From: Prevotella sp.
Lineage (GTDB): Bacteria; Bacteroidota; Bacteroidia; Bacteroidales; Dysgonomonadaceae
Length of the DNA stretch: 64,000 nucleotides
NCBI GenBank assembly: GCA_031285625.1
Contig: JAITVV010000095.1
Coordinates: 259,282 to 323,281 of the forward strand
Direction: 5' to 3'
Position 1 is the stretch's first letter, and every line of letters begins with the position of its first letter. Shown piece after piece: positions 1-64,000 of the stretch. The translations under genes and the position numbers were made by a program. The notes under the pieces were generated by a model. That model saw only the letters and a program-made list of their open reading frames with translations, made no database searches and was not told where the DNA came from.

Positions 1-19
1 TTTTCATGTTATAATAATA

Positions 20-718
20 CTACAATGCAGCAAACAACTGATGTACAATAGGGATAAGCAAAGCCGTCATAACTCCCATAAGCCCGATTGCCAGGCCACT
101 GAGAGCACCTTCTATTACACCCATCTCCATAGCTTTGGCTGTGCCCACACCGTGTGCTGAAGCTCCCATAGCCAAACCTTTGGCTACACTGCTTTTAATA
201 CCAAGCAGGCGTAGTATCGGAGGTCCTACAATACTACCGAATATACCACAAAACAAAACAATAACAGCAGTAAGTGATACATTTCCGCCCGATTGTTCGG
301 CAATACTCATAGCAATAGGAGTAGTGACGGATTTTGGTTCGAGGCTGTGGATCAGCATTTCATCTGCACCTGTTATTTTAGCCAGCAGGATAACACTCAT
401 TATACCCACTATGCTTCCCATAAAGATGGATGTAAGAATGGATACGACATTCCCCTTGAGGTATGACAGCTGCTCATACAAAACATATCCTAATGCCACT
501 ACGGATGGTCCCAGCATAAAACTTACAAACTGGCTGCCTTGCTCGAATGTTTTATAATCAATACCCGTAACTTTCAGGAAAATGATAATAATAGCAATGG
601 CAATAATAAGAGGGTGCAGCAACCCCAGTTTTGTCTTTTTGAAAACCCATTGCCCAAACAGATAACTACCGAATATAAGCAACAGGATAAACTCGGTGGA
701 TTCAAATAATGTCCTCAT
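20..718 (-). CDS. lrgB: LrgB/CidB family membrane protein
   Basis: Hydrophobic 232 aa with PKSVTTPIAM and GASAHGVGTA motifs; overlaps the upstream CidA/LrgA gene. Confidence 0.9.
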   Translation of the reverse strand: MRTLFESTEFILLLIFGSYLFGQWVFKKTKLGLLHPLIIAIAIIIIFLKVTGIDYKTFEQGSQFVSFMLGPSVVALGYVLYEQLSYLKGNVVSILTSIFMGSIVGIMSVILLAKITGADEMLIHSLEPKSVTTPIAMSIAEQSGGNVSLTAVIVLFCGIFGSIVGPPILRLLGIKSSVAKGLAMGASAHGVGTAKAMEMGVIEGALSGLAIGLMGVMTALLIPIVHQLFAAL

Positions 719-1062
719 CTTTTCTTTCCCTCCATCCGTTGTTGAACAATAGCAACCACCACAATCACCAGAATAGTACTCACCGAACAGATAATAAGGA
801 TAGACATCCAGAATTTACTGATCAGCCCGTAAGAGCCCAACAGTCCGGCTCCAGCAGGAATAAAGAAAATAGCCATATTGCGGGTAAAGGCATTGGCCAC
901 ATCTTGCACATAATCTGGTTTGATAGCTTTGAAGTAGAGACTGAGGAATAATAAGATCATTCCGATAATACTTCCGGGCACAAAACCGCTCATCAGGTAG
1001 CTGATTCCCTGTCCCAGAAAATAAAACAGAAGAATGATAAAGATACCTTTTACCATTTTCAT
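715..1062 (-). CDS. CidA/LrgA family holin-like protein
   Basis: 115 aa, about 4 TM, PGSIIGMILLF and FFIPAGAG motifs; paired with lrgB. Confidence 0.88.
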   Translation of the reverse strand: MKMVKGIFIILLFYFLGQGISYLMSGFVPGSIIGMILLFLSLYFKAIKPDYVQDVANAFTRNMAIFFIPAGAGLLGSYGLISKFWMSILIICSVSTILVIVVVAIVQQRMEGKKR

Positions 1063-1398
1063 ATTCGCAAATTTTTAATAGTGAAGCTCACATATCACTA
1101 TAGTCACTTCACACGATAACCTTCTTCTAATTAACCTGAGTGCAAAGGTAGATGTTTTTTTTGTTACTGATGAGGTTTAGTGTTTTTTTATTATGAATGT
1201 TTATACTGCTTTGTCATCTTGTATGCACAACTGTCGATAAATTAAACTTTTGCTTCATTTTATAGAATGTTTTTCAACTACAGATTCGTATTATTCTTTA
1301 TTTTCACCCTATATTTGGGCTTTGTCCTAAAGTATACTCGTTAATGAGTGTTTATATGGATGTTGACGGAGAGCAAGGAGATTGATTTTATAACTGAT

Positions 1399-2097
1399 AT
1401 GGAAAACAAGCAAAAACTAAATATAAAAGACTGGGCCGAAGAAGACCGCCCCCGCGAGAAAATGTTGCTGAAAGGTGTAGCTGCGCTATCCGATGCCGAG
1501 TTGCTGGGTATCCTCATCGGATCGGGAAACAAAAACGAAACAGCTGTAGAATTAGCACAACGGATACTTCACAGTGCGGGTAATAACCTCAACGTCTTGG
1601 GAAAGCTTGAGATAAAAGACCTTATCAAAAACTTTAACGGGATAGGAGAAGCCAAAGCAATAACTATTGTGGCTGCTCTGGAACTTGGCAAACGACGAAA
1701 ACTGTCCGAAGCAGTTACACAGCCTCAGATCACTTCCAGCGAGAGTGTTTATCAGATATTTCATCCCATACTGGCAGACCTCAAACACGAAGAAGTCTGG
1801 GTATTGCTACTCAACAGAGCCAATAAAGTGCTAAAAAAGATACAAGTAAGTAAAGGTGGCGTAGCCGGAACTGTAGTCGATATCCGCATGATTATGAAAG
1901 AGGCGATAGACTCCCTGGCATCAGCCATGATTCTTTGCCACAATCATCCGTCCGGCAACTCACAACCCAGCGGAGATGACGATCAGATTACAAAACGGCT
2001 CAAAGAGGCCGGTTACCTGATGGATATCCGCCTGCTAGATCATGTTATCGTTTGCGATCACTCCTATTATAGCTATATGGACAAAGGAAAATTATAA
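1399..2097 (+). CDS. radC: RadC family JAB-domain protein
   Basis: DRPREK N-terminus, HhH GIGEAKA, JAB motif HNHPSG..S..D, LLDHVIV; start set at MENKQK. Confidence 0.93.
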   Translation: MENKQKLNIKDWAEEDRPREKMLLKGVAALSDAELLGILIGSGNKNETAVELAQRILHSAGNNLNVLGKLEIKDLIKNFNGIGEAKAITIVAALELGKRRKLSEAVTQPQITSSESVYQIFHPILADLKHEEVWVLLLNRANKVLKKIQVSKGGVAGTVVDIRMIMKEAIDSLASAMILCHNHPSGNSQPSGDDDQITKRLKEAGYLMDIRLLDHVIVCDHSYYSYMDKGKL

Positions 2098-2098
2098 G

Positions 2099-2662
2099 AT
2101 GAGACTAACAGCCATTATATTATTATTCACTATTTCAATGTCCTTTTACGGACAAGCCGTGTTTCTGGACGATGAAGAATCGGAATGCATCTTTATCGGC
2201 AGTGTTTCAGATACCTCAGTAAAAGTATGGAACAAAAACAAAGAAGCTATTGAGTGGAAAACCATAGCACAGATCGGGCTATGGGATCATTTACAATCCA
2301 CAGCCTTTACTTCAACAGTATTTGATGCAGGGCTTTCTTTCCATGCCGAAGGAGATGAACCGTTCTGGGGAGCAGAGATCAAAAGAGATTCCTTAATATT
2401 TGTAGATCCCGATACGGGCAACAAAGTTTCCTATAAACTTAAAATAGATGTTAACGACTTTATAGATAACAGTTTCTCATTTATGTTCAGCTGCAATGAT
2501 GAAAACATCTATGGCTTGGTAAGGGGATACTCCTATTATCCAAAAGAATTGAGAGTATGCGAACTCTGTATTTGTGAAGAAACATCTCTATACGAAGTAT
2601 TCATCATTTACAAAGGACATCTGTATAAAGGGTGTGCCAAAATAGAAACAACCAATAGGTAA
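2099..2662 (+). CDS. Hypothetical secreted protein
   Basis: Signal peptide MRLTAIILLF; GDEPFW motif and C-terminal YKGCA as in COG3650-like proteins. Confidence 0.6.
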   Translation: MRLTAIILLFTISMSFYGQAVFLDDEESECIFIGSVSDTSVKVWNKNKEAIEWKTIAQIGLWDHLQSTAFTSTVFDAGLSFHAEGDEPFWGAEIKRDSLIFVDPDTGNKVSYKLKIDVNDFIDNSFSFMFSCNDENIYGLVRGYSYYPKELRVCELCICEETSLYEVFIIYKGHLYKGCAKIETTNR

Positions 2663-2831
2663 CCGGATGTGTTAAAACATTCTCTTTTTGACAAGTATAT
2701 CAATCTTTAAATATAAACCGTCAAATAAGCATACCATTACCAAATAAAAATTCTATATTTGTAACTGATCTTAACAGAGATGCTCCGTGCCGGAGATAAA
2801 CTTAACAAATGCCTGAAAAAATTAACTTATT

Positions 2832-3644
2832 ATGAAAAAATTATTTTATTTATTCTTCACAGTTCTTCTGTTGGCCGGTTTCGTATCATGTAGTGACGAC
2901 GATGATAATAGCATAAAATTTTATGTTGCCGAATCTTACAATGCAGAGGGCACTCCTAATCTGGTACTGGCAGAATCTTTGTCTGCAAATATAGGTTCGG
3001 GTCGCGATATTTATATCAAAGGAGGAAACGGAACTTATACTGTTACCTCAGACAATGATAATATAGCTGTTGTAGAACCGTATGCTGAGGTATCGAATAC
3101 ATTTTTCATTTCTACAAAAAAGGAATTAGGATCTACTACAATCCGGGTTAAAGATGGTAACAATATTCAGGCCTCGATTACTATATCTGTAAACCGCTAT
3201 AAAATACAATATTCGGTAGCAGAAGCTTATACATATATTGAACTGAAAGAAGGAATTACTCTGGATGAGAATATAAAGAAAGAAATAGAAGATGAAATAG
3301 CAGAGCGTGTAATCCCTGTTGGTAATGCATTAACTTTAACATACGACAAACCGGGGTCGGGAGACCTGAGTATTACTAAAAGCGGTACTTCGGTGTATAC
3401 AGGAACTTTTATCGAAACAAAAAATGAAGAGAAAAGTTGGTTTAATATTGATGCAAAATATAACAATAACGAATTCCACTATCTTGTTACAAGACTTGAA
3501 AATCTGATTAAAAAGTCTACAGGTCCTGTTTATTTAGATCTGGTAGAAGATATGACAGATGTGTATAAGGAAAAATATCCGGATGCAAATCTGACAAAAG
3601 TATATGCAGTAATGAATGTTCTGTATACTTATAATCCTCAGTAA
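2832..3644 (+). CDS. Lipoprotein with Ig-like domain
   Basis: Lipobox FVSC followed by SDDDD; GGNGTYTVTS Ig-like signature. Confidence 0.75.
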   Translation: MKKLFYLFFTVLLLAGFVSCSDDDDNSIKFYVAESYNAEGTPNLVLAESLSANIGSGRDIYIKGGNGTYTVTSDNDNIAVVEPYAEVSNTFFISTKKELGSTTIRVKDGNNIQASITISVNRYKIQYSVAEAYTYIELKEGITLDENIKKEIEDEIAERVIPVGNALTLTYDKPGSGDLSITKSGTSVYTGTFIETKNEEKSWFNIDAKYNNNEFHYLVTRLENLIKKSTGPVYLDLVEDMTDVYKEKYPDANLTKVYAVMNVLYTYNPQ

Positions 3645-3789
3645 TTTAAGTTTAGTTACTATATATTGTTAGGAACACAACTTTACGGCTTGTGTCGGAA
3701 AATGTAGCTTGTTTGACTATATATCGAAAATTTAGTACGTAAACAATCAACCTTCCGGCACAAGTTTGCTATACAAAGAGATAACAGAA

Positions 3790-4242
3790 ATGGAAAAAAC
3801 AGCCTCCCAAATACAGAAAGAACGAATAGAAGAAATAGAGCATAGAGCTTCACAATTATTAGATAAATGCAATACGGTAACACTTGCCTCGATCAACGAA
3901 AATGGCTACCCGCGCATATGTGCCATATCGAAGATAAGATCGAATGGTTTTAAGGAGATTTACTTTATCACCTCTAAACGATCGAAATATAATGGCAAAA
4001 TGACACACTTTGAGAATAATCCCAAAGCCAGTGTTTGTTACTTCTTCGAAGGAGATAGTGTAAGCCTTATCGGCAATATTGAGATAATAAAAGATACAGA
4101 ATTGCAAAGCCAGCTCTGGCGCGAATCCGACAGGCGTTTCTTTAGTAAAGGTATAGAAGATCCTAAGTTCAGGCTATTACGCTTCCGCACTATAGAGGCT
4201 ACCTTTTGGATAGAAGGAAAGTTCAGAACATGTAAGTATTAA
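3790..4242 (+). CDS. Pyridoxamine 5'-phosphate oxidase family / general stress protein
   Basis: TLASINENGYP and NPKASVC motifs of the FMN split-barrel family. Confidence 0.8.
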   Translation: MEKTASQIQKERIEEIEHRASQLLDKCNTVTLASINENGYPRICAISKIRSNGFKEIYFITSKRSKYNGKMTHFENNPKASVCYFFEGDSVSLIGNIEIIKDTELQSQLWRESDRRFFSKGIEDPKFRLLRFRTIEATFWIEGKFRTCKY

Positions 4243-4261
4243 CATGTAATTGAACTCGCAA

Positions 4262-5551
4262 CTACTTCTCTATCTTAAAAAACATTTTTCTGAAATTGAA
4301 GATCACTTTATCAAACTTATTGATAAAGTCTGTGCCAAGTGTACCATCACGTTCTCCTATCATCAGCGGTTCGGTAAGTACTGTAACATTAGGTAATATA
4401 CAATGGGTATTGGCTATCGACAGGGTAAACTCTGGTATCTTATACGATGGTATGCGCTTAGCACCGCCAAATCCACCGATACCTATCGAATCTTTTTTAC
4501 CGGTAGATTCTACCTGTTGTTTGTTTTCGTTGTAATATTTTGCTGACAGGATGATACCACCACCAGTATCGAAGTGAAACTGTAGCTTTTTATTATCCGC
4601 TGTAGCTTCAATATATGGTTGCCCGTTGAGGAGCACAAGATTCCTCCCAGTGGGCGGAACATCCGATTCTTTAGCCGGAAATACAATTTTCCGTTCTTTT
4701 GGGTAAATCTGGAATTCCCCTATCTGGTCCATAAAATATCGTCCCAGCACAGCACTAACACGCCCGATAACGCTATCCTTATAGGTGATCTCGGCTTTGT
4801 CTGCAACCAGAAACGATATATTCTTATACACAATATCCCCGATTTTAAGACTGTCTACGAAGCCTATCTTGGTATACGCCGAATGAGTTACTCCTCCTGT
4901 AAGTATAGAATCTCCAATAATACGTATACCGTTCTCTTTTGCGAAATCCATGGATACAAACCCCTGGCTGTCTGCTCCGGTATCGAAGATAAAAGGTGAT
5001 TGTTTACCATTTATTTCAACATCTATCCTAATCTGGTTTATCGTATCTTTTAAGATTGGAATCGTACAATCTTTATCGGGCCTGATAATTTCACTTTTGG
5101 GATAGTTTTTGAGTATTTGCGCTTTTTTGTTTAGTTCTCTGAGTGCTGATATGGTCTGTGGCTGGGCATAGGTAATTACATCGGGCTGCCCCAATAAGCC
5201 GCTCAAGGTGTTTGCGGCTTCTGTGTACCTTCCCAGCTTCAGCAGGTTGTTGCTCTGCAGGGCTATCATGCCCAGTATATTCTCAAATCCGAGCTCTGCC
5301 TGTAGGTTCTGGACTATGTAACCAACTGTTTCTACTGCATCTGCCGGATCACTAAATGCATCTTCGAGTAATGCCTTTCCCAGATATTTGAGAGCCGGGT
5401 GAAGGCTGTCTTTTACTAACGGATATTGCCTGTCCAATTCAAAGTAATCGGTATTATTTATCAGTGTACCTATTCTTTCATCAGGGCTTTGACCAAGAAT
5501 ATTCACTGATATGAATATGAAAAACATGAATATAGCAACAGGCTTTCTCAT
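4262..5551 (-). CDS. Secreted aspartyl protease with two retropepsin-like domains
   Basis: Signal peptide; two FDTG motifs (FIFDTGA, FHFDTGG); GTLGTDF. Confidence 0.85.
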   Translation of the reverse strand: MRKPVAIFMFFIFISVNILGQSPDERIGTLINNTDYFELDRQYPLVKDSLHPALKYLGKALLEDAFSDPADAVETVGYIVQNLQAELGFENILGMIALQSNNLLKLGRYTEAANTLSGLLGQPDVITYAQPQTISALRELNKKAQILKNYPKSEIIRPDKDCTIPILKDTINQIRIDVEINGKQSPFIFDTGADSQGFVSMDFAKENGIRIIGDSILTGGVTHSAYTKIGFVDSLKIGDIVYKNISFLVADKAEITYKDSVIGRVSAVLGRYFMDQIGEFQIYPKERKIVFPAKESDVPPTGRNLVLLNGQPYIEATADNKKLQFHFDTGGGIILSAKYYNENKQQVESTGKKDSIGIGGFGGAKRIPSYKIPEFTLSIANTHCILPNVTVLTEPLMIGERDGTLGTDFINKFDKVIFNFRKMFFKIEK

Positions 5552-5652
5552 GATATTTACTTTTATTACTCTAAATTTAGTAAATATTTTAATTCAGAAT
5601 AATAATTTTGTTCTTTTGCCTTAACTTTATACCACTAATATATGATGCTCCG

Positions 5653-6744
5653 ATGACCGACAACAACATACTGCAGTCTAAAACTATAAGCTATCTTCGT
5701 TTTCCGCTGATAGTAGTTGTTGTACTTGCACACTCTTCTCTGGCATCCTTTACCATACAGGGCGAAGATGTAGGTACACAGGCAGTATATCCTGTGTATG
5801 AAGGCATTGGGTATTATATCACCTGGGTATTCGGACAGATTATTATTCCCACCTTCTTTTTTATATCGGGCTTTTTGTTTTTCCTGAAGGTTAAGGAATG
5901 GAATGCAGACGTTTATAAAACCAAAATGAAACGACGCTTCCGCTCGTTGGTTATCCCCTATCTGTTCTGGAATCTTCTGGCACTCACATTATTCTTCATT
6001 GCCGAAAACCTGCCCTATATCTCCGGTCTTTTTTCGGGCAACTATATGCAGATTAAAGATTATGGCATCAAAGAATTTATGATGGCATTCTGGGTAAAAG
6101 AAGGCGGGGTAGCACAGTCTCCTTTCCTGTACCCGTTTTGGTTTATCCGCGACCTTATCGTTATATCGGCATTGTCTCCTTTGGTATATCTGGTAGTACG
6201 TTATCTCAAATTAGTTGGCCTGGCAGTATTGTTTACTTTATGGTATTTCGACGCGTTTAATATCACCGGGTTGGGTACGGCAGGTATTTTCTTTTTTTCA
6301 GCAGGAGCATATCTGGGACTCAATAAGATAAACCTCATCACCTTATTCAATAAGCTGTATTATCCTTCTATGTTTTATCCGACACTATCTGTTATTGTTT
6401 TGATTACCAGAGATTATTGGTTCAATCAGTATATCCACTATATTGGTATCCTGCTTGGTATTATATTCATATTCAATATCGCTTCGTCTGGTATCCGCCA
6501 CAACAAGCTACGTATGCCTGTATTCTTTGCCAATGCCAGCTTCTTTGTATATGCCACCCACGAGCCCTGGTTGCTGCTGATAAAGAAGTTTTCTTTCTAT
6601 ATATTTCAGCCTTCTGCAGAAGTCTCTTACATTCTGCTGTTTATCGTTCCTGCCCTGCTTATAATAGGGCTGTCACTGGCTGCTTATTATATCATGAGTA
6701 AGTATATGCCCCGTTTTTTGAATATAGTAACGGGAGGTCGCTAA
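5653..6744 (+). CDS. Acyltransferase family 3 (O-acyltransferase) membrane protein
   Basis: LRFPLIVVVVLAHS, FFFISGFLFF, KRRFRSLVIPYLFW, WFIRDL motifs; polytopic. Confidence 0.88.
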   Translation: MTDNNILQSKTISYLRFPLIVVVVLAHSSLASFTIQGEDVGTQAVYPVYEGIGYYITWVFGQIIIPTFFFISGFLFFLKVKEWNADVYKTKMKRRFRSLVIPYLFWNLLALTLFFIAENLPYISGLFSGNYMQIKDYGIKEFMMAFWVKEGGVAQSPFLYPFWFIRDLIVISALSPLVYLVVRYLKLVGLAVLFTLWYFDAFNITGLGTAGIFFFSAGAYLGLNKINLITLFNKLYYPSMFYPTLSVIVLITRDYWFNQYIHYIGILLGIIFIFNIASSGIRHNKLRMPVFFANASFFVYATHEPWLLLIKKFSFYIFQPSAEVSYILLFIVPALLIIGLSLAAYYIMSKYMPRFLNIVTGGR

Positions 6745-6809
6745 TCGGTATTAAAAACGATAAATAAAAACTTCTATTTCTTTTAACTGCGCGCAATCAC
6801 AGATTGCTT

Positions 6810-7230
6810 ACCTTCCTTTTGGCCTAAGCCCCAAAAGGAAGCAAAAATGCTTTTGTGCCACACTTCGTCAGCCGACCCGTTAACGTGTCCAACAGCTAAA
6901 CGGAAGAAATACTTATGCTCTGATAACCTTCCGTTTTTTTAGCTGTTGAACCCGACAGGTGCCCGTCTGAGAAGTAAACGGCACTAGCTACCGCACAACA
7001 AGGATTTCACTCTTTCACTTATTGTCGCTTTGCGTTTTCGGCCTCTGTTCCACAGGCGGGATACCCAATCCGCGAGTGGAGGCGTAGAGCAAAATACGAA
7101 CGTTGTTATGCGGTACTGATGATAGATCGAAAGATGGCTCCGTATTTATTTTGCTCAGCCGTAACTGCGGTTTTGGGTCGCCGAGGAATAAAGCCTTGAT
7201 TTTTGTAACTTTTTATCAAGAAAAAGTTAA
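6810..7230. repeat. Highly structured intergenic element (MITE-like or ncRNA)
   Basis: GC-richer than flanks, no long ORF; stems CTTCCTTTTGG/CCAAAAGGAAG (6812-6841), AACAGCTAAA-CGGAAG/CTTCCG-TTTAGCTGTT, GAGCAAAATA/TATTTTGCTC, AACTTTTT/AAAAAGTT. Confidence 0.55.
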
Positions 7231-7312
7231 TAAAATAGAACGTTTTTATATTCAACTGCTAGTATTATTTATCTAAAACTGTCAAGTGAAAAATACAAAA
7301 TTATCTTATTGT

Positions 7313-7591
7313 ATGAATACATTAATGATAATAATAATCCTGCTTGCATCTGTAGTTGCATCCCTGTATTGGGGAATAGTACTGTCTGTAAAACTCCCTT
7401 TGTGGGACAGGCGGTTCAATCGCAAACCATTCAATTGCAGGCCTTGCCTGACATTTCATCTGGTTGCGACATCCGGCAGCTTGTTTGCTCTATTGTTACT
7501 ATCGGTAGAACTATTTCTGGCAGGTATTGCAACAGCTTTCACCGTATTTTTCATTGTAAGATATATTGATAATAAAAAAGTAATAAAATGA
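7313..7591 (+). CDS. Phage-like membrane protein with KPFNCxxC motif
   Basis: About 3 TM with RKPFNCRPCLTF; first of three coupled genes ending in terS. Confidence 0.6.
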   Translation: MNTLMIIIILLASVVASLYWGIVLSVKLPLWDRRFNRKPFNCRPCLTFHLVATSGSLFALLLLSVELFLAGIATAFTVFFIVRYIDNKKVIK

Positions 7592-7872
7592 GCAACGCAT
7601 TAGTAACAGAAGTAAAAAAACTCATTCGGGAGGTAGACAAAACACATCGTTATTCAATGAGCCGTATTTATGGGCTGTACAACGAAGTATTTGATAAGGA
7701 TGAAGAACCACAGTCGTGTGCCAGCTGCCTGATACGCAAGGTAAAAGAGCTCAGGCTGTGGCTGGAAAACAACAGCGGACAGGAAACTGCCGAAGATATT
7801 GAAACTTCAGCCCAACCGAAAGAAAAGAAAGCACAGAAAACAAAAAAGAGTCGTACCGGAAAAGAACAATAA
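7588..7872 (+). CDS. Phage-like hypothetical protein (YNEVF...SCASC)
   Basis: Overlaps both neighbours; CxxC motif of the type I recall upstream of terminase genes in Bacteroidetes phages. Confidence 0.6.
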   Translation: MSNALVTEVKKLIREVDKTHRYSMSRIYGLYNEVFDKDEEPQSCASCLIRKVKELRLWLENNSGQETAEDIETSAQPKEKKAQKTKKSRTGKEQ

Positions 7873-8357
7873 TGGCACGTGGACAAAAAAAATGTTATAC
7901 CAACAGGGGCTGTGACGGCGAGGAACTGATATATCAGCAGCCTAAAGACTTGCTGTCACAGGCTTACAAATATTTTGACTGGTGCAACGACAATCCCTGG
8001 CATAAGCAGGAACTGATAAAGTCGGGTACCAGAGCCGGGGAACTTATTGGGATACCGATTGTCCGGCCATATACACTGGAGGGACTGTGTGTATTCTGCG
8101 GGATAAGTACCGGTACCTTCTGCCATTATGAAGAAAGAGAAGATTTTGTTGCAGTGACAACACATCTGCAGGAGATCATCCGTCAAAACCAGATTGAGGG
8201 AGAATGTATAGGAGCATACAATACTGCAGTTATAAACAAAATACAGGGATTAGCTGACAAACAGGAAGTAAATATGCCTACAGGACTGACCATAAATGTG
8301 ATTTCGCCTGAGGCCAAAGACAATCTGGAAGCACTTAAAGAATCCCTGTCCAAGTAA
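7872..8357 (+). CDS. Terminase small subunit (P22 gp3-like DNA-packaging protein)
   Basis: AYKYFDWCNDNPW, RPYTLEGLCVFCGIS, GAYN...GLADKQEV resemble the GP3_package family. Confidence 0.82.
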   Translation: MARGQKKCYTNRGCDGEELIYQQPKDLLSQAYKYFDWCNDNPWHKQELIKSGTRAGELIGIPIVRPYTLEGLCVFCGISTGTFCHYEEREDFVAVTTHLQEIIRQNQIEGECIGAYNTAVINKIQGLADKQEVNMPTGLTINVISPEAKDNLEALKESLSK

Positions 8358-8805
8358 TAATAAAGTTTGCCGATGCGATGATGATACTTAACAAATACAA
8401 AAGCCGGTTCTTTTTCATATTGGGATATAAGATTTACAAAGATTTATAACTTACTGCTCTTTTTCCATGAAGGCTCTCCATATTTTTTGATCTTATTAGC
8501 AGCTCTCTTTTTTAATATTAAAGCTCTTTGAACCAGAGCACAAACAAACCTGAGGGCAACAAGTACTCCCGGTATCCATGCAGATTTATTTCCTTTCATA
8601 ATAAATAGATTTAACTGTTAATCATGCATCACGAACAATGATTAACATATATTTCTGCGGGCAGACAGAAATATATAACAAGTCTTCAACTCAAAGATAT
8701 GGAAAATATTTGTTAAATGGGAATAATATTTTAACTTTGAGCTGTTAAGATTGTGATACTATGAGAGTGTACTCTCTGCGTGAGCAGCTATATTAATACG
8801 GCGAT

Positions 8806-9756
8806 ATGCAAAAGCTTGATTTTGTGCAGCATCTGAGAGTTGTAGTAGATAGATTGGATTCGGAAAGAATTGTTAGCCATTTCGATAATAGTATGGTTCC
8901 CGGTATAGAAGACTACAGTTTTACGGAAGTTACTCCTTTGCTATTTTCATCTAAAGTAAACTACGAAAGTTTATTGTTACAGGATGATTATGCTCTGTTC
9001 CTAAAAGAAATAGGAGCGGATAAGGTGTACAATGAAGATAACCTGGCAAAGGTATCCAGAGCTTTGATTAGAGGCAGCTACTCCGACATATTTAAATCGC
9101 CCCAAACCTTGGAACTGTATATGTTCCATCAACACCTGATCGGGATGCTTGACACTACCTCAAGTTTATTGTTAAACGATCTGGTGAATAAGGGTTTTGA
9201 AACATCTATCAAAGAAGGAGTTCTTCTGTTTCAGGTAGTTATAGATGAAGATTATATAAGCTTCGAAGAATATATACAGATACTGTCCACCCTGCAAGAG
9301 CTGGTAAATGTAACTGGTAAAATACTGATAAACAAAGGAGATGACTATCAGACCGATATCGTACTGCTCGACTCGGGCAGCGATACCAATATAGGTATAC
9401 AGACTTTTGCTGAAATAGCCAAAGCTATATTTTCTATCTTTAAGGAAATATGGGATTATATCACCAATCACGGAATCTATCAGAACGAAAAGAAAAATAA
9501 AGCGTTACTCGAGTCCCTGTCAATAAGAAAAGAAATACAAAAAAATATAAAAGAAGGCATTCTCACCGAAGAGGAAGGCAAAGAATATATGCATTTGGTA
9601 AAAACGCGCACCGATAAGCTTATAGGAATGAAAGTATTGCCGAAACAAATCGTGATGGGAACGCAGACGCAGACACAAACAAACCGTAACCTACTGGAAG
9701 AGTTAAAGATAAAAGGATTCTTAAGTGGTCCGCAAGAAGAGAACAAAGAAGATTGA
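8806..9756 (+). CDS. Hypothetical protein
   Basis: 316-aa ORF, no recognised motif. Confidence 0.6.
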   Translation: MQKLDFVQHLRVVVDRLDSERIVSHFDNSMVPGIEDYSFTEVTPLLFSSKVNYESLLLQDDYALFLKEIGADKVYNEDNLAKVSRALIRGSYSDIFKSPQTLELYMFHQHLIGMLDTTSSLLLNDLVNKGFETSIKEGVLLFQVVIDEDYISFEEYIQILSTLQELVNVTGKILINKGDDYQTDIVLLDSGSDTNIGIQTFAEIAKAIFSIFKEIWDYITNHGIYQNEKKNKALLESLSIRKEIQKNIKEGILTEEEGKEYMHLVKTRTDKLIGMKVLPKQIVMGTQTQTQTNRNLLEELKIKGFLSGPQEENKED

Positions 9757-9771
9757 TATTAATTATTTTAG

Positions 9772-10299
9772 ATGAAGCACGAACTTACATTTTTCTTCTT
9801 ACTTTTTTTATTTTATCTAAGCCCGGCCAGAGCTCAGGATAATAAAACTATGGATGAGCTGCCAAAAGAACTGATATCTGTATGGGATCCTATTACCCGA
9901 GTTCCAGGTATTGCTACTCTGTTTCATTATGGAAGTGAAATATTACTATATCCTAATCCGGTTGTATACGAAACAGGATACACAAATTGTGTATATGCAG
10001 AAACTAAAAACGGTGAATCACACCTTACAAGAAGCAAACATTTCACATACTATATATTGGAAGCTATAGTCAATGCAAGACAAACAAATGAAACAAATAA
10101 AGCAACTATAGCACAGGATTTTACAGAGAAGCTAAGTGGAGCGGAAAGTTCGCTTTCTGCTTATGACGCAAAATTAATTAACAGGCTTATAAACAAGATT
10201 GCCTATGCCAAACAAAAAAGAGCAGACGCAACAATGGACTATGATATCATAGACGCCATTGTAGATAAATGGTATAACGGAATCAGTTCAGAACTGTAA
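9772..10299 (+). CDS. Hypothetical secreted protein
   Basis: Signal peptide ending ARA-Q. Confidence 0.6.
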   Translation: MKHELTFFFLLFLFYLSPARAQDNKTMDELPKELISVWDPITRVPGIATLFHYGSEILLYPNPVVYETGYTNCVYAETKNGESHLTRSKHFTYYILEAIVNARQTNETNKATIAQDFTEKLSGAESSLSAYDAKLINRLINKIAYAKQKRADATMDYDIIDAIVDKWYNGISSEL

Positions 10300-10483
10300 A
10301 CCAGAGTACGAGCGCAAGAATTGCAACAGCCAGAGATGACATGAACAGATATCCACCAAGTCTGTCCAGTGATTTCGTTTTTTGGGGATGACTGTGTTCT
10401 ATAAAGCCCGAGGCAAACCATACCGCAAGGCTTGAGAACAACAGTAGTGAAGTGATAATTATAACTATAAATACGATGTACAT
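10283..10483 (-). CDS. Small two-TM membrane protein
   Basis: 66 aa with two hydrophobic segments. Confidence 0.45.
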   Translation of the reverse strand: MYIVFIVIIITSLLLFSSLAVWFASGFIEHSHPQKTKSLDRLGGYLFMSSLAVAILALVLWFTVLN

Positions 10484-10614
10484 AATTATTGCAATTGTAA
10501 CAATATTATAACACAGCTGTTTATTAATTGTTTTTTTATATAACTATTTTTAATTAAAAACGAGAAAATCAAATAAATAGATAATATCCACAAACTAATT
10601 TACAAACTAATTAG

Positions 10615-11301
10615 ATGAAGACAAGTAACCTTTTCAGGCACTTATTTTACCTGCCGTTTGGTATAGTGCTGTTAAGTTGTAGCTCAACACAAAACATGCA
10701 ACCGGGCCGTTTGATAGAAGGCTATGTAACAGATGTTAATGGCTTTCCAGTACGGAATATATGTATTGAATCACCTCAGGTAATTCAACACATAGGACAC
10801 ACTGACTATAATGGAAAATATAGCCTGTGGGTGCAAGATAAGGATGAGGTACAACTCACCTTTCACAGCAGGTACAACAAGTTGCCGGACTATGACGGTG
10901 CCCTCGAGATCGACGATTATGAGGCACAGGAAATACTGGTAAGACGCAGCGATACGCTGGTGAATATAATGATAAAGAAAACTGCCGATCGCGAACGTTG
11001 GGATTGGCTGATAGATGATGAACTAAGCCGTGCCCGCTATATAGAAGGGCATGTAAATTGTGAAAGCGGGGAAGCGCTCAGACCATTGATATGGGTAGAG
11101 GGCTTGCCATTTGTACCAAGGGAAACGCCTTTTTTCACATACGGAGACGAAGAAGGGTATTACCGGATAGCCATTCCTAGCAGGGACGAAGTCAGAGTAG
11201 TTTTCAGACAGGCAGGTTATGCACATGAAAACCTGATACTGAAAGAGAACTTTTCAGATAAAATAGATATTCAATTGAAGGTAAAAGCATCAGATATTTA
11301 A
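10615..11301 (+). CDS. Lipoprotein with two carboxypeptidase-regulatory-like domains
   Basis: Lipobox LLSC; repeated IEG.V....G.P...TD..G.Y pattern. Confidence 0.7.
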   Translation: MKTSNLFRHLFYLPFGIVLLSCSSTQNMQPGRLIEGYVTDVNGFPVRNICIESPQVIQHIGHTDYNGKYSLWVQDKDEVQLTFHSRYNKLPDYDGALEIDDYEAQEILVRRSDTLVNIMIKKTADRERWDWLIDDELSRARYIEGHVNCESGEALRPLIWVEGLPFVPRETPFFTYGDEEGYYRIAIPSRDEVRVVFRQAGYAHENLILKENFSDKIDIQLKVKASDI

Positions 11302-11339
11302 CAAAGGATAAGATTAGCAGATAAGAGGGGGGAAAAGAA

Positions 11340-12053
11340 ATGACAAAATTATACTCAACATTAGCAGGCATATATCACGAGATGTATAAGCAGCTTTTTA
11401 ATTACGACGAAGAGCACCGTTTTTATGATTCGATATTGAAAAAGTATAACCATCACTCTATTTTGGAAATAGGTTGTGGTTCGGGAATGCTTGCCCGCCG
11501 TTTTTTGGCAGGTGGATATGACTATACTGGCTTGGATTTGTCCAGCGAGATGTTAGACATAGCCCGCTCGGAAGTAGAGACAGGAAAATTTGTTCAGGGG
11601 GATATGAGAAACATTTCACTCGATCAGCAATTTGATTCGGTATTGATCACAGGACGATCCATAGCATACAATATTGAAAATGAAGAAGTCGCAGATACAT
11701 TTGCAGGAATCCACAAAGTATTGAATGATCATGGATTACTTATTTTCGATTTCTTTGATGCAGACGGCGTAATGCATAACCTGAATAATTTTGAACATGA
11801 AATTCAGATTGGTAGCAAGCGGATATGCCGGACGAGCCAGTTGAAGAAAAATTTAAAAACCGGATGGACCTGGGATTGGATAGCTCAATATACAATAGAA
11901 GAAAACGGAAAAAAAGAGGAGCACGAGGACTTTGCTACTTTACGCGCGTTTACAAAAGATGAGCTCCGGTTGTTTCTAAAGTTAGCAGGTTTCAAAGTAA
12001 AAAGAATACTGGATGACAGAGAGGTGATTCGTTTGATCGCCGAAAAAGCGTAA
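11340..12053 (+). CDS. Class I SAM-dependent methyltransferase
   Basis: ILEIGCGSG, GLDLSSEML, QGDMR motifs. Confidence 0.9.
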   Translation: MTKLYSTLAGIYHEMYKQLFNYDEEHRFYDSILKKYNHHSILEIGCGSGMLARRFLAGGYDYTGLDLSSEMLDIARSEVETGKFVQGDMRNISLDQQFDSVLITGRSIAYNIENEEVADTFAGIHKVLNDHGLLIFDFFDADGVMHNLNNFEHEIQIGSKRICRTSQLKKNLKTGWTWDWIAQYTIEENGKKEEHEDFATLRAFTKDELRLFLKLAGFKVKRILDDREVIRLIAEKA

Positions 12054-12411
12054 TTTACCTCATCCGATATACTCAAAAATGCTTTGTTATGACACAAAGC
12101 AGCCAGAAACAAAGTGCTGGTATTTTGTTTCCGGCAACTGATAATAAACCAATATTAGTTAAAAAACAAACCTATTTTTCTATCACAAGAGAAAAAATAG
12201 TAACCCCATTGTGAATATATGTAAACTTTATACTATGTTTGTGCGTTTAATGTTAAATGGGGGTAATAATAATTAATCAATTAACGTTGAGAATATAAAA
12301 AAATAGACTTTACAGATTGCCTGAACTATCCAGAAATAAAATATAACAACTTGTTAATAAGGATACTATTATAAATTAATTTATTTTGTATACTAATTTT
12401 TTTTAAAGTAA

Positions 12412-12909
12412 ATGAATATGAAAAAAGTTTTATTAGGTATTGTTTTAGCAGTAGCCTTTTCTTTAGGTGTACAAGCTCAAACAGGTGAAAAATCTGCTGT
12501 TTTTCAAGCTGGTTATCAATCAGATCCAGGTCGTTTAATGATTGGCGTGGAAGGGCGTTATAATATCACTAATAATATTCGTATCGCTCCGGATGTATTG
12601 TTTTTATTTCCTAAGAATAAAGTCACCGGACTTGATATAGATATCAATGCACATTATGTATTTCCGTTGGAGAGTAATGTTAGTGTATTCCCATTAGCTG
12701 GTCTGGCTATGTTAAACGGCCGTTATTCTGGCGAAACAATTGCCGGACAAAAATTTGATAGTAAAGGGTTTACAAACTGGGGATTCAACCTCGGGGGAGG
12801 GGTAGAATATAACCTGAGTAGCAATACATTCCTAAACCTTGAAATGAAGTATACATTTAGCGATGCGGACTGTTTCACGGTAGGATTCGGTTACGGAATC
12901 AAATTTTAA
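12412..12909 (+). CDS. Outer membrane beta-barrel protein (paralog 1)
   Basis: Signal peptide, alternating beta strands, C-terminal GYGIKF. Confidence 0.85.
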   Translation: MNMKKVLLGIVLAVAFSLGVQAQTGEKSAVFQAGYQSDPGRLMIGVEGRYNITNNIRIAPDVLFLFPKNKVTGLDIDINAHYVFPLESNVSVFPLAGLAMLNGRYSGETIAGQKFDSKGFTNWGFNLGGGVEYNLSSNTFLNLEMKYTFSDADCFTVGFGYGIKF

Positions 12910-12991
12910 AGATTCTACATACTATACTGAAAAATGGCTCAAGATTGGGCCATTTTTCGTATTTTAGCGGCTCAATGAAATTATAAAGGAT

Positions 12992-13468
12992 ATGAAAAAG
13001 ATATTATCAAGTATTATTTTATTAGTAGCATTCTCGCTGGGGATGCACGCTCAGACAGGAACAAAGGCTTTGATGCCAAAACTGGGTTATCAAACAGAAT
13101 TCAAAAGATTTGCACTGGGAGTTGAAGGCCGCTATTTTGTGACAGAAAATGTCCGTATAGCACCGGGAGTAACATTTTTATTTCCGAAGAACAGCATGAC
13201 AGGCTTTGACGCAGATATTAATGTGCATTATGTGTTCCCTATACAAGAGGGTTTGTCTGTGTATCCGTTTCTGGGAGGAGCCATGTTGAATAACCATTGG
13301 TCTCTCGACGGGGGTTCAAGAAACACAACAGACTTTGGGATGAATGTGGGTGCGGGAGCACAATATGATGTAATGGAGAACGGTTATGTAAACATTGAGT
13401 TTAAGTATACCTTTGTTGACGGACCAGACCCCGCATACTTTATGCTTGGATACGGAATCAGATTCTAA
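12992..13468 (+). CDS. Outer membrane beta-barrel protein (paralog 2)
   Basis: Collinear with the upstream paralog; C-terminal GYGIRF. Confidence 0.85.
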   Translation: MKKILSSIILLVAFSLGMHAQTGTKALMPKLGYQTEFKRFALGVEGRYFVTENVRIAPGVTFLFPKNSMTGFDADINVHYVFPIQEGLSVYPFLGGAMLNNHWSLDGGSRNTTDFGMNVGAGAQYDVMENGYVNIEFKYTFVDGPDPAYFMLGYGIRF

Positions 13469-13718
13469 AGAATTTCAACATAGTTAATAAAAAATGGCTC
13501 AATTTTAGTTGGGCCATTTTTATTTTTACACCTTGTCACAAGATTTTACAAAGAAAAATAACAATATAATAAGCTGATTAATAAATATTTACATTTTTAA
13601 TCCAAAAATAATTATAAAAAGTTGTAACTATTTCAGGCTACATGACGTCATATTAATAGAAGCGCCTCTTAAAACAAAAAGAATAAAAAATAAAGAAAAC
13701 AATTAAAAGAACACAGTC

Positions 13719-14126
13719 ATGAAAGCAAGAATATTATCATTAGTAGCAGTCGTTTTATTATCAGTTGCAGGCGCATATGCATCAAGTCCAAAAACTAAAG
13801 TTTACAGCAACATTGATAACCAAACAAAAGAATATACATTCGTTGATAGCGAAACAAACAAAGCTGTAAAGAAAGTGATTTATAATTATGATACTAACGG
13901 AATCCTACAGGAAAGAGCTTATTACAATTGGGATGAAGTTCAGGGTTGGGTAAATACACAAAAATACAGCTATGAATATAGCAATGACAAACTGGATACA
14001 GTTGTTTATACTGAATGGAATAAAGATATGACCGCAACACAGCATATAATATATACTTACAATACAGATGGAGAATTCCTGTCAGCTAAACAAGTAAAAG
14101 CAGATAATCTGATGGCAGCAAAATAA
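13719..14126 (+). CDS. DUF3836-like secreted protein
   Basis: Signal peptide; Y.YD..G...E...Y.W.....W pattern. Confidence 0.65.
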   Translation: MKARILSLVAVVLLSVAGAYASSPKTKVYSNIDNQTKEYTFVDSETNKAVKKVIYNYDTNGILQERAYYNWDEVQGWVNTQKYSYEYSNDKLDTVVYTEWNKDMTATQHIIYTYNTDGEFLSAKQVKADNLMAAK

Positions 14127-14162
14127 ACGCCTGATTAATATATTTAAGTCCGTGAATTCAAA

Positions 14163-14197
14163 AAAAATAGAGCTATCGTAAAGGTAGCTCTATTTTT
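14163..14197. terminator. Bidirectional intrinsic terminator
   Basis: AAAAATAGAGCTA...TAGCTCTATTTTT between convergent genes. Confidence 0.8.
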
Positions 14198-14217
14198 ATA
14201 TCCTATTTTGTAATAGC

Positions 14218-15027
14218 TTACTCTCCTTCAAATATCTCCAGTGCAAAATTCTCTCCATCGAAAACGCCATACGAAAAGAATTTTATCCAATCTCCCAGGA
14301 TAACAGTTCTGCACGTTGTGGAGATCATCAGATCCAGCATTATATGACGATGCCCGAATATAAAGAAGTTAATATTAGGGGCTATCTTTAAATGATTCTT
14401 TGCATATAATACCAGATGTTCTTTATCTTCACCGAAATAATCAGGCATTTCATCATTCTCACGATTGTGGTTCGACCACCATTGGGCAAAACCCATCGTC
14501 CATCGCGGGTGAATGGCTGCGTAGGCAATCCGGCATATCTTACTGTGGAAGATGGCACGCAATATCTTAAACGACCGGGAGTCATCTCCTAAGCCATCAC
14601 CATGTGCCAGAAAGAATTTCTTACCATAGATTTCTTTTACCAAAGGCTGGGTGTGCACCACCATACCACATTCCTTCTGCAGGTAGTCGGTAACCCAGAT
14701 ATCATGATTGCCAATGAAGAAGTGTATTTCTATTCCCATATCTGTGAGCTCCGCCACCTTTCCCAGAAAACGGACAAATCCACGGGGAACAACATTCCTG
14801 TATTCGAACCAATAGTCGAAAATATCCCCTAACAGATAGATCGTTTGCGCATCCTCCTTCACCATATCCAACCACCGGCAGAGTTTACGCTCTACTTCGT
14901 GCAAAGGAAAATAACTGTCATTGATCTTCACCGATGGCAATGTCATCAGTTGCTGCTTAGTCACATTCTTTTTGTGATAGGCAGACCCCAGATGTACATC
15001 GGATAAAAAATATACCTTCTTCCCCAC
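14218..15027 (-). CDS. lpxH: UDP-2,3-diacylglucosamine diphosphatase
   Basis: Metallophosphoesterase motifs SDVHLG, LGDIFDYWFE, GNHD, HGD, FGHRH, LGDW. Confidence 0.85.
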   Translation of the reverse strand: MGKKVYFLSDVHLGSAYHKKNVTKQQLMTLPSVKINDSYFPLHEVERKLCRWLDMVKEDAQTIYLLGDIFDYWFEYRNVVPRGFVRFLGKVAELTDMGIEIHFFIGNHDIWVTDYLQKECGMVVHTQPLVKEIYGKKFFLAHGDGLGDDSRSFKILRAIFHSKICRIAYAAIHPRWTMGFAQWWSNHNRENDEMPDYFGEDKEHLVLYAKNHLKIAPNINFFIFGHRHIMLDLMISTTCRTVILGDWIKFFSYGVFDGENFALEIFEGE

Positions 15028-15038
15028 TCTTCCGTAAT

Positions 15039-15353
15039 TTATAGAAAACCCAGTTCCAGTTTAGCCTCTTCGCTCAGCATATCCTTAGTCCATTGCGGCT
15101 CAAATGTAAGGTCCACAATTACGTTATTTACACCCGGCACCGATTCTACTTTATATCTCACATCTTCGAGTATAAAGTCGGCAGCCGGACAGTTGGGTGC
15201 TGTCAGGGTCATGGTTATAGTTACATTCTTGTCGTCATCTACCAAAACTTCATAGATAAGTCCGAGATCGTAAATATTGACTGGTATTTCGGGGTCGTAA
15301 ACTGTTTTCAACATGTTTACTATTTTTCCTTCTAATGCTAATAGATCGCTCAT
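15039..15353 (-). CDS. SUF system Fe-S assembly protein (DUF59/SufT-like)
   Basis: VYDPEIPVNIYDLGLIY, MTLTAPNCP motifs. Confidence 0.9.
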   Translation of the reverse strand: MSDLLALEGKIVNMLKTVYDPEIPVNIYDLGLIYEVLVDDDKNVTITMTLTAPNCPAADFILEDVRYKVESVPGVNNVIVDLTFEPQWTKDMLSEEAKLELGFL

Positions 15354-15622
15354 ATCAAATTTTTTTTGTCTGTTATAAACAATTTTACATACCTTATAGT
15401 TTATAACTGTTCAGTTACATTAGTCGTTTTGCGAGACTCGGCATAATTCAAAACAAGTTTTGATTCTGCCCTCACTACTTAAAACGTTCTATATATACAG
15501 AGATGCAAAAGTAATGAAAAAAGATGACTATTTGAATAATCCCGCTATACCTGCTAAGATATGTATTTATACTTTATCTCGGGAGGGCTAATCTATTTTT
15601 TTCAGTAAATGATCAAAAGACT

Positions 15623-16063
15623 TTACTTGGGTATCAGATGAAACATTTTTGTCTTACTGTTGTAAGTAATATCATAAACCTGCAGGCGGAAACTTCCGGC
15701 TTCGGTATTTAATGGCGCACCATCCGTAAGGCTATACATAGCATGGCACTGAGGACAAAAATATCCATCAGAATTTGGAATCAACCGTATGTAATCGCCC
15801 GCCATATGCGGATATTTTTCGTTAGGACACACTGCATTGCAGGCATGTGATATGGTTTTGTCCATATCTGTATAAGGTACATAAATGGCATAACGGATCT
15901 GTTCTGTAGCGGGATCGGTAGAGATAAAATATTTACCCAACTCTACTCCTTCTATCTCTTTGAGCTCATCTGCCAAAAAGCTGATTGTAAATATATCATC
16001 ATCGTCGCTGCTGCAACCGGAAAGTAGCATAATAGCAAAAAGGAAAAACAGAACTTTTCTCAT
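15623..16063 (-). CDS. Lipoprotein with Rieske-like Cys/His motifs
   Basis: Lipobox LSGC; CP....H and CPQCH; G.P...L..Y C-terminus. Confidence 0.6.
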   Translation of the reverse strand: MRKVLFFLFAIMLLSGCSSDDDDIFTISFLADELKEIEGVELGKYFISTDPATEQIRYAIYVPYTDMDKTISHACNAVCPNEKYPHMAGDYIRLIPNSDGYFCPQCHAMYSLTDGAPLNTEAGSFRLQVYDITYNSKTKMFHLIPK

Positions 16064-16162
16064 AATGGTTATAATTTAGTGTGCCAAAGGTAGAAAAAAG
16101 AATTAAAGAAAGCCTCCTTTTGAGGGGAGGCTTTTGGTTGAGGGTAATATTTGGTTAGGTTG

Positions 16163-17407
16163 TTAATCCAAACCAATGCCTTCGCCAGGTATACCTGTAC
16201 CCGAAGTCGGATTGTTTCTGCCTGTGTATGTAATAGAGTTTGTAGTACCACATACATTGCTTGTAGTACAGGTGATATTGAAAACACCTTCTTTTTTACC
16301 TGTATATCCTGTCATAATCTTGCCATATTGGTTTATTGGTTTTGCATCACCTGTTACTTTCCATACTGTGTTAGATGTATTAGCGCCATCTATTTTAGCG
16401 GAGAAAATATAAGAGGAGTTTTGCTCATACCAGCCACTACTTGATGGTGGGAGAATCTGAACTGACGGCTTACCTACCCAAACAGATGAATTTTCCACAG
16501 TGTAACTTTTACCATCATAAGTAACTATTGCTTTAATTTTTCCATATCCGTTACCTGATGCTTTAAATGTAGCTGTTGCTGTACCTTGCCCGGAGGCTAA
16601 AGTCATATTGGAAATAGGTTGCCAGTTGATGTTTGAGGCAGAAGGCTCTAATTTATATGAACCATTCTGGTTTGCACAAAGAATAGTGGCAGTTGTCGAA
16701 ACAGTATGTTTAGGATGTATTTTTACTATTTTTTGACCCTCATAATAGTAATCTTTATTAAGATAGCCATTAGATTTGTATGCTGTAGCTTTTATTATAT
16801 AACTTGTATATATATTCTGTTTTGCTCTTATCGTTACAATTTGGTTATGAATGGGGATGTAATGCTTGGGATCACTCGTGTTCTTAATAGATATTATATC
16901 AAATAAATTCTTATCTATCTCGACATTTGGAGCTGCATATCCTGATACAGAAGCAATACATTCAACAGTCTCTCCAAATAGTATATAGTCAGGACACATA
17001 ATAGTAACTTTTCCATATATCGATTCTGGTTTTTCCGTTTGACTTGCTGTAATCTTTACCTTGTATGTTTTCATATTTGCAGGTAAATCCCCTTGCTTAT
17101 AAGCCACAATCTTTGCATCATTAGTAGCTGTATTACCCCAAGTTACAAAGAAATCATGCTTAAGACTACCTTTTTTCACCTGTTCAACTCTAGCAGTATC
17201 TTTACTGTTGTTAAAAGTTCCATATTTTCCAGTTCTAATAATAAAATTTGTTTCTTGTGCTAACCCAGAACTGAAGTTTAGTGAATACATCCATGTTTCT
17301 CCAGTAACAACATTTTGATTTCCCATAATATCTCTGATTTGCCCCCATGCAAATCCAATAGAAATTGATGTTAATAATAATACCATTAAAATTTTCTTCA
17401 TAAGCAT
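16163..17407 (-). CDS. Secreted protein with Ig/PKD-like domains
   Basis: Signal peptide; SGQGTATATF...VWVGKP beta-sandwich pattern; low GC. Confidence 0.65.
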   Translation of the reverse strand: MLMKKILMVLLLTSISIGFAWGQIRDIMGNQNVVTGETWMYSLNFSSGLAQETNFIIRTGKYGTFNNSKDTARVEQVKKGSLKHDFFVTWGNTATNDAKIVAYKQGDLPANMKTYKVKITASQTEKPESIYGKVTIMCPDYILFGETVECIASVSGYAAPNVEIDKNLFDIISIKNTSDPKHYIPIHNQIVTIRAKQNIYTSYIIKATAYKSNGYLNKDYYYEGQKIVKIHPKHTVSTTATILCANQNGSYKLEPSASNINWQPISNMTLASGQGTATATFKASGNGYGKIKAIVTYDGKSYTVENSSVWVGKPSVQILPPSSSGWYEQNSSYIFSAKIDGANTSNTVWKVTGDAKPINQYGKIMTGYTGKKEGVFNITCTTSNVCGTTNSITYTGRNNPTSGTGIPGEGIGLD

Positions 17408-17511
17408 AATCTTTTTAAATTAATAATTAAATATTCACCGTCCCATATCCGGATTAGGGACTTATACTATAAGACAATTTTGTTAAAGAATCTTTACTGA
17501 TTTTGTGGTCA

Positions 17512-18117
17512 TCAGACTAATTCTTCCCTACGTTTCTTAAACTCTTTGTTGGCGCGTACACCTTTCTTTATCTTGGAGATAGCACGTTGGATATTATGTT
17601 CCCTTATTCCGGTAATGTCGGCCAGAGATGCATAGTTTATAGCAGGTTTCAGGTTGATATACATCTTGAAGAGCTCGAAGTCGCGAATACTGTAATTCTT
17701 GTACACATAATCGAAGATATCCTTCTCCAACTTTTGCTGTTTGTCTTGCAGCTCGGCAAAATACTGGGTATCGGTATCTGCTTTATCATAGTGGGGTAGC
17801 AGCTCGCAGTAACGGTTTTGCTTAATACCGTTTGCCATCAGGTTAGTAAAATAGGAACGTACAAAATAATACCTGTAATTCTCCACATTGGTTCCCGTAT
17901 AAAGGATATTTTCGTACATTTTGAGATAACTCTCGCTGAAAACATCGCAATCGAAATAATTGCGCACTGTCAGATACTGTATCACTTCCTTGTTGTTTTC
18001 TACAAACCAAACGTTAAATGCTTCCGCCTTTTCGGCATAAACAACGTCCTGTACTCCCTCTTTTTTCTTAAAGTATTTCTTACCCTTGTTACTTCTGTTA
18101 GTATTGAATAGCAGCAT
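17512..18117 (-). CDS. Phage-type sigma-70/ECF-like transcription factor
   Basis: Region-2-like DVFSESYLKMYE..YFVRSYFTNL; region-4 HTH YASLADITGIREHNIQRAISKIKK; last gene of the replication operon. Confidence 0.65.
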   Translation of the reverse strand: MLLFNTNRSNKGKKYFKKKEGVQDVVYAEKAEAFNVWFVENNKEVIQYLTVRNYFDCDVFSESYLKMYENILYTGTNVENYRYYFVRSYFTNLMANGIKQNRYCELLPHYDKADTDTQYFAELQDKQQKLEKDIFDYVYKNYSIRDFELFKMYINLKPAINYASLADITGIREHNIQRAISKIKKGVRANKEFKKRREELV

Positions 18118-18274
18118 GATCTAAGTTTTTATATTCTACACATTCCGGACAATAATCACATTCATTTACACATATATAGCCGACATTGAACAATGTCTGG
18201 GGATCCTGTACAGTCACTTCTGCCGAACAATTGTCGCAGACGACTTTTATGTACTCCTGGTCTTTAATTTTCAT
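18098..18274 (-). CDS. Small Zn-finger-like protein (58 aa, absent from the ORF track)
   Basis: Translated by hand: MKIKDQEYIKVVCDNCSAEVTVQDPQTLFNVGYICVNECDYCPECVEYKNLDHAAIQY; overlaps the start of the sigma-like gene. Confidence 0.6.
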   Translation of the reverse strand: MKIKDQEYIKVVCDNCSAEVTVQDPQTLFNVGYICVNECDYCPECVEYKNLDHAAIQY

Positions 18275-18382
18275 TGGTTATACTTTTAGATTAGTTAGTT
18301 AATCCATTCTTTCAGAGACAATAAGGGCTCCCGGCTATGTTTACAGCCGCTCTTATTTTTCATTTTTAATTATTAATTCTTA

Positions 18383-18970
18383 TTACTTTCTCAGGCTTTG
18401 CCCTCTGAATTTGATACGTCTTGTAGTAGATACTATACGTTCCATTACCCGCTGCCCGTATCGTCCGGCTATCTCATCTCCCCGCAGGTTGGTAGAAATA
18501 ATGATGAGTTTTCCGTACTTCTCGGCTGCGTCCATTACTTCGGCAAAGGCTTGCCGCTTGTTGCCATAATTGACAGAAATATCTTCCGTGCCAATATCAT
18601 CGAGGCTGATCACGTGTTTTTTAAGTACATCGTCTATGTATTTATTCATCTCCTGCACATCGTACACCGACACCACTTTGCGCGTATATTTCAGTATGAT
18701 GGCAGGCAATATATAACGGGTGAGCAGGCTTTTGCCACGTCCGCAGTCACCATACAGAAACAGCCCCCGCCCCTCGTTGTCGGCCAGCCATTCGGCCACC
18801 TGATTGTATTCGGGCTGCCACAGCAAATCGACCCCCTCATAGGCAAGAAAATATTTGAAACAACTTTCGAGTACAGCCATCGGATTTTGCAGCTGTATGG
18901 CTACGCGCCGTGTTGGCAATTGCATACCATGCACACGCATCTGTTCGTATATTTGTTCAAAATCGTTCAT
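18383..18970 (-). CDS. DnaC/IstB-like AAA+ helicase loader (phage replication)
   Basis: Walker A GDCGRGKS, Walker B LDDIG, IISTNL, RYGQRVMER; coupled to the initiator. Confidence 0.85.
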   Translation of the reverse strand: MNDFEQIYEQMRVHGMQLPTRRVAIQLQNPMAVLESCFKYFLAYEGVDLLWQPEYNQVAEWLADNEGRGLFLYGDCGRGKSLLTRYILPAIILKYTRKVVSVYDVQEMNKYIDDVLKKHVISLDDIGTEDISVNYGNKRQAFAEVMDAAEKYGKLIIISTNLRGDEIAGRYGQRVMERIVSTTRRIKFRGQSLRK

Positions 18971-19508
18971 CTGTCGTTGGTTTTATATGTACTTGCGTAT
19001 CCCTGTTCTCCCATGTGCGGACTGCTGCCCGCCAGTCTTTCATCTTGTTTTTCCCTATCATCCAGTCTTTTGCTGTATAGAAGTTTATAAACTGATGCGG
19101 ATCAACTCCATTATTCCTTTTCCGGCAATAGCTTTCCACTTCCTGAGGCTGAGGAGGCAAGAAGATTATTTTCTCTTTACGGCTCGTTTTTTTAGTTTTG
19201 CTTTCGCTCTCTGTTATACTTACCTTATCACAGAATAAAAGTGTGTATACCGGCGATTTCTTTTTACGCTGCCCTGCCTCAAAAGAGATTAAATTTTTTT
19301 GCTGCAACTTGCTTCTTGCCTCTATCAGTGTTTTTTCTGAAATACTGATAGAAGAAGTGATCAGTCCGTTAGAACATTCGAAAGGATTTTCCCAGTTGCG
19401 GATATTCGACTCCTGCATCAAAAAGTAGTACAAGTCCGCCTCACTGGACGTAAACCTCATCCTGCGCCGTGCTTGCCAAAACTGATTTATAAGCTCTATG
19501 TAATTCAT
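18957..19508 (-). CDS. Phage replication initiator / replisome organiser
   Basis: N-terminal winged-helix-like MNYIELINQFW..EADLYYFL; C-terminal PP...EV..YC...FINFY...W..GKNKMKDWRAAVRTWE; short linker. Confidence 0.8.
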   Translation of the reverse strand: MNYIELINQFWQARRRMRFTSSEADLYYFLMQESNIRNWENPFECSNGLITSSISISEKTLIEARSKLQQKNLISFEAGQRKKKSPVYTLLFCDKVSITESESKTKKTSRKEKIIFLPPQPQEVESYCRKRNNGVDPHQFINFYTAKDWMIGKNKMKDWRAAVRTWENRDTQVHIKPTTDERF

Positions 19509-19843
19509 ATATATGTGAATCTGTCTTCCAGTATATCATAAGCCTGTTCGCCCGCCTCTTTTCCGTTACGGTTGTATTCTTCTATAATCGGCTTCAGGCG
19601 CGAGGTCAACACGGCAGTATCTTCATACAGCAAGTCCCATTCATCATCCAGTACTTCAGACGCTTTCACGTTTACGGTATCCATATAGGCATCGAATGAT
19701 ACACAAACTCGTATATCGCCTATAACATCGTCAAAATCTGTCACATCCATCTCATCAGAATTGTATAAATGACTCGTAATGGATTTTATTATGCTACTCA
19801 TTTGTGTTTCATTGCAATAGCAATCAATTTTTAACGCTCCCAT
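19505..19843 (-). CDS. Hypothetical acidic protein, first gene of the replication operon
   Basis: 112 aa; overlaps the initiator start; divergent from the repressor; no HTH. Confidence 0.65.
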   Translation of the reverse strand: MGALKIDCYCNETQMSSIIKSITSHLYNSDEMDVTDFDDVIGDIRVCVSFDAYMDTVNVKASEVLDDEWDLLYEDTAVLTSRLKPIIEEYNRNGKEAGEQAYDILEDRFTYI

Positions 19844-19917
19844 TTTTCTGCCATTTTAGTTGCGAGTTTCTATTTATTTTCTTTTATTTGATTGGTAATT
19901 ACCTTTACAATACAAAT

Positions 19918-20103
19918 ATACACAATTATGTGAATACAACATACACATATCAGTGAATATTTATGTTAATAAATGTTAGTTTGTTGTATTTGAATAAGTA
20001 AGCGTTTATCTTTGGTAATTCATTATGTGTAAAAGAAGTAAATAAAAATATAAGGATATAATCCTTTTTTGAAAAGCAAAGTAGAATACACAAAAGAGTG
20101 AAT
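19918..20103. promoter_or_regulatory. Three operator-like 18-bp boxes ATACAC-N6-GTGAAT
   Basis: ATACACaattatGTGAAT 19918-19935, ATACACatatcaGTGAAT 19941-19958, ATACACaaaagaGTGAAT 20086-20103, in the divergent repressor/replication intergenic region. Confidence 0.75.
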
Positions 20104-20104
20104 C

Positions 20105-20842
20105 ATGGAAGCATATGAGAGAATCAGGAAAATCAGGGAGGATCTGTTTAAAGGATCAAATATTGAGTTTGCAAAGGCAATAGATGAAAAACCCAACACT
20201 ACCAGCAACTGGATGAGTGGAAATCGCAAGATAGGGCTCGAAGTACTTGAAAAAATACTGGCGCGCCTGCCCCAGATAAGTTCAAGTTGGCTGGTGTCGG
20301 GAGAAGGGCCGATGATAAAAACAGATTCGGGCAAGGAAGAGCCTTACCTGATCACCAAATCGGGGGTAAAATATTTTCAGTTGCCTAACGGTAAGTTTCT
20401 GATGCGTGTACCTTTTGTTCCAGTGAAGGCATACGCCAAGTATGTAGACGAACACAGGGATGCTGAGGCCGCCGAACCGCTGGATGAATACAATTTTATA
20501 GTAGACCAGATAGGGCACGGATGCTATATGGCCTTTGAGATAAAGGGCGACAGCATGGATGATGATACACGTAAAAGTCTCGGCAATGGCGATATCGTTT
20601 TGGGGCGTGAACTGGGGCCGGAGCACTGGAAGGATAAACTGCACACCAATGAGTATCCTAACTGGGTGATTGTATTAGACAACACAATCTTGTGTAAGCA
20701 GATTGTAGATCAGGATGTGGAGAGGGGGGTTATTACCTGCCATTCGTTGAATCCTTCACCTGAATATTCAGATTTTGAGCTAAGCTTTAATGATATTCGA
20801 CAGATGTTCAATATTATACAGAGAGTGTCGAATATGATATAA
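20105..20842 (+). CDS. CI/LexA-like repressor (XRE HTH plus S24 peptidase domain)
   Basis: N-terminal HTH, SWLVSGEGPM linker, catalytic GDSM Ser and LCKQI Lys, HSLNP. Confidence 0.88.
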   Translation: MEAYERIRKIREDLFKGSNIEFAKAIDEKPNTTSNWMSGNRKIGLEVLEKILARLPQISSSWLVSGEGPMIKTDSGKEEPYLITKSGVKYFQLPNGKFLMRVPFVPVKAYAKYVDEHRDAEAAEPLDEYNFIVDQIGHGCYMAFEIKGDSMDDDTRKSLGNGDIVLGRELGPEHWKDKLHTNEYPNWVIVLDNTILCKQIVDQDVERGVITCHSLNPSPEYSDFELSFNDIRQMFNIIQRVSNMI

Positions 20843-20843
20843 C

Positions 20844-21188
20844 ATGGCAAAATATAAGAAAACCAGTTTCATTGGGTTGCTCATACTGATATCTATTTAC
20901 ATGCTTATTTCCGTATCTTTAAACAAATGTGTAGAAAACAGACAAAAGGGAGCAGAGTATAGAGGAGTATTGAATGAAGTTTTTAGGGATGAAAATAACA
21001 GATATACACATACCTACAAAATTCAAACTGATAATGGAATCATTAATCAAGTAGTTATTTCTTATAGTAAGAGTTTAGATTATGTAGAAATTGGAGATTC
21101 TATTATTACAGAAAAAGGAAAGCTGGAAATAATCATTAGGAAGAAAAGTTCCAATTATAATACTTATGCAGTTTTTCCTTATGAATAA
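20844..21188 (+). CDS. Hypothetical membrane-anchored protein
   Basis: N-terminal TM; low GC; starts 1 bp after the repressor. Confidence 0.55.
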   Translation: MAKYKKTSFIGLLILISIYMLISVSLNKCVENRQKGAEYRGVLNEVFRDENNRYTHTYKIQTDNGIINQVVISYSKSLDYVEIGDSIITEKGKLEIIIRKKSSNYNTYAVFPYE

Positions 21189-21197
21189 TGCGCTGGT

Positions 21198-22367
21198 TTA
21201 CACTGTCTCTTTATAAATACCCAGCACTTCTTCTACATTCTTCAGCCATCCCTGAAAATCGAAGCGGGCTACAGCTTTATCCAGATCGGTGCTATATTTT
21301 ACCGACAGGGTAGGATCGTCAAGTACCATCTTCATTCCTTGATAGACACCTTCGGCACTATTGTCGACAAGGATGCCGTATTTGCCGCCATCGACGATAT
21401 CGCGTGGGCCTCCACAGTCGGTAGTGATAACAGGGGTACGCAGCGCCATAGATTCGAGCAATGCCAGAGAAAAACTTTCCCTCTCGGAAACGCACAACGA
21501 CCATTTACACTGCAATATATACGGGAAAGGGTTCTCGATACGGCCATACAGTGTAATATTATCTGTAAGGTTGAGCCCGGTTAATGAATCATGCATCGAC
21601 TGGCTGTTCATACCTTCACCTATAATATAAATATGAAAAGTATAACCTTCTTCTTTCAACCGGCCGGCAGCATTCAGCAACCTGTCGGTACGCTTTTCGG
21701 GTGATATACGTGTTATCAGTATAAAGTTGGTATGCCCCTGAGGAAGGTCTTCGATCGGTTGTTTTGCCTTTTCGGCTGCAGTGGACAGATCGATGGCATT
21801 GTACAATACTACAATATCCTTGGGCATGCTGCCATCATGCAAAACATTCAGATAGGCATTCCGGGCAGCATCGGAAACACAGATTACCTTATCAAATTTG
21901 TCATAAGACTTTTGCACCCTTTTTATTTGCTTCTTATTTAGCCAGACCGACAACTTTTCGCGCGTGGTATTTGCTTCATATTTTCGTTTGTAGAGTATAT
22001 TATGTATCCACAACACTTTAGGCACTTCCATCTTACTGAATATGCGGGCAAAGAATGTTTCTTTGAAGCAGACTATTTCGTCATAATCGGCAGCTTTTAT
22101 ACCTTTCCTTTTAGCAAAGATGCGGGGAAAGAATATCATCAGGTTTTCGCCGATCTTCTTTTTCAGATGCGATGTATCTTTTTCATAGATATACTTTACA
22201 TGTACCCGCCACGACAGGTCGCGGAGTAATATATTCCGGTCGGATGGTTCGGGCAAAAGCAGTGTGATGGCACATTCTTTGGTTACCAGGTGATTAAGCA
22301 GGCTGACAAGGAGCTTTTCCGTTCCTCCCATTTCCATGCTGTCATTGAAAAATAGAATGCGTTTCAT
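21198..22367 (-). CDS. Glycosyltransferase family 4
   Basis: GGTEK, RISPEK, ESFSLALLESMAL, TDCGG motifs. Confidence 0.9.
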   Translation of the reverse strand: MKRILFFNDSMEMGGTEKLLVSLLNHLVTKECAITLLLPEPSDRNILLRDLSWRVHVKYIYEKDTSHLKKKIGENLMIFFPRIFAKRKGIKAADYDEIVCFKETFFARIFSKMEVPKVLWIHNILYKRKYEANTTREKLSVWLNKKQIKRVQKSYDKFDKVICVSDAARNAYLNVLHDGSMPKDIVVLYNAIDLSTAAEKAKQPIEDLPQGHTNFILITRISPEKRTDRLLNAAGRLKEEGYTFHIYIIGEGMNSQSMHDSLTGLNLTDNITLYGRIENPFPYILQCKWSLCVSERESFSLALLESMALRTPVITTDCGGPRDIVDGGKYGILVDNSAEGVYQGMKMVLDDPTLSVKYSTDLDKAVARFDFQGWLKNVEEVLGIYKETV

Positions 22368-22377
22368 ACCGATTTGT

Positions 22378-23337
22378 TCAGGAGATTATTTTTACTACCG
22401 ATTCTACCCAGTAGTCTTCACTATTGAGGCAGGGAATGTATGTGAGTTCCGCACCTCCGTGCTTTATAAACAATTGTTTGGTCTTTAAGTTTATGTCATA
22501 CAGCGTTTCCAGGTTGTCGGCCGCAAATCCCGGTGCTACTACAAGGATCTTTTTGTGCCCTTCTTCTGCTAGTTCCTTTACAATCTCGTCCAGATCAGGA
22601 TTTAGCCAGTTGCTGCCCATAGCCGAGTGATAAGTCAGTCTGGTCTTTCTGTAATCTATGTTCAGTTCTTTAGTCAGCAATAATACTGTTTCTTTGGTCT
22701 GATATACATAGTCAAACTCTTTACCTTTCCTCCACCCCTTTTCTACATGGCTGATAGGCAGGCTGTGAAAACTGAAAACAATCTTATCAAAACCATCTTT
22801 TATATGAGGCTCTATACTTTTGGCAAGGGAAGAGATATAAGCCGGATGATTGAAGTAAGGTTCAATAAATTTAAGCCGGAAAGGATAAGGGCGTTTGAAA
22901 AACTGTTTACCGACTTCGTCTATTACAGTTTTATATGATGATTCCGCATATTGCGGAAACAAGGGCAATACGATCACCTCATGCAATCTGTTATTCTTAG
23001 CAATAAGGCGCTCCAGAGCAAGCGTTGTATCAGGCTGCCCATACCTCATAGCTACCTCTACAGGCATTTCCGTAAGGGTTTCCAGTTTCCGGGCAAGGTC
23101 TTTTGCATGATATAGCAGAGGGGAATCCTTATACTTATGGTTCCATATAAGCCTGTAATGGGCTGTAGAACTAAACTGACGCAGGGGTATAATAATACCG
23201 TTTACCAGAATAGGGCGAAACCAGTCGGGCACAGTCATCACATACGGATCTGAAAGCATAGAGCGAATAAAGAATTTCACATCTTTCCGTCCACAAGTTT
23301 TGGGACTGCCGGTATTTACTAATAGAACTCCTTTCAT
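22378..23337 (-). CDS. hemH: Ferrochelatase
   Basis: LLVNTGSP, AMRYGQP, LPLFPQYA, FSFHSLP, DNLETL, IPCLN motifs. Confidence 0.92.
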   Translation of the reverse strand: MKGVLLVNTGSPKTCGRKDVKFFIRSMLSDPYVMTVPDWFRPILVNGIIIPLRQFSSTAHYRLIWNHKYKDSPLLYHAKDLARKLETLTEMPVEVAMRYGQPDTTLALERLIAKNNRLHEVIVLPLFPQYAESSYKTVIDEVGKQFFKRPYPFRLKFIEPYFNHPAYISSLAKSIEPHIKDGFDKIVFSFHSLPISHVEKGWRKGKEFDYVYQTKETVLLLTKELNIDYRKTRLTYHSAMGSNWLNPDLDEIVKELAEEGHKKILVVAPGFAADNLETLYDINLKTKQLFIKHGGAELTYIPCLNSEDYWVESVVKIIS

Positions 23338-23344
23338 GTGGTCA

Positions 23345-23431
23345 ATTCGAAAATGAGCAGATTAGCGGATTAGCAAATTCGGGAATGAGAAATATTTTTT
23401 ACTAATTTGCTAATTCTCGAATCTGCTAATT
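23345..23431. repeat. AATTAGC/GCTAATT-unit imperfect inverted repeat
   Basis: AATTCGAAAATGAGCAGATTAGC...GCTAATTCTCGAATCTGCTAATT; related arrays at 42683-42831, 43408-43511, 52260-52331. Confidence 0.6.
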
Positions 23432-23438
23432 TATATAT

Positions 23439-24413
23439 TTACACGTACGTCTCCAAAAGTAATACACTTCCCTGAGGGCTTATACTTACACTCTTGGTAT
23501 CTGCCGGGATAAGGATTGTCTCACCTTGTTTTACACTGAGGTCATTCCCTTTGTTATCCCTGATATCACAAGCTCCACCCATACAAATATAGGCAATAAA
23601 AGAGTCATTGCCGGTATAATCACGGGTAATATCTTTTGTAAGTTCAAGCAGGTTTGTAGTAAAGTACTTGCACGACTCCAGCTCTACCGGCTGGTTTTCT
23701 TTGCGGGTATAAGACGATTTGTAATTGTCATACAATTTGTAGTCTATGGCATCTTTAGCAAGCTCGGTATGCAATTCGCGTCCGTTTCCGTTTGCATCCT
23801 TCCGGTTGTAATCATATATACGGTATGTGATATCTGAGGTTTGCTGTATCTCGGCAATGAATGTTCCGGCACCGATAGCGTGTACACGTCCGGCAGGAAG
23901 GAAGAATACATCCCCTTTCTTTATATCATGCTTAGCCAGAGAATCTACAAATGTATTGTCTTCGATGCTTTTCACATACGATTCGGGAGTCATTTGTTTT
24001 TCAAATCCTGAGTACAGGAAAGCTCCCGGAGCGGCATTGATTACGTACCACATTTCTGTTTTGCCAAAAGAATTGTGTCTTTTCTTAGCCAGTTCATCGT
24101 CAGGGTGTACCTGTATAGAAAGATTATCGCGGGCATCAATAAATTTGATAAGCAACGGGAATGTTGTTCCAAAAGTGTCAAAATTCTTTTTACCTACCAG
24201 TTGCTCCTTATATGTTGCTATAACCTCGTCCAGGCTTTTGTTTTCCAGTTCACCGTTAGCTATAACCGACACATTGCCTTTTACACTGGATATTTCCCAA
24301 CTCTCGCCGATGCCTTCCTGCAACGGGGTTACATTCTTAAACTTGCATATTTCGTCACCTCCCCAAATAATGGATTTGAGAATAGGTTTAAATTTTAAGG
24401 GGTATAAATTCAT
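23439..24413 (-). CDS. manA: Mannose-6-phosphate isomerase, class I
   Basis: IWGG, GESWEIS, FPLLIKFIDA, LSIQVHPDD, GKTEMW, EIQQTSD motifs. Confidence 0.92.
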   Translation of the reverse strand: MNLYPLKFKPILKSIIWGGDEICKFKNVTPLQEGIGESWEISSVKGNVSVIANGELENKSLDEVIATYKEQLVGKKNFDTFGTTFPLLIKFIDARDNLSIQVHPDDELAKKRHNSFGKTEMWYVINAAPGAFLYSGFEKQMTPESYVKSIEDNTFVDSLAKHDIKKGDVFFLPAGRVHAIGAGTFIAEIQQTSDITYRIYDYNRKDANGNGRELHTELAKDAIDYKLYDNYKSSYTRKENQPVELESCKYFTTNLLELTKDITRDYTGNDSFIAYICMGGACDIRDNKGNDLSVKQGETILIPADTKSVSISPQGSVLLLETYV

Positions 24414-24621
24414 CTTATCTTTTTGTTTTACAAATTTCTATGCAAAAGTAGTTAAACTTTTATCAATTCTTTTGCCTATTTGTTAATTTTCATATCAAAA
24501 TATAGTTATGATTATCTAAAAAAATCATATATTCGCGAAAAATATATACACACAAACGAAACGCTCAGGCGGAATTTTGTACTAGCACAAACGAACACAT
24601 ACACAATAATAGATTAATGCT

Positions 24622-25227
24622 ATGATTTTTATTTTTGGTACGAGGACTACTACTGGTAATCCTATACAAACAGGACAAACCTGTCCCGCCTGCGGTGAAG
24701 AACATTCCATCATGATGGTGCCCGAACAACGGTATTTTCATCTCTTCTGGATTCCATTATTTCCTACAAGCAAACAATTTACACCGGTTTGTAATTTGTG
24801 TGGGGCAATGTTTACTACACAGAAAGTTCCTGTAACGGATGAGGTACGTAAGCAGTATAAAACCCCAAAATGGACGTTGCTGGGACCCATAGTTCTGGGA
24901 TTACTGATACTTGCCGTCATTATATCTGTTTCCGTAACATCTGTAAGCGAGAATTCAGACCTGAAGGCAAAGGTTGAGAACCCTCAGGAAGGGGATATCT
25001 ATCATGTAAAATATGATGTACATCAGTACAGCCTGATGAGAGTAGCATCCTTTTCACCCGACTCTGTCTACTTCCACTTGTCACCCGGCCGGATAGAGAG
25101 AAAATCCGATCTGGATAAGATGGCTGAGATGGACGCTTTTAACACACTAGAACTTAAAGGATTTTCAAAAGATGAATTAAAGAAAAATTCGATACCCGAA
25201 ATAGAAATACTTAGAATAAGAAGATAA
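24622..25227 (+). CDS. Zinc-ribbon domain membrane protein
   Basis: CPACG..YFHLFWIPLFP..CNLC followed by a TM segment. Confidence 0.8.
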   Translation: MIFIFGTRTTTGNPIQTGQTCPACGEEHSIMMVPEQRYFHLFWIPLFPTSKQFTPVCNLCGAMFTTQKVPVTDEVRKQYKTPKWTLLGPIVLGLLILAVIISVSVTSVSENSDLKAKVENPQEGDIYHVKYDVHQYSLMRVASFSPDSVYFHLSPGRIERKSDLDKMAEMDAFNTLELKGFSKDELKKNSIPEIEILRIRR

Positions 25228-25272
25228 AAAGAAGACAAGACAAGAAAAGCCGGATTTCTCCGGCTTTTTGTA

Positions 25273-26121
25273 TTAGTTGCCAATCGTTTTTAATATTTCA
25301 TTCGTTATCAAGTCAGGTTCATCCAAATAGATAAAATGAGAACTCTTATCAGTTATGATATGACGGAGATTCTTGTGATCATTCTCCAGTTGCTTGTTTA
25401 ACCTTAAATGAACAGCAAAGGCTCTTTTATTAAATTCGACAAACCTTTCTTCTATCTCTACTTCCTTTATCGAGGTAAATAAGTACACCGGAATATCCGG
25501 AGGAATAGCGTATCTTTCACCGGATTCCATCAATCCCAGATTGAAACTTATCTCATCAGCAGCTCCGGGAGGTACTTGAGCTATAATATTTTGCCAATTG
25601 CCGATATAGTCGTTCCACATTTCTTCTGTTACAGCGGCTTTTAGTTCCTTATAAAACAATTCATGATAAGCATCGATTAAAAAAAGCGCCTTCACTTTCT
25701 GTGGATATAATTCCGCATATTTTCTGACTATATAGCCACCTATGGAGTGACCTACTAGAATAACGGGCGTATTTACATCAAGTGTATTAATTATCATCTC
25801 AAGTTCTGCTGTCATTGACCCGATATTCTTGCTGTCTGGTATATAATCGGAATTACCCAGACCGCTTCTGTCATAGGAAATAACCCGGGCGTATTCCGAT
25901 AATTGCTCCTGAAAACTCCCCCATGTTTCCAGACCCATCGTTGCTCCGGAAACTAAAACAAGGGTAGCGCTACCGGAACCGGTATCACGATAACAGGTTT
26001 TACTGCCATTGTTTTGAAGACAGCTAACATGTTTATTTTCCGAATTTTGAGCCATAATAGGTTGATTAAGTGATAAAAATACAGTAAACAAAATACAGAA
26101 TCTTGAGATATACTTTTTCAT
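25273..26121 (-). CDS. Secreted alpha/beta hydrolase
   Basis: YDRSGLGNS, GHSIGG nucleophile elbow, C-terminal His. Confidence 0.88.
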   Translation of the reverse strand: MKKYISRFCILFTVFLSLNQPIMAQNSENKHVSCLQNNGSKTCYRDTGSGSATLVLVSGATMGLETWGSFQEQLSEYARVISYDRSGLGNSDYIPDSKNIGSMTAELEMIINTLDVNTPVILVGHSIGGYIVRKYAELYPQKVKALFLIDAYHELFYKELKAAVTEEMWNDYIGNWQNIIAQVPPGAADEISFNLGLMESGERYAIPPDIPVYLFTSIKEVEIEERFVEFNKRAFAVHLRLNKQLENDHKNLRHIITDKSSHFIYLDEPDLITNEILKTIGN

Positions 26122-26134
26122 ATCTTGCTGAGTT

Positions 26135-27241
26135 TTATGTTTGCTGATGTGCCATACCTATTATTTGGCAATCTGTACATACCTCAAAGTATATGGTACC
26201 ATCGCCGGAACCTAGTATATAATCCTGAATTTGAGCAAAATATTTCATTTTCTTACTGCAACAAGGGCAATCCAGATATTCGGTATCCTGTACCCAGTTG
26301 GCCATTCCTCCTATCATGTGCGTGATATCATCTTTACAGCCATACAAAGGATTTACAGGTTCCCGAGCCAAGACAAAGTTATTATTTTCAAATTCGGTAA
26401 GATCCTCGTCAGTCATATAGTTTTCGTCCAGATATGCATCGTCGCTCACTTCCAACACTTCCGATTCTCCATTTACTGTATATCTGCAATATGTAGGCCC
26501 ATAAACAGAACTACAATTAGGGCAGGTGAGCGCTTTAATAACACCATCGATGCCAAGAAAGCTTAACCGTTCGTCCCGGCCATCGATTGTGAGCATATCT
26601 ACCATCTGACAGGAACAATGGCTGCACTTAGTATCTTTGCGGACACACATTATTGCCGCTTTATCTTTTTCCCTGTCTCCTTTTACGAATGGATAAGCCT
26701 GAGGATAGACAAGCTGTACGCGGGTTCCGTCTTTTTCAAAAGTCCATCCTCCAATATCTGCATACCTGGAGGGGTCTACATATAATTTCTTGCGCCACTC
26801 GCGCGGATTATTCTCCAATTCGAGAAAAGCATTCAATATCTTATTACCGGGGTCTTCTTTTACCAGCGAAAGGCAGCATAACATTGAGCTTCCTTCGGTT
26901 TTATCGGGTGTAGTAAGTAACAGGTTTATCATTTTATCCACCGTTTCGGGAAAAGCATCGCGGTATAATTCGTGCGGATAATATACTTCTTTTGCGAATG
27001 CAGCTTTTGCAATATCAGCCGTATTTATTGCACGGTAATGAAACAATGGCCTGAAATACTGATATATAATATCCTTATCCTCAATATTGTCTATTACGTA
27101 TTGTTTCTTTTTCTCAATCTCCTCGTCCGGCATAACCAGCCATTCGTCGCGTTCTTTTTCTATACGGCACCAGTAGCATAGCCCTTCAAAATATTTTTCT
27201 CTGCCGCAGTTTGTACAGGGGATAGGTATTCTTTCTGCCAT
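26135..27241 (-). CDS. Cys-rich hypothetical protein with YwqG/DUF1963-like C-terminus
   Basis: Several CxxC motifs; IGGMANWVQD..CPCC..M....QI...GDGTIY. Confidence 0.55.
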   Translation of the reverse strand: MAERIPIPCTNCGREKYFEGLCYWCRIEKERDEWLVMPDEEIEKKKQYVIDNIEDKDIIYQYFRPLFHYRAINTADIAKAAFAKEVYYPHELYRDAFPETVDKMINLLLTTPDKTEGSSMLCCLSLVKEDPGNKILNAFLELENNPREWRKKLYVDPSRYADIGGWTFEKDGTRVQLVYPQAYPFVKGDREKDKAAIMCVRKDTKCSHCSCQMVDMLTIDGRDERLSFLGIDGVIKALTCPNCSSVYGPTYCRYTVNGESEVLEVSDDAYLDENYMTDEDLTEFENNNFVLAREPVNPLYGCKDDITHMIGGMANWVQDTEYLDCPCCSKKMKYFAQIQDYILGSGDGTIYFEVCTDCQIIGMAHQQT

Positions 27242-27327
27242 AATTTTATAAGTTATAGGTAATTCTTATTTAATACGATTCAGCTGACCTTAATGATTTT
27301 ATCAAAAAAACTGACAAAATAATCTGA

Positions 27328-29079
27328 TTACGGCGGCATAAACCATGTAACCGGAAATATACTCTGATATTTTGCCGGAGTTAGTGTCTCTCCTGTTTTA
27401 TAATCAATAATTCCCTGTTTGCCATTCTTAGAGACTATTGCCGTATTACCGGAAATGACTTCAATCTGGTCATATATATAAGGGAAGACGTTTTGCCTTT
27501 TCTCAACATCAAATATAGTACTTTTATCTCCGTCGAAAATAAAAAAATAATGACTTGATATATGGCTGATATCACCATCTATACGCGACAAGAGCACTTC
27601 CTTACTTCTGTAATTGATAATCTCGGTAAGGGCATCAGGTCCGTTTACATGACCATAAGTATGCGCATAGAGTAAAGAATCATCAAGAATTCTCATTTCG
27701 TTCTTTCTACTCACTATTTCTTCTCCATTGAGCCCATCAACAAGACTGTATGTATAAGTACCCAATTCCGATTCCATGATTACCGGACGATCGGTTTGTA
27801 AATAAATTTGTCCATTGTATGTAAAAGATTTTTCGTTCTGCCCCGTCTCCAGATTGTAAATAACAGAGTAGTCTCCCTTACTCAGCCGTACAATGCTATC
27901 TGCAACGACCTCATCGGCATAACCTACATTATAATCTATCTGGTCATATTCGATAGGTATTATCAACTTTCCTTTCCTGTCATAGAGCCCTTGTTTACCA
28001 TCTTTGCCGACAATGAAATATTTATAGCTTGTGAAAGCCGAAACATAGTCATATTCGCAAGGTACAGCAAGTTCTCCGTCACCGGTCAGTAATCCATATT
28101 TATTGCCACAAATAGTAGTGTAAATATCAACCTGATAGACATTATGCCCAATGTAATTGTATATATGCGGTTGCTTAGTTTCACCTGTATAGGCATTCAC
28201 CAAGCCGTATTTGCCTGCATCTTGTGCAAACACAAAATCGCCATAGAACGAGTCAGCTCCGGGTATTTGAATCATTCCATATTTCAGTGGAACCGTATAT
28301 TGCCGGGTATCGGCATCAAATATACCATACTTCCCGTCTTTCAGGATACGGAAAAGAGAGGATTTACCACCGAACTTTTTCAGCCATTTTACACCAGCAG
28401 TCTGTTTTGGGGAGAGAACGATATTCCCAAGCGTATCCATTATACCATAATTGGCCCATGCATTACCTTTGGTAAGACTGTCGCAAACTACAAAATAGTC
28501 GCCTGCCTGAGAAATATAATACTTGTAGGGAATAACAAGTTCCCCGGTAACGGTATTCTCCACTCCATTGAATTTATCATTGCCTACTACCTTGAAACGT
28601 GGTGGACGGTTGTATCTTATTTCCCTGAACATGGTGTCGCATCCGGCTACTACACGATTGACCAGATCATACTTCATACAATCATCCGTGGATGTGGACA
28701 TGAACTCCAATGCTTCTTCGGCATATAAATTATTCATTATATCATAGTAGGCAGATATTTCTTTTCCTTGTTCATCGATAAGTACATACCTTTCTTTTTT
28801 CTTACCCACAAACAAATTGTAATACTCCAATCCATACAGGCTGTCGTAGATAAAGGAGGTAAGGCGTTTTCCCGTCCGGGAGTCAATCAGGCTCCACTTT
28901 CTATTTTTCTTAGCATATATATAGCCTTCGGGCGATACATCTATCGAGTCATATTTAAGAGGCAAAATAGTCTTCCCTGTTAGCAGGCTGATGATACCAT
29001 ACCTGCTTCCGTCGTGTGCAATCGCCAGTTCGTCCTGCTGTGCAAAACACATATGCGGAAGAGATAAGCCAAATGACAT
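27328..29079 (-). CDS. WG-repeat-containing protein (5' end possibly truncated)
   Basis: Repeated GKYGL(I/V)...G....P..YD units; start uncertain. Confidence 0.75.
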   Translation of the reverse strand: MSFGLSLPHMCFAQQDELAIAHDGSRYGIISLLTGKTILPLKYDSIDVSPEGYIYAKKNRKWSLIDSRTGKRLTSFIYDSLYGLEYYNLFVGKKKERYVLIDEQGKEISAYYDIMNNLYAEEALEFMSTSTDDCMKYDLVNRVVAGCDTMFREIRYNRPPRFKVVGNDKFNGVENTVTGELVIPYKYYISQAGDYFVVCDSLTKGNAWANYGIMDTLGNIVLSPKQTAGVKWLKKFGGKSSLFRILKDGKYGIFDADTRQYTVPLKYGMIQIPGADSFYGDFVFAQDAGKYGLVNAYTGETKQPHIYNYIGHNVYQVDIYTTICGNKYGLLTGDGELAVPCEYDYVSAFTSYKYFIVGKDGKQGLYDRKGKLIIPIEYDQIDYNVGYADEVVADSIVRLSKGDYSVIYNLETGQNEKSFTYNGQIYLQTDRPVIMESELGTYTYSLVDGLNGEEIVSRKNEMRILDDSLLYAHTYGHVNGPDALTEIINYRSKEVLLSRIDGDISHISSHYFFIFDGDKSTIFDVEKRQNVFPYIYDQIEVISGNTAIVSKNGKQGIIDYKTGETLTPAKYQSIFPVTWFMPP

Positions 29080-29446
29080 TGAGGTTGAGTGTGCACACAG
29101 CCCCAATCAACAAAGTATATATAGCCAAGAAGATATAACTGTTCCCCGGATCGGGTTCTGAAACTGAAAAACCTGCTTCTTCGAAAGCCTTCAGTACAAA
29201 TTCTACTTTTCCGTTAGCATTTGCCAAAGAGATGATTCCCTTATTGTTTGTAGAATTATGTATAAATAAAGTTTTTCCATTTACTTTTATCTTCACCGAA
29301 TTTGCATCTTCCCCATAGAAAACGTTTTTAATCCCTGATTTCCATATGATTTCCATATCGGAAAACTCTGCCGATAACAGATCATAAAATTTATAAATTG
29401 CAACAGGGTCGAAGTTGTCTTCGATCGAAATTCTTGAAAATAGCAT
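28955..29446 (-). CDS. Hypothetical membrane protein, possibly truncated
   Basis: 163 aa; C-terminus overlaps the WG-repeat gene out of frame. Confidence 0.45.
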   Translation of the reverse strand: MLFSRISIEDNFDPVAIYKFYDLLSAEFSDMEIIWKSGIKNVFYGEDANSVKIKVNGKTLFIHNSTNNKGIISLANANGKVEFVLKAFEEAGFSVSEPDPGNSYIFLAIYTLLIGAVCTLNLNVIWLISSAYVFCTAGRTGDCTRRKQVWYHQPANREDYFAS

Positions 29447-29551
29447 TGTAGTTTGTGTGTTTAAGGTTTAGAGTAGGTAAATAATTCGGGCTATTTATTG
29501 TAAATAGTAAATAGCCCGAATTATATTTTTTAAAGATGTGATGCAGGAGCT

Positions 29552-30118
29552 TTAGCTTTTCACTCTTTCTACATACGAGCCATCTTTTGTATTGATCTTG
29601 ATCTTATCGCCCTCGTTGATGAATAGCGGAACACGTACTTCTGCTCCTGTTTCTACAGTTGCAGGTTTCAATGTGTTAGTTGCTGTATCACCTTTCATGC
29701 CCGGCTCTGTGTAGGTGATCTCAAGGACTACATTCTGAGGCATTTCTGCTGTCAGTACAGTCTCCGTTTCGGCATGTACCTGAACTTCTACCATATCGCC
29801 TTCTTTGAGGAAAGCTACCCCTTCTATCATATCTCCGGCAAGGGAAATTTGCTCGAAAGTTTCGGTATTCATAAAGTTATATCCCATATCATCCTGATAA
29901 AGGTATTGATAAGGACGTCTTTCGATACGTACTTCATCCAGTTTCACACCGGCATTGAAAGTTCTTTCAAGTACACGGCCTGTAGTTACACTTCTCATTT
30001 TTGTACGTACAAAAGCCGCACCTTTACCCGGTTTTACATGTAGGAATTCGATAATAACATAGTATTGCCCGTCTATATCGATGCACATACCATTTCTTAT
30101 ATCTGCTGTAGTTGCCAT
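29552..30118 (-). CDS. efp: Elongation factor P
   Basis: [28 protein letters not shown] motifs. Confidence 0.97.
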
Positions 30119-30276
30119 TAATTATATTTTATCGTTATTAAATTTTTTCGAGTTGCAAAGATAACGAAAAAGATTTTCTAATAAAATCTATATTCCTTGA
30201 ACCTCAATATTTTTACTTGAATCTGATTTATCTTTTTAATTTGTTATGCTGACTTTAGGAATTTTTCTTCTCTCTT

Positions 30277-30346
30277 TGTCATTCTGAATGTAATGAAGAA
30301 TCTCAACCCTCCGGACACGAGATGTTTCACTCCGTTCAACATGACA
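30277..30346. repeat. REP-like palindromic element (TGTCA...TGACA family)
   Basis: TGTCATTCTGAATGTAATGAAGAATCTC...GAGATGTTTCACTCCGTTCAACATGACA; near-identical to 32025-32094. Confidence 0.85.
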
Positions 30347-30365
30347 AAAAGATATGAAAAATTAC

Positions 30366-31949
30366 TTATAAAGGGAATGCCATAATACTTAATTGCTCGG
30401 GATAACGCCATTCGTTTTTGTAAAAATAGGAGTTGGAGGTCATAAAAGTCATTATTAATTTATCTTTTGTTCCGGAAAGATAAAGGTCGGTTACAGTTCC
30501 TGTGTATAAAGGTGTTTCGTATTGATGTGACAAATTTCCCTCCTTATTGAACCTGAACAGTAAAACCTTCGACTGGTAAGCATCTTTTCTGTAATCCTCT
30601 TCCGAGCTTACTTTGTGGCGCCAGCTGAACGCCATAACAAAGCCTCCGTCGGGTGTTTCGCACACCATCTTCGGAGAATAGTCTTTTCCAAGCAAGAACG
30701 TTCTTTTCAGTATAAGAGTGCTGTCTGCCTGGTTCATTTTCTTTAAAGTTACATCCAATACAGAATTATTTTCTGTCCCGTCCGACTCGTATGACTTATC
30801 TTCAATGTAACTCAGTGAGTAATATGTTTTTCGGGAGTAATCTCCTGAATGAAAGAACTTTTCAGTTTTTTCATCTGTACTTCTGATTAGTGTAGTTTCC
30901 TCAGCAACTTCTACCTGCTCCTCATCTTCATCATTTTCCTCTATCTCTACGTCGCCGGCCTCTTCATCCTCGCCATCATCTGTATAGTCTGGTGCTGAAG
31001 GACCTCTGTAATAGGAGTAATAAGGTTCTTCATCCGATTGATCTTTCAGGAAATTCAGATTTTTATCTACCACAAACTGCATACGGGTATGATAATAATA
31101 TCCATCTGCGGCATCATGCTTTTCCCCTTTCAATGTAATATTATTGTCCTTATCTATTTCTATACTTTCAATATAGGTGTCTTTATATCTATCCTGACTA
31201 TATACTTTACTATCCTGCACTTTGAGGTCGTCGCTCAGGGTAACAACAAATGGAATTCCCCACCACTCACCATTAATAATACCAACATCGCCATACAGGA
31301 ATATCCGGCCATCATACCTGCGAAGCTTTATTCCTACAAATCTGGAGATCTGATCTTTGATTACAAAATCTTTCAGCAGATGTTTTAATGAAATACTGCG
31401 GGTCTGATAATTTCCTATATCGTTCCCAAAAACCAATTTGTCTATCGAATAACGGTCTAGTGACGATACTGCTATTTCGGGATCTTTATTCCTTTCGGGA
31501 GCATAAACTCCTTTCTTGCTGTTTATCCCCAGGATGTAATATACAGGAAAACCGGACTTTTGCGGGATAAGGAATGAATCATAAAACTGGTATTTTACAT
31601 CGTTAGGTTCCTTTATCCGGGCTTCTCCCAATGTTATCCCCTGTATATCGAGCCCTAATACATAAAAATACTGAAAGTGATACTTCTCTTTCACTTCAGC
31701 CATTACAAAGGGATTACCTTCTTCTGTACAGAGGGCATGCATAATTGTAGTCTCTGTCATAGAGCGGTTATCTTCCCACAGGGCTGACAGGGAAACACCA
31801 TCTGTGTATTGTATCACTGCTGCCTGGTGGAAGGCCGTATCGTATGCAATAGTATCTTTGGGAGTATTCGTTTGCGAACTTGCATTCTTTTTGCAAGATG
31901 TGCTAAAGGCAATTGAAAGACACAGGATTATTGTGCCAAGTGGTTTCAT
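30366..31949 (-). CDS. Hypothetical lipoprotein
   Basis: Lipobox STSC; acidic linker. Confidence 0.7.
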   Translation of the reverse strand: MKPLGTIILCLSIAFSTSCKKNASSQTNTPKDTIAYDTAFHQAAVIQYTDGVSLSALWEDNRSMTETTIMHALCTEEGNPFVMAEVKEKYHFQYFYVLGLDIQGITLGEARIKEPNDVKYQFYDSFLIPQKSGFPVYYILGINSKKGVYAPERNKDPEIAVSSLDRYSIDKLVFGNDIGNYQTRSISLKHLLKDFVIKDQISRFVGIKLRRYDGRIFLYGDVGIINGEWWGIPFVVTLSDDLKVQDSKVYSQDRYKDTYIESIEIDKDNNITLKGEKHDAADGYYYHTRMQFVVDKNLNFLKDQSDEEPYYSYYRGPSAPDYTDDGEDEEAGDVEIEENDEDEEQVEVAEETTLIRSTDEKTEKFFHSGDYSRKTYYSLSYIEDKSYESDGTENNSVLDVTLKKMNQADSTLILKRTFLLGKDYSPKMVCETPDGGFVMAFSWRHKVSSEEDYRKDAYQSKVLLFRFNKEGNLSHQYETPLYTGTVTDLYLSGTKDKLIMTFMTSNSYFYKNEWRYPEQLSIMAFPL

Positions 31950-31975
31950 ATGTAGTTTGGTTTGAGGTAAAAAGA

Positions 31976-32129
31976 AGAGGCTGTCTTAAAAGTAAACTCT
32001 CACTTAGTAAAGTGTTACTCTCTTTGTCATTCTGAATGTAATGAAGAATCTCGACTCTATAGGTACGAGATGTTTCACTCCGTTCAACATGACAAAGAGG
32101 GTAGAGAAAATACTTTTCAGACAGCCTCT
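31976..32129. repeat. REP-like element nested in an AGAGGCTGTC/GACAGCCTCT inverted repeat
   Basis: Core 32025-32094; outer 10-bp inverted repeat at 31976-31985 and 32120-32129. Confidence 0.8.
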
Positions 32130-32144
32130 CTATATTTCAGTTAT

Positions 32145-34298
32145 TTACTTCACAAAACCTCTGTTCTTCAACAGATAGATAGGATTAGGTTCTGCTCCTC
32201 TAAAGTTTTTATATAGCGTCATCGGTTCGTCCGATCCTCCTTTAGACAATACATTTTCGCGGAAAGACTTAGCTGTCGCCTGATCGAAAATATTGCCTTT
32301 TTCTACAAAAGCCTGGAATGCGTCAGAATCAAGTACTTCCGACCACAGGTAGCTGTAATATCCCGACGAGTATCCACCGCTGAATACATGTTGGAAATAT
32401 GTACTTCTGTATCTAGGGATGATTTCGGAGATCAAGCCGATTTCTTTCATTGCATCCGCTTCAAATTTGTCTACATCCAGTTTTTCAAGTCCTTCGCCTT
32501 GTTTAGGATCAAAGTTTGGAGAAGCATTTGTTAATGTATACCATTTCATATCCAGAATAGCAGCAGCTACCAGTTCGGTAGTTCTGAATCCCTGATTGAA
32601 GTATCCTGCATTTTGTATTTTCTGGATCAGTTCGTTAGGGATAACCGCGCCAGTCTCATAATGTTTTGCATACATTTTCAGCACTTCCGGTTCGAAAGCC
32701 CAGTGCTCCATTACCTGAGACGGAAGTTCTACAAAGTCGCGGACAACAGCCGTACCCGATACTCCGTTGTAAGTACATTTAGATAGTAAGCCATGCAATC
32801 CGTGTCCGAATTCGTGAAACATTGTTTCTACCTGATCAAGTGTAAGAAGCGCAGGTTTGCCATCTGTAGGAGGATTGTAGTTTCCTACGTTATAGATCAG
32901 CGGGTGAACAAAGTCGCCTTTGAATACTTCCTGTTTGCGGAAGCTGCTCATCCATGCTCCCGGGCGTTTACCCTGACGTGCAAAGTCGTCAAAGTAGATG
33001 ATACCGATCAGCGAACCGTCTGCATCACTTACCTCGTATGCTTTTACATCTTCCTGATATACAGGAACGTCAGTTTTTTGCTTAAATGTAATGCCATATA
33101 GCTTGTTGGCCACTGCAAATACACCTTCGCGTACATTGTCTGCTTTGAAGTATGGTTTCAACGCGTCTTCATCCAACGCATATTTTTCTTTGCGGAGTTT
33201 TTCTGCATAGTATGCCCAGTCCCATGATTCGATCTTGATATCATGTCCTTCTTTCTTAGCAATAGCCTGTAGCTCTGCAGATTCTTTTTTAGCCTGAGGC
33301 AAAGCATATTTCCATATATTGTTGAGCAGTCCCATCACATTATCAGGGGTCTTAGCCATTGTTTCTTCAAGCACATAGTCGGCGTGGCTGTTGTAGCCAA
33401 GTATATTTGCTTTTTCGAGTCTCAGTCCAACTATTTTCTTAATGTTCTCTTTGTTGTCAAACTCATTGCCATTATCACCGCGCATATACATGGCTTTGTA
33501 TAGCTTTTCGCGCAGGTCGCGATTGTCGGCATATTGAAGGAATGGCTCCCAGCTTGGCTTGCTCAACCCAAACATCCATTTACCTTCCTGTCCTTTGTCC
33601 TTAGCCATTTTAGCAGCTGCAGCAATTACATCATCAGGCAGACCGGAAAGGTCTTCTTTCTTGTCTATTACCAGTTGGTAATTGTCTGTTTCTTTCAGCA
33701 GATTCTGATTGAAATTAAGGGAAGCACTACTTAGCTCCTTGTTTATTTCGCGAAGGCGTGTTTGTTTTGAACCATCCAGTAAAATACCCGAGCGTACAAA
33801 TCCTTTGTAGGTTTTTTTCAACAACATTTTTTGCTCGGTAGTCAGGCTGTTTGTTTTTACAGTATCGTCATGAACAGCCTTGATGCGGGCAAAAAGCGCT
33901 TCATTAAAGTTAATATTGTCATAATGTTCGGTACGCTTAGGAGTAATCTCTTTTTCGATACTCTGAAAAACTGAATCGGACATTGTACCTGTCATTACTG
34001 AAAATACTGCGCTTACCCTGTCGAGCATGCGTCCCGATTCGTCCAGTGCTACCACTGTGTTTTCGAATGTAGCCGGTTCTGCGTTGTTCACAATAGAGTC
34101 TATCTCTGCATTGTGACGTTTCATACCTTCCTCAAAAGCGGGCAGGAAATGCTCTGCTTTTATCTTGTCGAATGGAGGCACCCCTTCCGGTGTGTTAAAT
34201 TCAGAAAAGAAAGGGTTGTCTTTCGTCTCCTTATTGCTTGTAGTATTACAAGAATAAACCATAATTAATAAACTAAGAATAAATAAGATCTTCTTCAT
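32145..34298 (-). CDS. dcp: Peptidyl-dipeptidase Dcp (M3 metallopeptidase), lipoprotein
   Basis: FHEFGHGLH, DFVELPSQ, GYYSYLW, KRPGAWMS motifs. Confidence 0.93.
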   Translation of the reverse strand: MKKILFILSLLIMVYSCNTTSNKETKDNPFFSEFNTPEGVPPFDKIKAEHFLPAFEEGMKRHNAEIDSIVNNAEPATFENTVVALDESGRMLDRVSAVFSVMTGTMSDSVFQSIEKEITPKRTEHYDNINFNEALFARIKAVHDDTVKTNSLTTEQKMLLKKTYKGFVRSGILLDGSKQTRLREINKELSSASLNFNQNLLKETDNYQLVIDKKEDLSGLPDDVIAAAAKMAKDKGQEGKWMFGLSKPSWEPFLQYADNRDLREKLYKAMYMRGDNGNEFDNKENIKKIVGLRLEKANILGYNSHADYVLEETMAKTPDNVMGLLNNIWKYALPQAKKESAELQAIAKKEGHDIKIESWDWAYYAEKLRKEKYALDEDALKPYFKADNVREGVFAVANKLYGITFKQKTDVPVYQEDVKAYEVSDADGSLIGIIYFDDFARQGKRPGAWMSSFRKQEVFKGDFVHPLIYNVGNYNPPTDGKPALLTLDQVETMFHEFGHGLHGLLSKCTYNGVSGTAVVRDFVELPSQVMEHWAFEPEVLKMYAKHYETGAVIPNELIQKIQNAGYFNQGFRTTELVAAAILDMKWYTLTNASPNFDPKQGEGLEKLDVDKFEADAMKEIGLISEIIPRYRSTYFQHVFSGGYSSGYYSYLWSEVLDSDAFQAFVEKGNIFDQATAKSFRENVLSKGGSDEPMTLYKNFRGAEPNPIYLLKNRGFVK

Positions 34299-34556
34299 AC
34301 AATGATAATTGTTTTTGATTGTGTGAATGTTTGATTTTGAGACAAAAGTAAATAAAAATTAATTCAGGCTGAAACTATTTGGTTGAATGAGTGATAAAAA
34401 ACCTCAGAATTAACTAAAAATCCGATTAAAATTCTTAAACTTGTAATCATTAAGGTCACAGACCTACTTATTGCTTTGGCAGGTATAAATGCAACCGACA
34501 GTTGCACCTGAAAATATTGCAATACCTTTATTTTTACTTAATTTTTCGTCAGAACA

Positions 34557-34961
34557 ATGAATATAATTCTAAAAAAACAGAACATCATATATCTCCTTAT
34601 ACTTATCGTTATAGTTTCATTTACACAATGCTCGGGAAGCGTCGAAAGCCAGTTGCAATCTGTAGCTAAAGAGACCAACAGGGATTGTCCGATTATGAGA
34701 GACCAGTGGACACGGCTGGATAGCTGCTCTGTACAGGGAGAAAATACATTCAGGTATTATTTTACTATTGTGCAGATAGTGGTTACTGATACAACCAATC
34801 TGAAATCGCAGATAAAACCGCAAATAATAGAAACAGTAAAAAACCATCCCAGTACAAGGATATTCAGAGACAACGACGTAACCCTGGTATACAAATATAA
34901 CGATGAACAAGGGAAATACCTGTTTACAATAATGGCAGCACCACAGGATTACAAAAAATAA
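34557..34961 (+). CDS. Hypothetical lipoprotein
   Basis: Lipobox FTQC; CP...D..TRLDS motif. Confidence 0.65.
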   Translation: MNIILKKQNIIYLLILIVIVSFTQCSGSVESQLQSVAKETNRDCPIMRDQWTRLDSCSVQGENTFRYYFTIVQIVVTDTTNLKSQIKPQIIETVKNHPSTRIFRDNDVTLVYKYNDEQGKYLFTIMAAPQDYKK

Positions 34962-35031
34962 GACCTCAGACCTTATTTATTTTATATCCGGAAAGTTATT
35001 ACATTGATTATTAACGTTTACTCATTATACC

Positions 35032-35478
35032 ATGATAATTGACAAATTAGATAATTCGAAAAAATACGAAGATTTGCACCCCCTGTTTAAACAAGCATTC
35101 GACTACCTGAAATCTGTTGATTTCTCGAAAGCCGAAACAGGTAAAACAGAACTGAAAGAGAAAGACCTCTTCCTGATGGTTAGCGACAGTGATCTGAAAA
35201 CAGCTGATAATGCCAAACTGGAAGTGCATAACAAATATATAGATATTCAGCTTCCGGTAAGCAAACCCGAAACATTTGGATGGACATCGCGCGCAGATTT
35301 GCAGCAGGAAACCGAACCTTTCAATGAAGAAAGGGATATCCAGTTTTTTAACGATAAGGCGGAAACATTTATTACGGTGCATCCCGGAAACTTTCTTATT
35401 TTCTTCCCCGAAGATGGTCATGCACCATGCATCGGCGAAGGACAGGTAAGAAAAGTAGTGGTAAAAATAAGAATGTAA
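35032..35478 (+). CDS. YhcH/YjgK/YiaL family protein
   Basis: LEVHNKYIDIQ, DIQFF, FFPEDGHAP motifs. Confidence 0.9.
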   Translation: MIIDKLDNSKKYEDLHPLFKQAFDYLKSVDFSKAETGKTELKEKDLFLMVSDSDLKTADNAKLEVHNKYIDIQLPVSKPETFGWTSRADLQQETEPFNEERDIQFFNDKAETFITVHPGNFLIFFPEDGHAPCIGEGQVRKVVVKIRM

Positions 35479-35483
35479 ATTAA

Positions 35484-35665
35484 TTATGAGTTATAAATTA
35501 TAAGTTATGATAAACATTTGTTGACGTATTTTTGTCATGCTGACAATAGGAAGCATCCCATTTATCAAGGACAAAACAGAAGAGATCCTTCGTCCCTCAG
35601 GTTGACAAGAATAGAATGTAATAATGTGAAATCTCTGCTTATAGCTTATAACTCATAGCTCATAA
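35484..35665. repeat. REP-like element (35533-35607) flanked by TTATGAG/CTCATAA-type heptamer arrays
   Basis: TGTCATGCTGAC..AGGAAGCATC...GAGATCCTTCG.CCCTCAGGTTGACA with inverted heptamer arrays on each side. Confidence 0.75.
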
Positions 35666-35676
35666 CTGAACAAGAT

Positions 35677-37683
35677 ATGCTTAAATTGATTAAAAACGAT
35701 CCGTGGCTAAAGCCTTATGCAGAAGCAATAGAAGGCCGTTACAACTATGTTCTCAAGAGAGAAGCTAGTTTAACAAATAACGGAAAGACATCCCTTTCCG
35801 AGTTTGCGTCGGGCCATCTTTATTATGGCTTGCACAGAACTGCCCGCACATGGGTTTTCCGCGAATGGGCCCCAAATGCCACAGCCATTTATATGGTGGG
35901 AGATTTTAACAACTGGCAAAAACAGGACGAGTACAAACTCAACCCTAAGGAAAACGGGGAGTGGGAACTGAAACTGCCTCTAAGCAAGATAAAGCACGGA
36001 GACCTCTTTAAGCTTATTGTTTGCTGGAACGAAGGAGAAGCAGAACGGGTACCGGCATGGTGCACTCGTGTGGTTCAGGACGAGCAGACTAAAATATTCA
36101 GTGCCCAGGTGTGGCATCCCGAAACACCTTATCAATTTAAGAAAAAGAATTTTAAGCCAAAAACCGACCCGCTTCTGATATACGAGTGCCATATAGGTAT
36201 GGCTGCCGAAACGGAAAAAGTTGGCACATATGAAGAATTCAGAACAAATATACTTCCCCGCATAAAAGAGGACGGCTACAATGCCATACAGATAATGGCC
36301 ATACAGGAGCACCCTTACTATGGCTCTTTCGGATATCATGTATCGAGCTTCTTTGCCGCATCTTCGCGGTTTGGCACACCGGACGAACTGAAACACCTGA
36401 TAGACGATGCACATGCTTTAGGCCTGGCGGTTATCATGGATATCGTACATTCCCATGCGGTGAAGAATGAAGTGGAAGGCCTTGGACGTTTCGATGGCTC
36501 GTACACACTCTATTTTCATGGGGGCAGCAGGCGTGAACACCCTGCATGGGATTCGTTGAACTTCAACTATGGAAAAGATGAAGTGGTGCATTTCCTTTTG
36601 TCCAACTGTAAATTCTGGCTTGAAGAATATAAATTTGACGGCTTCCGTTTCGATGGTGTAACCTCCATGCTTTATTACAGCCATGGACTGGGAGATAACT
36701 TTTCGGGCTATCCCGATTATTACAATGGCAATGAAGATGAAGATGCTATCTGTTACCTTACATTAGCAAATAAGCTGATACATGAAGTGAACCCGCATGC
36801 CATTACAATTGCCGAAGAGGTGAGCGGTATGCCCGGGCTGGCTGCTAAAATAAACGATGGCGGATACGGATTCGATTACCGTATGGCGATGAATATACCC
36901 GACTACTGGATCAAGATAATCAAGGAACGCAAAGATGAGGACTGGCATCCTACAGGTATATTCTGGGAACTGACCAACAGAAGAAGCGACGAGAAAACAA
37001 TATCGTATGCCGAGAGCCATGATCAGGCTCTGGTAGGCGATAAAACAATCATTTTCCGGCTGATAGATGCCGATATGTACTGGTACATGTCGAAACATTA
37101 CGGCAGTTCGTATGCTACCGACAGAGGTATTGCCTTGCACAAGATGATACGTCTGATTACTGCCACTACTATAAACGGTGGTTACCTCAACTTTATGGGA
37201 AATGAATTCGGGCATCCCGAATGGATCGACTTTCCGCGCGAGGGTAACGGATGGTCATACAAATATGCACGAAGGCAATGGTGGCTGGCTGATAACAAAG
37301 ACCTGAAATATCATTATCTGGGCGACTTTGACAAGGCCATGTTAAACCTGATTTCTTCGGTAAAGAAATTTGAGAAATTACCGATTGTAAAATTATGGGA
37401 CAAAGACGAAGACCAGGTGCTGGCATATATGCGCGGAGACCTTATTTTTGTATTCAACTTTAATCCTCACCAGTCATTTACCGACTATGGCTTCCTTGCC
37501 CCTGAGGGTAAATACCAGGTAGTGCTGGATACAGATACCCAGGCATACGGTGGCAATGGGTTAACGGATGATACGGTGGAACATTTTACTATCTATGATG
37601 AACTATACCATAAAGACGGTAAAGGCTGGCTGAGGCTATATATTCCTGCTCGCACTGCTTTTGTGTTGAAAAATATGGATTAA
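35677..37683 (+). CDS. glgB: 1,4-alpha-glucan branching enzyme (GH13)
   Basis: FREWAPNA, IYECHIGM, FDGFRFDGVTSM, AEEVSG, ESHDQ, FMGNEFGHPEW motifs. Confidence 0.95.
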   Translation: MLKLIKNDPWLKPYAEAIEGRYNYVLKREASLTNNGKTSLSEFASGHLYYGLHRTARTWVFREWAPNATAIYMVGDFNNWQKQDEYKLNPKENGEWELKLPLSKIKHGDLFKLIVCWNEGEAERVPAWCTRVVQDEQTKIFSAQVWHPETPYQFKKKNFKPKTDPLLIYECHIGMAAETEKVGTYEEFRTNILPRIKEDGYNAIQIMAIQEHPYYGSFGYHVSSFFAASSRFGTPDELKHLIDDAHALGLAVIMDIVHSHAVKNEVEGLGRFDGSYTLYFHGGSRREHPAWDSLNFNYGKDEVVHFLLSNCKFWLEEYKFDGFRFDGVTSMLYYSHGLGDNFSGYPDYYNGNEDEDAICYLTLANKLIHEVNPHAITIAEEVSGMPGLAAKINDGGYGFDYRMAMNIPDYWIKIIKERKDEDWHPTGIFWELTNRRSDEKTISYAESHDQALVGDKTIIFRLIDADMYWYMSKHYGSSYATDRGIALHKMIRLITATTINGGYLNFMGNEFGHPEWIDFPREGNGWSYKYARRQWWLADNKDLKYHYLGDFDKAMLNLISSVKKFEKLPIVKLWDKDEDQVLAYMRGDLIFVFNFNPHQSFTDYGFLAPEGKYQVVLDTDTQAYGGNGLTDDTVEHFTIYDELYHKDGKGWLRLYIPARTAFVLKNMD

Positions 37684-37699
37684 CAGATTTAACTAATAT

Positions 37700-37735
37700 A
37701 AAAAACGCCTTACTATTTAAGCAAGGCGTTTTTTT
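37700..37735. terminator. Bidirectional terminator between glgB and the lysis cassette
   Basis: AAAAAACGCCTT...AAGGCGTTTTTT. Confidence 0.8.
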
Positions 37736-37742
37736 ATGATCT

Positions 37743-38168
37743 CTATTTTCTTATCCACTTAAAGCACAGATAACCAATAATAAAAAGCAACAATATCCGT
37801 CCACACCATATCTGAAACGACTGAAATGACGAAAGCCTGTTTACTTCCTGATACTCAACCACCGGATAAGGTACGGATATACTATCTACTTTGAATATAG
37901 AATCCCTTACCAGCTTGTCGCGATACAAATACCTGAATTTTTCGAGCCATACGGTATCACCTTTCATCTTTATCAATACAGAATCGTACAGATGAACAGA
38001 ATCGCGCAATACTTTGTCACGGTATTCTACTTTTACGGTTTCTACAGGAACATATACAGTATTAGTTTTGCAACTGCCAAACAGACATAGCAGAAGTATG
38101 GGGATGAAGATGTTGCGGAGTGAAATTATAAAAGAAATGCTTTTATCGTTTGTAATTATCTCTAACAT
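37743..38168 (-). CDS. Putative unimolecular spanin (lysis lipoprotein)
   Basis: Lipobox LFGSC, beta-rich RDS-repeat periplasmic part, C-terminal TM; follows the endolysin. Confidence 0.65.
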   Translation of the reverse strand: MLEIITNDKSISFIISLRNIFIPILLLCLFGSCKTNTVYVPVETVKVEYRDKVLRDSVHLYDSVLIKMKGDTVWLEKFRYLYRDKLVRDSIFKVDSISVPYPVVEYQEVNRLSSFQSFQIWCGRILLLFIIGYLCFKWIRK

Positions 38169-38204
38169 AATCTTTTGTTTTTAATTTTATTATTGTATTT
38201 ATAC

Positions 38205-38288
38205 TGTCATTCTTCGTTTCACTCACAATCTCTTTCCTCTTTCCATGACAAAATGAGCCGGGATGCTTCTTCCTACGTCAGCATGACA
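38205..38288. repeat. REP-like palindromic element
   Basis: TGTCATT...GGATGCTTC.TCCTACGTCAGCATGACA between endolysin and spanin. Confidence 0.75.
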
Positions 38289-38312
38289 AAATTTCTCAAA
38301 AATGAGTAAAAC

Positions 38313-38834
38313 TCATTCTGTGAACTTAAAATCGTTAATACGGTTTATCCATCCCTTACGGAATTTCCTGTTAGCTGGTCGCGAGTGAACGATTCTCTCT
38401 ATAAAGTCGAACCTTTCCTGCTTTATCTTACGGAATAGTTCTTTCTGATCGGGATAAGTGTTCACCGCCGCAAGTGTTCTGGATCCTACCACTCCGTCTG
38501 TTGCTACCTTCAGTATCTTTTGTGGCAGCTTAATTCCATAACCTCCCGATGCCCATACCCAGTCGACCAGGATATTAGCAACCGGCTGACTGTTTATATT
38601 ATCTGCCAGCCACTTATCCCAATACAGTGTTTTGAGTACATCGAGCCATTCGGCATCTGAGATATTCTTCAGGTCGCTGATGGTAGTCACCCGATACCCG
38701 TTCCGGCGGCGATAAAGGCTATAGGTACCTATGGTAATCCCTTTGTTGGTAGCTCCGCCCAGATCGGAAGGATCATTAACATAACCTCCTTCCCACTTCA
38801 GTATGATCGGAACAAGTTTATTTATATCAGCCAT
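38313..38834 (-). CDS. Endolysin, glycoside hydrolase family 108 with PG-binding domain
   Basis: EGGYVNDPSDLGGATNKGIT catalytic motif; DGVVGSRT; FRKGWINR. Confidence 0.92.
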   Translation of the reverse strand: MADINKLVPIILKWEGGYVNDPSDLGGATNKGITIGTYSLYRRRNGYRVTTISDLKNISDAEWLDVLKTLYWDKWLADNINSQPVANILVDWVWASGGYGIKLPQKILKVATDGVVGSRTLAAVNTYPDQKELFRKIKQERFDFIERIVHSRPANRKFRKGWINRINDFKFTE

Positions 38835-39321
38835 TGTCTTTATCCTTTCTGAAATAATCTCCCAAATGTTTTATCTTTTCTACAAACTTGACCGATAATA
38901 CCCAATACAGAAATGATACGACTTCGTTTTTAGGTTGTATTACTTTCCAGTTGCGAAGGATATTGGTCCCGTAGAAATAGATAACCACCCATGTGATCCA
39001 GGAGGTAAAATCTACTACCGAGCTGTCTTCCAGATGCATCTTTTTTCCTATAGCAAACGAAAGAAACAGCAAGAGCATAAATCCCACTACATACCACACC
39101 GACTGGAAAGCTTTTTTGAGACTGAAATCGACCCCTCTGGATATATCGGAAAGCAGACCATATAAAAAATTGAGAATGAACAGGATAAAAACAACAAGCA
39201 GAAAATCGTGTATCGGCTGAAAAAAATTTGTCAGCAGGGTTACAAGAAATACCCATACCCCTTTGAGCAGACTGATACAGAGATCCTGCAGTCTTTCGAA
39301 AATATTTATAATGCGTTGCAT
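38827..39321 (-). CDS. Putative holin
   Basis: Multi-TM protein overlapping the endolysin start; F..KKAF, YFYGTNILRN motifs; start set at MQRIIN. Confidence 0.7.
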   Translation of the reverse strand: MQRIINIFERLQDLCISLLKGVWVFLVTLLTNFFQPIHDFLLVVFILFILNFLYGLLSDISRGVDFSLKKAFQSVWYVVGFMLLLFLSFAIGKKMHLEDSSVVDFTSWITWVVIYFYGTNILRNWKVIQPKNEVVSFLYWVLSVKFVEKIKHLGDYFRKDKDNG

Positions 39322-39379
39322 AGTGATATAGTTATATATGATTGTATTATCTTTACATTTTAAAAAATTATTAAAATCC

Positions 39380-40093
39380 ATGAAGAGGACTTTGCTTTTG
39401 CTTATCATTGCTATCTGTCTTTACAGTTGTAACAAGAATGAATCACCCAACCTGATAGTTAAGAAATGGGTTGCAGTGGGAAACTCTATAACTTGGCATC
39501 CAATCAATAATAATTGGGCTGGAGAGTGGGGAATGGCTGCAACCTCTATAGAAAATGACTATGTTCATATCCTCAATCAAAATTTTAAAAACAATTTTGA
39601 TAGTGTGAGTTTCAAAATAGATTGGGCTGTAGATTGGGAAACCAATCATCCAAACTACGATTTGTCTTATTTTGACAAGTTCTTTGATGGAGATGAGGAC
39701 TTAGTCGTAATTAGGCTCGGGGAAAATGTGAAAGACACAACTAACTTTGAGGCTGATTTTAGACACCTTATCCAACATTTAAAACATCTATCTCCTAATG
39801 CTAAATTCGTTATTACAGGAATATTTATGTCTGACAGTAACGATTTAAAATACAAGGAAACTATACAGAAAAAGATTGCTAAATCAGAAAACTGTATATG
39901 GGTTCCAATTAATCAACTAGACACTAAGGAAAATAGGAACTTTATAGGTAATACCGTCAATGGACGTACCATAGAAAACCAAGCAGTTGCTGATCATCCG
40001 GGAGACAAGGGTATGGAAGCCATTGCAGAAGTTATATTTGAATCGCTACAAAAAAAAGGTAAATCAATTCTTACTCTGTCTGCCATTCGTTGA
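39380..40093 (+). CDS. SGNH/GDSL hydrolase lipoprotein
   Basis: Lipobox LYSC; GNSITWH, LGEN, DHPGDKG motifs. Confidence 0.85.
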   Translation: MKRTLLLLIIAICLYSCNKNESPNLIVKKWVAVGNSITWHPINNNWAGEWGMAATSIENDYVHILNQNFKNNFDSVSFKIDWAVDWETNHPNYDLSYFDKFFDGDEDLVVIRLGENVKDTTNFEADFRHLIQHLKHLSPNAKFVITGIFMSDSNDLKYKETIQKKIAKSENCIWVPINQLDTKENRNFIGNTVNGRTIENQAVADHPGDKGMEAIAEVIFESLQKKGKSILTLSAIR

Positions 40094-40180
40094 AAACCGA
40101 TGTGATATATTTAGATGCATATTTACATGTATTTTGAAAATTATTTATATCTTCACCAAGCAATTCTTATTCAATATTTA

Positions 40181-40375
40181 ATGAAATATTTTGTCGATGT
40201 TCAAGATGAAGATGCACTTATATCCAACGGGGTGTATAATGTTGTAATCTGTAAGAAATTCCTATTTTTAAACATCCGGATTCGCCATATTGGTTCTTTT
40301 AATGAAAGTAACCTTTCAGAGAAAAATGATCTAATCAACAAAGCTAACCGGTATTGTTCTATTTACAACTTATAA
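40181..40375 (+). CDS. Small hypothetical protein
   Basis: Short low-GC ORF convergent with the tail fibre gene. Confidence 0.35.
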   Translation: MKYFVDVQDEDALISNGVYNVVICKKFLFLNIRIRHIGSFNESNLSEKNDLINKANRYCSIYNL

Positions 40376-42115
40376 TAAAGCCTTTACCCTATTGCCAAAT
40401 ACTCGCGCAATTTTTATGTGTGCAGATTCTGTTATATGCACACCATCGACTGGAGCATAAACATTTAGGTTCCCTGAGAAAATGCCTATTTCATTATATA
40501 CGTCATAAATAGGAATTGAAAGCCATTTACAGATTATTCGTTCTACTTCCCTGTATTGTTCTATATTTGCGAGGTTTGTAGGCGCAGGAGTCATACACAC
40601 AATTCTGGCTTCGGGTACTTTCCTTACCAAAGTCTCCATACATTTACGGTATGCATCGGAGAAATTATCTGTCAATGTAAGAGAGTCAAAAGCTTTACTT
40701 AAAGTTGTATTCGCATCACCTACGGTTCTGCGCTGCCAACAGTCATTTGTACCGATCATTATAGTAACAAGCCCTTTGAAATCGGTAGGAATCTGATTTA
40801 TTTGAAGTATTAAACCATCATCCCCCATTGCCATTTTACCACCTATTGCAAGGTTTGTAAAAGGCATGCCGAACTTTGCAGCCATTTTCACAGCCCAACT
40901 ATTCGCGCCCTCGGTTAAACTGTCACCACATGCGTAATAATCCAATTTTTCGACTGGATTAGCATCATCGATCACGTTCGAAACGGGTATGTATAAGTTT
41001 GGAATAACTATATTTTTGCCTGCATTTTTTTTCTTGATATAAAAACCGTCAAAAATTGATGTCCTACCATTAAATCGAATATAAGCACAATTTATCGGTG
41101 TGGTAAAATCACCGAAAGGACTACTATTTGAGGCGACTCCATTATTTGTGATAAACCTCTTTTCCGAATCGTAAAATAAAAACATCGGATTAAGGTTAAC
41201 AAGGTTTGTAGTGTATTCTATTCCCGGCTCAATAGGTAAATAGTCAATTGTATATTTATAGTCACCACTAGAAACAGCATTCCAATTGTTAAGAAATCCA
41301 TTACCCATGTTTAAAGTAGCAGGCAAAATATTTCCTGAGTTACTTTCTACCTCTACCTCGAACGCGCCCCGCATATCTTCTACGCCCAGATCGACAGCCA
41401 ATTTCTTTATTACGTTTGATTCAGGGGAAGGATATATATAAATCTGTGAATTTTTACCAATATTGGGCATATAATTATATCTGACAAAAGCACAGTTAGC
41501 AGGCGTTGTAAATATTCCTCCCCAAACAGTTGTGCGAGTACCGAATGATGAACCGATAAAGGTTTTATTTGCATCATAAAAAATAAAACGTTGATCATCT
41601 TGCGCCTTTACAGAGTTACACATATATGTTACGTTTGGCTGTACTGGCACATATATTTGGTTATATGATATTTGATCTGTGAAACGCGCTTTTTGTTCAA
41701 CGCCATTGGCATCCAGAAAATAGTCTACAATATTTGAGTAGCTTGGTACAAGATTATTATACTCAAATACTTCAAGATTTGAAGTATAATTGATTCCCTT
41801 AATATTAAGAACCATCTGCTGATTTTTCCCTATTTCATCAGTAAACAACTTCAAGCTCGGGGCTTTTACTGTATCCTGCCCTGTTTCTTGCGAAACGGCA
41901 ATGACGCTGGGCACACCCGTATCCGCCGTGCCAACCCACCAGTTGTTGTTAGTACCCACAAAGGGCGCATCCCCCTTGTCTCCCTTGTTACCTTTGAGCA
42001 GATTGATCGGGACTTTCACCGAATTATCGTTCTTGTCGGTACCCAGCGTATACAAGTTTTCGATCGTTGTAGCCTCAGGTAACTCCGATATTATTTTTTT
42101 CTTTATTTCTTCCAT
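40370..42115 (-). CDS. Tail fibre / receptor-binding protein with C-terminal SGNH esterase
   Basis: N-terminal ISELPEA..KGNKGDKGDAPFVGTNNNWWVG anchor/collagen-like segment; two FYD..K.FI...FTTP.NCA..R modules; GDSL, GTND, DGVH; start overlaps the upstream gene. Confidence 0.75.
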   Translation of the reverse strand: MEEIKKKIISELPEATTIENLYTLGTDKNDNSVKVPINLLKGNKGDKGDAPFVGTNNNWWVGTADTGVPSVIAVSQETGQDTVKAPSLKLFTDEIGKNQQMVLNIKGINYTSNLEVFEYNNLVPSYSNIVDYFLDANGVEQKARFTDQISYNQIYVPVQPNVTYMCNSVKAQDDQRFIFYDANKTFIGSSFGTRTTVWGGIFTTPANCAFVRYNYMPNIGKNSQIYIYPSPESNVIKKLAVDLGVEDMRGAFEVEVESNSGNILPATLNMGNGFLNNWNAVSSGDYKYTIDYLPIEPGIEYTTNLVNLNPMFLFYDSEKRFITNNGVASNSSPFGDFTTPINCAYIRFNGRTSIFDGFYIKKKNAGKNIVIPNLYIPVSNVIDDANPVEKLDYYACGDSLTEGANSWAVKMAAKFGMPFTNLAIGGKMAMGDDGLILQINQIPTDFKGLVTIMIGTNDCWQRRTVGDANTTLSKAFDSLTLTDNFSDAYRKCMETLVRKVPEARIVCMTPAPTNLANIEQYREVERIICKWLSIPIYDVYNEIGIFSGNLNVYAPVDGVHITESAHIKIARVFGNRVKALL

Positions 42116-42678
42116 AATTCTAAAATTGGTATACAATAACCATCTTCTGTTGTTACCAGATTTACTTTATCTTCAGTACTCAATAATGACTCTATAACTG
42201 TTTTGTCCGGTGCTGCCTCGAATAAGGGGTAGATTGACTTTTTAGTAATAGTGATACTATATCCTGCCGTTTCGCCTCGCTGCCCCGTTTGTTGAGTATA
42301 ACTAAGGGTAGCGCCGCCATCAGAGCCAAATGAGAACATCTTGCCTTGCGAAGAGAATACTATCAGGTACTTATTCACTTTGGTTAGCAACAGGCTGGCT
42401 GTTTTCTGATAATCCAGTGACCTTACGAATGTTGTTATTGCTTGTGTATATATTCCGTTGTCCTGATTTTCGGTAAAATTCGATTCATCCACAACATCAA
42501 GCCTGATATAATCCTGTGCGGATATCTTGATGCTGTCAATAAAACATTGATCATACAGCTTATCATCTCTAAACCGATAACTTACAAAGTCCCGGATATC
42601 CAAAAGATAAATTTCTGATATACCCCCCGGATTATACTCACACGAGTGCTTTATATTTTGGATTAATCTACAATTCAT
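42103..42678 (-). CDS. Tail-tube-like structural protein (paralog 2)
   Basis: M.C.L..NI...C.Y..GGI..IYL N-terminus shared with 42842-43378. Confidence 0.6.
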   Translation of the reverse strand: MNCRLIQNIKHSCEYNPGGISEIYLLDIRDFVSYRFRDDKLYDQCFIDSIKISAQDYIRLDVVDESNFTENQDNGIYTQAITTFVRSLDYQKTASLLLTKVNKYLIVFSSQGKMFSFGSDGGATLSYTQQTGQRGETAGYSITITKKSIYPLFEAAPDKTVIESLLSTEDKVNLVTTEDGYCIPILELWKK

Positions 42679-42682
42679 AATT

Positions 42683-42831
42683 AATTCGAAAATTAGCAGA
42701 TTTGAAAATTAGCAAATAACTTGTCTCTGATTTGTCATAGGAAGCATCCCGACCCGTTTTTCAAGGAGAAAAGAAAAGAGATGCTTCGTTGCCTCAGCAC
42801 AGAAGCCATCATTGCTAATTTTCAAATTTGC
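42683..42831. repeat. Degenerate REP-like element flanked by AATTAGC-unit inverted arrays
   Basis: Core 42733 to about 42801; AAATTAGCAGATTTGAAAATTAGCAAAT pairs with ATTGCTAATTTTCAAATTTGC. Confidence 0.7.
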
Positions 42832-42841
42832 CGATTGATAC

Positions 42842-43378
42842 TTACGGAGTTATCACTGTTTTGTCCACTATTGCTGTGATCACGCTTTCGTCTTTCAGCA
42901 GGCGTCCTATCTCCAGTTCTGTGCCGGCAAGTGTAACCGTCCACCCGTTGGCATCGGCATCGGCTGCACCCGAAGCATAATTAAAGGCTGTGGCACTCAG
43001 TCCGTTGTTACGGCCAAGCATAATAGAACGGTTGTTCTTATCTACCACTACCGCTGTGAACTTACCCAAGCTAAGCTTATCGCCCTGATTAATAATAGTA
43101 TAATTATATTCACTCAATGTAAAGTTTACAGTATGCGTGCGATACTTGCCACCATTGCCATTCTGAGCCAGTTCGTCAGAAAATGAAGCTGTACTGTCAA
43201 TGAAATCAATACTATATGCTTTTGCCGAATCAGCCAGCATTATAGTTTCTATTTCCTCATCTGTACCCATTGTATAAGTATTAGCCGGATCGTAGTTGAA
43301 CAAGTACACGGCTTTGATACCTGCTACTGTATAAGCACAGGTTTCTTTTGTGATATTTGATGTTAATTTACAAGACAT
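42842..43378 (-). CDS. Major tail (tube) protein, putative
   Basis: Directly follows the capsid gene; MSCKL...AGIKAVY, SGAADADANGWTVTL; start set at MSC. Confidence 0.65.
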   Translation of the reverse strand: MSCKLTSNITKETCAYTVAGIKAVYLFNYDPANTYTMGTDEEIETIMLADSAKAYSIDFIDSTASFSDELAQNGNGGKYRTHTVNFTLSEYNYTIINQGDKLSLGKFTAVVVDKNNRSIMLGRNNGLSATAFNYASGAADADANGWTVTLAGTELEIGRLLKDESVITAIVDKTVITP

Positions 43379-43407
43379 AGTTTTTATTATTAATTTGTTA
43401 ATAGAGT

Positions 43408-43511
43408 AATTAGCATATTTGAGAATTAGCATATTAGCAAATGGACGCAAAGCAAAAAAACATTGACAATGTCACCATTTGCTAATTTTCGAATTTGCTA
43501 ATCTGCTAATT
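43408..43511. repeat. AATTAGC-unit inverted repeat array
   Basis: TAATTAGCATATTTGAGAATTAGCATATTAGCAAAT...ATTTGCTAATTTTCGAATTTGCTAATCTGCTAATT. Confidence 0.7.
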
Positions 43512-43513
43512 GA

Positions 43514-44461
43514 TTAGTTATTCGGGCTATAAAATACAACCTCATCCTCAAACGGAATTACAAAGCCCAGACGCAAACGGCCATCAATAAAGATCTTGCT
43601 ATCCTGCGGCGCTGCAAATTGCCCCATGCGGATCTCCTCCAGGTCGCGAACAAGGTCGGTACCGATAAGGAAGTTTTTAGCATCGGCAGCTACCATGTCA
43701 TTATCGTTAAGGCCTTTTACCGGAACGATTTCCACACCCATGTAGCGAACCACATCGCCCTCTACCGTAAAGTTAGGGCTAACCACTACATTGTCGCCCC
43801 AGATACCACCCAGTGCCATTTTCACTTTCAGGAATGTAGGATACGAAACGTAGATATTCAGTGTACCGTTTTGCAAGCCCAGTGCAACCACATTTTCGGG
43901 GATAGCGGTAAACATTTTTTCAATCTCCTCCAACACATTTGCTTTGGTAAGCGCTACACCCGAAACCTTTACGGCTTGTGTGCTGTCGGTAAGTACTTTG
44001 ACCACACCGTCGAAGTCGTTGGCGTCTACCGAACTGTCGCCTTTGAAGATCTTGGTTTCGATCTCGCTGCTCAATTCTGCCGCCAATATTGCCATAGTAG
44101 CATCCTCCAGGGTGTCGGGCAATTCCATATTCTTTGCACCGGGGCTAAGCATCCATACCGTGCGTTTGCGTTCAAGATCGTCGATACATTGTTCCAGATT
44201 GATCTTGTAGGTCTTGATCTTTAATTCCTTCTCACTCAACTTGGCTATCTGCTGAGGTGTCCACGAGCAGTCGCGTGCATCTGCCTGAAGGATATTACCT
44301 TCGAGGTCGATCAGGTTAAGTTGTGTCGATTCTTTTACTCCGATCACAGGAGTGATTTTACCTTTTTCGATAAGTTTTCCACCAAAGATTGCTTTTGTGA
44401 ACCAATCCATGTTAGAGGATGGCTGATAGGTCAGTGATGAAATGTCATACATGTTTGCCAT
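43514..44461 (-). CDS. Major capsid protein
   Basis: 315 aa after protease/scaffold; GVK, C.WT...L.EK.L....K.NLE.C..D, E..IFKGD, FDG, YMGVEIV patterns; biased codon use. Confidence 0.8.
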   Translation of the reverse strand: MANMYDISSLTYQPSSNMDWFTKAIFGGKLIEKGKITPVIGVKESTQLNLIDLEGNILQADARDCSWTPQQIAKLSEKELKIKTYKINLEQCIDDLERKRTVWMLSPGAKNMELPDTLEDATMAILAAELSSEIETKIFKGDSSVDANDFDGVVKVLTDSTQAVKVSGVALTKANVLEEIEKMFTAIPENVVALGLQNGTLNIYVSYPTFLKVKMALGGIWGDNVVVSPNFTVEGDVVRYMGVEIVPVKGLNDNDMVAADAKNFLIGTDLVRDLEEIRMGQFAAPQDSKIFIDGRLRLGFVIPFEDEVVFYSPNN

Positions 44462-44501
44462 AATTTTGTTTTGATTTGAGAATATGCTGTTTCTAATACT
44501 T

Positions 44502-44583
44502 TGTCATGCTAACAACAGGAAGCATCTCTTGTCTTTTTTCCATGAATAAATGAATCGAGATCCTTCGTTACCTCAGGATGACA
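44502..44583. repeat. REP-like palindromic element
   Basis: TGTCATGCT..CAACAGGAAGCATCTC...GAGATCCTTCGTTACCTCAGGATGACA between protease and capsid genes. Confidence 0.85.
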
Positions 44584-44605
44584 AAAGCCATCAGCATATT
44601 GATTA

Positions 44606-45769
44606 TTATTTTCTTCTGTTAATAGTTTGGTTAAGAGCCACAGCCATACGTTCGGCAGTAGTCATTTCGCTCAGGTTTTTAGAGCCTGAAAGCTGGATGG
44701 CCGGGTAAGCCGAAGGAGTTTTCTTGCGCATTTCTTCTACCTGGCTTTTAGTGTCTTCGAGCATGCCCTGTGCTTCGTTCAGCGATTTGGTAAGCTGATC
44801 GATCACCGATTGCATTTCGGCAATTTTTGCTTTCAATGCTTCAGCCGTTTTCGGGTCAAAATCTGCTAATCTGTGCTTAGCCTTGTGATGCTTCAACGTT
44901 TGCGGCGCTTTGGTTTCTTCAGGGTTGGTCTTGTTTCCGGATGCTTCTTTTGTTTCCACAAATTGCCCCTGATCGTCGATTACAAGCAGATTACCATCTG
45001 CCAGTTTGTGTTCTCCGGCAGGCATTTGCTCCTCATCCATAGTTGCAAATCCGTCCTGATCTACATACACTTCTTTACCGTCTGCCAGTACAAACAGCAC
45101 ATAGGCTTCGCCACTGGTGGTAACGTCCGATTTTTCTACTGCCTCTATATCGAGTAACATATTTGCAATGCGCCCCAGCAGTGTCTGTTTTGCTTTTTTC
45201 TTTTTATCGTTCATAGATTTATAATTTGTTTTAGACAATGAGATTTCCTGATTGAAAAAGCCTTCGAGTGAAAACCCTTTTACATTTCCGTTCATCACCT
45301 CATTTGTCCAATAGTTTTTATCTTCTATCTTGTAGCTGCACATCAGGGTTCCTTTGGGTAAATCTGTAAAACCGAGCGCATTGGATTTGTCGTTTGCAGG
45401 GTTTTCTACAATCCACAGTTCGATAAGGTAGTTTCCGCTGAGTGGCGACTGGTGCTGATGTGTGGTATTGTGCAAGGCAATACCCGTTTTCATCATTTTG
45501 TGAGCGATTTTTTCGATCTGCCCTGCCGAAAACTTGATGTAGTAGTCGCCCAGCTCAGGAGAGTTGCGGTAGATCAGCTGTTCGGGTTTGAGAACAACAC
45601 CGGTAAGTATCTGCTTTTGTTCATCCTTACTGAGGTGTAATTCTTTTTGTCCCCTAAGGGCTACAAAATCGATCTCATTGGCGGGCATATCTACAAACGA
45701 AATGGCATAAACTCCTGTCAGGTCGTCTACATTTTCGTCAATCACACAGTTGTATACTGGTATCTTCAT
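44606..45769 (-). CDS. Prohead protease (XkdF-like) fused to a scaffold-like coiled coil
   Basis: AISFVDMPA.E, GVVLKPEQLIYR, THQH, LPKGT, VKGFSLEG; C-terminal PAGEH.L.DG and coiled coil. Confidence 0.8.
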   Translation of the reverse strand: MKIPVYNCVIDENVDDLTGVYAISFVDMPANEIDFVALRGQKELHLSKDEQKQILTGVVLKPEQLIYRNSPELGDYYIKFSAGQIEKIAHKMMKTGIALHNTTHQHQSPLSGNYLIELWIVENPANDKSNALGFTDLPKGTLMCSYKIEDKNYWTNEVMNGNVKGFSLEGFFNQEISLSKTNYKSMNDKKKKAKQTLLGRIANMLLDIEAVEKSDVTTSGEAYVLFVLADGKEVYVDQDGFATMDEEQMPAGEHKLADGNLLVIDDQGQFVETKEASGNKTNPEETKAPQTLKHHKAKHRLADFDPKTAEALKAKIAEMQSVIDQLTKSLNEAQGMLEDTKSQVEEMRKKTPSAYPAIQLSGSKNLSEMTTAERMAVALNQTINRRK

Positions 45770-45822
45770 ACATATAAGGGATTTAGTAAAGGATTATGAA
45801 ATAGTGGAATTCCGTTGCTTAT

Positions 45823-45835
45823 AATAAGATAATTT
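45823..45835 (-). promoter_or_regulatory. Shared upstream motif AAATTATCTTATT (candidate late promoter)
   Basis: Identical 13-mer at 7298-7310 (+) before the terS operon; variants before TMP, portal, chaperone and neck operon. Confidence 0.5.
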
Positions 45836-45871
45836 CGATTTTGGAAAATGCATTTGCCGGATTATCTTTTT

Positions 45872-45983
45872 TGTCATGCTGAGGCACGAAGCATCCCGAC
45901 CCATTTGTCCATGAAAGCTAACATTACAGGAGCATAGCAGATGGAAAAGAGAAAAGAGGTCCTTCTCTGCGTTCAGGATGACA
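45872..45983. repeat. REP-like palindromic element
   Basis: TGTCATGCTGAGGCACGAAGCATC...TCAGGATGACA. Confidence 0.8.
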
Positions 45984-46060
45984 AGGAAGGGTATGAAGAA
46001 TAAAAATTACCCGAAAATTAATTCCTCTTATTTCTAAAAAAAATCAAAATAAAAAAGAGA

Positions 46061-46190
46061 AGAAAAGTTTTCTTTTATACTTTTCTTTTAGTTTATGTTT
46101 ATGTTTTAGTTTATATATATAAGGCTTACTGTTATGCTTTACTTTATACTTTCTTTTATACAGTTTTTTCAACTACTTCTTTTTCAGCAT
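46061..46190. other. AT-rich, strand-skewed origin-like tract
   Basis: TTTCTTTTATAC at 46069-46080 and 46150-46161, GTTTAT repeats, central TATATATA. Confidence 0.4.
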
Positions 46191-46302
46191 AAAAAACTTG
46201 TTAACTTCAATTCCAATTTATATTTTTAACAAAAAGTATTTCATTTGCCCAAAACAATGTGTTAGATTTACACACAAACAAATACAACCTAAAACCGATA
46301 TC

Positions 46303-47112
46303 ATGAAAAAGACAAGTATAGGATTAACGATTATTCTATCGCTTATCTTGATGATAAGTTGTAGCGATGATGACGACGGATTTACACCCATTACCGAGGA
46401 AGACACAATGCTGGCTGTGTCGGATACTGTATGCATGATGTTCAGGTCGATGAATGGCAGCAGCGACGGTGGAATAGATGGTATGGAAAGAGGAAAATAC
46501 AGGGAGCTGCACCATCGGTCGATGAATAGTGCAATTTTTGAGTTTGATGATTTTGTAGAAAATTCGTCTATTACATTTATCGCCGGAACGGATAGTGTAA
46601 AAATAAGGGGGTATGTAGATTGCGGCTATGTAAAAAGCGGATCTCAAATGCTGGTTAGTGCATGGAACGCTCACGATGCCATTGTTAAATACAAGTTTGA
46701 AAACAATGCTTTAAAGGTGCTCATAAAACCAGAAAATAATGAATGGGCGACCCTGGGATACGGCAACAAAGAGAAAATAGAAGTATATATAGAAACAAAA
46801 GCTTTCCATGTGGGCGCTATGATTACCGATCCAAACCACACCGATCCGAATATGGACGACAAATATGTGTGGGAAATAAACGGCACTACCCGTTTTGAAG
46901 CGAATATCAGCGTTACTCCCGAGCAGGCGAACAAAACAGTAGAGACACAATACTGGCAGGATTTCTTTGATGAAGTGCAAACCAACTGGATATACATCCC
47001 TGTAGGCAAGTATTATGGAGAAACGTTTAAAAGTCAGCAGGATATGAAACGTAAATATCAGGGTGCAACCTGGTCGGTATATAAGATGACATATACGCCC
47101 AAAGAATTATAA
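46303..47112 (+). CDS. Hypothetical lipoprotein
   Basis: Lipobox MISC followed by SDDDD. Confidence 0.7.
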   Translation: MKKTSIGLTIILSLILMISCSDDDDGFTPITEEDTMLAVSDTVCMMFRSMNGSSDGGIDGMERGKYRELHHRSMNSAIFEFDDFVENSSITFIAGTDSVKIRGYVDCGYVKSGSQMLVSAWNAHDAIVKYKFENNALKVLIKPENNEWATLGYGNKEKIEVYIETKAFHVGAMITDPNHTDPNMDDKYVWEINGTTRFEANISVTPEQANKTVETQYWQDFFDEVQTNWIYIPVGKYYGETFKSQQDMKRKYQGATWSVYKMTYTPKEL

Positions 47113-47249
47113 GACTGACTCACAACACAAAATACTTATATAAAAGATACTTTTACCGGGGATATTTTCGTCTCCGGTATTTTTTTGTTATTAAATCTTA
47201 CAGCTTTTTATCTATATTTGATCTTCAAACACAAACAGTAATTTACAAA

Positions 47250-48065
47250 ATGAAAACAGTAAGCTGCATACTACTTATCCTTATCCTTTGCGCATGTGTA
47301 AAAAAACAAAAAAATACAGATGAATACTATTTGTCGGTAGACAATATAGAAGACTACAAAAACGAATATGATGATAAAGGCCGGCTGGTAAAGGTAACCG
47401 ATTATCGTATCAGAGGGTATTATGATGTAAGGGATACCGTGTCGGGAGATGCAAAATTCTATTACTATGACGAGAGGGACAGCCTGAAATCGATCAGGGG
47501 CTATTCGATATATCCTGACAGGGATGCGAAACAGATTTCGCTGGAAACCTTCTTTACCGATAGTAGCGAGACTACGGTAAGATACAGGAAATACCCGACC
47601 GATACGGCAGGAATCTCAAAAAGGATGTGGGGTATTAAACACCCACCTGTAAACAAAGATATGGCAAAAGCAGGTACAGCAACATATACAACAAAGGCAA
47701 GCCCAACCAGCAAAAAGGAGTACACCAGTAAGGATACCATAATCACCGACACATACGACGAACAAGAGATTCTGAAATACAGGACAAAAAAGTATCACAC
47801 AAAAGAATATTTTGTAGAAACCAGTTATAGGTTTGAAGATCATGCTATGGACTCAATTTACTACAAGGATAGTAAAGAGGTGAAGGCGATATATGTCACT
47901 CCGGATGAGATAAATCTGATTGTTAGCGAATATGACCACTACAATAATATTACAAAAAGGGTAAGAAGCATTTTCAGAACGCGGGAAGCAGAAAAAAAGG
48001 TGCAGGAGAATCGCGACCAGTTGGCAAAAATGATTAAGGAATATCAGAACTCTGCGGATCAATAG
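47250..48065 (+). CDS. Hypothetical lipoprotein with YD-like repeats
   Basis: Lipobox LCAC; EYDDKGRL, YYYDERD, EYDHYNN. Confidence 0.65.
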   Translation: MKTVSCILLILILCACVKKQKNTDEYYLSVDNIEDYKNEYDDKGRLVKVTDYRIRGYYDVRDTVSGDAKFYYYDERDSLKSIRGYSIYPDRDAKQISLETFFTDSSETTVRYRKYPTDTAGISKRMWGIKHPPVNKDMAKAGTATYTTKASPTSKKEYTSKDTIITDTYDEQEILKYRTKKYHTKEYFVETSYRFEDHAMDSIYYKDSKEVKAIYVTPDEINLIVSEYDHYNNITKRVRSIFRTREAEKKVQENRDQLAKMIKEYQNSADQ

Positions 48066-48205
48066 CCGATAGAAAGACCTCCTTTATAAGCAAATATCTT
48101 ATCTGTAATCAGGATAGAATCATTTTATCTTATGATTATTCATATCTTCACTAAACCTTTATAGAAAAGGATAGTCTATCTTTATATACGAATAACCGAC
48201 GCGAT

Positions 48206-48823
48206 ATGAAAATCCTGAATTATATATTTATCCTGTTGCTGTGTATAGGCTTTGCGGCCTGCGAAAAGGATGATCCTTATGTAACACCACCACCCACAGA
48301 ACCCGAAAATCCGGTAGATCCACCCACCGAGAAAGAAAATATCGTTTTCAATCTGGATGGAAACCTTATCCGTGCGGGAAAGGAAAAATCGGACGATGCG
48401 GTTTTTAATCTCGATGGAGACTATATCCGAGCCGGAGAGAAGAACACAGGCGACATCGTCTTTAATATCGACGATAAGCTAATACGTGCCGGAAAAGATA
48501 AGTCGGGCGATGTGGTTTTTAACATCGACAACAATTATATCCGTGCAGGTGCTTCTGCTGATGGGGATATTGTATTTAATATGGATGGGGAATATGTGAG
48601 AGGGGGAGAGGGGAAGGTGAGTAGCCTTATATTTACGATTGAACCTAGCTTATTGACTGATAATAAATTCTATGTCTATGCCAGAGAAAGTATCATATAT
48701 ACAATTGAGCCTAGCTTATTGACTGATAATAAATTTCATATCTATGCCGGAGAGAGTATCATATATACGATTGAGCCTAACTTATTGACTGATAATAAAT
48801 TTTATGTCTATGTCGGAGATTAA
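48206..48823 (+). CDS. Lipoprotein with two kinds of tandem repeat
   Basis: Lipobox FAAC; five 19-aa VFN.DG..IRAG repeats, then three 22-aa TIEPSLLTDNKF repeats. Confidence 0.7.
   Translation: MKILNYIFILLLCIGFAACEKDDPYVTPPPTEPENPVDPPTEKENIVFNLDGNLIRAGKEKSDDAVFNLDGDYIRAGEKNTGDIVFNIDDKLIRAGKDKSGDVVFNIDNNYIRAGASADGDIVFNMDGEYVRGGEGKVSSLIFTIEPSLLTDNKFYVYARESIIYTIEPSLLTDNKFHIYAGESIIYTIEPNLLTDNKFYVYVGD
48629..48820 (+). repeat. 66-bp tandem repeat, about 3 copies, coding
   Basis: Equivalent positions at 48631, 48697, 48763. Confidence 0.9.
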
Positions 48824-48825
48824 TC

Positions 48826-48848
48826 TACTGGGGATTTTCACCCCAGTA
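48826..48848. terminator. Terminator-like hairpin between convergent genes
   Basis: TACTGGGG-attttca-CCCCAGTA. Confidence 0.65.
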
Positions 48849-48859
48849 AATAAATATTC

Positions 48860-50980
48860 TTACACCCCTACCCAGCCATCTACGCTGACCATACTTTCCT
48901 GTACTTTGGCGATATCCGTTACTGCTACTTTTGGCTCGATACGGATAGACTGAATAGCTTTTATCAAGTTCTCATTATCAATATTAGCCACTGGTTCTAC
49001 AGCTGGCAATTGTCCTCCATCGGCAAACATACGCTTAAAGGAGGGTTCTGTACTTTGCAACGAACGTGAAAAATAGGTATTGAGATCACTTGGAGACAGT
49101 TCGCGCCGTTGCTCATTGATATACTTCACCAATCCCAGATTCTTATTTGTAGACACACGGTTGACCACATATTCACCGCCTTCTACTTCCATATTGGTAC
49201 CTTCTATACGCATACCTCCTTGTGCATGGCGTTTGCCTCGGAGTAGTCCTCCGTCTTCAAATTTGGCTAGTTGTGCCGTCATTATCTTTAACTGCATAGC
49301 ACCGTTTAAAGCTACTAATGCAGCCAATGGAGGACCAAGTATCGGGCCTTTTCCCCATGCTGTAGCAACACCTTTGGCAATCTCCTTTGTCGCTGTAGCA
49401 ATATCAAGTACAAGTTGAGCTTTTGCCTTTATTTTTTCCAGTTTTTCGAGTTTTTCTTTTCTTTTTTGTGCTTTTTCTGCTATTTCCGCATCTTTTTTAG
49501 CTTTTTCTTCTTCAAGTTTCTTCTTGTCGTCCTCTATGCGCATCTGTTCTAATAAAACACTGCGATTGCTCTCTGTTATTCTATTGTTAGCATTTTCTAT
49601 TGTTGATTGTTTATTTTCTACAATTTCCTCTTCTGCTTTAGCAAGTTTGTCTAACTCTTCTATCCTTTCATATGCCGCCTTAATTTCTTCTTCCGATGCA
49701 TCAGCTACCGGCACAACATCACTTTTTTCAGAGCTATCTTTACTTTCAGAATCAGTATCTGTTGGAATTTCGGCAGTTAAACTTTGCAGAGTATTCGTAG
49801 ATTCTTCAGGTTTATTAACATCCTCTTTTTTCTCATCAGCATTTGGATTCTTTACCTTGAAAGAATCTTCTATTTTTTTTATATCGTTTTTATATTTTTC
49901 TGCCTTTATTTTTGCTTCTGCCTGTTCTTTTTCTGCTTTTTCTTTTTCTTTTTCATATTTTGAGGCTTCAGCTCTTACTTCTTCCAGTTCCTTATCCAGC
50001 TTTTCTAATTTCTTTTTATACTTTTCGTCATTGGCAGCTTTTTCTTTTGTTTCTAAATCTGTGATGCCTTTTTCCAGTAGCGTTACACTTTCTGTTATGC
50101 CTTTTGCAAAATCATGGAATCCATAAGTACTATCTTTTAGAAACTTATCAAAACCACCCTCATTATCCTTGACAAAGTTTTCAAGTTTTGTTTTTATTTC
50201 ACCATGTTGTGTATTCCAAATATCCAGATAAGATTTGTTTGATTCTTTAATAGTTTTATCGGTTTCTAGTATTTTTTTTTGCAATTCTTCCAGTGCTTTT
50301 TCTTTGTCCTTCTGTTTCTGCTTAAATTGTTCACTATCTTCGGCATACTGAGAGATTACACTGCTATAATATAACTTGGTTTGTACACCTGCCACCTCCA
50401 GTTCCTCTTTATATTTTTTAAGCACGGCTACACGTTCTTCCGCCCTTTCTTTGTATGCTTTGAGGTTAAGGATACCAATCTTCTTTTCTTTTTCAGCTTC
50501 GTCTTCTGTTTTTTCAGTCGATTCTTTAAGTGATTTTGCAACTAATTCTTTATTTTTCGCTAATTGCTGTTCCAGCCTTGTTGTTTGTACTTCACTTTTT
50601 GCCGTTATTTTGTCTATGTAGGCTTCCATCACCGTAGATGCTTCTATTGCTTTTATTTTAATGGAAGATAAGCCGGAATCGGCAGATTTTCCCATACTCT
50701 CAGCCAGTTTTTCTCCGGCTTCTATATTTTTTTCTATAGCCTGCCCCGCGTGTGTGCTCAGTTCGGTGATTATTGCTTCTATCTTCGCCATTTGCAAAGC
50801 GATGTATTCTATTACATCTTTTAGCTCATTTTTGTAAGTGTCTGCTACATCTTTTGCTGTAACGGACATACCTTTTGCTTTTACATCTACCTTCTCTAAA
50901 CTGTTACTTAACTTTTCTACATTTTCAGTACTTTTTTCTACTCCATTAACGAGTAGTGTAAATTCTTTTTTATCTGCCAT
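48860..50980 (-). CDS. Tail tape measure protein
   Basis: Long K/E coiled coil, hydrophobic GPILGPPLAALVA segment, C-terminal KFEDGGLL.G..HAQGG...EVEGGEYVVNR and FADGG motifs. Confidence 0.75.
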   Translation of the reverse strand: MADKKEFTLLVNGVEKSTENVEKLSNSLEKVDVKAKGMSVTAKDVADTYKNELKDVIEYIALQMAKIEAIITELSTHAGQAIEKNIEAGEKLAESMGKSADSGLSSIKIKAIEASTVMEAYIDKITAKSEVQTTRLEQQLAKNKELVAKSLKESTEKTEDEAEKEKKIGILNLKAYKERAEERVAVLKKYKEELEVAGVQTKLYYSSVISQYAEDSEQFKQKQKDKEKALEELQKKILETDKTIKESNKSYLDIWNTQHGEIKTKLENFVKDNEGGFDKFLKDSTYGFHDFAKGITESVTLLEKGITDLETKEKAANDEKYKKKLEKLDKELEEVRAEASKYEKEKEKAEKEQAEAKIKAEKYKNDIKKIEDSFKVKNPNADEKKEDVNKPEESTNTLQSLTAEIPTDTDSESKDSSEKSDVVPVADASEEEIKAAYERIEELDKLAKAEEEIVENKQSTIENANNRITESNRSVLLEQMRIEDDKKKLEEEKAKKDAEIAEKAQKRKEKLEKLEKIKAKAQLVLDIATATKEIAKGVATAWGKGPILGPPLAALVALNGAMQLKIMTAQLAKFEDGGLLRGKRHAQGGMRIEGTNMEVEGGEYVVNRVSTNKNLGLVKYINEQRRELSPSDLNTYFSRSLQSTEPSFKRMFADGGQLPAVEPVANIDNENLIKAIQSIRIEPKVAVTDIAKVQESMVSVDGWVGV

Positions 50981-51103
50981 AATATTTCTTTTTTTAGTAA
51001 ACTTATTACCTGCTATTAGACAAATCTGAAAAAATTCGATAACGGCTTAAACTGTATGCTAGTTTATAAGTCTATATTTGTAGAAATTAATAATTATACA
51101 CAT

Positions 51104-51544
51104 ATGAAAACAAAAACAGACCTATACACCAAAATTGTACTGACAGTAATAGCCGTATTCTTAGGAATAATAATAGTAAAAGACATAGACATTGTATCCA
51201 AGGCTCAGGCGGGCGAAGTCATCAACCTCTCTGGTCAGGGTAATGCAATCCATCAGGAAAGGATAACGGAGGACTTTGAAGACTATTATGCAGTAAATGA
51301 TACTTATGTGTTTTACAACGGAGTAGAAATAGAGGGAGCCAGCGGGCGTCGCTTCGAACTATTAAAGGATGGCTACACAAAGGATAATAACTATGTGTAC
51401 TACAAAGGGAAAAAGGTAACAAGTGCCAACAAGCAGTTTGAAGTTCTTTCGGGAGGCTATGCCAGAAATGGGATTGCGATATTCTATAAGGGAAGAGAAA
51501 TAAAAAAGACAAATATGAAAATCGTGGTATTATCGAATAATTAA
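51104..51544 (+). CDS. DKNYY-repeat-like membrane-anchored protein
   Basis: KTDLYTKIVLTVIA anchor; YTKDNNYVYYKG repeats. Confidence 0.7.
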   Translation: MKTKTDLYTKIVLTVIAVFLGIIIVKDIDIVSKAQAGEVINLSGQGNAIHQERITEDFEDYYAVNDTYVFYNGVEIEGASGRRFELLKDGYTKDNNYVYYKGKKVTSANKQFEVLSGGYARNGIAIFYKGREIKKTNMKIVVLSNN

Positions 51545-51560
51545 AATATTAAAGTGAAAT

Positions 51561-51620
51561 ATCCCGACTCTTTTTTCATGAATAAATGAGTCGAGATTCT
51601 TCGTTGCACTCAGAATGACA
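51561..51620. repeat. REP-like element (5'-truncated)
   Basis: ATCCCGACTC...GAGTCGAGATTCTTCGTTGCACTCAGAATGACA. Confidence 0.7.
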
Positions 51621-51665
51621 AAAAGAATGATACTCCGTTCAATATAACAAAGAGATAATAAAGCA

Positions 51666-51699
51666 AATCCCCTGCACTTCTCTCAAGTACAGGGGATTC
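51666..51699. terminator. Terminator hairpin after the portal-adaptor operon
   Basis: AATCCCCTG.AC...GT.CAGGGGATT between convergent genes. Confidence 0.7.
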
Positions 51700-51703
51700 T
51701 TTT

Positions 51704-52249
51704 TCAGCAGCAGCCTTTCTTCTTTTTCTGGAAATAAAATCCGCTATCGAAATCTTTCTGTGCCGATCCTTCATTTATCACCTCGTTGCAACAGGCATTC
51801 TGAGGACGCCACAACGGATAATTTGCGCGGCAATGGCACATAAAGTCTATCAACTGGCTCACCAGTATCCCGGCATCATCTTTTAACCATTGGCGAAGCT
51901 GTGCAAGGTCTTTGATATCAATGCCTTTGCTATTATCACTTTCGCGGATGGTGATACCCTTGTTTACGATGGTGGCCCAGTGGAACGGCAATGCCTGATA
52001 GACCGCGTAGAACGACAGGGCGGGAGCCGTGCGGAGTATCAGGTCGCTGTTTTCGGGGGTAAGGCTGTTAGCTGTGATCTGCTGCTTGAGTTCGGTCATC
52101 AGCGGTTCGCCCAGTATGGGTTCTATATGCAGTTCCTGTGCGATACAGATATAAGGCACAAACTCGGTGATGTCGGTGTTGGAGGTCACAGGAGAATACT
52201 GCTTAAAGAGCTTCTCTGTGATAAGTGGTATTTGTATATACTCGGTCAT
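51704..52249 (-). CDS. Head-tail adaptor/connector, putative
   Basis: Follows the portal; PYI..AQE..I..ILG..L..EL, YPLW motifs; start set at MTEYIQ. Confidence 0.6.
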   Translation of the reverse strand: MTEYIQIPLITEKLFKQYSPVTSNTDITEFVPYICIAQELHIEPILGEPLMTELKQQITANSLTPENSDLILRTAPALSFYAVYQALPFHWATIVNKGITIRESDNSKGIDIKDLAQLRQWLKDDAGILVSQLIDFMCHCRANYPLWRPQNACCNEVINEGSAQKDFDSGFYFQKKKKGCC

Positions 52250-52333
52250 AATACTTAATTTGAAAATATGAAAATTAGCAAATATGAAAATGATTATTGT
52301 CACTTTGTGCCAATTTGCTAATATGCTAATTTA

Positions 52334-53425
52334 TTAATTGGCTAATTGTTCTACTATCTCCAGATCGTCTATTTCCAGCTGCTTATAGCCGTTATTGATC
52401 GTAAAAATACTGAGTGTGTCTATGATCTTGCGGCGAAGCTGATGTATCACTGTCTGGTTGTAAAGCACAAAAGAATTGATAATCTCATTGGCATTTCCCG
52501 ACAGGTTGCCCGATCCCGACAGCCCTGCCAGCGTAGGCGAAGTAAGGCGGTGTGCCGATATGATTTTCTGGAAGATGATTTCGTCCACATTATTGTACAG
52601 ATCGGCATTGTTGCTAGCTGTGTACGATGTCACCACAGGCTTTATTTCCTGGCTTTCACCCCAAAGCACTACAATGCTGTTTGCGCCGTTTGTTCCGGCA
52701 TAGCTTTGCTCTATATCCTTTTGGAACTGCTCTTTCTGTTCCTCGCTCGGGTTGCTCGGCATAGTAATAATGGTGGAAGGCACAAAGCCATTGTTGATAG
52801 AGTTGCGGTAAAATTTACCCAAAAGTCCGTCTGCCTCTATATAGTTGAATGCAGAATAATACTGAGGCACAGGATAATAATCGAGACTCGGCGCATAGTC
52901 TTTATAATAAAACAAGTATGGCACACCCTTTTGCATCTCTTCCGCGCCATAGGCTTTTATCTCTGCCGGCGCATACTTTCCGGTAGTTCGTTTCCAGTCG
53001 TTGGACAGGTAGAAGCTGAGGTATACGCCATATTCGTTCACCTGCCCTACCCTGATCTTGCTAAAGTCGGTATGGTAAACGCTTATACTCTTGCCGTTTT
53101 CGTTCAGTATCACCTGAAAGCAATATCCGCCAAAGGTGACATAGTCGCGCGCTACTTTTTCTATCAGGCTGTCCCAGTCGTCGACAGGATTGGGCTGCCC
53201 GTAGTATTGCCCGTCTTTTACTCCTGCACCGCAAATATAGGTCACTTTGTTTTCTATTACCGCCTTGTTGATAGCCGACTCATTGTTGAGTTCGATAATA
53301 CGCTGAGGGAGGAGGTTGTCGCGGTCATAGTTTATCCACCCTTTGGTACTCTTGGTAAATGTAGGATACGTCCTGATGGTATCCGACAGTTTGATTACTG
53401 TGTATTTCTTTTCTTCTATACCCAT
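52334..53425 (-). CDS. Portal protein
   Basis: W..Y..DN..P, DYVTFGG, YYPVPQY....YIEAD, NSINNGFVP, GTNGAN, IISAHRLTSP.L.G portal motifs. Confidence 0.82.
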   Translation of the reverse strand: MGIEEKKYTVIKLSDTIRTYPTFTKSTKGWINYDRDNLLPQRIIELNNESAINKAVIENKVTYICGAGVKDGQYYGQPNPVDDWDSLIEKVARDYVTFGGYCFQVILNENGKSISVYHTDFSKIRVGQVNEYGVYLSFYLSNDWKRTTGKYAPAEIKAYGAEEMQKGVPYLFYYKDYAPSLDYYPVPQYYSAFNYIEADGLLGKFYRNSINNGFVPSTIITMPSNPSEEQKEQFQKDIEQSYAGTNGANSIVVLWGESQEIKPVVTSYTASNNADLYNNVDEIIFQKIISAHRLTSPTLAGLSGSGNLSGNANEIINSFVLYNQTVIHQLRRKIIDTLSIFTINNGYKQLEIDDLEIVEQLAN

Positions 53426-53451
53426 ATTTTTATGATGTTGTTAATTACATC

Positions 53452-53487
53452 AATAGATAAATTGGGTAAAAAATGATGAAAGGGAGA
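53452..53487 (-). promoter_or_regulatory. Candidate late promoter upstream of the portal
   Basis: TCTCCCTTTCATCAT-N13-TATCTA on the minus strand; matches 54361-54397 (+). Confidence 0.55.
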
Positions 53488-53623
53488 AATATTCTTCACA
53501 CTTCATTGTTTATTTTATATAATTTTAAAAAAATAATATATATATTTACTTTTCGAGTTTAGACCAAAATAAGCGGAGTTGAAAAGCCTAACTAAATTAA
53601 TATTAACTAAAAGAGTTATTATC

Positions 53624-54169
53624 ATGAAAAATTTGAAAGTAGTTGTTTATTTTTTATTTAGTCTTTTCCTTATTTCAGGTTGTAGCAATAGCGTAAATGA
53701 AGAATATGAGGATAACAATGAGATTGCGAAACAACAGGAAGTAGTCTACGAATACTTTGTAGATGCAGATAGCCTGGTTGTACATACAGATCCTGGTACA
53801 AAAGCAGAAAAACAACCTGATATACCAAAACCTGGAGGTGGTGGTGGAGATAGTGGTACCGGATCTCCGTGCTGGTGTATGGAACCCCCTCAGATTCTCC
53901 ATGTGGAAAGACAGGTTGCTGTTGGAGAAAGAATACAAATAACTTTTGGTGGCGCATCAAAAGTAACCTATCAAGGTGTCGGTGGCGGATTGAGTTTTGC
54001 CGTGGCTAATGGGGTTGGTACACTTACTATTCTAAAAAAAGGCGTATATACTAATTTCGAAACAACCGCATGGAGAAAACAATGTGATTATACTGAAGTC
54101 GTTCATTGTCCAACATATACAACAAAATGGAGAATTGTTGCTGATTTACCTGTCCCTAGCAGAGAGTAA
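53624..54169 (+). CDS. Cys-containing hypothetical lipoprotein
   Basis: Lipobox ISGC; Gly-rich linker; own terminator at 54213-54240. Confidence 0.65.
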   Translation: MKNLKVVVYFLFSLFLISGCSNSVNEEYEDNNEIAKQQEVVYEYFVDADSLVVHTDPGTKAEKQPDIPKPGGGGGDSGTGSPCWCMEPPQILHVERQVAVGERIQITFGGASKVTYQGVGGGLSFAVANGVGTLTILKKGVYTNFETTAWRKQCDYTEVVHCPTYTTKWRIVADLPVPSRE

Positions 54170-54269
54170 TCATCTAAAATTCTCTCAATCGCGATCAAAC
54201 TAATAAGATTAAGAAATGCTTCACTACTGGTGGAGCATTTCTATTTGTTATTATGTAAAAATATAATCT

Positions 54270-54335
54270 TGTCATGCTGAGTGTAACGAAGCATCTCTTG
54301 TCTCCTTTCCTTTATAAATGAGTCGGGATATGACA
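54270..54335. repeat. REP-like palindromic element
   Basis: TGTCATGCTGAGTGTAACGAAGCATCTC...GGGATATGACA. Confidence 0.75.
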
Positions 54336-54360
54336 AAGAGAGTAAAAGATTGCGTCAAAA

Positions 54361-54397
54361 TCTCCCTTTTTATCATCTTCCCACAAAATTATCTATA
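54361..54397 (+). promoter_or_regulatory. Candidate late promoter upstream of the tail chaperone
   Basis: TCTCCCTTTTTATCAT-N13-TATCTA. Confidence 0.55.
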
Positions 54398-54418
54398 AGT
54401 AACAAATTTAATTTACTT

Positions 54419-55111
54419 ATGATAAAAGTTGAGTTTAACGACCTGAAACTGGAAATCCCCGAAAGCTGGGGAGAGATAAAACTGTCTACCTACGAGCGGT
54501 ATTATATGCAAAGCCCCAAGACAAAGATGGAGCAGGTAGCTTTTATTGCCGGGCTGTGCAATATCGATATAGATATCCTCTTGGAATCACCCGCACAAGT
54601 ATTCAATACCATAGCAGGCATCACCGATTTTGTATTCGACAATGAGCTGCCACCATCCAACAAAGTGAAAATAGGCAGCACAGAATATTTCATCTCCTTT
54701 GCCGACAAATTAACACTTGGCGAATGGGTAGATGCAGAAAATGTGATCAGTAGCGAAAGTGAATATAAGTTATCGGAACTGCTGGCTATCCTTTGCCGCC
54801 CCATTGGCGAGAAGTATAATCCCGATCTGGCAACCGGAAGAGCTGAAATGTTCAGAAACCTTCGTTGTGACAAAGCGCTGCCGTTGATCAGTTTTTTTTT
54901 ATTCAAAAAGAAAAGATCAGAAGAGATTTTGAACCACTATTCGACGGTAATGGCTCAGGCCGACCAGTTTCTAAAGGATACAAAAGCTTTTGCAGCAAAT
55001 GGGGATGGTATAAAACTATTGCCGATCTGGCAGAGGATAAGATATACTTATTTGATACGATCACTGGAAAAACAGTTGGCGAAGTGTTCGGATTTCTCCT
55101 CTACAAGATAG
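54419..55111 (+). CDS. Tail assembly chaperone (gpG-like, 0-frame product)
   Basis: IPESWGEIKL, LTLGEWVDAE, LAILCRP motifs; T9A slippery run at FFL. Confidence 0.7.
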   Translation: MIKVEFNDLKLEIPESWGEIKLSTYERYYMQSPKTKMEQVAFIAGLCNIDIDILLESPAQVFNTIAGITDFVFDNELPPSNKVKIGSTEYFISFADKLTLGEWVDAENVISSESEYKLSELLAILCRPIGEKYNPDLATGRAEMFRNLRCDKALPLISFFLFKKKRSEEILNHYSTVMAQADQFLKDTKAFAANGDGIKLLPIWQRIRYTYLIRSLEKQLAKCSDFSSTR

Positions 55112-55167
55112 ATAAGTCCCGTGCCGAAGAGGATCAGTATAAGTTTGAGAAACAGGTGAGGAGGTAG
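54892..55167 (+). CDS. Tail assembly chaperone gpT-like segment reached by -1 frameshift
   Basis: Open -1 frame after T9: FIQKEKIRRDFEPLF...KWGWYKTIADLAEDKIYLFDTITGKTVGEVFGFLLYKID...VRR*; no ATG of its own. Confidence 0.72.
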   Translation, partial: FFFIQKEKIRRDFEPLFDGNGSGRPVSKGYKSFCSKWGWYKTIADLAEDKIYLFDTITGKTVGEVFGFLLYKIDKSRAEEDQYKFEKQVRR

Positions 55168-55217
55168 AAGCAAATTGCTTATAGCTGTTAGCAATAAAAC
55201 CGGCTAACAGCTGAGTA

Positions 55218-56678
55218 TCAGAAATCCATCACATCCTCAAACAGATAATCCAGCTTATTGAAATCCACCTTATCCCCATACACTTGCTTTGCAGGTTCGA
55301 GCAGTTTTGTTAACACATCACCGATATCTTCACGCAACATTGTATCTATCCAATGCGTACGCTTATCCATCTTATTGAATTCTTCGGTATATTCCGTTAC
55401 CATCTTTTCCAATTCCTCTTGCATCCTTTCCGGTGAAGGGTTCTCCTTTATCAGTTTATCTATTTGCTTATTTAGCTTTATATACAAGTTTGCAGCGTTC
55501 TTGGCATGCGTTGGTGAAATATAATCTTCCCCATCCCAATGCCGGAAAGGATTGTTAAGATTCGCCTCCAGCCATTCGGGCTTACGTCCTTTGGTAATCC
55601 ACAAGTCGATGCCTTTGTATTCCTTCTTCACTTTTTTGGCTACATCGTCGGGAATACTGTCCATCCATATACTGGTTATATCCGGAAAATCTTTCCTTGA
55701 AGGGAAATTATCAGCCGTAAATCCAAATATATCGCGCAGGGTGAGCCTCCTCAGATTTTTCAATAACGATATCTTTTCCATATTGACGATATAATCGGGC
55801 TTTCCCCATATACGCAGTACTTTGAGGTTAGGCAGGTTTGCGGCAATCTCACCTATATCTACTTTGGTCTGGCCATCGCCACCTATCCAAAGTTCCGTAA
55901 TATTGAGATCGCGAAACAAATACAGTCGGTTTGTATTTTGCACATGCAAGTCAAAAGATCGGTTTTTAGATGTTGGCAGTATCTTTATATCACTATCAAT
56001 AGATTCTAAAAATGATAATTCGCTCAGGCAGTCGTTCAGTATTATTTCCTCAACGCCTTTACCATCTGTTTTAAAAGTAGTTAAGCAGCTTTTAGAAAGA
56101 TCGAGCACTTTCTCCTGCGCATTTTTCCAGATCAGTTCCGTTATATTACGATGTGTGTTCAGATACTCTGTCAGCCATGTTTTTTGTCCGTCAACTTCAA
56201 TCTTAGTGAGGCCGGGATATGCAGTATCCAGTTCCGCGCCATCTGCTATTCTCTGCATACTTGTCGAAACTATATTAGACCCAATGCCTTTCAGCCTTTT
56301 ATAATTCTCACGAAAAGATTCGGGCAACTCTTCCCATGCTTTTTGCAATGAGATCTGTAAGCAGCTGTAATACCAGCTTCCGGCTTTGGTTAATTCTTCA
56401 TCAGGGTGAGCGAGTACTTCTCTATTTCCTGCAAAAGAGTAGTTATCCGGGATATCTCCTTTACAAAGCATGCATGTATATTCGCCTTTCCAGCTATGAT
56501 GATCTTTCCAGAATGGCTTTATCGTATTTATATCTTTATCTGACAAAGGATTATCATCCCAATAGGATAATGCCAATAACAGATATTCCTGTTTATCAGT
56601 ATCGATATTTATGATCTGAAGCGCAGTGTATTTCTTTTTGTCTTTATTGTAATAGTTATAGATATCTCCCTTTTGCAT
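55218..56678 (-). CDS. Hypothetical protein with LRR-like central region
   Basis: LPNLKVLRIW, LKNLRRLTL repeats; opposite strand to flanking tail genes. Confidence 0.65.
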   Translation of the reverse strand: MQKGDIYNYYNKDKKKYTALQIINIDTDKQEYLLLALSYWDDNPLSDKDINTIKPFWKDHHSWKGEYTCMLCKGDIPDNYSFAGNREVLAHPDEELTKAGSWYYSCLQISLQKAWEELPESFRENYKRLKGIGSNIVSTSMQRIADGAELDTAYPGLTKIEVDGQKTWLTEYLNTHRNITELIWKNAQEKVLDLSKSCLTTFKTDGKGVEEIILNDCLSELSFLESIDSDIKILPTSKNRSFDLHVQNTNRLYLFRDLNITELWIGGDGQTKVDIGEIAANLPNLKVLRIWGKPDYIVNMEKISLLKNLRRLTLRDIFGFTADNFPSRKDFPDITSIWMDSIPDDVAKKVKKEYKGIDLWITKGRKPEWLEANLNNPFRHWDGEDYISPTHAKNAANLYIKLNKQIDKLIKENPSPERMQEELEKMVTEYTEEFNKMDKRTHWIDTMLREDIGDVLTKLLEPAKQVYGDKVDFNKLDYLFEDVMDF

Positions 56679-56782
56679 AGTCTTTATTAATAGGTTTAAG
56701 GTGCTTTTTACTATTTCCAAAGTTAGGTATTAATTATTTTCCTGAAAATTTATCTATTACTAAACACTCAAAAACTTTAGTA

Positions 56783-57331
56783 ATGATAGACAGTATTATA
56801 AACATTTTCAGGCAACAGGCCCGTGAGCATAAGCTAATCAGGGCTTTTTATTATGACCGTAATTACGAACTGGGAAGCGGTAAAGATATGTACCCGTTGT
56901 TTTGGCTCGAAGACCCTGTACGGGGATACAATAAAGACAATACGTTCCTCAACTCGGTCGATTTCTCCATTCTTTTCCTTCCTTCTACCGAAGAGTCGGT
57001 GAGCCATTTGCAAAACCTTGCTTTTTCTACAGGACTGAATATAATAGAACGGATAAAAAAGCACCAGAATACTTTAGGCATCAGCATTTTGCCCGATTGG
57101 GATTATATGACTGTAAGGGATTATTACGACGACAATGCTGCCGGATGCCGCTTCTCGGTAACTTTCACACAGATGAATATGCAAAACCTCTGCCTGATAG
57201 ATGAACAGTTTGATCCGGAGAAGGAATTTGATAAATACAGTCCGATAAAGGACTTTGACATCACTCCGGCGAATAGCTGCGAGATTTTTACAAATAAGTT
57301 CCCTGACTTTGATCTAAAAATAAGAAAATAA
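56783..57331 (+). CDS. Tail terminator/completion-like protein, putative
   Basis: First gene of the neck/tail operon; YPLFWLE and D..AG..F motifs; called from context. Confidence 0.5.
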   Translation: MIDSIINIFRQQAREHKLIRAFYYDRNYELGSGKDMYPLFWLEDPVRGYNKDNTFLNSVDFSILFLPSTEESVSHLQNLAFSTGLNIIERIKKHQNTLGISILPDWDYMTVRDYYDDNAAGCRFSVTFTQMNMQNLCLIDEQFDPEKEFDKYSPIKDFDITPANSCEIFTNKFPDFDLKIRK

Positions 57332-57343
57332 TCTTACCCTCTT

Positions 57344-57426
57344 TGTCATCCTGAGAGTAGCGAAGGATCTCTTTGCTTTTCTCCATGACAAATAAGTCGA
57401 GATGTTTCACTCTGTTCAACATGACA
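57344..57426. repeat. REP-like palindromic element
   Basis: TGTCATCCTGAG...GAGATGTTTCACTCTGTTCAACATGACA. Confidence 0.85.
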
Positions 57427-57436
57427 AAAGAAAACA

Positions 57437-57910
57437 ATGAAATATAAAACAATGAACACTGCCACACAAAAGGTAATAAACGAAATAGCAGCCGACATTC
57501 TCTCACTTGCAAAAGCCGTTTTTAAAGACGACAAAGTGAGCCGCAATACGAAAACTGGCAAGAATGCATTAAAGGAAAGGACAGAAGATATTAAACTCGA
57601 AGTAGATACAAATAATACTGTTATCCGCCTGTTATTCGATGATTATCTCACCTATCTGGAGAATGACCGCCCTCCGCGCAAAGGTAAGCTTCCACCACTG
57701 GACGAACTCCGCGATTGGGCACTGTCTAAGAATATACCGACCGACAATGCCACACTCTTCCTTATTGCCCGTGCCATTTGGCGCGATGGTCACGAAGGAC
57801 GCCCGATTTTGGCAACCATTGAGGAACAGATAGAAAAGAGATTTGAAACCGAGTGGTACGACAAACTATTTGAAGCAACAATTGACGAACTAAATAAATA
57901 TTTTAACTAA
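57437..57910 (+). CDS. Neck / virion morphogenesis protein (HK97 gp10-like), putative
   Basis: Y..YLE..R.P..K.PP...L.DW...K, FLIARAI...G..GRP motifs. Confidence 0.6.
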   Translation: MKYKTMNTATQKVINEIAADILSLAKAVFKDDKVSRNTKTGKNALKERTEDIKLEVDTNNTVIRLLFDDYLTYLENDRPPRKGKLPPLDELRDWALSKNIPTDNATLFLIARAIWRDGHEGRPILATIEEQIEKRFETEWYDKLFEATIDELNKYFN

Positions 57911-59589
57911 TGGGATATTTTATAAAAGGACTGGAAATAGCAAAAGAAACGGTTACCCCTGCCAAAGTATCTTTAGCGGGGAATCCTAATTACATCGAAT
58001 TTTCGAGCAATGCTACCGGAGAAAATAGGCTGGTAGAGATGACATTGGAGGTTATCGGTAATGGGTTTGATGAGAACCTCGATAATTTCACAAAGTTCGC
58101 TATTGTAGAGAAAAACTCCGGTGAGCAACATGTATTTGAAGCAACAACAGATATAAGCAGCATAGGAGGAGGAACATATTATACCGATCCGGCATGGAGC
58201 TTCAATAAAATAGCGGAAGCCTTAAAGAATGTGCTTCAGAGTAATTCCTTTATTGGAAATAATTTCAATATTTTATTTCCGCCAATTACCGACGATGAAG
58301 GGAATATAACCTACGGCAGAATTATTAAGCTAATATCGAAGGGAAGCGGTAGCGGTTATGCTTTCTATTTTAACCCCGAAGATGAAAAGTTGTACACATA
58401 TTTCCTAAAAAAAGCAAGTCCATCCGTAACGGTCAGCAACGATTCCATAGGTCTGGGCTACAATCCTGTAGAGATACAACTCGAACTGTATAAAGACACA
58501 GGCATATTCTTAGGTGAAGATGACCGGCCTGTAGGCAGCAATATGGGTACCCTGGCGATGCCCCTTACCAAAGCCTATTCATACACACCTATCTGGTTCA
58601 ATCTTAATATACTGGAAGCGAACAACATACCTGTCGATTTTCTGAATGCCACAGATTGGGTAGATACGGGAACGATCAATAATTTCCGTTTTGCCGCCAA
58701 GCGGTTAATATCGGACAAAGACTATTATGACAATTCACTGTTCTACTATTCCCCTGTACTGTACACAGTTGCAGGAAACAGGCGCACATTGGAAGAAAAC
58801 GATTTGTCCGATTATGTATTCGATACACAGGAAAGATTGAAAAGTCCGGAAGAGATAAAGAAAGTAAAACCACTAACCAATCAGCCTGACTTCTTCCATA
58901 TAAAAGGGCAAACACAATACTTCAATTTCATCTTATCCGATGCTGAACATAGCATAAATGTCAGTAAAGAATATCAACTTGGCATTGTTTTCAGAATCTA
59001 TTCTCAGTCGGGAAGATTTATTGCCGATAAATACGACCACTTTAAGGCGAGGAGAAATTTCAATGAGGTCAATACTATCAGGTTAAACCTCGATAAAGCA
59101 ATTGAAGGATACGAAAACGCCGGAAAGGTAGAAATCTATCTGGCTTACCGTTATGGTAGCGAAGCACCGGTTGAAGTGAGCAAGCCTCTGAGATTCAATA
59201 TTCTTCCCGAATGCCTGCACAAGGTAAAAGATTTTGCTTTTCTCAATAGCCTTGGCGGATGGAGCAGCTTTAATTTTCCGGGTACGGAACAATCAGAGTT
59301 TAAGGCAGAAGCAAATACGATATTTAAAACGCAGACACCACATTATTCGGTAAGTAGCGAGATCGAATCGGTTTATAATAAAAATACCTCCGAGCAATTC
59401 ACCGTACAGACCATGCCCGTAACAATGGAGGTTTGCAACTGGCTCAAAGAGCTTAGTGCATCCAAAGCAGTATACGAACTATCCACAAAGAGGTATGTAA
59501 TAGTGGATGAAATGAATATCAAACCCAATTCGAAAGATGAACTTTTCAGGGTGGATATAAAGTATCGGTATTCGGACGCTTATAATTGA
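57910..59589 (+). CDS. Tail structural protein (distal-tail-like), putative
   Basis: Coupled to the upstream gene; C-terminal FLNSLGGWSSFNF and WLKEL..S..VY motifs. Confidence 0.6.
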   Translation: MGYFIKGLEIAKETVTPAKVSLAGNPNYIEFSSNATGENRLVEMTLEVIGNGFDENLDNFTKFAIVEKNSGEQHVFEATTDISSIGGGTYYTDPAWSFNKIAEALKNVLQSNSFIGNNFNILFPPITDDEGNITYGRIIKLISKGSGSGYAFYFNPEDEKLYTYFLKKASPSVTVSNDSIGLGYNPVEIQLELYKDTGIFLGEDDRPVGSNMGTLAMPLTKAYSYTPIWFNLNILEANNIPVDFLNATDWVDTGTINNFRFAAKRLISDKDYYDNSLFYYSPVLYTVAGNRRTLEENDLSDYVFDTQERLKSPEEIKKVKPLTNQPDFFHIKGQTQYFNFILSDAEHSINVSKEYQLGIVFRIYSQSGRFIADKYDHFKARRNFNEVNTIRLNLDKAIEGYENAGKVEIYLAYRYGSEAPVEVSKPLRFNILPECLHKVKDFAFLNSLGGWSSFNFPGTEQSEFKAEANTIFKTQTPHYSVSSEIESVYNKNTSEQFTVQTMPVTMEVCNWLKELSASKAVYELSTKRYVIVDEMNIKPNSKDELFRVDIKYRYSDAYN

Positions 59590-59597
59590 ATTCTCTC

Positions 59598-59753
59598 TGT
59601 CATACTGAGTGCAACGAAAGATCTCTTGTCTTTTTCATGATAAAATGGGTCGGGATCCTTCCCTTCGATCAGGATAACAAAGAAAATGGAAAGAAGATAA
59701 ATATCATCTTTTGTCATGTTGACGATAGGAAGCATCTCGACTCATTTCTCCAT
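59598..59753. repeat. Two REP-like elements (one full, one partial)
   Basis: 59598-59679 and 59712 to about 59753, directly upstream of terL. Confidence 0.75.
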
Positions 59754-59782
59754 CAAATACTTGTAACGCGTAACTAAAAAAT

Positions 59783-60955
59783 ATGAAAGCAACCACCGTC
59801 TTCGAAAAAAACTTATCAGCATACGGCAAAGGATACAGATATATTGTAAACAAGGGTTCTACACGCTCATCAAAGACGTATAGCCAATTGCAGTTGCTGT
59901 ATCTGATTGCCGAGTTGTCCAATCAGCCAAAAGTCATCTCTGTTGTCTCCGAATCGATGCCCCACCTCAAAAAAGGGTGTATCAGGGATTTTAAGGAAAT
60001 TCTGCAAAGCGAGGGTAAATGGATAAATAGCTGTTGGCATGCTACGGACAAGATCTACAGGGTAAACAAGTCGATGATAGAATTTTTCTCTGCCGACAAT
60101 CCCGGTAAAGTACATGGTCCCAGCAGGGACATATTGTATGTAAATGAGTGTATTAATATCGATTACGAGACCTATCGCCAGTTGGCAATCCGTACCACAG
60201 AGACCATCTTTTTGGACTGCAACCCCTGTTTTGAATTCTGGCTCGATGAAAAGGTCCTCACTCAGCCGGAAGCAATACTGATCCATTCCACTTATAAGGA
60301 CAATGAATACCTTACCGAGGCACAAGTAAGGGAAATAGAATCGAACCGAGGCGACAAAGACTGGTGGCTGGTGTACGGCGAAGGGCTCACAGGCTCGCTC
60401 AAAGGAGTGATTATCAAAGATTGGGACATCGTAGAGAAAATGCCTCAGGTATATAAAAACAGGTGGATAGGCATCGACTTCGGTTTTACCAACGACCCTA
60501 CGGCAATTGTAGACATTCGTTTGGCCGGGGGAGAGCTTTGGATCGATGAACTCCTATATAGTAAAGGGTATGATAACCTGATGATTGCCGAAACGCTGAG
60601 GACTTGCGGAATTCCTAAAGATACTGCGATAATAGCCGATAGCGCCGAACCCAAAAGTATAAAAGAAATCTCGGCCTTTGGATGGAAAGTCGAACCCGCG
60701 CAGAAGGGAAAAGACAGCATCAATACCGGAATCGCAGTACTCAACCGCTATAAGAAGCATATAACCCGGCGAAGCACAAATATCATTAACGAATACCGTA
60801 ACTATCGCTGGCAAACGGATATCAATGGTGAGCCAAACAATAAACCAACCGACCGCTACAATCACTCGATAGACGCCCAACGCTATATCTGCCTCAACAA
60901 ACTGATGGAACGTAACAGCCCGTTGAGTTATGGGATAGCCAGAGGGAGGAAATAA
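59783..60955 (+). CDS. Terminase large subunit (PBSX family)
   Basis: Walker A GSTRSSKT, Walker B LYVNE, DCNP, nuclease GIDFGFTNDP, ADSAEP, NHSIDAQRY. Confidence 0.92.
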   Translation: MKATTVFEKNLSAYGKGYRYIVNKGSTRSSKTYSQLQLLYLIAELSNQPKVISVVSESMPHLKKGCIRDFKEILQSEGKWINSCWHATDKIYRVNKSMIEFFSADNPGKVHGPSRDILYVNECINIDYETYRQLAIRTTETIFLDCNPCFEFWLDEKVLTQPEAILIHSTYKDNEYLTEAQVREIESNRGDKDWWLVYGEGLTGSLKGVIIKDWDIVEKMPQVYKNRWIGIDFGFTNDPTAIVDIRLAGGELWIDELLYSKGYDNLMIAETLRTCGIPKDTAIIADSAEPKSIKEISAFGWKVEPAQKGKDSINTGIAVLNRYKKHITRRSTNIINEYRNYRWQTDINGEPNNKPTDRYNHSIDAQRYICLNKLMERNSPLSYGIARGRK

Positions 60956-60972
60956 TTAGCTAATTAAAAAAT

Positions 60973-63621
60973 ATGAACATAGAATTATACATCAAAAACC
61001 GCCTTTGCGATATCACCAGCCCCGAAAGTCTGGGTATACAGCTCAAACGCCAGTTTATCAATCCTGCCGAACTAAGCATTAAGGATGCACAGAAATCGTA
61101 TGAGATAACGCTTCCTGCCACCCCTGTCAATAATGAAATATTCAGCCATGTAAATGTGGAAGAAGTGCAGGGAAAATTCCGTATCTATGAGGATGCACGC
61201 CTGTACGTGAATGGGATCCTTATCCTGGATGGTAAGTTCCGTCTGAGTGAAATCACACAGGATAGCTACAAAGGTAATCTGGGCGTGCCTGCCCCACTCA
61301 CGGTAAAGGATATTTTCGGGGAAACGATGATGAATCAGGCAGGGAAATGGGAGATTAATTTTGAAGGGGCAAAGACTGTAACGGAGTTTAATACAGACAC
61401 GTACGACAAGGCAAAATACGGAGATATTGCCCCTTGCATTTTTCCATTTGTTCTTTATGGGTTACTTAATAAGCCTTCTACACCTGGAGCTAATATAAAA
61501 AAAGATGTTTATGATGAGTCGGTACGTTTCAGATTTAATGACATTCCCCCATCAATTAACTGTCTGAGTATGTTAAAGATGATATTTAATAATGCCAATT
61601 ACACATTGACAGGTAATGCATTTAATGATGAACGTTTAAAACAGTTGTATGTCAGCTATATGAATCCTAACGACTTTGCTATGAAATGGAATACCGGTAA
61701 AATGGAGCTGTTAGGAAACTGGACAAATTATAATTCGGAAAGAAGGCAGGTAGAAAAGAGGAGTTATAGGGATGGCACAGAAGAAAATAGGATACATGCT
61801 ATCGATTTATTTAATGCTGATAATTCCGAGATTACTCCTGTTTTCAACATGGGGGGCAATATATCTACATCGCAAAATAACGTAACTACTATTACTATAC
61901 CCTATAGCGGTTTATACAAAATTATATTCAAGGCAAATGTAAGTTTTAGTAGAGGAAGTGATACAGTCTATTATATCAATGGCAATAGCGGGCCATTTGT
62001 AATGGAACCCGATAGTCCCGATAATAACAATCATCTTCATTCATCTCGATTTGAACTGAAACTGATGCGTAATTTTGATGGTAATCTGGAAGATATAAGG
62101 TTTGATAATATCTTTTTTAATGATAATCAGGAAGAAAACTCAGAAGATATAGGTACAGTCTATCCGGAACCGGGAGAAACACACTTTATAGACCCAAAAC
62201 AAAATTCTGATATATTATGTGGTTTTGCCTGGGGAAAAAAGGCAGGGCTGGGTAGTTATATAAATCCTACTGAAGAGGAAGGAAAGTATATCTATAATAA
62301 TCCTATGGCAATAAGTGGGGGAATATCGTGGGATCAAGATACAAAGTATAGTGCACAGTCTGCATCCGTTAATAGCGGCTATCTGGAAAAAACAGCAGAT
62401 AACAGATGGAAAAAAACAGCCAGATTTAAAGTAGAAATAGATAATGCTCCTGAATCAAAAACAAACATTGATGATAACAAAATAGATGCTGATGGTAGGA
62501 TAGCTCAGATAGTATGGCTGGAAGCAGGACAAAAGCTTTCCCTGATTGAAATATCAGACATGGGGCTGCGTCTGGATATGAATGACAGACAGTATGGATG
62601 GCTTAGACACACAGTTGACTTTAATTTATCTGTTGAACCTTTCAGAGAAGACGTAGATTGGCTCACAATGATGCCTGATGGTGCAAGTGACCCTACAAAA
62701 CCAACTATGAAGTGGAACGATAATTCAACCTTTGAGCAAGGGAAAATCAACTTGGTCGATTTTATGCCGAAAGATGTAAAAATAAACGAATGGATAGATA
62801 ATTTTTGTAAAGCATTTAATCTAAGTATGATACATACAGGAGGGACAAACTTTGAACTGAATGTAAAAAATAATGAAGTGGCGACAAATCTTTCTTATCT
62901 GATCGATTTAGATAAAAAAGCCAGTATAAAACAACGGCGGAATGAATCGTTGAAACTACCCTATGTATATGAACTGGGTTTTACTATCGATACAGCTGAA
63001 GAGGGATATCACGAAACAATGACTAACAAAAAACCGGGAGATGAATCTGAAAAGATCGTAAACTCAGGAGATGATGGTGGTGGAAAATTCTACACAGGCA
63101 GTTACGAAACAACCAAGTTAACTCACACTTCAAACTTTTCGTATAATTGGACAAAAGATATAGAAGTTGAAGATTCGGATAAGCCTCTTGAAATTCCCGT
63201 AATTTCAGAACATGAGATATGGGAGAAAAAGCCTGATTATGATGAAATGAAAGATAAAATGTATTATGATAAGCCTCAGCGTTTCTGGTACAAGAACGGA
63301 ATATTTGATACCATAATGAATAATGAAAGCAACGTTACTTTAGCCCTTACGGGAAACGAATATAAGAATAATGAAAAGCAGATTGTACTCAACTACAAAA
63401 ACAAGCCGGATACAATAGCTAGAAACTATTTTTTATTACTTGCTGACAACAATAATAATTACACAATAGTAGAATGCTACCTTACTGCCGAAGAATATCA
63501 CAATTTAGGTAAATCACTTGTAAAACTGAATGGGGATTTGTACCACATAGCTGAAGTGGATGGATACGACCCTTTAGGTAAAAATAAATGTACTCTAAAA
63601 TTAATAAGACGGATTATATAA
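60973..63621 (+). CDS. Large tail/baseplate hub protein, putative
   Basis: N-terminal S..ITLPAT..NN.IF.H motif; C-terminal LNG..Y.I....GYDP......LKLI; co-transcribed with terL. Confidence 0.65.
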   Translation: MNIELYIKNRLCDITSPESLGIQLKRQFINPAELSIKDAQKSYEITLPATPVNNEIFSHVNVEEVQGKFRIYEDARLYVNGILILDGKFRLSEITQDSYKGNLGVPAPLTVKDIFGETMMNQAGKWEINFEGAKTVTEFNTDTYDKAKYGDIAPCIFPFVLYGLLNKPSTPGANIKKDVYDESVRFRFNDIPPSINCLSMLKMIFNNANYTLTGNAFNDERLKQLYVSYMNPNDFAMKWNTGKMELLGNWTNYNSERRQVEKRSYRDGTEENRIHAIDLFNADNSEITPVFNMGGNISTSQNNVTTITIPYSGLYKIIFKANVSFSRGSDTVYYINGNSGPFVMEPDSPDNNNHLHSSRFELKLMRNFDGNLEDIRFDNIFFNDNQEENSEDIGTVYPEPGETHFIDPKQNSDILCGFAWGKKAGLGSYINPTEEEGKYIYNNPMAISGGISWDQDTKYSAQSASVNSGYLEKTADNRWKKTARFKVEIDNAPESKTNIDDNKIDADGRIAQIVWLEAGQKLSLIEISDMGLRLDMNDRQYGWLRHTVDFNLSVEPFREDVDWLTMMPDGASDPTKPTMKWNDNSTFEQGKINLVDFMPKDVKINEWIDNFCKAFNLSMIHTGGTNFELNVKNNEVATNLSYLIDLDKKASIKQRRNESLKLPYVYELGFTIDTAEEGYHETMTNKKPGDESEKIVNSGDDGGGKFYTGSYETTKLTHTSNFSYNWTKDIEVEDSDKPLEIPVISEHEIWEKKPDYDEMKDKMYYDKPQRFWYKNGIFDTIMNNESNVTLALTGNEYKNNEKQIVLNYKNKPDTIARNYFLLLADNNNNYTIVECYLTAEEYHNLGKSLVKLNGDLYHIAEVDGYDPLGKNKCTLKLIRRII

Positions 63622-63625
63622 TATA

Positions 63626-63649
63626 ATGGGAGCTTTCAGGCTCCCATTT
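63626..63649 (+). terminator. Intrinsic terminator
   Basis: AATGGGAGC-tttcag-GCTCCCATT. Confidence 0.75.
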
Positions 63650-63755
63650 CTTATGACATACTTAGCATGATTATTGTGTAATTTACTTATTATCTTTTAT
63701 TTTGCACCTATAATTAAGTAATGAAAAGTATTTATTACAACATCATTTTCTTTCT

Positions 63756-63832
63756 TGTCATGCTGACGACAGGAAGCATCTCGTGTCTGTTTTGCTTTTG
63801 AGAAACGAGATCCTTCGTACCTCAGGATGACA
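63756..63832. repeat. REP-like palindromic element
   Basis: TGTCATGCTGACGACAGGAAGCATCTCG...CGAGATCCTTCGTACCTCAGGATGACA. Confidence 0.85.
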
Positions 63833-64000
63833 AAGAGAATGTTGCATCCATTATTATTAATTACTTAAAATTCATACACAAACTAAAAAAGTTCCTATGT
63901 TTAAAATCGGAAGCGATGGATAGATAGCAAAAATATAAGCTATAAGTTTTAGTTAATTTTGGTAATGGAGATTACTTACTTATTAACTTGAAACAATATA

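Follow-up and report, generated by a model that had tools for sequence, protein, structure and literature searches.

Three phage loci separated by host genes

What kind of element keeps phage genes for head, tail, packaging and lysis, complete as a set and scattered among ordinary host genes? The question is raised by the window (the whole stretch of DNA analysed here, 64 kb), which comes from a draft genome of 96 contigs with 3.85% contamination and ends, beyond the gene at 60973–63621, with its contig. Of its 127 ORFs of at least 80 aa, 68 were scanned with Pfam, 30 of these with PHROGs and 10 with NCBIfam. The phage features listed by an earlier note on this DNA were all found at their places and intact, and the core genes that it had placed between the phage loci were located by the family scans:

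14218–15027, LpxH-like protein (NCBIfam 1.8e-21, below cut-off)
15039–15353, FeS_assembly_P (SUF protein)
22378–23337, ferrochelatase (hemH)
23439–24413, mannose-6-P isomerase (manA)
29552–30118, EF-P (efp)
32145–34298, M3 peptidase (dcp)
35677–37683, GlgB-like protein (glgB)

The phage genes occupy three loci, namely terS (7872–8357), a regulation/replication block (17512–20842) and a head-tail-lysis cluster (37743–63621). The distance between terS and terL, given before as approximately 52 kb, measured 51.9 kb. In keeping with the earlier observation, the 68 scanned ORFs gave no match to integrase or recombinase families, and no tRNA was found in the window. Genes on the opposite strand inside the structural cluster (39338–40375, 46198–48823, 51056–51544, 53579–54169, and 55218–56720) lacked conservation in relatives. 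Palindromic repeats occur in many intergenic gaps, and contigs break there.

Packaging and head genes

In the following, dN/dS values are NG86 estimates from close pairs (dS 0.1–0.5), and "regions" are the element regions fetched from six relatives.

7286–7591, plus strand, small membrane protein, first of the terS trio, with three hydrophobic stretches by reading of the sequence
7588–7872, plus strand, small basic protein of the trio
7872–8357, plus strand, terS, small terminase subunit of P22 gp3 type (Pfam GP3_package 7.2e-18; phrog_606 6.7e-28; dN/dS 0.06–0.10)
43514–44461, minus strand, major capsid protein (phrog_11320 3.5e-63; phrog_1623, virion structural protein; dN/dS 0.01–0.11)
44606–45769, minus strand, XkdF-type head protease with C-terminal coiled coil (Pfam Peptidase_S78_2 1.6e-12; phrog_24921 2.9e-76; 59–75% identity in relatives; dN/dS 0.03–0.06)
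51704–52303, minus strand, DUF6712 protein adjoining portal (Pfam DUF6712 1.5e-31; 70–77% identity in relatives)
52334–53425, minus strand, portal protein (Pfam Phage_portal 3e-10; phrog_11226 3.4e-63; dN/dS 0.00–0.02)
59783–60955, plus strand, terL, large terminase subunit of PBSX/Terminase_3 type (Terminase_3C 1.1e-14; Terminase_3 8.8e-10; phrog_2 1.5e-33; dN/dS 0.03–0.05)

The first two members of the trio had no family match in Pfam or PHROGs, and their genes lay beside terS in all six regions (45–54% and 52–70% identity, respectively). Across relatives terS is weakly conserved: homologues were detected in 19 of 34 other species (28–60% identity) and were not found in four of five sister-genera genomes; two species had an internal TAG and three had short frames. 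The protein at 44606–45769 is probably a protease–scaffold fusion, of which we infer the scaffold role. The DUF6712 gene also adjoins the portal gene in distant viral contigs and in a prophage of the same assembly (C86, 111.9–144.6 kb), and a role in head-tail joining is our guess.

Tail, fibre and adsorption genes

40370–42136, minus strand, tail fibre/receptor-binding protein with SGNH esterase domain, hypervariable cassette (Lipase_GDSL_2 2.5e-14; phrog_5240, tail fibre, 3.8e-15)
42103–42678, minus strand, paralogue of the tube-fold protein (51–59% identity in 6/6 regions; dN/dS 0.03–0.06)
42842–43450, minus strand, tail-tube-fold protein, whose true start is likely to be near 43381 (AF2 model and VIA structure matches; 72–80% identity in relatives)
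48860–50980, minus strand, probable tape measure protein, in which a long K/E-rich coiled coil, a hydrophobic Gly-rich stretch and a conserved C-terminus follow one another (reading of sequence)
54350–55111, plus strand, conserved virion-module gene (54–74% identity in 6/6 regions; dN/dS 0.08–0.3)
56783–59589, plus strand, three conserved genes preceding terL (182, 157 and 559 aa), in an order kept in relatives and the C86 prophage (dN/dS 0.07–0.14)
60973–63621, plus strand, 882-aa virion protein, hypervariable (40–53% identity in relatives)

Most of the best 50 VIA matches of the tube-fold model (pLDDT 58.5) were tail-tube, terminator or Hcp-fold chains, each with a middling score (Mu, Z 7.9; SPP1 tube, Z 6.1; RcGTA virion 6tba, Z 6.1). 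An orthologue of the 42103–42678 protein was 22.5% identical to the 42842 protein (E 4e-05). The tape measure candidate matched coiled-coil families only (SMC, Rad50), and its conserved C-terminal 200 aa (65% identity in relatives) recur in a 1145-aa protein of the C86 prophage, where the homologue of 54350–55111 is the first gene past the integrase. The 182-, 157- and 559-aa proteins had no family or PDB sequence match and are assigned by position to a tail or neck module; no sheath gene was recognised in the set. The 882-aa protein is a probable tail-tip or receptor-binding protein. Its AF2 model was poor (pLDDT 50.7), and in the PDB it weakly resembled TNF/C1q-like domains as well as a phage receptor-binding protein; BFVD gave 71 matches (E<=1e-3), of which the best 50 were all phage or uncultured-virus proteins without named function, and the ESM Atlas score to viral clusters was 0.98. 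The tail annotations thus draw on models of low confidence (pLDDT 50.7 and 58.5) and on Z scores in the middle range.

The fibre position was 47% identical between species whose neighbouring genes were 96–97% identical, just the first 57 aa of the fibre gene were kept in the sister genus, and in two other runs 39337–41827 was swapped for 2641 other letters. Similarly, the 882-aa gene was 58% identical between two species with 99% identical terL. Such cassette swapping between near-identical genomes or strains suggests a working adsorption organ.

Lysis, regulation and replication genes

17512–18117, minus strand, sigma-70/ECF-like protein, candidate late-gene activator (NCBIfam sigma70-ECF, full length, weak, E 0.004, below cut-off; 41–71% identity in 6/6 regions; dN/dS 0.01–0.03)
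18383–18970, minus strand, DnaC/DnaI/IstB-like P-loop ATPase of helicase-loader type (NCBIfam PRK08116 3.9e-15 and DnaI 2e-06, both below cut-offs; Pfam nSTAND3/RNA_helicase; 57–62% identity in 6/6 regions; dN/dS 0.08–0.11)
18957–19843, minus strand, two conserved genes preceding the ATPase gene, of 183 and 112 aa (35–67% identity in 6/6 regions; dN/dS 0.07–0.21)
20105–20842, plus strand, HTH and S24-peptidase repressor-like protein of cI/LexA build (Pfam HTH_3 4e-05; Peptidase_S24 0.0045, below cut-off; dN/dS 0.02–0.03)
37743–38168, minus strand, protein with lipoprotein signal and C-terminal membrane anchor, unimolecular-spanin-like by reading of the sequence (57–82% identity in 6/6 regions; dN/dS 0.14–0.20)
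38313–38834, minus strand, endolysin, GH108 with peptidoglycan-binding domain (Glyco_hydro_108 1e-22; PG_binding_3 1.7e-13; phrog_315 3e-37)
38827–39408, minus strand, holin-like membrane protein (Phage_holin_4_1 6.7e-04, below cut-off; phrog_15037 2.4e-14)

The sigma-like gene has a homologue at the end of the C86 prophage. The 183- and 112-aa proteins had no family match in Pfam or NCBIfam; the former may resemble a replication organiser. Among the six regions, the endolysin (69–70% identity) and the repressor-like gene (84%) were found in those of the three closest relatives only.

Distribution, selection and inheritance

Portal was found in 31 of 34 other species of Dysgonomonas (75–88% identity; 29 full-length copies at 76–88%), terL in 32 (22 of 24 by protein search, with DNA matches in 10 further species) and a full-length capsid gene in 23 (71–88% identity), and a 20-kb DNA query from the set matched all 34. 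A family scan detected portal in all 10 species of the sister genus (65–73% identity) and in none of 97 genomes of 16 other genera; terL was absent from the 16 genomes searched from other families in the order. The gene set is thus not a private prophage of one genome. Approximately 21 genes appear to be common to nearly every species of the genus and to the sister genus, mostly as single intact copies. These comprise the terS trio, the sigma-like regulator, the DnaC-like gene and its partners, the repressor, lysis genes, tube-fold proteins, capsid, protease, the tape-measure-like protein, portal, terL and the genes for tail tip and fibre. The portal scan indicates that the set was already present before the two genera split; their rpoB proteins are 91–92% identical. 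The earlier expectation that relatives would carry these genes intact was borne out for the set as a whole in nearly all of them; the exceptions were terS, whose frame is broken in some, and capsid, of which G005 has a deletion and G002 a remnant of 90 aa, and which was not found in G004, G007, G009, G015, and G048, nor in G001 and G011, whose genomes are 51% and 74% complete. Since capsid is lost in several species and G018 has lost nearly the entire set, the system is dispensable.

The element genes gave dN/dS of 0.00–0.21 (regulators 0.01–0.21), far below 1 as the earlier note had required of a maintained system, compared with 0.01–0.03 for rpoB, whose dS in the same pairs was similar. Spurious overlapping ORFs, used as internal control, ranged from 0.08 to 4.6, most being at least 1.0. 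These ratios point to strong purifying selection, which was equally strong on the split versions of the set in the closed genome G003 and in the sister genus. Element genes and neighbouring housekeeping genes did not differ in GC3 (0.434 for both), compared with 0.166 for the C86 prophage.

Portal and rpoB distances were correlated (Mantel r = 0.73; 0 of 2000 permutations as high), and 8 of 18 splits of the portal tree were common to the rpoB tree (maximum 4 in 5000 label shuffles). The AU test against well-supported rpoB clades rejected neither portal (p 0.16, 26 taxa) nor terL (p 0.165, 16 taxa) nor the protease (p 0.09, 21 taxa), and strongly rejected capsid (p 1e-07). Congruence with the species tree, proposed before for terL and capsid, therefore stood for terL, as also for portal and protease, and not for capsid. 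Consequently, inheritance has not been purely vertical, and capsid alleles move between species.

Layout in relatives and the glgB junction

In the three closest relatives all modules lie within approximately 43 kb, which argues that they belong together and do not trace to unrelated prophages, as the earlier note had asked. A 61-kb metagenome contig has the compact layout as well, with two divergent operons making up 16 kb, and IMG/VR lists one compact stretch as a 39.7-kb viral contig. The spacing of the modules varies by lineage, with host genes in between: they spread over 511 kb in the closed genome G003 (terL 4,539,011; portal 4,985,912; capsid 5,016,906; terS 5,049,430), where host orthologues lie even between portal and DUF6712, and over 183 kb in the closed genome G060 (portal 2,795,665; capsid 2,829,998; terL 2,979,195). 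Searches with PF00589 and PF00239 found no integrase inside or beside the set in five genomes, the nearest lying 17 kb away.

Misassembly, raised earlier as a possible objection, was checked at one of the four junctions in the window, that between glgB and the phage genes; the other three lie near 8.4, 17.5, and 21.2 kb. The glgB junction was bridged by an 8150-nt contig from the probable source run and confirmed independently by a 5015-nt contig from a run of another study, the latter covering 36882–39337 from glgB into the lysis genes; hence it is not an assembly artefact.

Interpretation and proposed mechanism

Because the comparative tests (presence, dN/dS, trees, common origin in a 43-kb stretch, junction, lack of integrase) were mostly favourable, there is good support for the earlier description of the set as domesticated, host-maintained and unable to excise as one unit. 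We consider it fairly probable that the set is an anciently domesticated siphovirus-like prophage derivative ("viriform"), kept by the host lineage as co-operating modules and not as a mobile genome. The best reading is an old host-kept particle system of GTA or PBSX type. At the core of a GTA claim stand the making of particles and their loading with chromosomal DNA, both of which are predictions here. Since a full head, tail, packaging and lysis set is scattered among ordinary genes, inherited and intact genus-wide, it strongly suggests itself as a candidate DNA-carrying particle owned by the host, of a type not known from the phylum.

Loss of the cI/LexA-like repressor, followed by action of the element's own sigma-like factor, would trigger the system, whereupon a fraction of cells would co-express the modules and form tailed particles. 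The P22-type headful terminase would fill these from the chromosome, either randomly, as in GTAs and PBSX, or processively, starting at a pac site close to terS in the manner of lateral transduction, and holin, endolysin and spanin would release them. The loci span 56 kb here and 183–511 kb in closed genomes, therefore no single headful could carry the whole set, and we propose that the particles consequently move host DNA rather than themselves. The fast-swapping fibre and tail-tip genes would decide which neighbours are hit.

Similar to the RcGTA-type agents of Alphaproteobacteria (Rhodobacter, Caulobacter), the set is a host-owned head-tail-packaging-lysis system with long vertical inheritance, purifying selection, several loci, no integrase and variable adsorption parts, and its tube-fold model matches an RcGTA virion chain. 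Unlike RcGTA, which relies on the host regulators CtrA and GafA, the Dysgonomonas set keeps its own repressor, sigma-like factor and DnaC-like genes; it is of independent origin in another phylum, and the likeness is one of gene content. BaGTA (Bartonella) and VSH-1 (Brachyspira) are likewise host-retained phage derivatives packaging host DNA, with no sequence relation to the present set. In BaGTA a run-off replication origin amplifies nearby DNA, and the conserved DnaC-like genes could serve a similar purpose; no origin or amplified region was identified in the Dysgonomonas set. Loss or truncation of capsid in several species, the capsid tree and the retained repressor and replication-type genes fit a simple GTA poorly; the repressor, the DnaC-like loader and its partners are what one expects of a prophage more than of the GTAs known so far. 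The headful P22 gp3-type terS and the predicted chromosomal packaging start recall the late-excising pac prophages (S. aureus, Salmonella P22) and their lateral transduction. These differ in being complete, excising, infectious phages with integrases, whereas the set is non-contiguous and has none. PMC12946183 reports lateral transduction in Bacteroidales and the packaging of 13.4-kb chromosomal pieces by PBSX.

The closest true relative of the set is the C86 prophage, a Bacteroidota prophage with a serine integrase. It carries homologues of 13 element genes (23–53% identity), namely those of the 54350, 56783, 57437, 57910 and 882-aa proteins, the tape measure C-terminus, protease, capsid, both tube-fold proteins, portal, DUF6712 and the sigma-like gene; neither terL nor terS had a homologue there in the search. 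Unlike the set, it is a tight same-strand array of approximately 35 kb with a 618-aa serine integrase as its first gene, has a GC of 0.29 (GC3 0.166) and is without the palindromic host repeats inside.

Alternative explanations

The likeness to PBSX and related defective prophages of Bacillus extends to the XkdF-family protease, PBSX-family terL, a repressor with a sigma-like late activator, lysis genes and conservation in related species, and leaves a modest chance that the set is a defective prophage kept by the host for tailed particles that chiefly kill rival strains, the host DNA in their heads being incidental and not delivered productively. The repressor and sigma-like factor recall the Xre and Xpf of the PBSX control scheme, fast swapping of fibre and tail tip is expected of strain-targeted weapons, and genus-wide conservation under purifying selection suits this use. 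However, conservation is among the highest for capsid, portal and both terminase subunits, and a pure killing device would need none of them. PBSX, moreover, is one contiguous cluster with a contractile tail in a host of another phylum and envelope type, whereas the present set is split by host genes and has no recognised sheath gene. The exchange of capsid alleles between species hints at DNA delivery, without showing it.

It is unlikely, though the compact set of the closest relatives might still behave as a phage, that we are dealing with an unusual live phage whose approximately 43-kb set replicates in place, is packaged from the chromosome without excision and gets back into relatives through homologous recombination, with the split versions as dead ends. 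The compact layout in three relatives and the 61-kb contig, the IMG/VR listing, the headful-type terS, the selection on the DnaC-like and partner genes and the movement of capsid, fibre and tail-tip alleles between species would all agree with this. Against it, no integrase was found in or beside the set in five genomes, copies are mostly single with dS like that of the host, the portal, terL and protease trees follow species clades, the split versions are equally constrained in G003 and the sister genus, and the composition is host-like, unlike that of the C86 prophage.

Compared with an old host-kept particle system, decaying prophage remnants without present function, which look conserved only through the closeness of the species, are very improbable: capsid loss, terS decay, loss of the whole set in some species and the unrelated genes inserted between modules suit them, but retention predates the split of two genera, all of the approximately 21 frames are intact with dN/dS of 0.00–0.21 over dS reaching 0.5 or more, and the ratio is at least 1 for most of the non-genes that overlap them in this DNA. 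Least credible of all is a metagenome bin or chimeric contig stitching prophage pieces to housekeeping genes, which the 96 contigs, the contamination and the contig-breaking palindromic repeats might invite, but which is contradicted by the other-study contig running from glgB into the lysis genes, by similar dispersal in two closed genomes and by unimodal contig GC.

Five groups of phage-type genes among housekeeping genes

The 127 ORFs of at least 80 aa in the window were surveyed with Pfam (68 ORFs), PHROGs (30) and NCBIfam (10). The window forms the final 64 kb of a 323-kb contig in a draft assembly of 4.84 Mb in 96 contigs, and its GC content is flat along its length (0.34–0.43). Phage-type genes lie in five groups:

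Group A, 7286–8357: two small genes and a P22-gp3-type terS
Group B, 17512–20842: sigma-like gene, DnaC/DnaI-like ATPase, two unknown genes, repressor-like gene
Group C, 37743–45769: spanin-like lipoprotein, GH108 endolysin, holin-like gene, SGNH-esterase fibre, two paralogues, capsid, XkdF-type protease
Group D, 48860–55111: 706-aa coiled-coil protein, DUF6712, portal, 253-aa protein
Group E, 56783–63621: three unknown genes, terL, 882-aa protein

In group B, the sigma-like protein matched ECF sigma factors over its full length but weakly, and the repressor-like gene, which encodes HTH and S24 domains, is divergently transcribed. The paralogous proteins of group C are a pair of about 190–200 aa each. 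The A–B and B–C gaps are filled by ordinary genes, namely those of an LpxH-like protein, a SUF-type FeS_assembly_P protein, a glycosyltransferase, ferrochelatase, mannose-6-phosphate isomerase, EF-P, an M3 peptidase, YhcH and GlgB. Neither integrase nor recombinase was found among the 68 Pfam-scanned ORFs, and the window contains no tRNA; the description in the earlier note, which was made from the sequence alone, was therefore correct.

Several other genes of the window were recorded beside the set. An LrgA/LrgB pair (murein-hydrolase regulator family) and a gene for a 429-aa protein with a retropepsin-like aspartyl protease domain (20–1062 and 4262–5551) lie upstream of it and are not linked to it in the regions of the relatives. 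Between the 253-aa and 182-aa genes, a 500-aa ORF is located on the opposite strand (55218–56720); neither a family match nor a counterpart in the six relatives' regions was obtained for it, and it is predicted to be inserted cargo. The Bflower_3-domain gene at 48206–48823, which belongs to the non-conserved insertions of the cluster, carries at its 3′ end a 66-nt unit repeated three times in tandem (48629–48826, copies 80–88% alike).

Layout across lineages

In the closed genome G003 of the same genus (Dysgonomonas), terL and the 882-aa gene lie at 4.539 Mb, the 559-aa gene at 4.965 Mb, the portal gene at 4.986 Mb, the capsid gene at 5.017 Mb and terS at 5.049 Mb, and the gap between portal and DUF6712 holds genes with orthologues on other contigs of the window genome (65–87% identity). 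The closed genome G060 of the sister genus has portal at 2.796 Mb, capsid at 2.830 Mb and terL at 2.979 Mb, and terL and capsid are 106–170 kb apart in two further genomes of that genus. Because it was seen in all these genomes, dispersal among host genes is the rule and not an oddity of this assembly. The glgB-to-lysis-gene junction of the window is bridged by contigs of two runs: one of 8150 nt from the probable source run, with zero differences, and another of 5015 nt from a run of a different study.

The loci span 56 kb in the window, 511 kb in G003 and 183 kb in G060. G019, G022 and G041, the closest relatives, have all five groups together in a stretch of about 43 kb that contains none of the window's housekeeping genes, the ORFs between the groups being variable and non-conserved. 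The tightest layout was that of a 61-kb IMG/VR metagenome contig, where two divergent operons occupy 16 kb, one with the 253-aa, 182-aa, 157-aa and 559-aa genes, terL and the 882-aa gene, the other with portal, DUF6712, the C-terminus of the tape-measure gene, protease, capsid and the two tube paralogues. In another genome (G023) terS adjoins terL. A GTA would neither excise nor fit its loci into one particle; the compact forms of the element could still be packaged whole.

Distribution in the genus and the family

Protein searches were carried out with one genome per species. TerL was present in 22 of 24 other species of the genus (71–78% identity); in the rest of the order, where 16 families were sampled with one genome each, it was not found. 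The portal was found in 31 of 34 species (75–88%; 29 full length, 76–88%), and capsid matches in 26 of 34, of which 23 were full length (71–88%), one was split over two contigs and two were remnants. TerS was recovered from 19 of the 34 species at 28–60% identity. A 20-kb DNA query (42103–62102) gave matches in all 34 species and detected terL in 10 species outside the terL protein search; the 98% complete genome G018 yielded a single weak match and nothing more.

The family scan for the portal, which covered 150 other genomes, detected it in all 10 species of a second genus (65–73% identity), in one of two species of a third (70%), in both species of a fourth (50% and 27%) and in one of five species of a fifth (29%), and in none of the 97 genomes of the remaining 16 genera. 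RpoB identity to the window genome is 91–92% for the second to fourth genera and 87–97% within the genus. The genes are present in nearly all relatives, the portal in 31 of 34 species and in all 10 of the sister genus, and the set is near-universal in two genera instead of being patchily distributed like a temperate prophage. Among cultured phages, the portal was just 21–24% identical to those of Bacteroides phages of 33–37 kb, and the 882-aa protein had no match.

Purifying selection and vertical inheritance

Nei–Gojobori dN/dS was calculated for pairs with unsaturated dS (0.1–0.5).

dN/dS of element genes and rpoB in close pairs
Gene, dN/dS
portal, 0.00–0.02
capsid, 0.01–0.11
protease, 0.03–0.06
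terL, 0.03–0.05
terS, 0.06–0.10
sigma-like gene, 0.01–0.03
repressor, 0.02–0.03
DnaC-like gene, 0.08–0.11
tube paralogues, 0.03–0.06
tape-measure-like gene, 0.19
rpoB, 0.01–0.03

All conserved genes of the element gave values of 0.00–0.21 in close pairs, while for overlapping non-genic ORFs the values were mixed, mostly 1.0–4.6. The neutral ratio near 1, by which the earlier note would have recognised decaying genes, is therefore far from what was observed, and the structural genes are under purifying selection, as those of GTAs are. The dS of the element genes resembles that of rpoB pair by pair (for example, 0.24 versus 0.14 and 0.48 versus 0.45).

In 80-kb regions of three relatives, non-element orthologues have a median identity of 76–78% to the window genome; portal and capsid (up to 88%) exceed this median and terL equals it. 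Portal distances correlated with RpoB distances (r 0.73, with 0 of 2000 permutations as high), and the correlation was weaker for the capsid (r 0.49). The portal tree has 8 of 18 splits in common with the RpoB tree, the maximum in 5000 label shuffles being four. In the AU tests, only those clades of the rpoB nucleotide tree were constrained that had SH-like support of at least 0.95 (FastTree).

AU tests against well-supported rpoB clades
Gene, taxa, constrained clades, p, outcome
portal, 26, 12, 0.16, not rejected
terL, 16, 6, 0.165, not rejected
protease, 21, 9, 0.09, not rejected
capsid, 21, 9, 1e-07, rejected
next tube gene, 12, 6, 0.04, marginally rejected

This test was preferred to the one against the fully resolved RpoB protein tree, where the portal was borderline (p 0.06) and the capsid gave p 1e-37. 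The expected congruence of gene and species trees consequently holds in part: portal and terL, and likewise the protease, are compatible with the rpoB clades, but the capsid rejects them, its alleles crossing species lines. Portal spread, AU tests and rpoB-like dS agree with the chromosomal residence and vertical inheritance of a GTA, to which the capsid tree is the exception.

Losses and decay

In G005, a deletion fused codon ~21 of the capsid gene to residue 135 of the DnaC-like gene and took out the capsid, tube, lysis and replication-type genes. In this capsid-less genome, portal, protease and terL have dN/dS of 0.01–0.07 against close kin (dS 0.3). Ninety capsid residues are left in G002. 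In G048, neither the genome search nor inspection of 40 kb of contig revealed a capsid gene, and only 301 aa of the 882-aa gene are left. The protein search gave no capsid match in G004, G007, G009 and G015 either, some of which may represent assembly gaps. Among the terS homologues of G017, G042, G003, G005 and G008, two are interrupted by an internal TAG and three have open frames of just 130–133 aa. Decay or shortening of the small terminase in this clade is possible.

Integrases, composition and a related prophage

Tyrosine-recombinase and resolvase families were searched in G019, G041, G022, G003 and G060, which contain 13–29 and 0–1 copies per genome, respectively. None of these lies inside or adjoining the set, the closest one being 17 kb off in G041. 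The lack of an integrase noted from the sequence alone was thereby borne out in the 68 Pfam-scanned ORFs of the window and in and beside the set of five genomes, and no recombinase was found at the ends, where a temperate prophage would have one. Two ORFs of G019 were considered as integrases and rejected. In the PDB search one had no match and the other one chance-level row, and the 424-aa one, located beside the repressor (L030:14293–15567), proved putAbiC-like in the ESM Atlas. This putAbiC-like (abortive infection) gene was seen next to the repressor in one relative, G019, and is absent from the window.

The assembly of the window also contains, on contig C86 (111.9–144.6 kb, loci L136 and L137), a same-strand array of ~35 kb that begins with the gene of a 618-aa serine integrase. 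It encodes homologues of 13 element genes (23–53% identity) and is apparently a complete prophage related to the element; homologues of the element's terL or terS were not found in it. The GC content of this prophage is 0.29 and its GC3 0.166 versus 0.434 for the element, which equals that of the neighbouring housekeeping genes, so the element does not have the host-unlike composition that temperate prophages often show. This argument is confined to the contrast with the C86 prophage. Codon usage relative to the genome mean was uninformative, as the neighbouring housekeeping genes were as deviant as the element (RSCU distance 2.34 versus 2.52; random sets 0.81).

Particle parts and adsorption genes

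The model of the 202-aa protein encoded after the capsid gene had a pLDDT of 58.5, and its best matches were mostly tail-tube, terminator and Hcp-fold chains with Z of 5–7.9; because each Z is middling, the tail-tube call is based on the make-up of the match list. The following gene is its paralogue. As far as its sequence tells, the 706-aa protein is built like a tape measure, with a long K/E-rich coiled coil followed by a hydrophobic Gly-rich stretch and a conserved C-terminus. For the 882-aa protein, 71 BFVD matches were obtained at E≤1e-3, the best 50 of which were phage or uncultured-virus proteins with no named function. Its likeness to TNF/C1q-like and receptor-binding proteins was weak; since all PDB rows had E >0.001 and the AF2 model was poor (pLDDT 50.7), no fold was named. 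Sequence profiles of the 882-, 182- and 157-aa families gave nothing or a single chance-level row against the PDB, and that of the 559-aa family merely four chance-level rows. Together with the fibre, the 202-aa, 706-aa and 882-aa proteins would suggest a long non-contractile tail.

Two genes of the set are hypervariable: between species whose neighbouring genes are 96–99% identical, the fibre shares 47% identity and the 882-aa gene 58%. In two other runs, the fibre cassette (39337–41827) is replaced by 2641 unrelated letters, and a third run has no cover there; swapping of the receptor-binding gene thus takes place between strains. That adsorption parts are under selection can be understood only if particles come into contact with cells. 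Runs X2–X4 had no cover at 39.7–41.7 kb, nor X3 at 49.0–50.3 kb, which was taken only as strain differences or gaps. RNA-library contigs from two runs lie over most genes, but they were dropped as evidence of expression, since contigs cannot show transcription and DNA was possibly present.

Comparison with known systems

The set is an old, phage-derived one that has been inherited by the host, kept intact and drifted apart along the chromosome. We infer that it still makes tailed, DNA-filled particles that carry chromosomal DNA, under the control of its own repressor and sigma-like switch. Packaging may be random or start at a pac site near terS, and the main benefit may lie in gene exchange or in killing. 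Going further, it is possible, though we would call the idea tentative, that it represents the first GTA-like system of Bacteroidota. In this case, a siphovirus derivative common to Dysgonomonas and sister genera would be locked in the chromosome and non-excising, and would be switched on through its own repressor and sigma-like circuit. Amplification of DNA in place by the retained DnaC-like genes might be a further step. The heads would be filled processively from a chromosomal pac site, making the element a built-in lateral-transduction engine, and the DNA spread between species would include the element's own alleles of capsid, fibre and tail tip. Run-off replication is known from BaGTA and a pac site from P22. 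Known GTAs typically have no phage replication or lysogeny module, which is not a formal criterion; the element, in contrast, keeps a conserved DnaC/DnaI-like ATPase with its partners and, in the closest relatives, a cI/LexA-like repressor.

A PBSX-like element has one contiguous late operon, a repressor and a sigma-like activator (Xre and Xpf in PBSX), the XkdF protease, a PBSX-type terminase and a contractile tail. Of these features, the protease, terL, the repressor and a weak sigma-like match are present in the element; contiguity is lacking in the window, G003 and G060, but is nearly reached in G019, G022 and G041. No sheath family was detected among the 68 ORFs scanned with Pfam or the 30 scanned with PHROGs, several conserved proteins having no assigned fold. 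A satellite of the cf-PICI type, a small mobile island with an integrase and its own head and packaging genes that borrows the tail of a helper, does not agree with the data, as the element has no integrase in five genomes, possesses tube-fold, tape-measure-like and fibre genes and is not a compact island in the window. Nor does an intact temperate prophage agree, as host genes split the set, which is not a single contiguous genome.

To our knowledge, DNA-carrying particles owned by the host have been described in very few cases. Since Dysgonomonas is a common inhabitant of insect guts with some species in culture, the prediction of a GTA-like system is directly testable. The compact, split, capsid-less and fully lost forms make up a natural series, from which one could learn how a phage turns into an organ of its host and in what order its parts are retained and lost. 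No published Bacteroidota system of such kind was found in the main texts of the open-access literature. The accessible part of a 2026 paper lists host-owned particles in Alphaproteobacteria, Desulfovibrio, Brachyspira, Methanococcus, Bacillus (PBSX) and now Faecalibacterium, names no Bacteroidota example and places Bacteroidales among the groups with the highest gut gene-exchange rates (PMC12946183).

Intergenic repeats

An imperfect palindromic repeat of ~95 nt, R1, occupies intergenic gaps at about 14 loci between 30270 and 63841, for example:

35528–35616, R1
44498–44596, R1
51551–51632, R1
57332–57435, R1
59589–59760, R1

Its profile gave 27 matches in the window (both strands) of 229 genome-wide. 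The element contains R1 at 27 loci in G019, at none in G022 and at two in G041, despite near-identical coding sequences, and the C86 prophage has none. A role as common promoter or operator of the modules was rejected, since R1 occurs genome-wide and the element in G022 and G041 has few copies or none. It resembles a MITE/REP-like repeat that has been spreading recently, with a preference for this cluster.

Hairpins of an 8-nt periodic unit (TTAGCAAAT / ATTTGCTAA) were found at three sites (42678–42717, 43399–43520 and 52248–52356), which place them directly behind the stop codon of the capsid gene, ahead of each tube gene and in the gap between portal and DUF6712. The corresponding junctions of other species have hairpins alike in build and different in sequence, and these structures may be terminators or RNA-stability elements.

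Follow-up and report, generated by a model that had tools for sequence, protein, structure and literature searches.

Introduction

In lambda, CI and its operators are accompanied by an O/P-type initiator and loader, with a late activator before the terminase genes, and phage late activators are usually placed just before terS. Lateral transduction, in the known cases, is a side effect of a complete, excision-competent phage, and, to our knowledge, neither a repressor nor a replication module lies beside the activator of RcGTA. BaGTA is described as a run-off replication module (ROR) together with the Bgt capsid, packaging and lysis loci (10.1101/2024.11.20.624540; PMC2697382), with BrrG, a Q-like antiterminator, as the coupling factor (10.1101/2024.11.20.624540). 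GafA-type activators act at the -10/-35 region (PMC9638019; also PMC6363796 and PMC11150451) and work via the omega subunit of RNA polymerase, their sigma likeness being local only (PMC9638019). Lateral transduction was reported in Bacteroidales in 2026 (PMC12946183), and both known groups of non-canonical LexA are absent from Bacteroidales according to PMC8565304.

In this study, a stretch of 64 kb (hereafter the window, meaning the whole of the DNA analysed) was examined, with emphasis on a small regulatory module at positions 17512–20842. This locus is probably the control module of a GTA-like system that is inherited vertically, lacks an integrase and employs a sigma-like late activator. 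It may control a GTA-like particle system not yet described in the phylum; the literature searched holds no report of particles or DNA transfer for the genus or the order.

Architecture of the switch module

An earlier note had described a CI-like gene opposite a five-gene operon, set among host-type genes and without Cro or integrase, and these points were borne out. The six ORFs, which occupy positions 17512–20842, and the associated sequence elements are as follows:

17440–17461, minus strand: palindrome I3, directly 3' of the p201 stop codon, 87% complementary, a possible operon end
17512–18117, minus strand: p201, 201 aa, divergent two-domain sigma-70/ECF-like protein, candidate late-gene activator
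18098–18274, minus strand: Zn58, small Cys-rich ORF with four Cys pairs
18383–18970, minus strand: DnaC195, DnaC/IstB-type AAA+ helicase loader
18957–19508, minus strand: init183, putative DnaD-like replication initiator or helicase-loader partner
19505–19843, minus strand: unk112, acidic protein of 112 aa, first gene of the operon
19918–19935, 19941–19958 and 20086–20103: three operator-like sites (ATWCAC-N6-GTGWAT) in the CI245-unk112 spacer
20105–20842, plus strand: CI245, CI/LexA-like repressor with XRE-type HTH and S24-like C-terminal domain

The CI-like gene, with HTH and S24-like parts, is divergent from unk112, the DnaD-like initiator, the DnaC-like loader, the Zn-ribbon ORF and p201. 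The identities of the neighbouring genes are host-type on both sides, with a PKD-like lipoprotein, an Fe-S assembly protein and an LpxH-like gene on one flank, and a GT1 glycosyltransferase, ferrochelatase and mannose-6-P isomerase on the other. No Cro-like family match was found in the window, this being defined as the lack of an HTH family match among ORFs other than two low-complexity ones of 47–50 aa in the 262-nt spacer. Similarly, none of the genome's 30 matches to tyrosine integrase (PF00589) falls in the window, the nearest on the same contig being located approximately 228 kb away, and the 64 kb contain no tRNA. The repeat search that yielded the operator-like sites and palindrome I3 gave no convincing iterons or origin repeats, and the palindrome received no terminator score in terminator prediction.

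The terms 'minimal' and 'five-gene', also used previously, describe the window's own genome rather than its relatives, in which the conserved operon is unk112-init-DnaC-p201 and, based on the synteny of related loci, usually runs on into c6-c11-terS. Zn58 (DUF1272 at 3e-4, below cut-off) has no counterpart at the same position in 18 related loci, indicating that it is either lineage-specific or not a gene. Additionally, locus L105 retains unk112 and p201 and is devoid of init183 and DnaC195, so that replication is dispensable in at least one lineage. The order of CI, unk112-init-DnaC-p201 and c6-c11-terS, with no adjoining structural genes in most genomes, resembles the layouts of satellites, and would suit a PICI-type element whose repressor, replication module and small terminase hijack the capsids of a helper phage. 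Such an element is, in our estimate, very improbable given the lack of integrase and tRNA described above, its mostly single-copy state with host-like dS, and the co-inheritance of TerL, portal, protease and capsid in the same genomes under the same promoter motif.

The CI245 repressor and its putative operators

Residues 7–63 of CI245 match HTH_3 (PF01381; E 4.1e-5, 24 bits for a cut-off of 23) and residues 3–232 match phrog_4, 'transcriptional repressor' (3.2e-15); the score against Peptidase_S24 (PF00717) is 17.1 bits, under the cut-off of 23.3. A GDSM motif and a downstream Lys are invariant among the seven aligned CI245 homologues, and the Ser of this motif and the Lys may form the S24 dyad of CI245. 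The motif was read as a putative Ser-Lys dyad after the description in PMC8565304. The N-terminal HTH of the family is of two types. An Ala-Lys pair is present in six of the seven aligned homologues, including CI245, and an Ala-Gly cleavage pair in G015 only (the site being placed by eye), rendering RecA-type self-cleavage of CI245 doubtful.

Orthologues with 84% identity adjoin the module in three genomes (G011, G019 and G022), and a further 19 same-genus genomes encode a homologue of 58–65% identity located away from it; the family is thus present, mostly in single copy, in 22 of the 24 same-genus genomes. One operator-like site (20086–20103) abuts the CI245 start codon. Exact matches to ATWCAC-N6-GTGWAT number three in the 64 kb, all in the CI245-unk112 spacer, and where one mismatch is permitted six matches are found against 0.83 expected, five of them inside the module; it should be noted that the spacer sites themselves served to derive the pattern. 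Similar sites occur in G019 and G022. Repeated putative operators stand between the predicted divergent promoters of CI245 and unk112, and their restriction to the switch, as far as the window is concerned, fits a hierarchy from repressor to activator to structural operons. The non-canonical LexA motif CTAA-N5-TTAG, as given in PMC8565304, has no match in the window.

Replication genes and unk112

DnaC195 is placed in the DnaC/DnaI/IstB AAA+ clade by its matches to phrog_3277 ('DnaC-like helicase loader', 1.2e-26) and phrog_50 (9.5e-17) and by a Walker A motif, GxxGxGKS, visible in the sequence; matches to the NCBIfam DnaI and IstB models lie far under their cut-offs. Homologues of 56–70% identity occur in 15 loci. 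The assignment of init183 draws on phrog_19658 ('replication initiation protein', 4.1e-7) and phrog_186 ('DnaD-like helicase loader', 2e-5), its best PHROG matches being families of unknown function, and searches of Pfam, NCBIfam and PDB sequences gave no match. The first gene of the operon, unk112, is present in 16 of 19 related loci and belongs to no recognised family; its match to phrog_4827 is weak and its Atlas score of 0.83 serves as a lead only.

p201, a candidate late activator

The earlier description of p201 as sigma-like is upheld by fold and language-model likeness, though not by any significant sequence match to sigma families. The AF2 model (pLDDT 80.7) displays predicted sigma-2 and sigma-4 folds in the right order. 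VIA-align matched it to region 4 of sigma-H (Z 9.0; 73 aa, rmsd 2.9) and of SigE (Z 8.6), to full-length SigL (Z 8.5 over 160 aa) and, on residues 23–98, to the N-terminal domain of SigR (Z 7.1), all of which fall in the range (Z below approximately 13) that can be common for helical folds. The best Foldseek rows are ECF sigmas (E 0.03–0.3), and the Atlas score to viral sigma-70/ECF clusters is 0.96–0.97. TIGR02937 is colinear with p201 over residues 33–187 (E 0.004; 16.8 bits against a cut-off of 42.9). No Pfam or PHROG match was obtained for p201, none of 30 family members matches the Pfam sigma families at E<=0.05, and the p201 profile returned nothing below E 0.14 from PDB sequences. An hhalign comparison with six host ECF sigmas gave a probability of 7.8%, with the region-4 helix-turn-helix being aligned. 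A relative of 53% identity bears the source name 'RNA polymerase sigma factor [Caudoviricetes sp.]', and an unrelated 60-kb viral contig carries a homologue of 70% identity, with large early ORFs on one side of it and small ORFs on the other. In most relatives p201 is the last gene ahead of terS.

Phage operons separated by host genes

The proposal that the structural operons are dispersed was confirmed, as structural, packaging and lysis operons are parted from the module by host genes. The following features were assigned in the window:

7286–7591, 7588–7872 and 7872–8357, plus strand: c6-c11-terS operon (GP3_package 7.2e-18, phrog_606 6.7e-28)
37743–39408, minus strand: lysis cassette with holin-like gene, GH108 endolysin and spanin-like gene
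40370–45769, minus strand: protease/scaffold, capsid, p202, p191 and SGNH protein
40370–42136, minus strand: tail-fibre-like SGNH protein
43514–44461, minus strand: major capsid protein
44606–45769, minus strand: protease/scaffold
within 47207–48065, plus strand: p271, with an exact TTTATCTATA at 47207–47216
52334–53425, minus strand: portal protein (PF04860, 40.2 bits, above cut-off)
54388–63621, motifs included, plus strand: p253, then p182-p157-p559-TerL-p882
55218–56720, minus strand: p500 ORF, inside the p253-p882 span and not counted to the system
59783–60955, plus strand: TerL (Terminase_3 and Terminase_3C, phrog_2 1.5e-33)

The c6-c11-terS operon, preceded by TTTATCTAAA at 7268–7277, lies directly downstream of p201 in most relatives and apart from it in the window. 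TerL is the genome's only Terminase_3 match, and the p882 model gives weak matches only, to baseplate-hub and receptor-binding proteins. Motifs are found at 54388–54397 and 56749–56758 in the p253/TerL region, and position 64000 is the end of the contig. The four-gene capsid operon is retained in 12 of 14 further loci, and in G019 the p271 homologue adjoins terS.

The host genes between these operons include EF-P, M3 peptidase (67–91% identical throughout the genus), glycogen branching enzyme and ferrochelatase, and the phage-derived loci of the window's genome extend over no less than 56 kb. An ordinary active temperate prophage, with a contiguous genome in which the interspersed genes are cargo, would be in keeping with the occurrence of all parts within 41–56 kb of one contig in the window's genome, G019, G022 and G014, and with contig C86, a contiguous relative with the same gene families. 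This is nevertheless highly implausible, since the intervening genes are core host genes, integrase is lacking, and system loci, with host genes at their flanks, are up to 490 kb apart elsewhere. TerL and p201 are separated by approximately 400 kb in G005, loci of the system lie approximately 135 kb apart in G020, and in G003 TerL, capsid and p201 are located at 4.539, 5.017 and 5.030 Mb, respectively; distances of 135–490 kb in these three genomes are too great for one phage. By the same distances, the genes appear not to be packageable as one unit, as is required of a GTA.

A promoter-like motif shared by the operons

Exact matches to TTATCTATA were counted from -150 to +30 of each gene start. 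The motif precedes first genes of operons, namely TerL (12/21), protease (10/15), c6 (6/9), unk112 (7/16) and genes of holin type (3/9), and is virtually confined to these, as internal genes scored 0/15 (DnaC), 0/14 (init), 0/8 (terS), 0/14 (p202), 0/14 (p191) and 1/15 (capsid). Among all 827 ORFs of the fetched loci, 42 carry it within 150 nt upstream, and by our own reading of the list 38 of these are genes of the phage-derived system, the remaining four belonging to the approximately 750 non-system ORFs; this rarity indicates that the genus does not use it as a general promoter. In 11 of 14 promoters of the capsid operon a second conserved box, TGCATTTT, is located upstream of the motif at a distance of approximately 20 nt. 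The motif of this operon is interrupted in the clade to which the window belongs, reading TTATCTtATtATA in the window and TTATCTcATA in the G019/G022 relatives, and the window's own switch operon lacks TTATCTATA. These counts support the view that the starts of the separated operons have a promoter-like motif in common, and p201 would be the factor that reads it.

It may be argued instead that the regulon is real and that the reader of TTATCTATA is a factor or sigma of the host or a different protein of the module, for example unk112, with p201 having another role, such as that of a DNA-binding regulator of the replication module. This argument draws on G004 and G007, which yielded no p201, DnaC, terS, protease or capsid and in which the motif still stands before TerL or the gene preceding it, showing that the motif is not strictly dependent on the presence of p201. 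It also draws on the motif ahead of the p201-encoding operon itself (7/16 genomes) and on the lack of a significant sequence match to sigma families. Conversely, the p201 model aligns with both domains of sigma factors, ordered as expected, p201 is placed last before terS, as phage late activators are, and the motif is rare before non-system ORFs. On this evidence a p201 that is not the activator seems unlikely.

Distribution, descent and selection

The same-genus homologues bear the name Dysgonomonas, a genus of Bacteroidales from the gut. Among 24 genomes of this genus, p201 is present in 19, TerL in 22 and terS in 13, mostly in single copy, and capsid is near full length in 15 (17 at E<=0.001). 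A search of 16 further families of the order found none of p201, TerL, terS and capsid. Within the family, p201 occurs in four of 21 genera (22/24, 10/10, 1/2 and 2/2 genomes in this family-level search) and in none of 82 genomes from the other 17.

Divergence tracks that of the host M3 peptidase, with Mantel r values of 0.59 for TerL and 0.75 for unk112 (reached in 0 of 2000 permutations each), 0.41 for p201 (p 0.0095) and 0.26 for DnaC (p 0.05). Between G019 and G022, dS of the module genes is 0.24–0.54 (host marker 0.26), and dN/dS is 0.008 for p201, 0.025 for CI245, 0.027 for capsid, 0.036 for TerL, 0.075 for unk112, 0.11 for DnaC195 and 0.17 for init183; ranges of 0.008–0.12 (p201), 0.075–0.13 (unk112), 0.11–0.16 (DnaC195) and 0.17–0.21 (init183) were obtained, and 0.008–0.21 over all genes tested. 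The system is thus conserved and under purifying selection across the genus, and the head, packaging and lysis genes appear from these comparisons to be inherited vertically with the host. The genus-wide, mostly single-copy, separated loci and purifying selection speak against an ordinary prophage remnant.

A decaying cryptic prophage that lacks a present function and persists through slow decay would account for the patchy losses, as G002, G005, G009 and G015 have no capsid or a truncated one, TerL alone remains in G004 and G007, and nothing of the phage-derived set, the CI245 family included, was found in G018. It would also account for the missing integrase and the scrambled gene order. We consider it improbable, however, since the ORFs are intact, with no internal stops among the listed matches at host-protein divergence down to 67%, dN/dS is low for every gene tested at a dS similar to that of the host gene, and the promoter motifs are conserved within otherwise diverged intergenic DNA.

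Discussion

The favoured GTA-like reading supposes that an ancestor of the genus and a few sister genera acquired a phage-derived system once, which would then have been vertically inherited, have lost its integrase and have been broken into separate chromosomal loci, and is GTA-like in that sense. From the anatomy of the spacer, CI245 would bind the three ATWCAC-N6-GTGWAT sites and keep the leftward operon off; once repression is lifted, unk112, the DnaD-like initiator, the DnaC-like loader and p201 would be made. Acting either as a strongly diverged sigma of the ECF type or as a sigma-like activator, p201 is proposed to bring RNA polymerase to the TTATCTATA promoters of terS, TerL, the protease-capsid operons and the lysis genes and, in many species, to that of the switch operon, where the motif would allow positive feedback. 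The initiator and loader most likely fire a nearby origin that is unable to excise, which is the weakest step, and in-situ replication would amplify the region next to the terS/pac locus ahead of packaging. The derepression hierarchy proposed in the earlier note gains partial support from the operators confined to the switch, the shared motif and the p201 model, and its claim that the sigma factor drives the structural operons is weakened by the motif at the switch operon and by its retention in G004 and G007.

Compared with lambdoid phages, the locus has the same order and logic, with a divergent S24-like repressor and three putative operators followed by a putative initiator, a DnaC-type loader, a candidate late regulator and terS, and differs in that it has no Cro-like gene, integrase or excisionase, a sigma-like protein takes the place of an antiterminator as late regulator, and the element would be unable to excise, its structural genes being elsewhere in the chromosome. 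The likeness to lateral transduction resides in a replication module by terS with no exit, such that in-situ replication would lead to packaging of neighbouring host DNA, although here this would be the sole possible outcome. CI245 has the same predicted plan of XRE-type HTH and S24-like domain as the non-canonical LexA of Bacteroidetes; G018, the one genome without its family, is also without the whole phage-derived set. RcGTA with GafA, and CcGTA, are multi-locus GTAs under one dedicated, positively autoregulated factor with sigma-like DNA-binding parts, whereas the model of p201 has the form of an entire two-domain ECF-type sigma, the two being compared by description.

BaGTA differs in its phylum, in employing the antiterminator BrrG where a sigma-like p201 is proposed here, and in being a chimera of two phages, while the parts described here look like one phage because the contiguous C86 relative has the same gene families. 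Furthermore, amplification has been shown for Bartonella and would be a prediction for the present system. Both are genus-wide domesticated phage elements in which the replication module is separate from the loci for capsid, packaging and lysis, and each has a regulator, encoded together with that module, by which the structural locus would be activated.

Organisation of the switch module

The six open reading frames that the earlier note had described at 17512-20842 were confirmed by a check of the sequence, with a CI-like repressor gene (CI245) divergent from a five-gene operon and with host-type genes on both flanks, as had been stated:

CI245: 20105-20842, plus strand, XRE-type helix-turn-helix, above the Pfam cut-off
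unk112: minus strand, divergent from CI245, no family
init183: minus strand, phage replication-initiator (4e-7) and DnaD-like (2e-5) families
DnaC195: minus strand, DnaC-like loader (1.2e-26)
Zn58: minus strand, Cys-rich 58-aa ORF
p201: minus strand, no Pfam or PHROG family

The reported lack of an integrase was also borne out for tyrosine recombinases, as none of the 30 tyrosine-recombinase matches of this genome falls in the window; no tRNA was found in the 64-kb window. Searches of PDB sequences with init183 and DnaC195 gave no match, the best score of unk112 in the Atlas (0.83) was too weak to use, and no counterpart of Zn58 was found at related loci. Contigs of related strains (approximately 98% identical) skip the gene for a 114-aa membrane protein that follows CI245 (20844-21188; 20842 joined to 21220 in three runs), and in one such contig the PKD-like gene (414 aa) that follows p201 is also skipped (16163-17407; 16148 joined to 17384). 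The immediate neighbours of the module thus vary between strains, and 17387-20842 is kept as a block. The module is covered by contigs from two RNA libraries and from one that is guessed to be an RNA library; these same contigs run into host genes, and neither transcription nor depth can be read from them.

p201 as a sigma-like regulator

Sequence comparisons place the 201-aa product of p201 in no family. A tblastn search against 50,697 phage records gave no match, a profile search of PDB sequences reached a best E of 0.14 with an unrelated protein, no sigma family was found by Pfam in any of the 30 members of the p201 family, and hhalign against the ECF sigma factors of the host was not significant. 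The best sequence match was to the ECF sigma superfamily model, which is colinear with p201 at 16.8 bits against a cut-off of 42.9. The AlphaFold model (30 homologues; pLDDT 80.7) consists of two helical domains with a low-confidence linker between them. When this model was submitted to Foldseek nothing was retrieved at E<=0.001, and the top eight rows were all sigma factors or sigma complexes; an aligner independent of Foldseek likewise ranked sigma factors first. Sigma region 4 aligned with Z scores of 8.2-9.0 over 69-82 residues (rmsd 2.7-3.0), values that can also reflect common helical arrangements, the N-terminal domain of SigR matched residues 23-98, and whole ECF sigma factors aligned over approximately 150-160 residues. 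Furthermore, the language-model features of p201 lie adjacent to viral sigma-70/ECF clusters (0.96-0.97), and a protein 53% identical to it is named a phage sigma factor by one source. On balance, p201 is probably a sigma-like protein.

The p201 gene is the last one before terS (the small terminase gene). A homologue with 70% identity is found at 10001-10624 of a 60-kb IMG/VR contig (L104), where it follows large early-type ORFs, and its placement in both cases fits a regulator of late genes. Apart from the p201 homologue, this densely packed phage sequence has next to nothing in common with the present genome: four other ORFs gave weak matches, none of them in the window. The regulator gene thus moves between unrelated phages.

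The CI-like repressor CI245 and its putative operators

The S24-like C-terminal half of CI245 falls below the Pfam cut-off and matches a PHROG repressor family at 3.2e-15. The family to which this 245-aa protein belongs (XRE-type helix-turn-helix plus S24) is present in 22 of 24 genomes of the genus, mostly in single copy. The sole near-complete genome lacking it (G018) also lacks p201, the large terminase gene TerL, terS and the capsid gene, although this is a single case. The C-terminal two-thirds of the family are strongly conserved, and the N-terminal helix-turn-helix is of two types: that of the window adjoins the module in three genomes (G011, G019 and G022), and the other is found in host context in 19 genomes, a CI245-family gene standing next to one and the same host gene in G003, G014 and G024 (loci L094-L096). 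Six of seven aligned members carry Ala-Lys in place of the expected Ala-Gly cleavage pair.

The spacer between CI245 and unk112 contains three 18-nt operator-like sites of the form ATWCAC-N6-GTGWAT, and these are the only exact matches in the 64 kb, which is not an independent test because the pattern was derived from them. When one mismatch was allowed, six matches were found against 0.83 expected, five of them inside the module, and none of 100 shuffles reached six. In other species, repeats of the GTTCAA type and of the AATATTTTACTATATT type lie upstream of unk112, and operators may thus differ between species in step with the two helix-turn-helix types, as judged by eye and on weak repeats.

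Two other assignments were considered and rejected. CI245 is unlikely to be a non-canonical LexA of the Bacteroidetes, given that the groups published are reported as absent from Bacteroidales (PMC8565304) and that CTAA-N5-TTAG is absent from the window. A 123-aa gene (cluster 31) that stands divergent from unk112 in four genomes was a candidate repressor; its sequence looks like that of a host protein, which we take to be of the YjbR type.

Dispersed structural operons and related elements

In line with the earlier note, the module belongs to a larger group of phage-derived genes within the window, the structural operons of which are dispersed among host genes:

7286-8357: c6-c11-terS
37743-39408: holin/GH108 endolysin/spanin-like cassette
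40370-45769: tail-fibre-like SGNH protein, p191, p202, major capsid protein and XkdF-type protease/scaffold
52334-53425: portal
56783-63621: p182-p157-p559-TerL-p882, reaching the contig end

Host core genes (ferrochelatase, mannose-6-P isomerase, EF-P, M3 peptidase and glycogen branching enzyme) lie between these parts. Searches of this genome with PF03237, PF03354 and PF05133 gave no matches; PF12236 also gave none, but neither did its controls. For the conserved 882-aa protein encoded after TerL (p882, 60973-63621), the model weakly matched baseplate hub proteins of contractile systems and a lactococcal phage receptor-binding protein that is TNF-like. It was rejected as the portal, as the matches of its model (pLDDT 73) are weak and non-portal, and the portal lies at 52334-53425. 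The tail-fibre-like and holin genes are separated by a gene in the opposite orientation that encodes an SGNH/GDSL-type lipoprotein (39338-40093); as the listed holin start (39408) overlaps it, the true start is probably near 39321.

A contiguous same-strand gene run of approximately 35 kb, related to the structural genes of the window, is present at about 109-144.6 kb of a contig (C86) of genome G000 (134-147.8 kb being locus L029). It comprises p253, p182, p157, p559, p882, p706, protease, capsid, p202 and a weak portal match; its capsid is 37-38% identical to that of the window, and it ends in a p201 paralogue (27-29%). No TerL homologue was found in the run, which extends near the contig end. 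It may be a sister element that has undergone less fragmentation, or else a true prophage.

A promoter-like motif shared by the operons

Alignment of the DNA upstream of TerL in 21 genomes revealed a recurrent box, TTATCTATA, which was also found before c6, before holin-type genes, before unk112 in species without an adjacent CI, and before the protease-capsid operon, where a second box, TGCATTTT, lies approximately 20 nt further upstream in 11 of 14 genomes. Exact matches from -150 to +30 of the start were counted for each gene. The box is present at the first genes of operons (TerL 12/21, protease 10/15, c6 6/9, unk112 7/16 and holin type 3/9), and was not found at the internal genes DnaC195 (0/15), init183 (0/14), terS (0/8), p202 (0/14) and p191 (0/14); among other genes grouped as internal, it occurs at capsid (1/15) and p882 (2/16), and not at CI245 (0/4). 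Over all loci fetched, 42 of 827 ORFs carry the box in the 150 nt upstream, and by our own reading 38 of these are genes of the system, the remaining four being two M3 peptidase genes, a TerL neighbour and one unknown. A genome-wide weight-matrix scan returned 151 matches spread over the genome; a regulon could not be delimited from so large a number unless orthologues supported it, and orthologous upstream regions were used instead. A scan for promoters and terminators of the E. coli type was uninformative for this phylum.

In the window, copies of the box with no more than one mismatch stand before c6 (7268), p271 (47207, an exact copy), p253 (54388, exact in the core) and p182 (56749), the first gene of the TerL operon; the capsid operon has an interrupted copy, and none was found at the switch operon. 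Since the genes of the C86 element form a single long run that lacks separate promoters, its p201 paralogue cannot be used to assess whether p201 and the motif co-vary.

A repeated element with GC-rich stems (TGTCATCCTGAACG.../...CATGACAAA) was observed upstream of the capsid operon (45880-46010) and of TerL (59590-59750), with copies at two further loci (L033 and L034) and similar ones in G019; it resembles a miniature inverted-repeat element.

Distribution, descent and selection

Among 24 genomes of the genus, p201 is present in 19, TerL in 22 (71-78% identity), terS in 13 and capsid in 17 (near full length in 15, at 73-88% identity); none of the four was found in 16 genomes that stand for 16 further families of the order. 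When 120 genomes of the family were searched with a profile, p201 was detected in four of 21 genera (22/24, 10/10, 1/2 and 2/2 genomes) and in none of 82 genomes of the other 17. Homologues of p201 in public sources are named Dysgonomonas, and one Viscerimonas. The system genes are single-copy in most genomes. Of the 19 loci examined, 15 retain the operon unk112-init183-DnaC195-p201, and in six of them it continues into c6, c11 or terS, directly or past one inserted gene. The host genes that flank the module differ in other genomes, synteny being seen within subclades only. Physical separation can be considerable: in G003, the positions are 4.539 Mb for TerL, 5.017 Mb for capsid, 5.030 Mb for p201 and 5.049 Mb for terS, while TerL and p201 are approximately 400 kb apart in G005 and 135 kb in G020. 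Counting against a functional system, the capsid gene is absent or truncated in four genomes (G002, G005, G009 and G015). No system gene was found in G018. Two genomes (G004 and G007) have an intact TerL (73-77% identity) and p882 with a TTATCTATA box, and neither of them yielded a match for p201, DnaC195, terS, protease or capsid.

Protein distances were compared with those of the host M3 peptidase, giving r=0.59 for TerL, 0.75 for unk112, 0.41 for p201 and 0.26 for DnaC195 (permutation fractions of 2000: 0, 0, 0.0095 and 0.05, respectively); these correlations are indications only, as related genomes are not independent. For G019-G022, a pair that is not saturated, the module genes had dS values of 0.24-0.54 against 0.26 for the host gene, and dN/dS was 0.008 for p201, 0.025 for CI245, 0.075 for unk112, 0.11 for DnaC195, 0.17 for init183, 0.06 for terS, 0.036 for TerL and 0.027 for capsid; the pairs G003-G017 and G003-G005 gave 0.05-0.21. 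No internal stops occur in the listed matches except in one terS copy in G017. On this evidence, the phage-derived set is not in neutral decay.

The initiator and loader genes are conserved, under selection and linked to terS in most genomes, a linkage that a design of amplifying and packaging from this point would need. A search for an origin or iterons found only weak repeats inside or near init183, and no origin was recognised. Both replication genes have been lost at one related locus, on an IMG/VR contig (L105), which keeps unk112 and p201: here p201 directly follows unk112 (9549-10603), and the capsid operon, lysis genes and CI are contiguous upstream.

A possible GTA-like system and its relation to known systems

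Repressor, operators, initiator, loader, late regulator and terS follow a lambdoid logic, and the set is in a GTA-like state, being vertically inherited, selected, fragmented and integrase-less. The earlier note had proposed that derepression triggers replication in place and sigma-driven expression of the dispersed operons. The scattered phage-derived operons with their common TTATCTATA agree with this proposal; the persistence of the box without p201 in G004 and G007 speaks against part of it, and the proposal as a whole is partly supported. A tentative reading, which we consider possible though rather doubtful, is that this is the first GTA-like system of the Bacteroidota: a chromosomal podovirus-like particle machine with a p201 sigma regulon, in-place replication and packaging of host DNA. 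Such a machine would be fixed in the chromosome of a clade of Bacteroidales from termite and insect guts, and its scattered operons, five or more in number, would each have a one-box TTATCTATA promoter recognised by one and the same ECF-type sigma factor of phage origin. With a phage initiator and helicase loader kept beside terS, derepression would lead to replication of the locus in place and packaging of the adjoining host chromosome, and the system would be a dedicated engine of lateral transduction and not a random packager.

A full-text search found no publication on a GTA in this genus, none in Bacteroidetes or Bacteroidales was described among the titles and abstract openings of the matches listed, and the sole match for prophage, terminase and the genus was a termite virome survey. 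GTAs have been characterised in few lineages. A 2026 paper (PMC12946183) names Alphaproteobacteria, Desulfovibrio, Brachyspira, Methanococcus and Bacillus (PBSX) together with a new element of Faecalibacterium, and for Bacteroidota it reports only lateral transduction. A case in Bacteroidales would, if true, add a major phylum of the gut to the lineages with such agents, and would offer an experimental handle in the form of one repressor, one sigma-like activator and one 9-nt promoter box. With its replication genes retained under purifying selection, it would allow a test, outside Bartonella, of whether GTAs amplify the DNA that goes into their particles.

Among known systems, BaGTA comes closest in function: its capsid locus stands apart and is driven by a replication module together with the regulator of that module, BrrG (10.1101/2024.11.20.624540). 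RcGTA has a single autoregulated activator with sigma-like parts (PMC9638019). The system described here would, if true, represent a third wiring of scattered GTA loci, beside GafA acting via omega in Rhodobacter and the antiterminator BrrG in Bartonella.

Follow-up and report, generated by a model that had tools for sequence, protein, structure and literature searches.

Most known domesticated phage elements, such as gene transfer agents (GTAs) and tailocins, come from Proteobacteria and Firmicutes, and their structural genes there are largely contiguous. The defective prophage PBSX of Bacillus subtilis is controlled by the Xre repressor and the sigma-like positive factor Xpf and carries a late operon, and the RcGTA and Caulobacter GTA regulons are governed by the activators GafA and GafYZ. 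In temperate phages of Gram-positive bacteria, the late-gene activators RinA, ArpU and LtrC are encoded just upstream of terS. The late promoters of phage T4 (TATAAATA) are read by gp55.

The 64,000-nt stretch of DNA analysed here, referred to as the window, is part of a Dysgonomonas chromosome in which phage-derived genes sit as separate units amid host genes. Like PBSX, the Dysgonomonas element is domesticated, with an HTH repressor over an early small sigma-70-family gene that would in turn act on structural and lysis genes. However, the late genes of PBSX are contiguous and form one operon with one late promoter, whereas the Dysgonomonas element consists of at least six units with one putative promoter copy each; the two also differ in phylum and promoter grammar. 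PBSX is named as a GTA-like element (PMC12946183). RcGTA and the Caulobacter GTA are likewise phage-derived and vertically inherited, have some genes at separate loci and depend on a dedicated activator with sigma-like features. They belong to Alphaproteobacteria, however, keep their main structural genes in one contiguous cluster, use an activator that is not an ECF-type sigma and have different promoter motifs. Vertical inheritance and conservation over the host clade, as expected of a GTA, are observed for the Dysgonomonas element. The small regulator genes of the RinA, ArpU and LtrC type immediately precede the terS operon and encode activators of its promoter, and three Dysgonomonas species show a similar gene arrangement, but the motif described below precedes many units and not terS alone. 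T4 late promoters are short, AT-rich and read by a divergent phage-encoded sigma, as is proposed for the motif; they lack an upstream block, whereas the Dysgonomonas motif has a conserved −33-like block and its candidate factor has both region-2-like and region-4-like parts.

The element includes terS, terL, portal, capsid, tail and lysis genes (Table 1). Its units differ in order and strand from species to species, and each retains its own site. The portal gene is found in 31 of the 34 other Dysgonomonas genomes, with 75–88% identity and mostly intact frames, and in none of 16 other families of the order, each represented by one genome. Portal identity follows the species divergence measured on a housekeeping peptidase (rho 0.75, n=30, points not independent). 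The tape-measure-like protein is homologous to the C-terminal part of a 1125-aa protein of the C86 prophage.

Table 1 Units, regulatory genes and motif sites of the phage-derived element, in window coordinates
Feature	Position	Strand	Details
terS operon unit	7313..10299	+	two small proteins, terS (7872-8357), 316-aa protein, 175-aa protein
Protease/capsid/tail-fibre unit	40370..45769	-	protease 44606-45769; major-capsid-like 43514-44461; 42842-43450; 42103-42678; GDSL tail-fibre-like 40370-42136
TMP unit	48860..50980	-	tape-measure-like protein, 706 aa, coiled coil
Portal-DUF6712 unit	51704..53425	-	portal 52334-53425; DUF6712 51704-52303
'Chaperone' unit	54419..55111	+	230-aa protein; 'chaperone' is the name used in the earlier note
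Neck-terL unit	56783..63621	+	182-aa, 157-aa and 559-aa proteins; terL 59783-60955; 882-aa protein
Lysis cassette	37743..39322	-	holin-like, endolysin, 141-aa protein
Predicted divergent ECF-like sigma-70-family protein	17512..18117	-	201 aa; candidate reader of the motif
Early operon upstream of sigma-like gene	18383..19843	-	112-aa protein, DnaD-like, DnaC-like
cI-like repressor	20105..20842	+	HTH_3; PHROG 4; divergent from early operon
terS operon site	7279..7318	+	core TATCTT 7302-7307; first ATG 7313; 5.9-6.0 bits, weak
Protease/capsid/tail-fibre site	45815..45854	-	GCAT 45851-45848; core TATCTT 45831-45826; 8.1 bits, genome rank 391
Tape-measure gene site	51006..51045	-	ATCGA 51040-51036; core TGTCTA 51022-51017; 6.1-6.3 bits
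Portal-DUF6712 site	53443..53482	-	ATCAT 53477-53473; core TATCTA 53459-53454; 22.5 bits, genome rank 5
'Chaperone' (230-aa gene) site	54367..54406	+	ATCAT 54372-54376; core TATCTA 54390-54395; 32.5 bits, genome rank 1
Neck-terL-882-aa site	56728..56767	+	ATTAT 56733-56737; core TATCTA 56751-56756; 25.1 bits, genome rank 2

An earlier note on this DNA had described a shared promoter-like motif ahead of six of the units and read it as a set of late promoters. The observation itself is confirmed, while the interpretation is partly supported. All six sites are present, in gene orientation and a short way upstream of the first gene of their unit, with a core of the form T(A/G)TCT(A/T). In four of them one of the reported 5-mers lies 13 nt before TRTCTA, where 1.19 such matches would be expected and 3 of 100 shuffles reach four, and the portal and chaperone sites have TCTCCCTTT in common. 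Within this genome the portal, chaperone and neck sites score strongly, whereas the case for the weak protease, TMP and terS sites comes mainly from consensus sites at orthologous positions in other species. In the terS site the −35-like block is degenerate, CAA replacing CAT. We lean, though not strongly, towards viewing the six sites as late promoters of this phage-derived gene set, which Dysgonomonas inherits genus-wide and which has been split into separate units.

Across the genus the motif is bipartite, tTT(C/T)ATca-N14-(A/T)TTATCTAT, and an A-run begins about 12 nt past the T of TATCTA. The −33-like block occurs as tTT(C/T)ATca or cTGCATTTTT and the downstream (−7/−10-like) block as (A/T)TTATCTAT(A), the consensus of the downstream box being TATCTATA. 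Two conserved blocks at fixed spacing are the layout of a sigma-70-type bipartite promoter. Among 87 de-duplicated sites, conservation at fixed spacing extends to several positions that played no part in their selection: 85 sites have A at −18 and 72 have T at −17, and the columns between the two blocks are near background. An A at +12 to +16 is present in 56–73 of the 87 sites, which is only suggestive as to the start position. The RNA-labelled runs covered by the analysis consist of assembled contigs from related strains.

The motif precedes the orthologues of nine units in other Dysgonomonas species, whatever their order or strand and with diverged flanks, always in gene orientation and with 4–82 nt between core and ATG. 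The 114 candidate sites belong to the terS operon (21), protease (26), TMP (2), DUF6712 (10), portal (27), 'chaperone' (13), neck (11), terL (2) and the 882-aa gene (2); the species are related and these counts are therefore not independent. In portal orthologues a T(A/G)TCTA anchor is located 15–56 nt before the start in 19 of 21 loci. Consensus sites (ctGCATttttttcaaactcattTATCTAtactgtAAAAA) are found 500–630 nt upstream of terS in all 17 other loci examined, and the window site is their positional orthologue. In the majority of 25 other loci shown, the position orthologous to the protease site reads cTGCATTTTT-N-ATTATCTATAc..AAAAA, with TATCTC in the closest clade, and TMP orthologues with TATCTA sites are found in L026 (17.8 bits), L030 (18.0 bits) and G048 (32.3 bits). 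Comparison across species thus lends good support to the claim that each fragment has its own predicted promoter. The window contains two exceptions, namely the early operon, whose first gene is preceded by TAnnTTTG, and the lysis cassette, upstream of which there is no site of at least 8 bits.

ECF promoters typically carry AAC at −35. CGT at −10 is described as a typical ECF promoter box, and the Bacteroidetes sigma-A promoter as TTTG at −33 combined with TAnnTTTG at −12 to −5 (PMC9723704). The motif consensus contains neither AAC nor CGT. With the sigma-A promoter it has the two-block geometry, the spacing and the first five positions, TAnnT, in common, but it shows ATA in place of TTG downstream and TT(C/T)A in place of TTTG upstream. 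Since the G-containing positions are replaced, host sigma-A should ignore the sites. The reported difference from the host box holds: TAnnTTTG is absent within 85 nt upstream of all six units, compared with a genome-wide presence in 36% of 2447 upstream regions.

As candidate reader we consider the 201-aa protein encoded in the early operon, which is probably under cI control. TIGR02937 is its sole match in an NCBIfam scan at E<=0.01 (E=0.0041, 16.8 bits, under the cut-off of 42.9). Pfam sigma domains were detected in none of 23 family members, and a PDB sequence profile search returned no matches. Alignment with 13 host ECF sigmas using hhalign, on the other hand, gave 92.9% and E=3.6e-7 over 130 columns spanning regions 2 to 4. 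With the AF2 model (mean pLDDT 79.8) as query, the top Foldseek rows are exclusively ECF sigmas (prob 0.97, E 0.03), and the top VIA rows are sigma factors throughout (Z 7.8–9.2), placing residues 111–201 on region 4 with an rmsd of 2.7–3.0. The best-conserved stretches are the region-2-like and region-4 HTH-like blocks. By profile–profile and predicted-fold comparison, this protein is a putative divergent ECF-type sigma factor: it has the region 2 and region 4 domains only, as do group 4 (ECF) sigmas, and falls below the threshold of the curated family model. The gene is found in 28 of the 34 other Dysgonomonas genomes. It is directly followed by the terS operon in L068, L072 and L152, and a motif site lies between the two in L068 and L072; for L152 none of at least 10 bits is among the sites listed. 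In the window, some 7 kb separate the gene from the operon, and the two are inverted relative to each other. L149–L151 show the same arrangement of repressor and early operon.

We infer that the element's own sigma-like protein is the likeliest reader of the motif. The explanation that we favor, with a confidence slightly better than even, is that the sites are dispersed late promoters, most likely read by this ECF-like sigma as part of a repressor cascade. Each promoter would consist of three parts, namely the −33-like block, the −7/−10-like block and the A-run from 12 nt after the core T, where a sigma-70-type enzyme would start transcription. The sigma-like factor would be made from the early operon, which has a host-type promoter and is divergent from the cI-like repressor. 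Relief of repression would turn on the early operon together with the sigma, and all scattered structural units would then fire simultaneously.

The earlier proposal of a regulon of the sigma-like protein is plausible and accords with the ECF-type fold and with the linkage of the gene to the element in those 28 genomes, often right before the terS operon, but not with three genomes (G004, G007 and G048; drafts 96–100% complete) in which protein, profile and paralogue queries detected no sigma-like, protease, capsid or terS gene. All three retain intact portal and terL genes, the motif precedes the portals of G004 and G007, and G048 has five unit sites of 16.7–34 bits. Because the motif is kept there, another factor may read it. 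The motif could be a real promoter that is read by a host ECF sigma, or by sigma-A with an activator, with the sigma-like protein doing something else. Each host genome encodes 18–43 ECF sigmas, and TATCTATA agrees over its first five positions with the TAnnT part of the host box. Further, the identity of the sigma-like protein shows virtually no correlation with species divergence (rho 0.07, n=26), in contrast to that of the portal, and the motif is the same with both sigma types. We nonetheless regard a host reader as unlikely, if still worth serious consideration, given that the consensus has neither the TTG expected in the host −7 box nor the G expected in the −33 box and given the linkage just described. 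Moreover, a gene that escapes detection in three draft genomes may still be present there.

Alternatively, the conserved block could be a regulator binding site, either an operator or an activator box, or a recombination site for cargo insertion or unit inversion. The cargo between units does vary by strain, and one run's homology to the window ends at 53484 and resumes at 54365, each 25 nt upstream of TATCTA. Moreover, G048 contains a duplicated site with a truncated gene start, and in L002, L012 and L021 two facing sites form an inverted repeat. The motif, however, is asymmetric and bipartite with fixed spacing, invariably oriented with its gene close to the start codon, and there is one site per unit and not a pair flanking it. 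Its geometry is that of a −33/−7 promoter, and selection for promoter function would account for breaks at −25. We consider this alternative improbable.

Returning to the late-promoter reading, the earlier note had cautioned that an AT-rich motif invites chance matches. This caution applies to simple patterns. The degenerate 11-mer of the note has 13 matches in the window against 2.7 expected, but this pattern was fitted with the sites already in view. Genome-wide, the plain 9-mer WTTATCTAT is found 606 times, and adding AT at the right spacing yields 89 matches against 60–73 at wrong spacings; a pattern this simple therefore lacks specificity. A scoring matrix of 40 columns trained on 87 sites solely from other species fares differently, with 12 genome matches of at least 20 bits, compared with 1.2 on average (maximum 2) over 5 local-composition shuffles. 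Among the 12 are the chaperone, neck and portal sites, which lie within 3.3 kb, each correctly oriented ahead of a phage-like gene, and rank 1, 2 and 5 of 9,678,568 genome positions; the TMP and terS sites score below 8 bits. Among 2447 crude gene-upstream regions the six sites rank 1, 2, 4, 50, 78 and 85, and after leave-one-unit-out training 1, 2, 5, 325, 81 and 93, the strongest three being 1, 2 and 5. Not all high-scoring sites precede phage genes, since a repeated HTH gene family and C25:18130 also have them. That the sites are functionless, whether chance AT-rich matches or similarity due to shared ancestry, is thus the least credible reading and already disfavored: the frequent 9-mer, the barely enriched spacing patterns, the relatedness of the species and scores of about 8 bits or less for three of the six sites speak for it, and the enrichment over shuffles, the leave-one-unit-out ranks and the unselected A at −18 over nine units, next to near-background columns, speak against it.

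Full-text searches for Dysgonomonas with gene transfer agent or prophage, and for Bacteroidales with gene transfer agent, returned no description of such an element among the titles and abstracts listed. The Dysgonomonas element is a phage-derived gene set in Bacteroidota that is split into units which shift and invert from species to species, each probably retaining a copy of a promoter of non-host specificity. We tentatively raise the further possibility, which we consider somewhat less likely than not, that Dysgonomonas harbors a genus-wide functional GTA-like particle system, which would be the first in Bacteroidota, whose dispersed single-promoter units are united by a non-host promoter and their own ECF-like sigma and whose gaps serve as insertion sites for strain-variable cargo. 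The conservation of the signal across the genus, ahead of separated blocks, suggests their joint activation by a single dedicated factor. This offers a concrete model, open to testing, for how a prophage in fragments may remain one regulon, and provides a candidate orthogonal sigma–promoter pair for Bacteroidales genetics.

A promoter-like signal is conserved, unit by unit, in a phage-derived element found throughout the genus Dysgonomonas. The window is the terminal part of contig C52 of a 4.84 Mb draft genome, and scans with Pfam, PHROGs and NCBIfam place its phage-type genes in separate pieces, divided by host genes (EF-P, ferrochelatase, M3 peptidase and a branching-enzyme-like protein) and interspersed with small cargo genes on the opposite strand. 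Of 34 other genomes of the genus, 31 carry the portal gene (75-88% amino-acid identity), and it was found in none of 16 genomes representing one each of 16 other families of the order, while protease, the sigma-like gene and terS are found in 26, 28 and 19 of the 34, respectively. Unit order and strand vary from species to species. Portal identity correlates with the identity of the M3 peptidase, a housekeeping protein (Spearman 0.75, n=30), and sigma-like identity does not (Spearman 0.07, n=26), with species being non-independent in both comparisons. In a phage database search, the portal reached at most 24% identity to Bacteroides phages, and viral contigs carrying the sigma-like gene represent the same chromosomal element. 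The element is undescribed in the titles and abstracts among the matches listed for Dysgonomonas or Bacteroidales literature on gene transfer agents (GTAs) or prophages, and the enumeration of known GTAs in PMC12946183 names, in the part consulted, none in Bacteroidota.

Units of the element, sites read in gene orientation and short-repeat copies in the window
Feature	Position	Strand	Content	Site
terS operon	7313-10299	+		...aaaatTATCTTattgtATG
Early/regulatory module	16163-21188		DnaC- and DnaD-like genes, 201-aa sigma-like gene, cI-like repressor	
Sigma-like protein	17512-18117	-	201 aa	
Lysis cassette	37743-39322	-		
Tail fibre, capsid, protease	40370-45769	-		protease: GCAT-N16-TATCTT
TMP	48860-50980	-		ATCGA-N13-TGTCTA
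DUF6712 and portal	51704-53425	-		portal: tctccctttcATCAT-N13-TATCTAttg
'Chaperone' (label of the earlier note)	54419-55111	+	230-aa gene	tctccctttttATCAT-N13-TATCTAtaa
Neck, terL, 882-aa gene	56783-63621	+		neck: ATTAT-N13-TATCTAtta
Short repeat	42730-42800, 45880-46000, ~51590-51630, 54270-54335, ~57340-57430			

All six sites that the earlier note had listed ahead of the phage units are present where it placed them, and reading them bears out both the four 5-mers 13 nt from the core and the stretch TCTCCCTTT that portal and 'chaperone' have in common. The proposed difference from the host box also holds, with TAnnTTTG absent from all six unit upstream regions and occurring once in the early operon. 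The further suggestion that each fragment has its own promoter is well supported insofar as the signal is conserved unit by unit across the genus, but a matrix scan of the window found no site upstream of the lysis cassette. At the positions of the three weak window sites (protease, TMP and terS), other species have orthologous consensus sites, and the clade nearest to this genome has TATCTT or TATCTC in these same promoters. The gap separating the sigma-like gene from a 414-aa gene contains a similar match (17469-17479(-)), which was attributed to chance, scoring -1.6 bits and preceding a gene that differs across species. Immediately 5' of the terS-operon site lies a stretch of about 470 nt with few ORFs (6760-7230); searches for tRNA, tmRNA and Rfam families came up empty both there and in the rest of the window.

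Across species, a T(A/G)TCTA anchor is located 15-56 nt before the start in 19 of 21 portal orthologues, most of which also show tTT(C/T)ATCA 14 nt 5' of TATCTA. In 135 loci from other genomes, totalling 1.02 Mb, a search for TATCT[ACT] with a subsequent ORF of 50 aa or longer yielded 832 candidates, 114 of which precede the N-termini of orthologues of nine units: portal (27), protease (26), terS operon (21), 'chaperone' (13), neck (11), DUF6712 (10), TMP (2), terL (2) and the 882-aa gene (2). Requiring T at -1 and A/T at -2 and +6, numbered relative to the T of the TATCTA core, left 101 sites, or 87 after de-duplication. Columns -2 to +6 are selection-biased because this filter and the core pattern chose the sites. 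The columns free of selection show A at -18 in 85 of the 87 sites, T at -17 in 72, C or T at -19 in 73 and A at +12 to +16 in 56-73. The upstream block comes in two flavours, namely tTTcATCa (portal, 'chaperone', neck and DUF6712) and cTGCATTTTT (terS operon and protease). The motif is conserved while its flanking sequence is not.

The six-site observation is real and exceeds chance. The earlier caution about chance matches in AT-rich DNA was justified: the genome contains 606 copies of the bare 9-mer and patterns defined by spacing alone show hardly any enrichment, so that only the full bipartite model confers specificity. An initial matrix, derived from the portal sites of other species (18 sites), placed 'chaperone', portal and neck 1st, 2nd and 10th among all genome positions. 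A refined 40-column matrix, based on the 87 sites and including none from this genome, ranked 'chaperone' first (32.5 bits), neck second (25.1) and portal fifth (22.5) of 9,678,568 positions, followed at a distance by protease (rank 391, 8.1 bits) and by TMP and terS (below 8 bits). The genome has 12 matches of at least 20 bits and 6 of at least 22 bits, whereas five shuffles preserving composition in 100-nt blocks averaged 1.2 (maximum 2) and 0.4, respectively. When 2447 upstream regions, taken from a crude gene call based on ORFs, are ordered by score, the six units hold ranks 1, 2, 4, 50, 78 and 85; with own-unit orthologues removed from training, the ranks are 1, 2, 5 (portal), 81 (TMP), 93 (terS) and 325 (protease). 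Because of their high background, simple IUPAC counts were not retained for testing, genome by genome, whether motif and sigma co-occur.

Strong sites also occur elsewhere in this genome. An HTH gene with a product of about 216 aa is present in five copies (C86:147680(+), C36:27474(+), C81:111(-), C15:58478(-) and C87:8668(+)), three of them at contig ends; four share a near-identical upstream region (17-23 bits) and the C87 copy has a different one (17.4 bits). The protein gives weak matches to terS, Sf6 and IS-transposase HTH models. Assigning these genes as terS of other prophages is unsupported, as the C15 copy heads polysaccharide-synthesis genes and the C86 copy lies beyond a glutathione peroxidase gene. 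The third-best genome match (C25:18130(+), within L144:1667-2407; 24.0 bits, cctGCATttttttttcataatttTATCTAtata) is found 30 nt 5' of a 246-aa lipoprotein-like gene without family match; either chance or the recruitment of a host gene into the regulon may account for this site. C86 further carries a paralogue of the scattered element in contiguous form and on a single strand (C86:111905-144585; L145 and L146). Its proteins are 26-53% identical, a serine integrase lies at its left end, and it encodes a sigma-like protein of its own (143947-144585). Neither matrix detected strong internal TATCTAT/motif sites in this prophage, and the motif is thus not traceable to the C86 relative.

The motif is very probably a promoter. 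The part of PMC9723704 consulted gives -12 to -5 as the location of the Bacteroidetes sigma-A box TAnnTTTG and also describes an ECF-type motif whose -10 position holds CGT. When TATCTATA is placed at -12 to -5, the A at matrix position -18 falls at -30, within the -33 box position, and the A-run starts at +1; units with an ATG close to the core, which in several cases is just 5-7 nt past it, would then produce leaderless or very short-leader mRNAs. Compared with the host sigma-A promoter, the motif shares the geometry while the G-containing specificity positions are altered, with TT(C/T)A replacing TTTG in the upstream box and TATA replacing TTTG in the downstream box. We infer that the motif may represent host-promoter geometry with changed specificity positions. 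Public runs X1-X3, although labelled RNA, were rejected as expression evidence: all four runs aligned to 50500-58000 (X1-X4) consist of Logan contigs from related strains (90-99% alike) that extend over several kb and span both strands, and are therefore uninformative on starts, strand and expression.

As for what reads the motif, we lean slightly towards the element's own sigma-like protein. Its TIGR02937 match is below threshold in the NCBIfam scan, Pfam sigma domains were found in 0 of 23 aligned orthologues, and neither its profile against PDB sequences nor a phage database search returned a match. However, its alignment compared with that of 13 host ECF sigmas gave 92.9% probability (E=3.6e-7) over 130 columns, which extend from an AEDxxQ-like helix in region 2 to the HTH of region 4. 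With an AF2 model (mean pLDDT 79.8, pTM 0.42), the top matches were all sigma factors in both Foldseek (prob 0.97, E 0.03) and VIA-align (Z 7.8-9.2, middling for helical proteins), and residues 111-201 superpose on region 4 (rmsd 2.7-3.0 over 69-86 residues). Two database homologues carry sigma factor names in their source records. The gene is the last of an operon divergent from a cI-like repressor, a layout repeated in L149-L151, and in L068, L072 and L152 the terS operon lies directly 3' of it, with a motif site in between in L068 and L072. In the closest clade (L061-L063, from G019, G022 and G041), a TATCTT or TATCTA core, absent in the window, is located 8 nt before the sigma-like ATG and may reflect autoregulation.

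Alternatively, a host or replacement factor may read the motif. In three genomes (G004, G007 and G048) portal and terL are intact and the sigma-like gene was not found with protein, profile or paralogue queries; motif sites nevertheless precede the portals of G004 and G007 and five units of G048 (16.7-34 bits). Together with the 18-43 ECF sigmas per genome in four host genomes scanned, this pattern makes such a reader a plausible, though less likely, alternative. The siteless lysis cassette and the strong sites before the HTH-gene family and the C25 lipoprotein-like gene likewise count against the link to the sigma-like protein. The same three genomes keep portal and terL at 73-86% identity, and G048 also TMP-, neck- and 882-aa-like genes; protease, capsid and terS were not found in them by the same queries, and their state could be either a half-element or non-homologous replacement.

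The gaps between units contain copies of a short repeat, GTCGGGATGCTTCG...CAGCATGACA, with a partner arm. At 51.6 and 57.4 kb, public contigs aligned to the window show spikes in depth as well as joints between opposite strands. Related strains (runs X1, X2 and X4) carry different cargo between units, at 53484-54365 and 55165-55222, where 2428, 2165 and 2128 other letters replace or interrupt the window gaps. Both points at which homology breaks, 53484 and 54365, lie 25 nt 5' of a TATCTA. In G048 (L157), two near-identical TMP promoters (C7:8734(-) and 9730(-)) each retain the gene's first codons, and behind the second copy come a truncated start and, in the same orientation, a Bflower-like cargo gene, a pattern that looks like the footprint of a cargo insertion with promoter duplication.

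PBSX combines Xre, the sigma-like factor Xpf and a late operon, alphaproteobacterial GTAs have GafA-type regulons with dispersed accessory loci, and RinA/ArpU/LtrC activators are placed before terS. By function, these would be the closest analogues of the Dysgonomonas element, which differs from them in phylum and promoter grammar and, mainly, in having one late promoter multiplied over many separated units.
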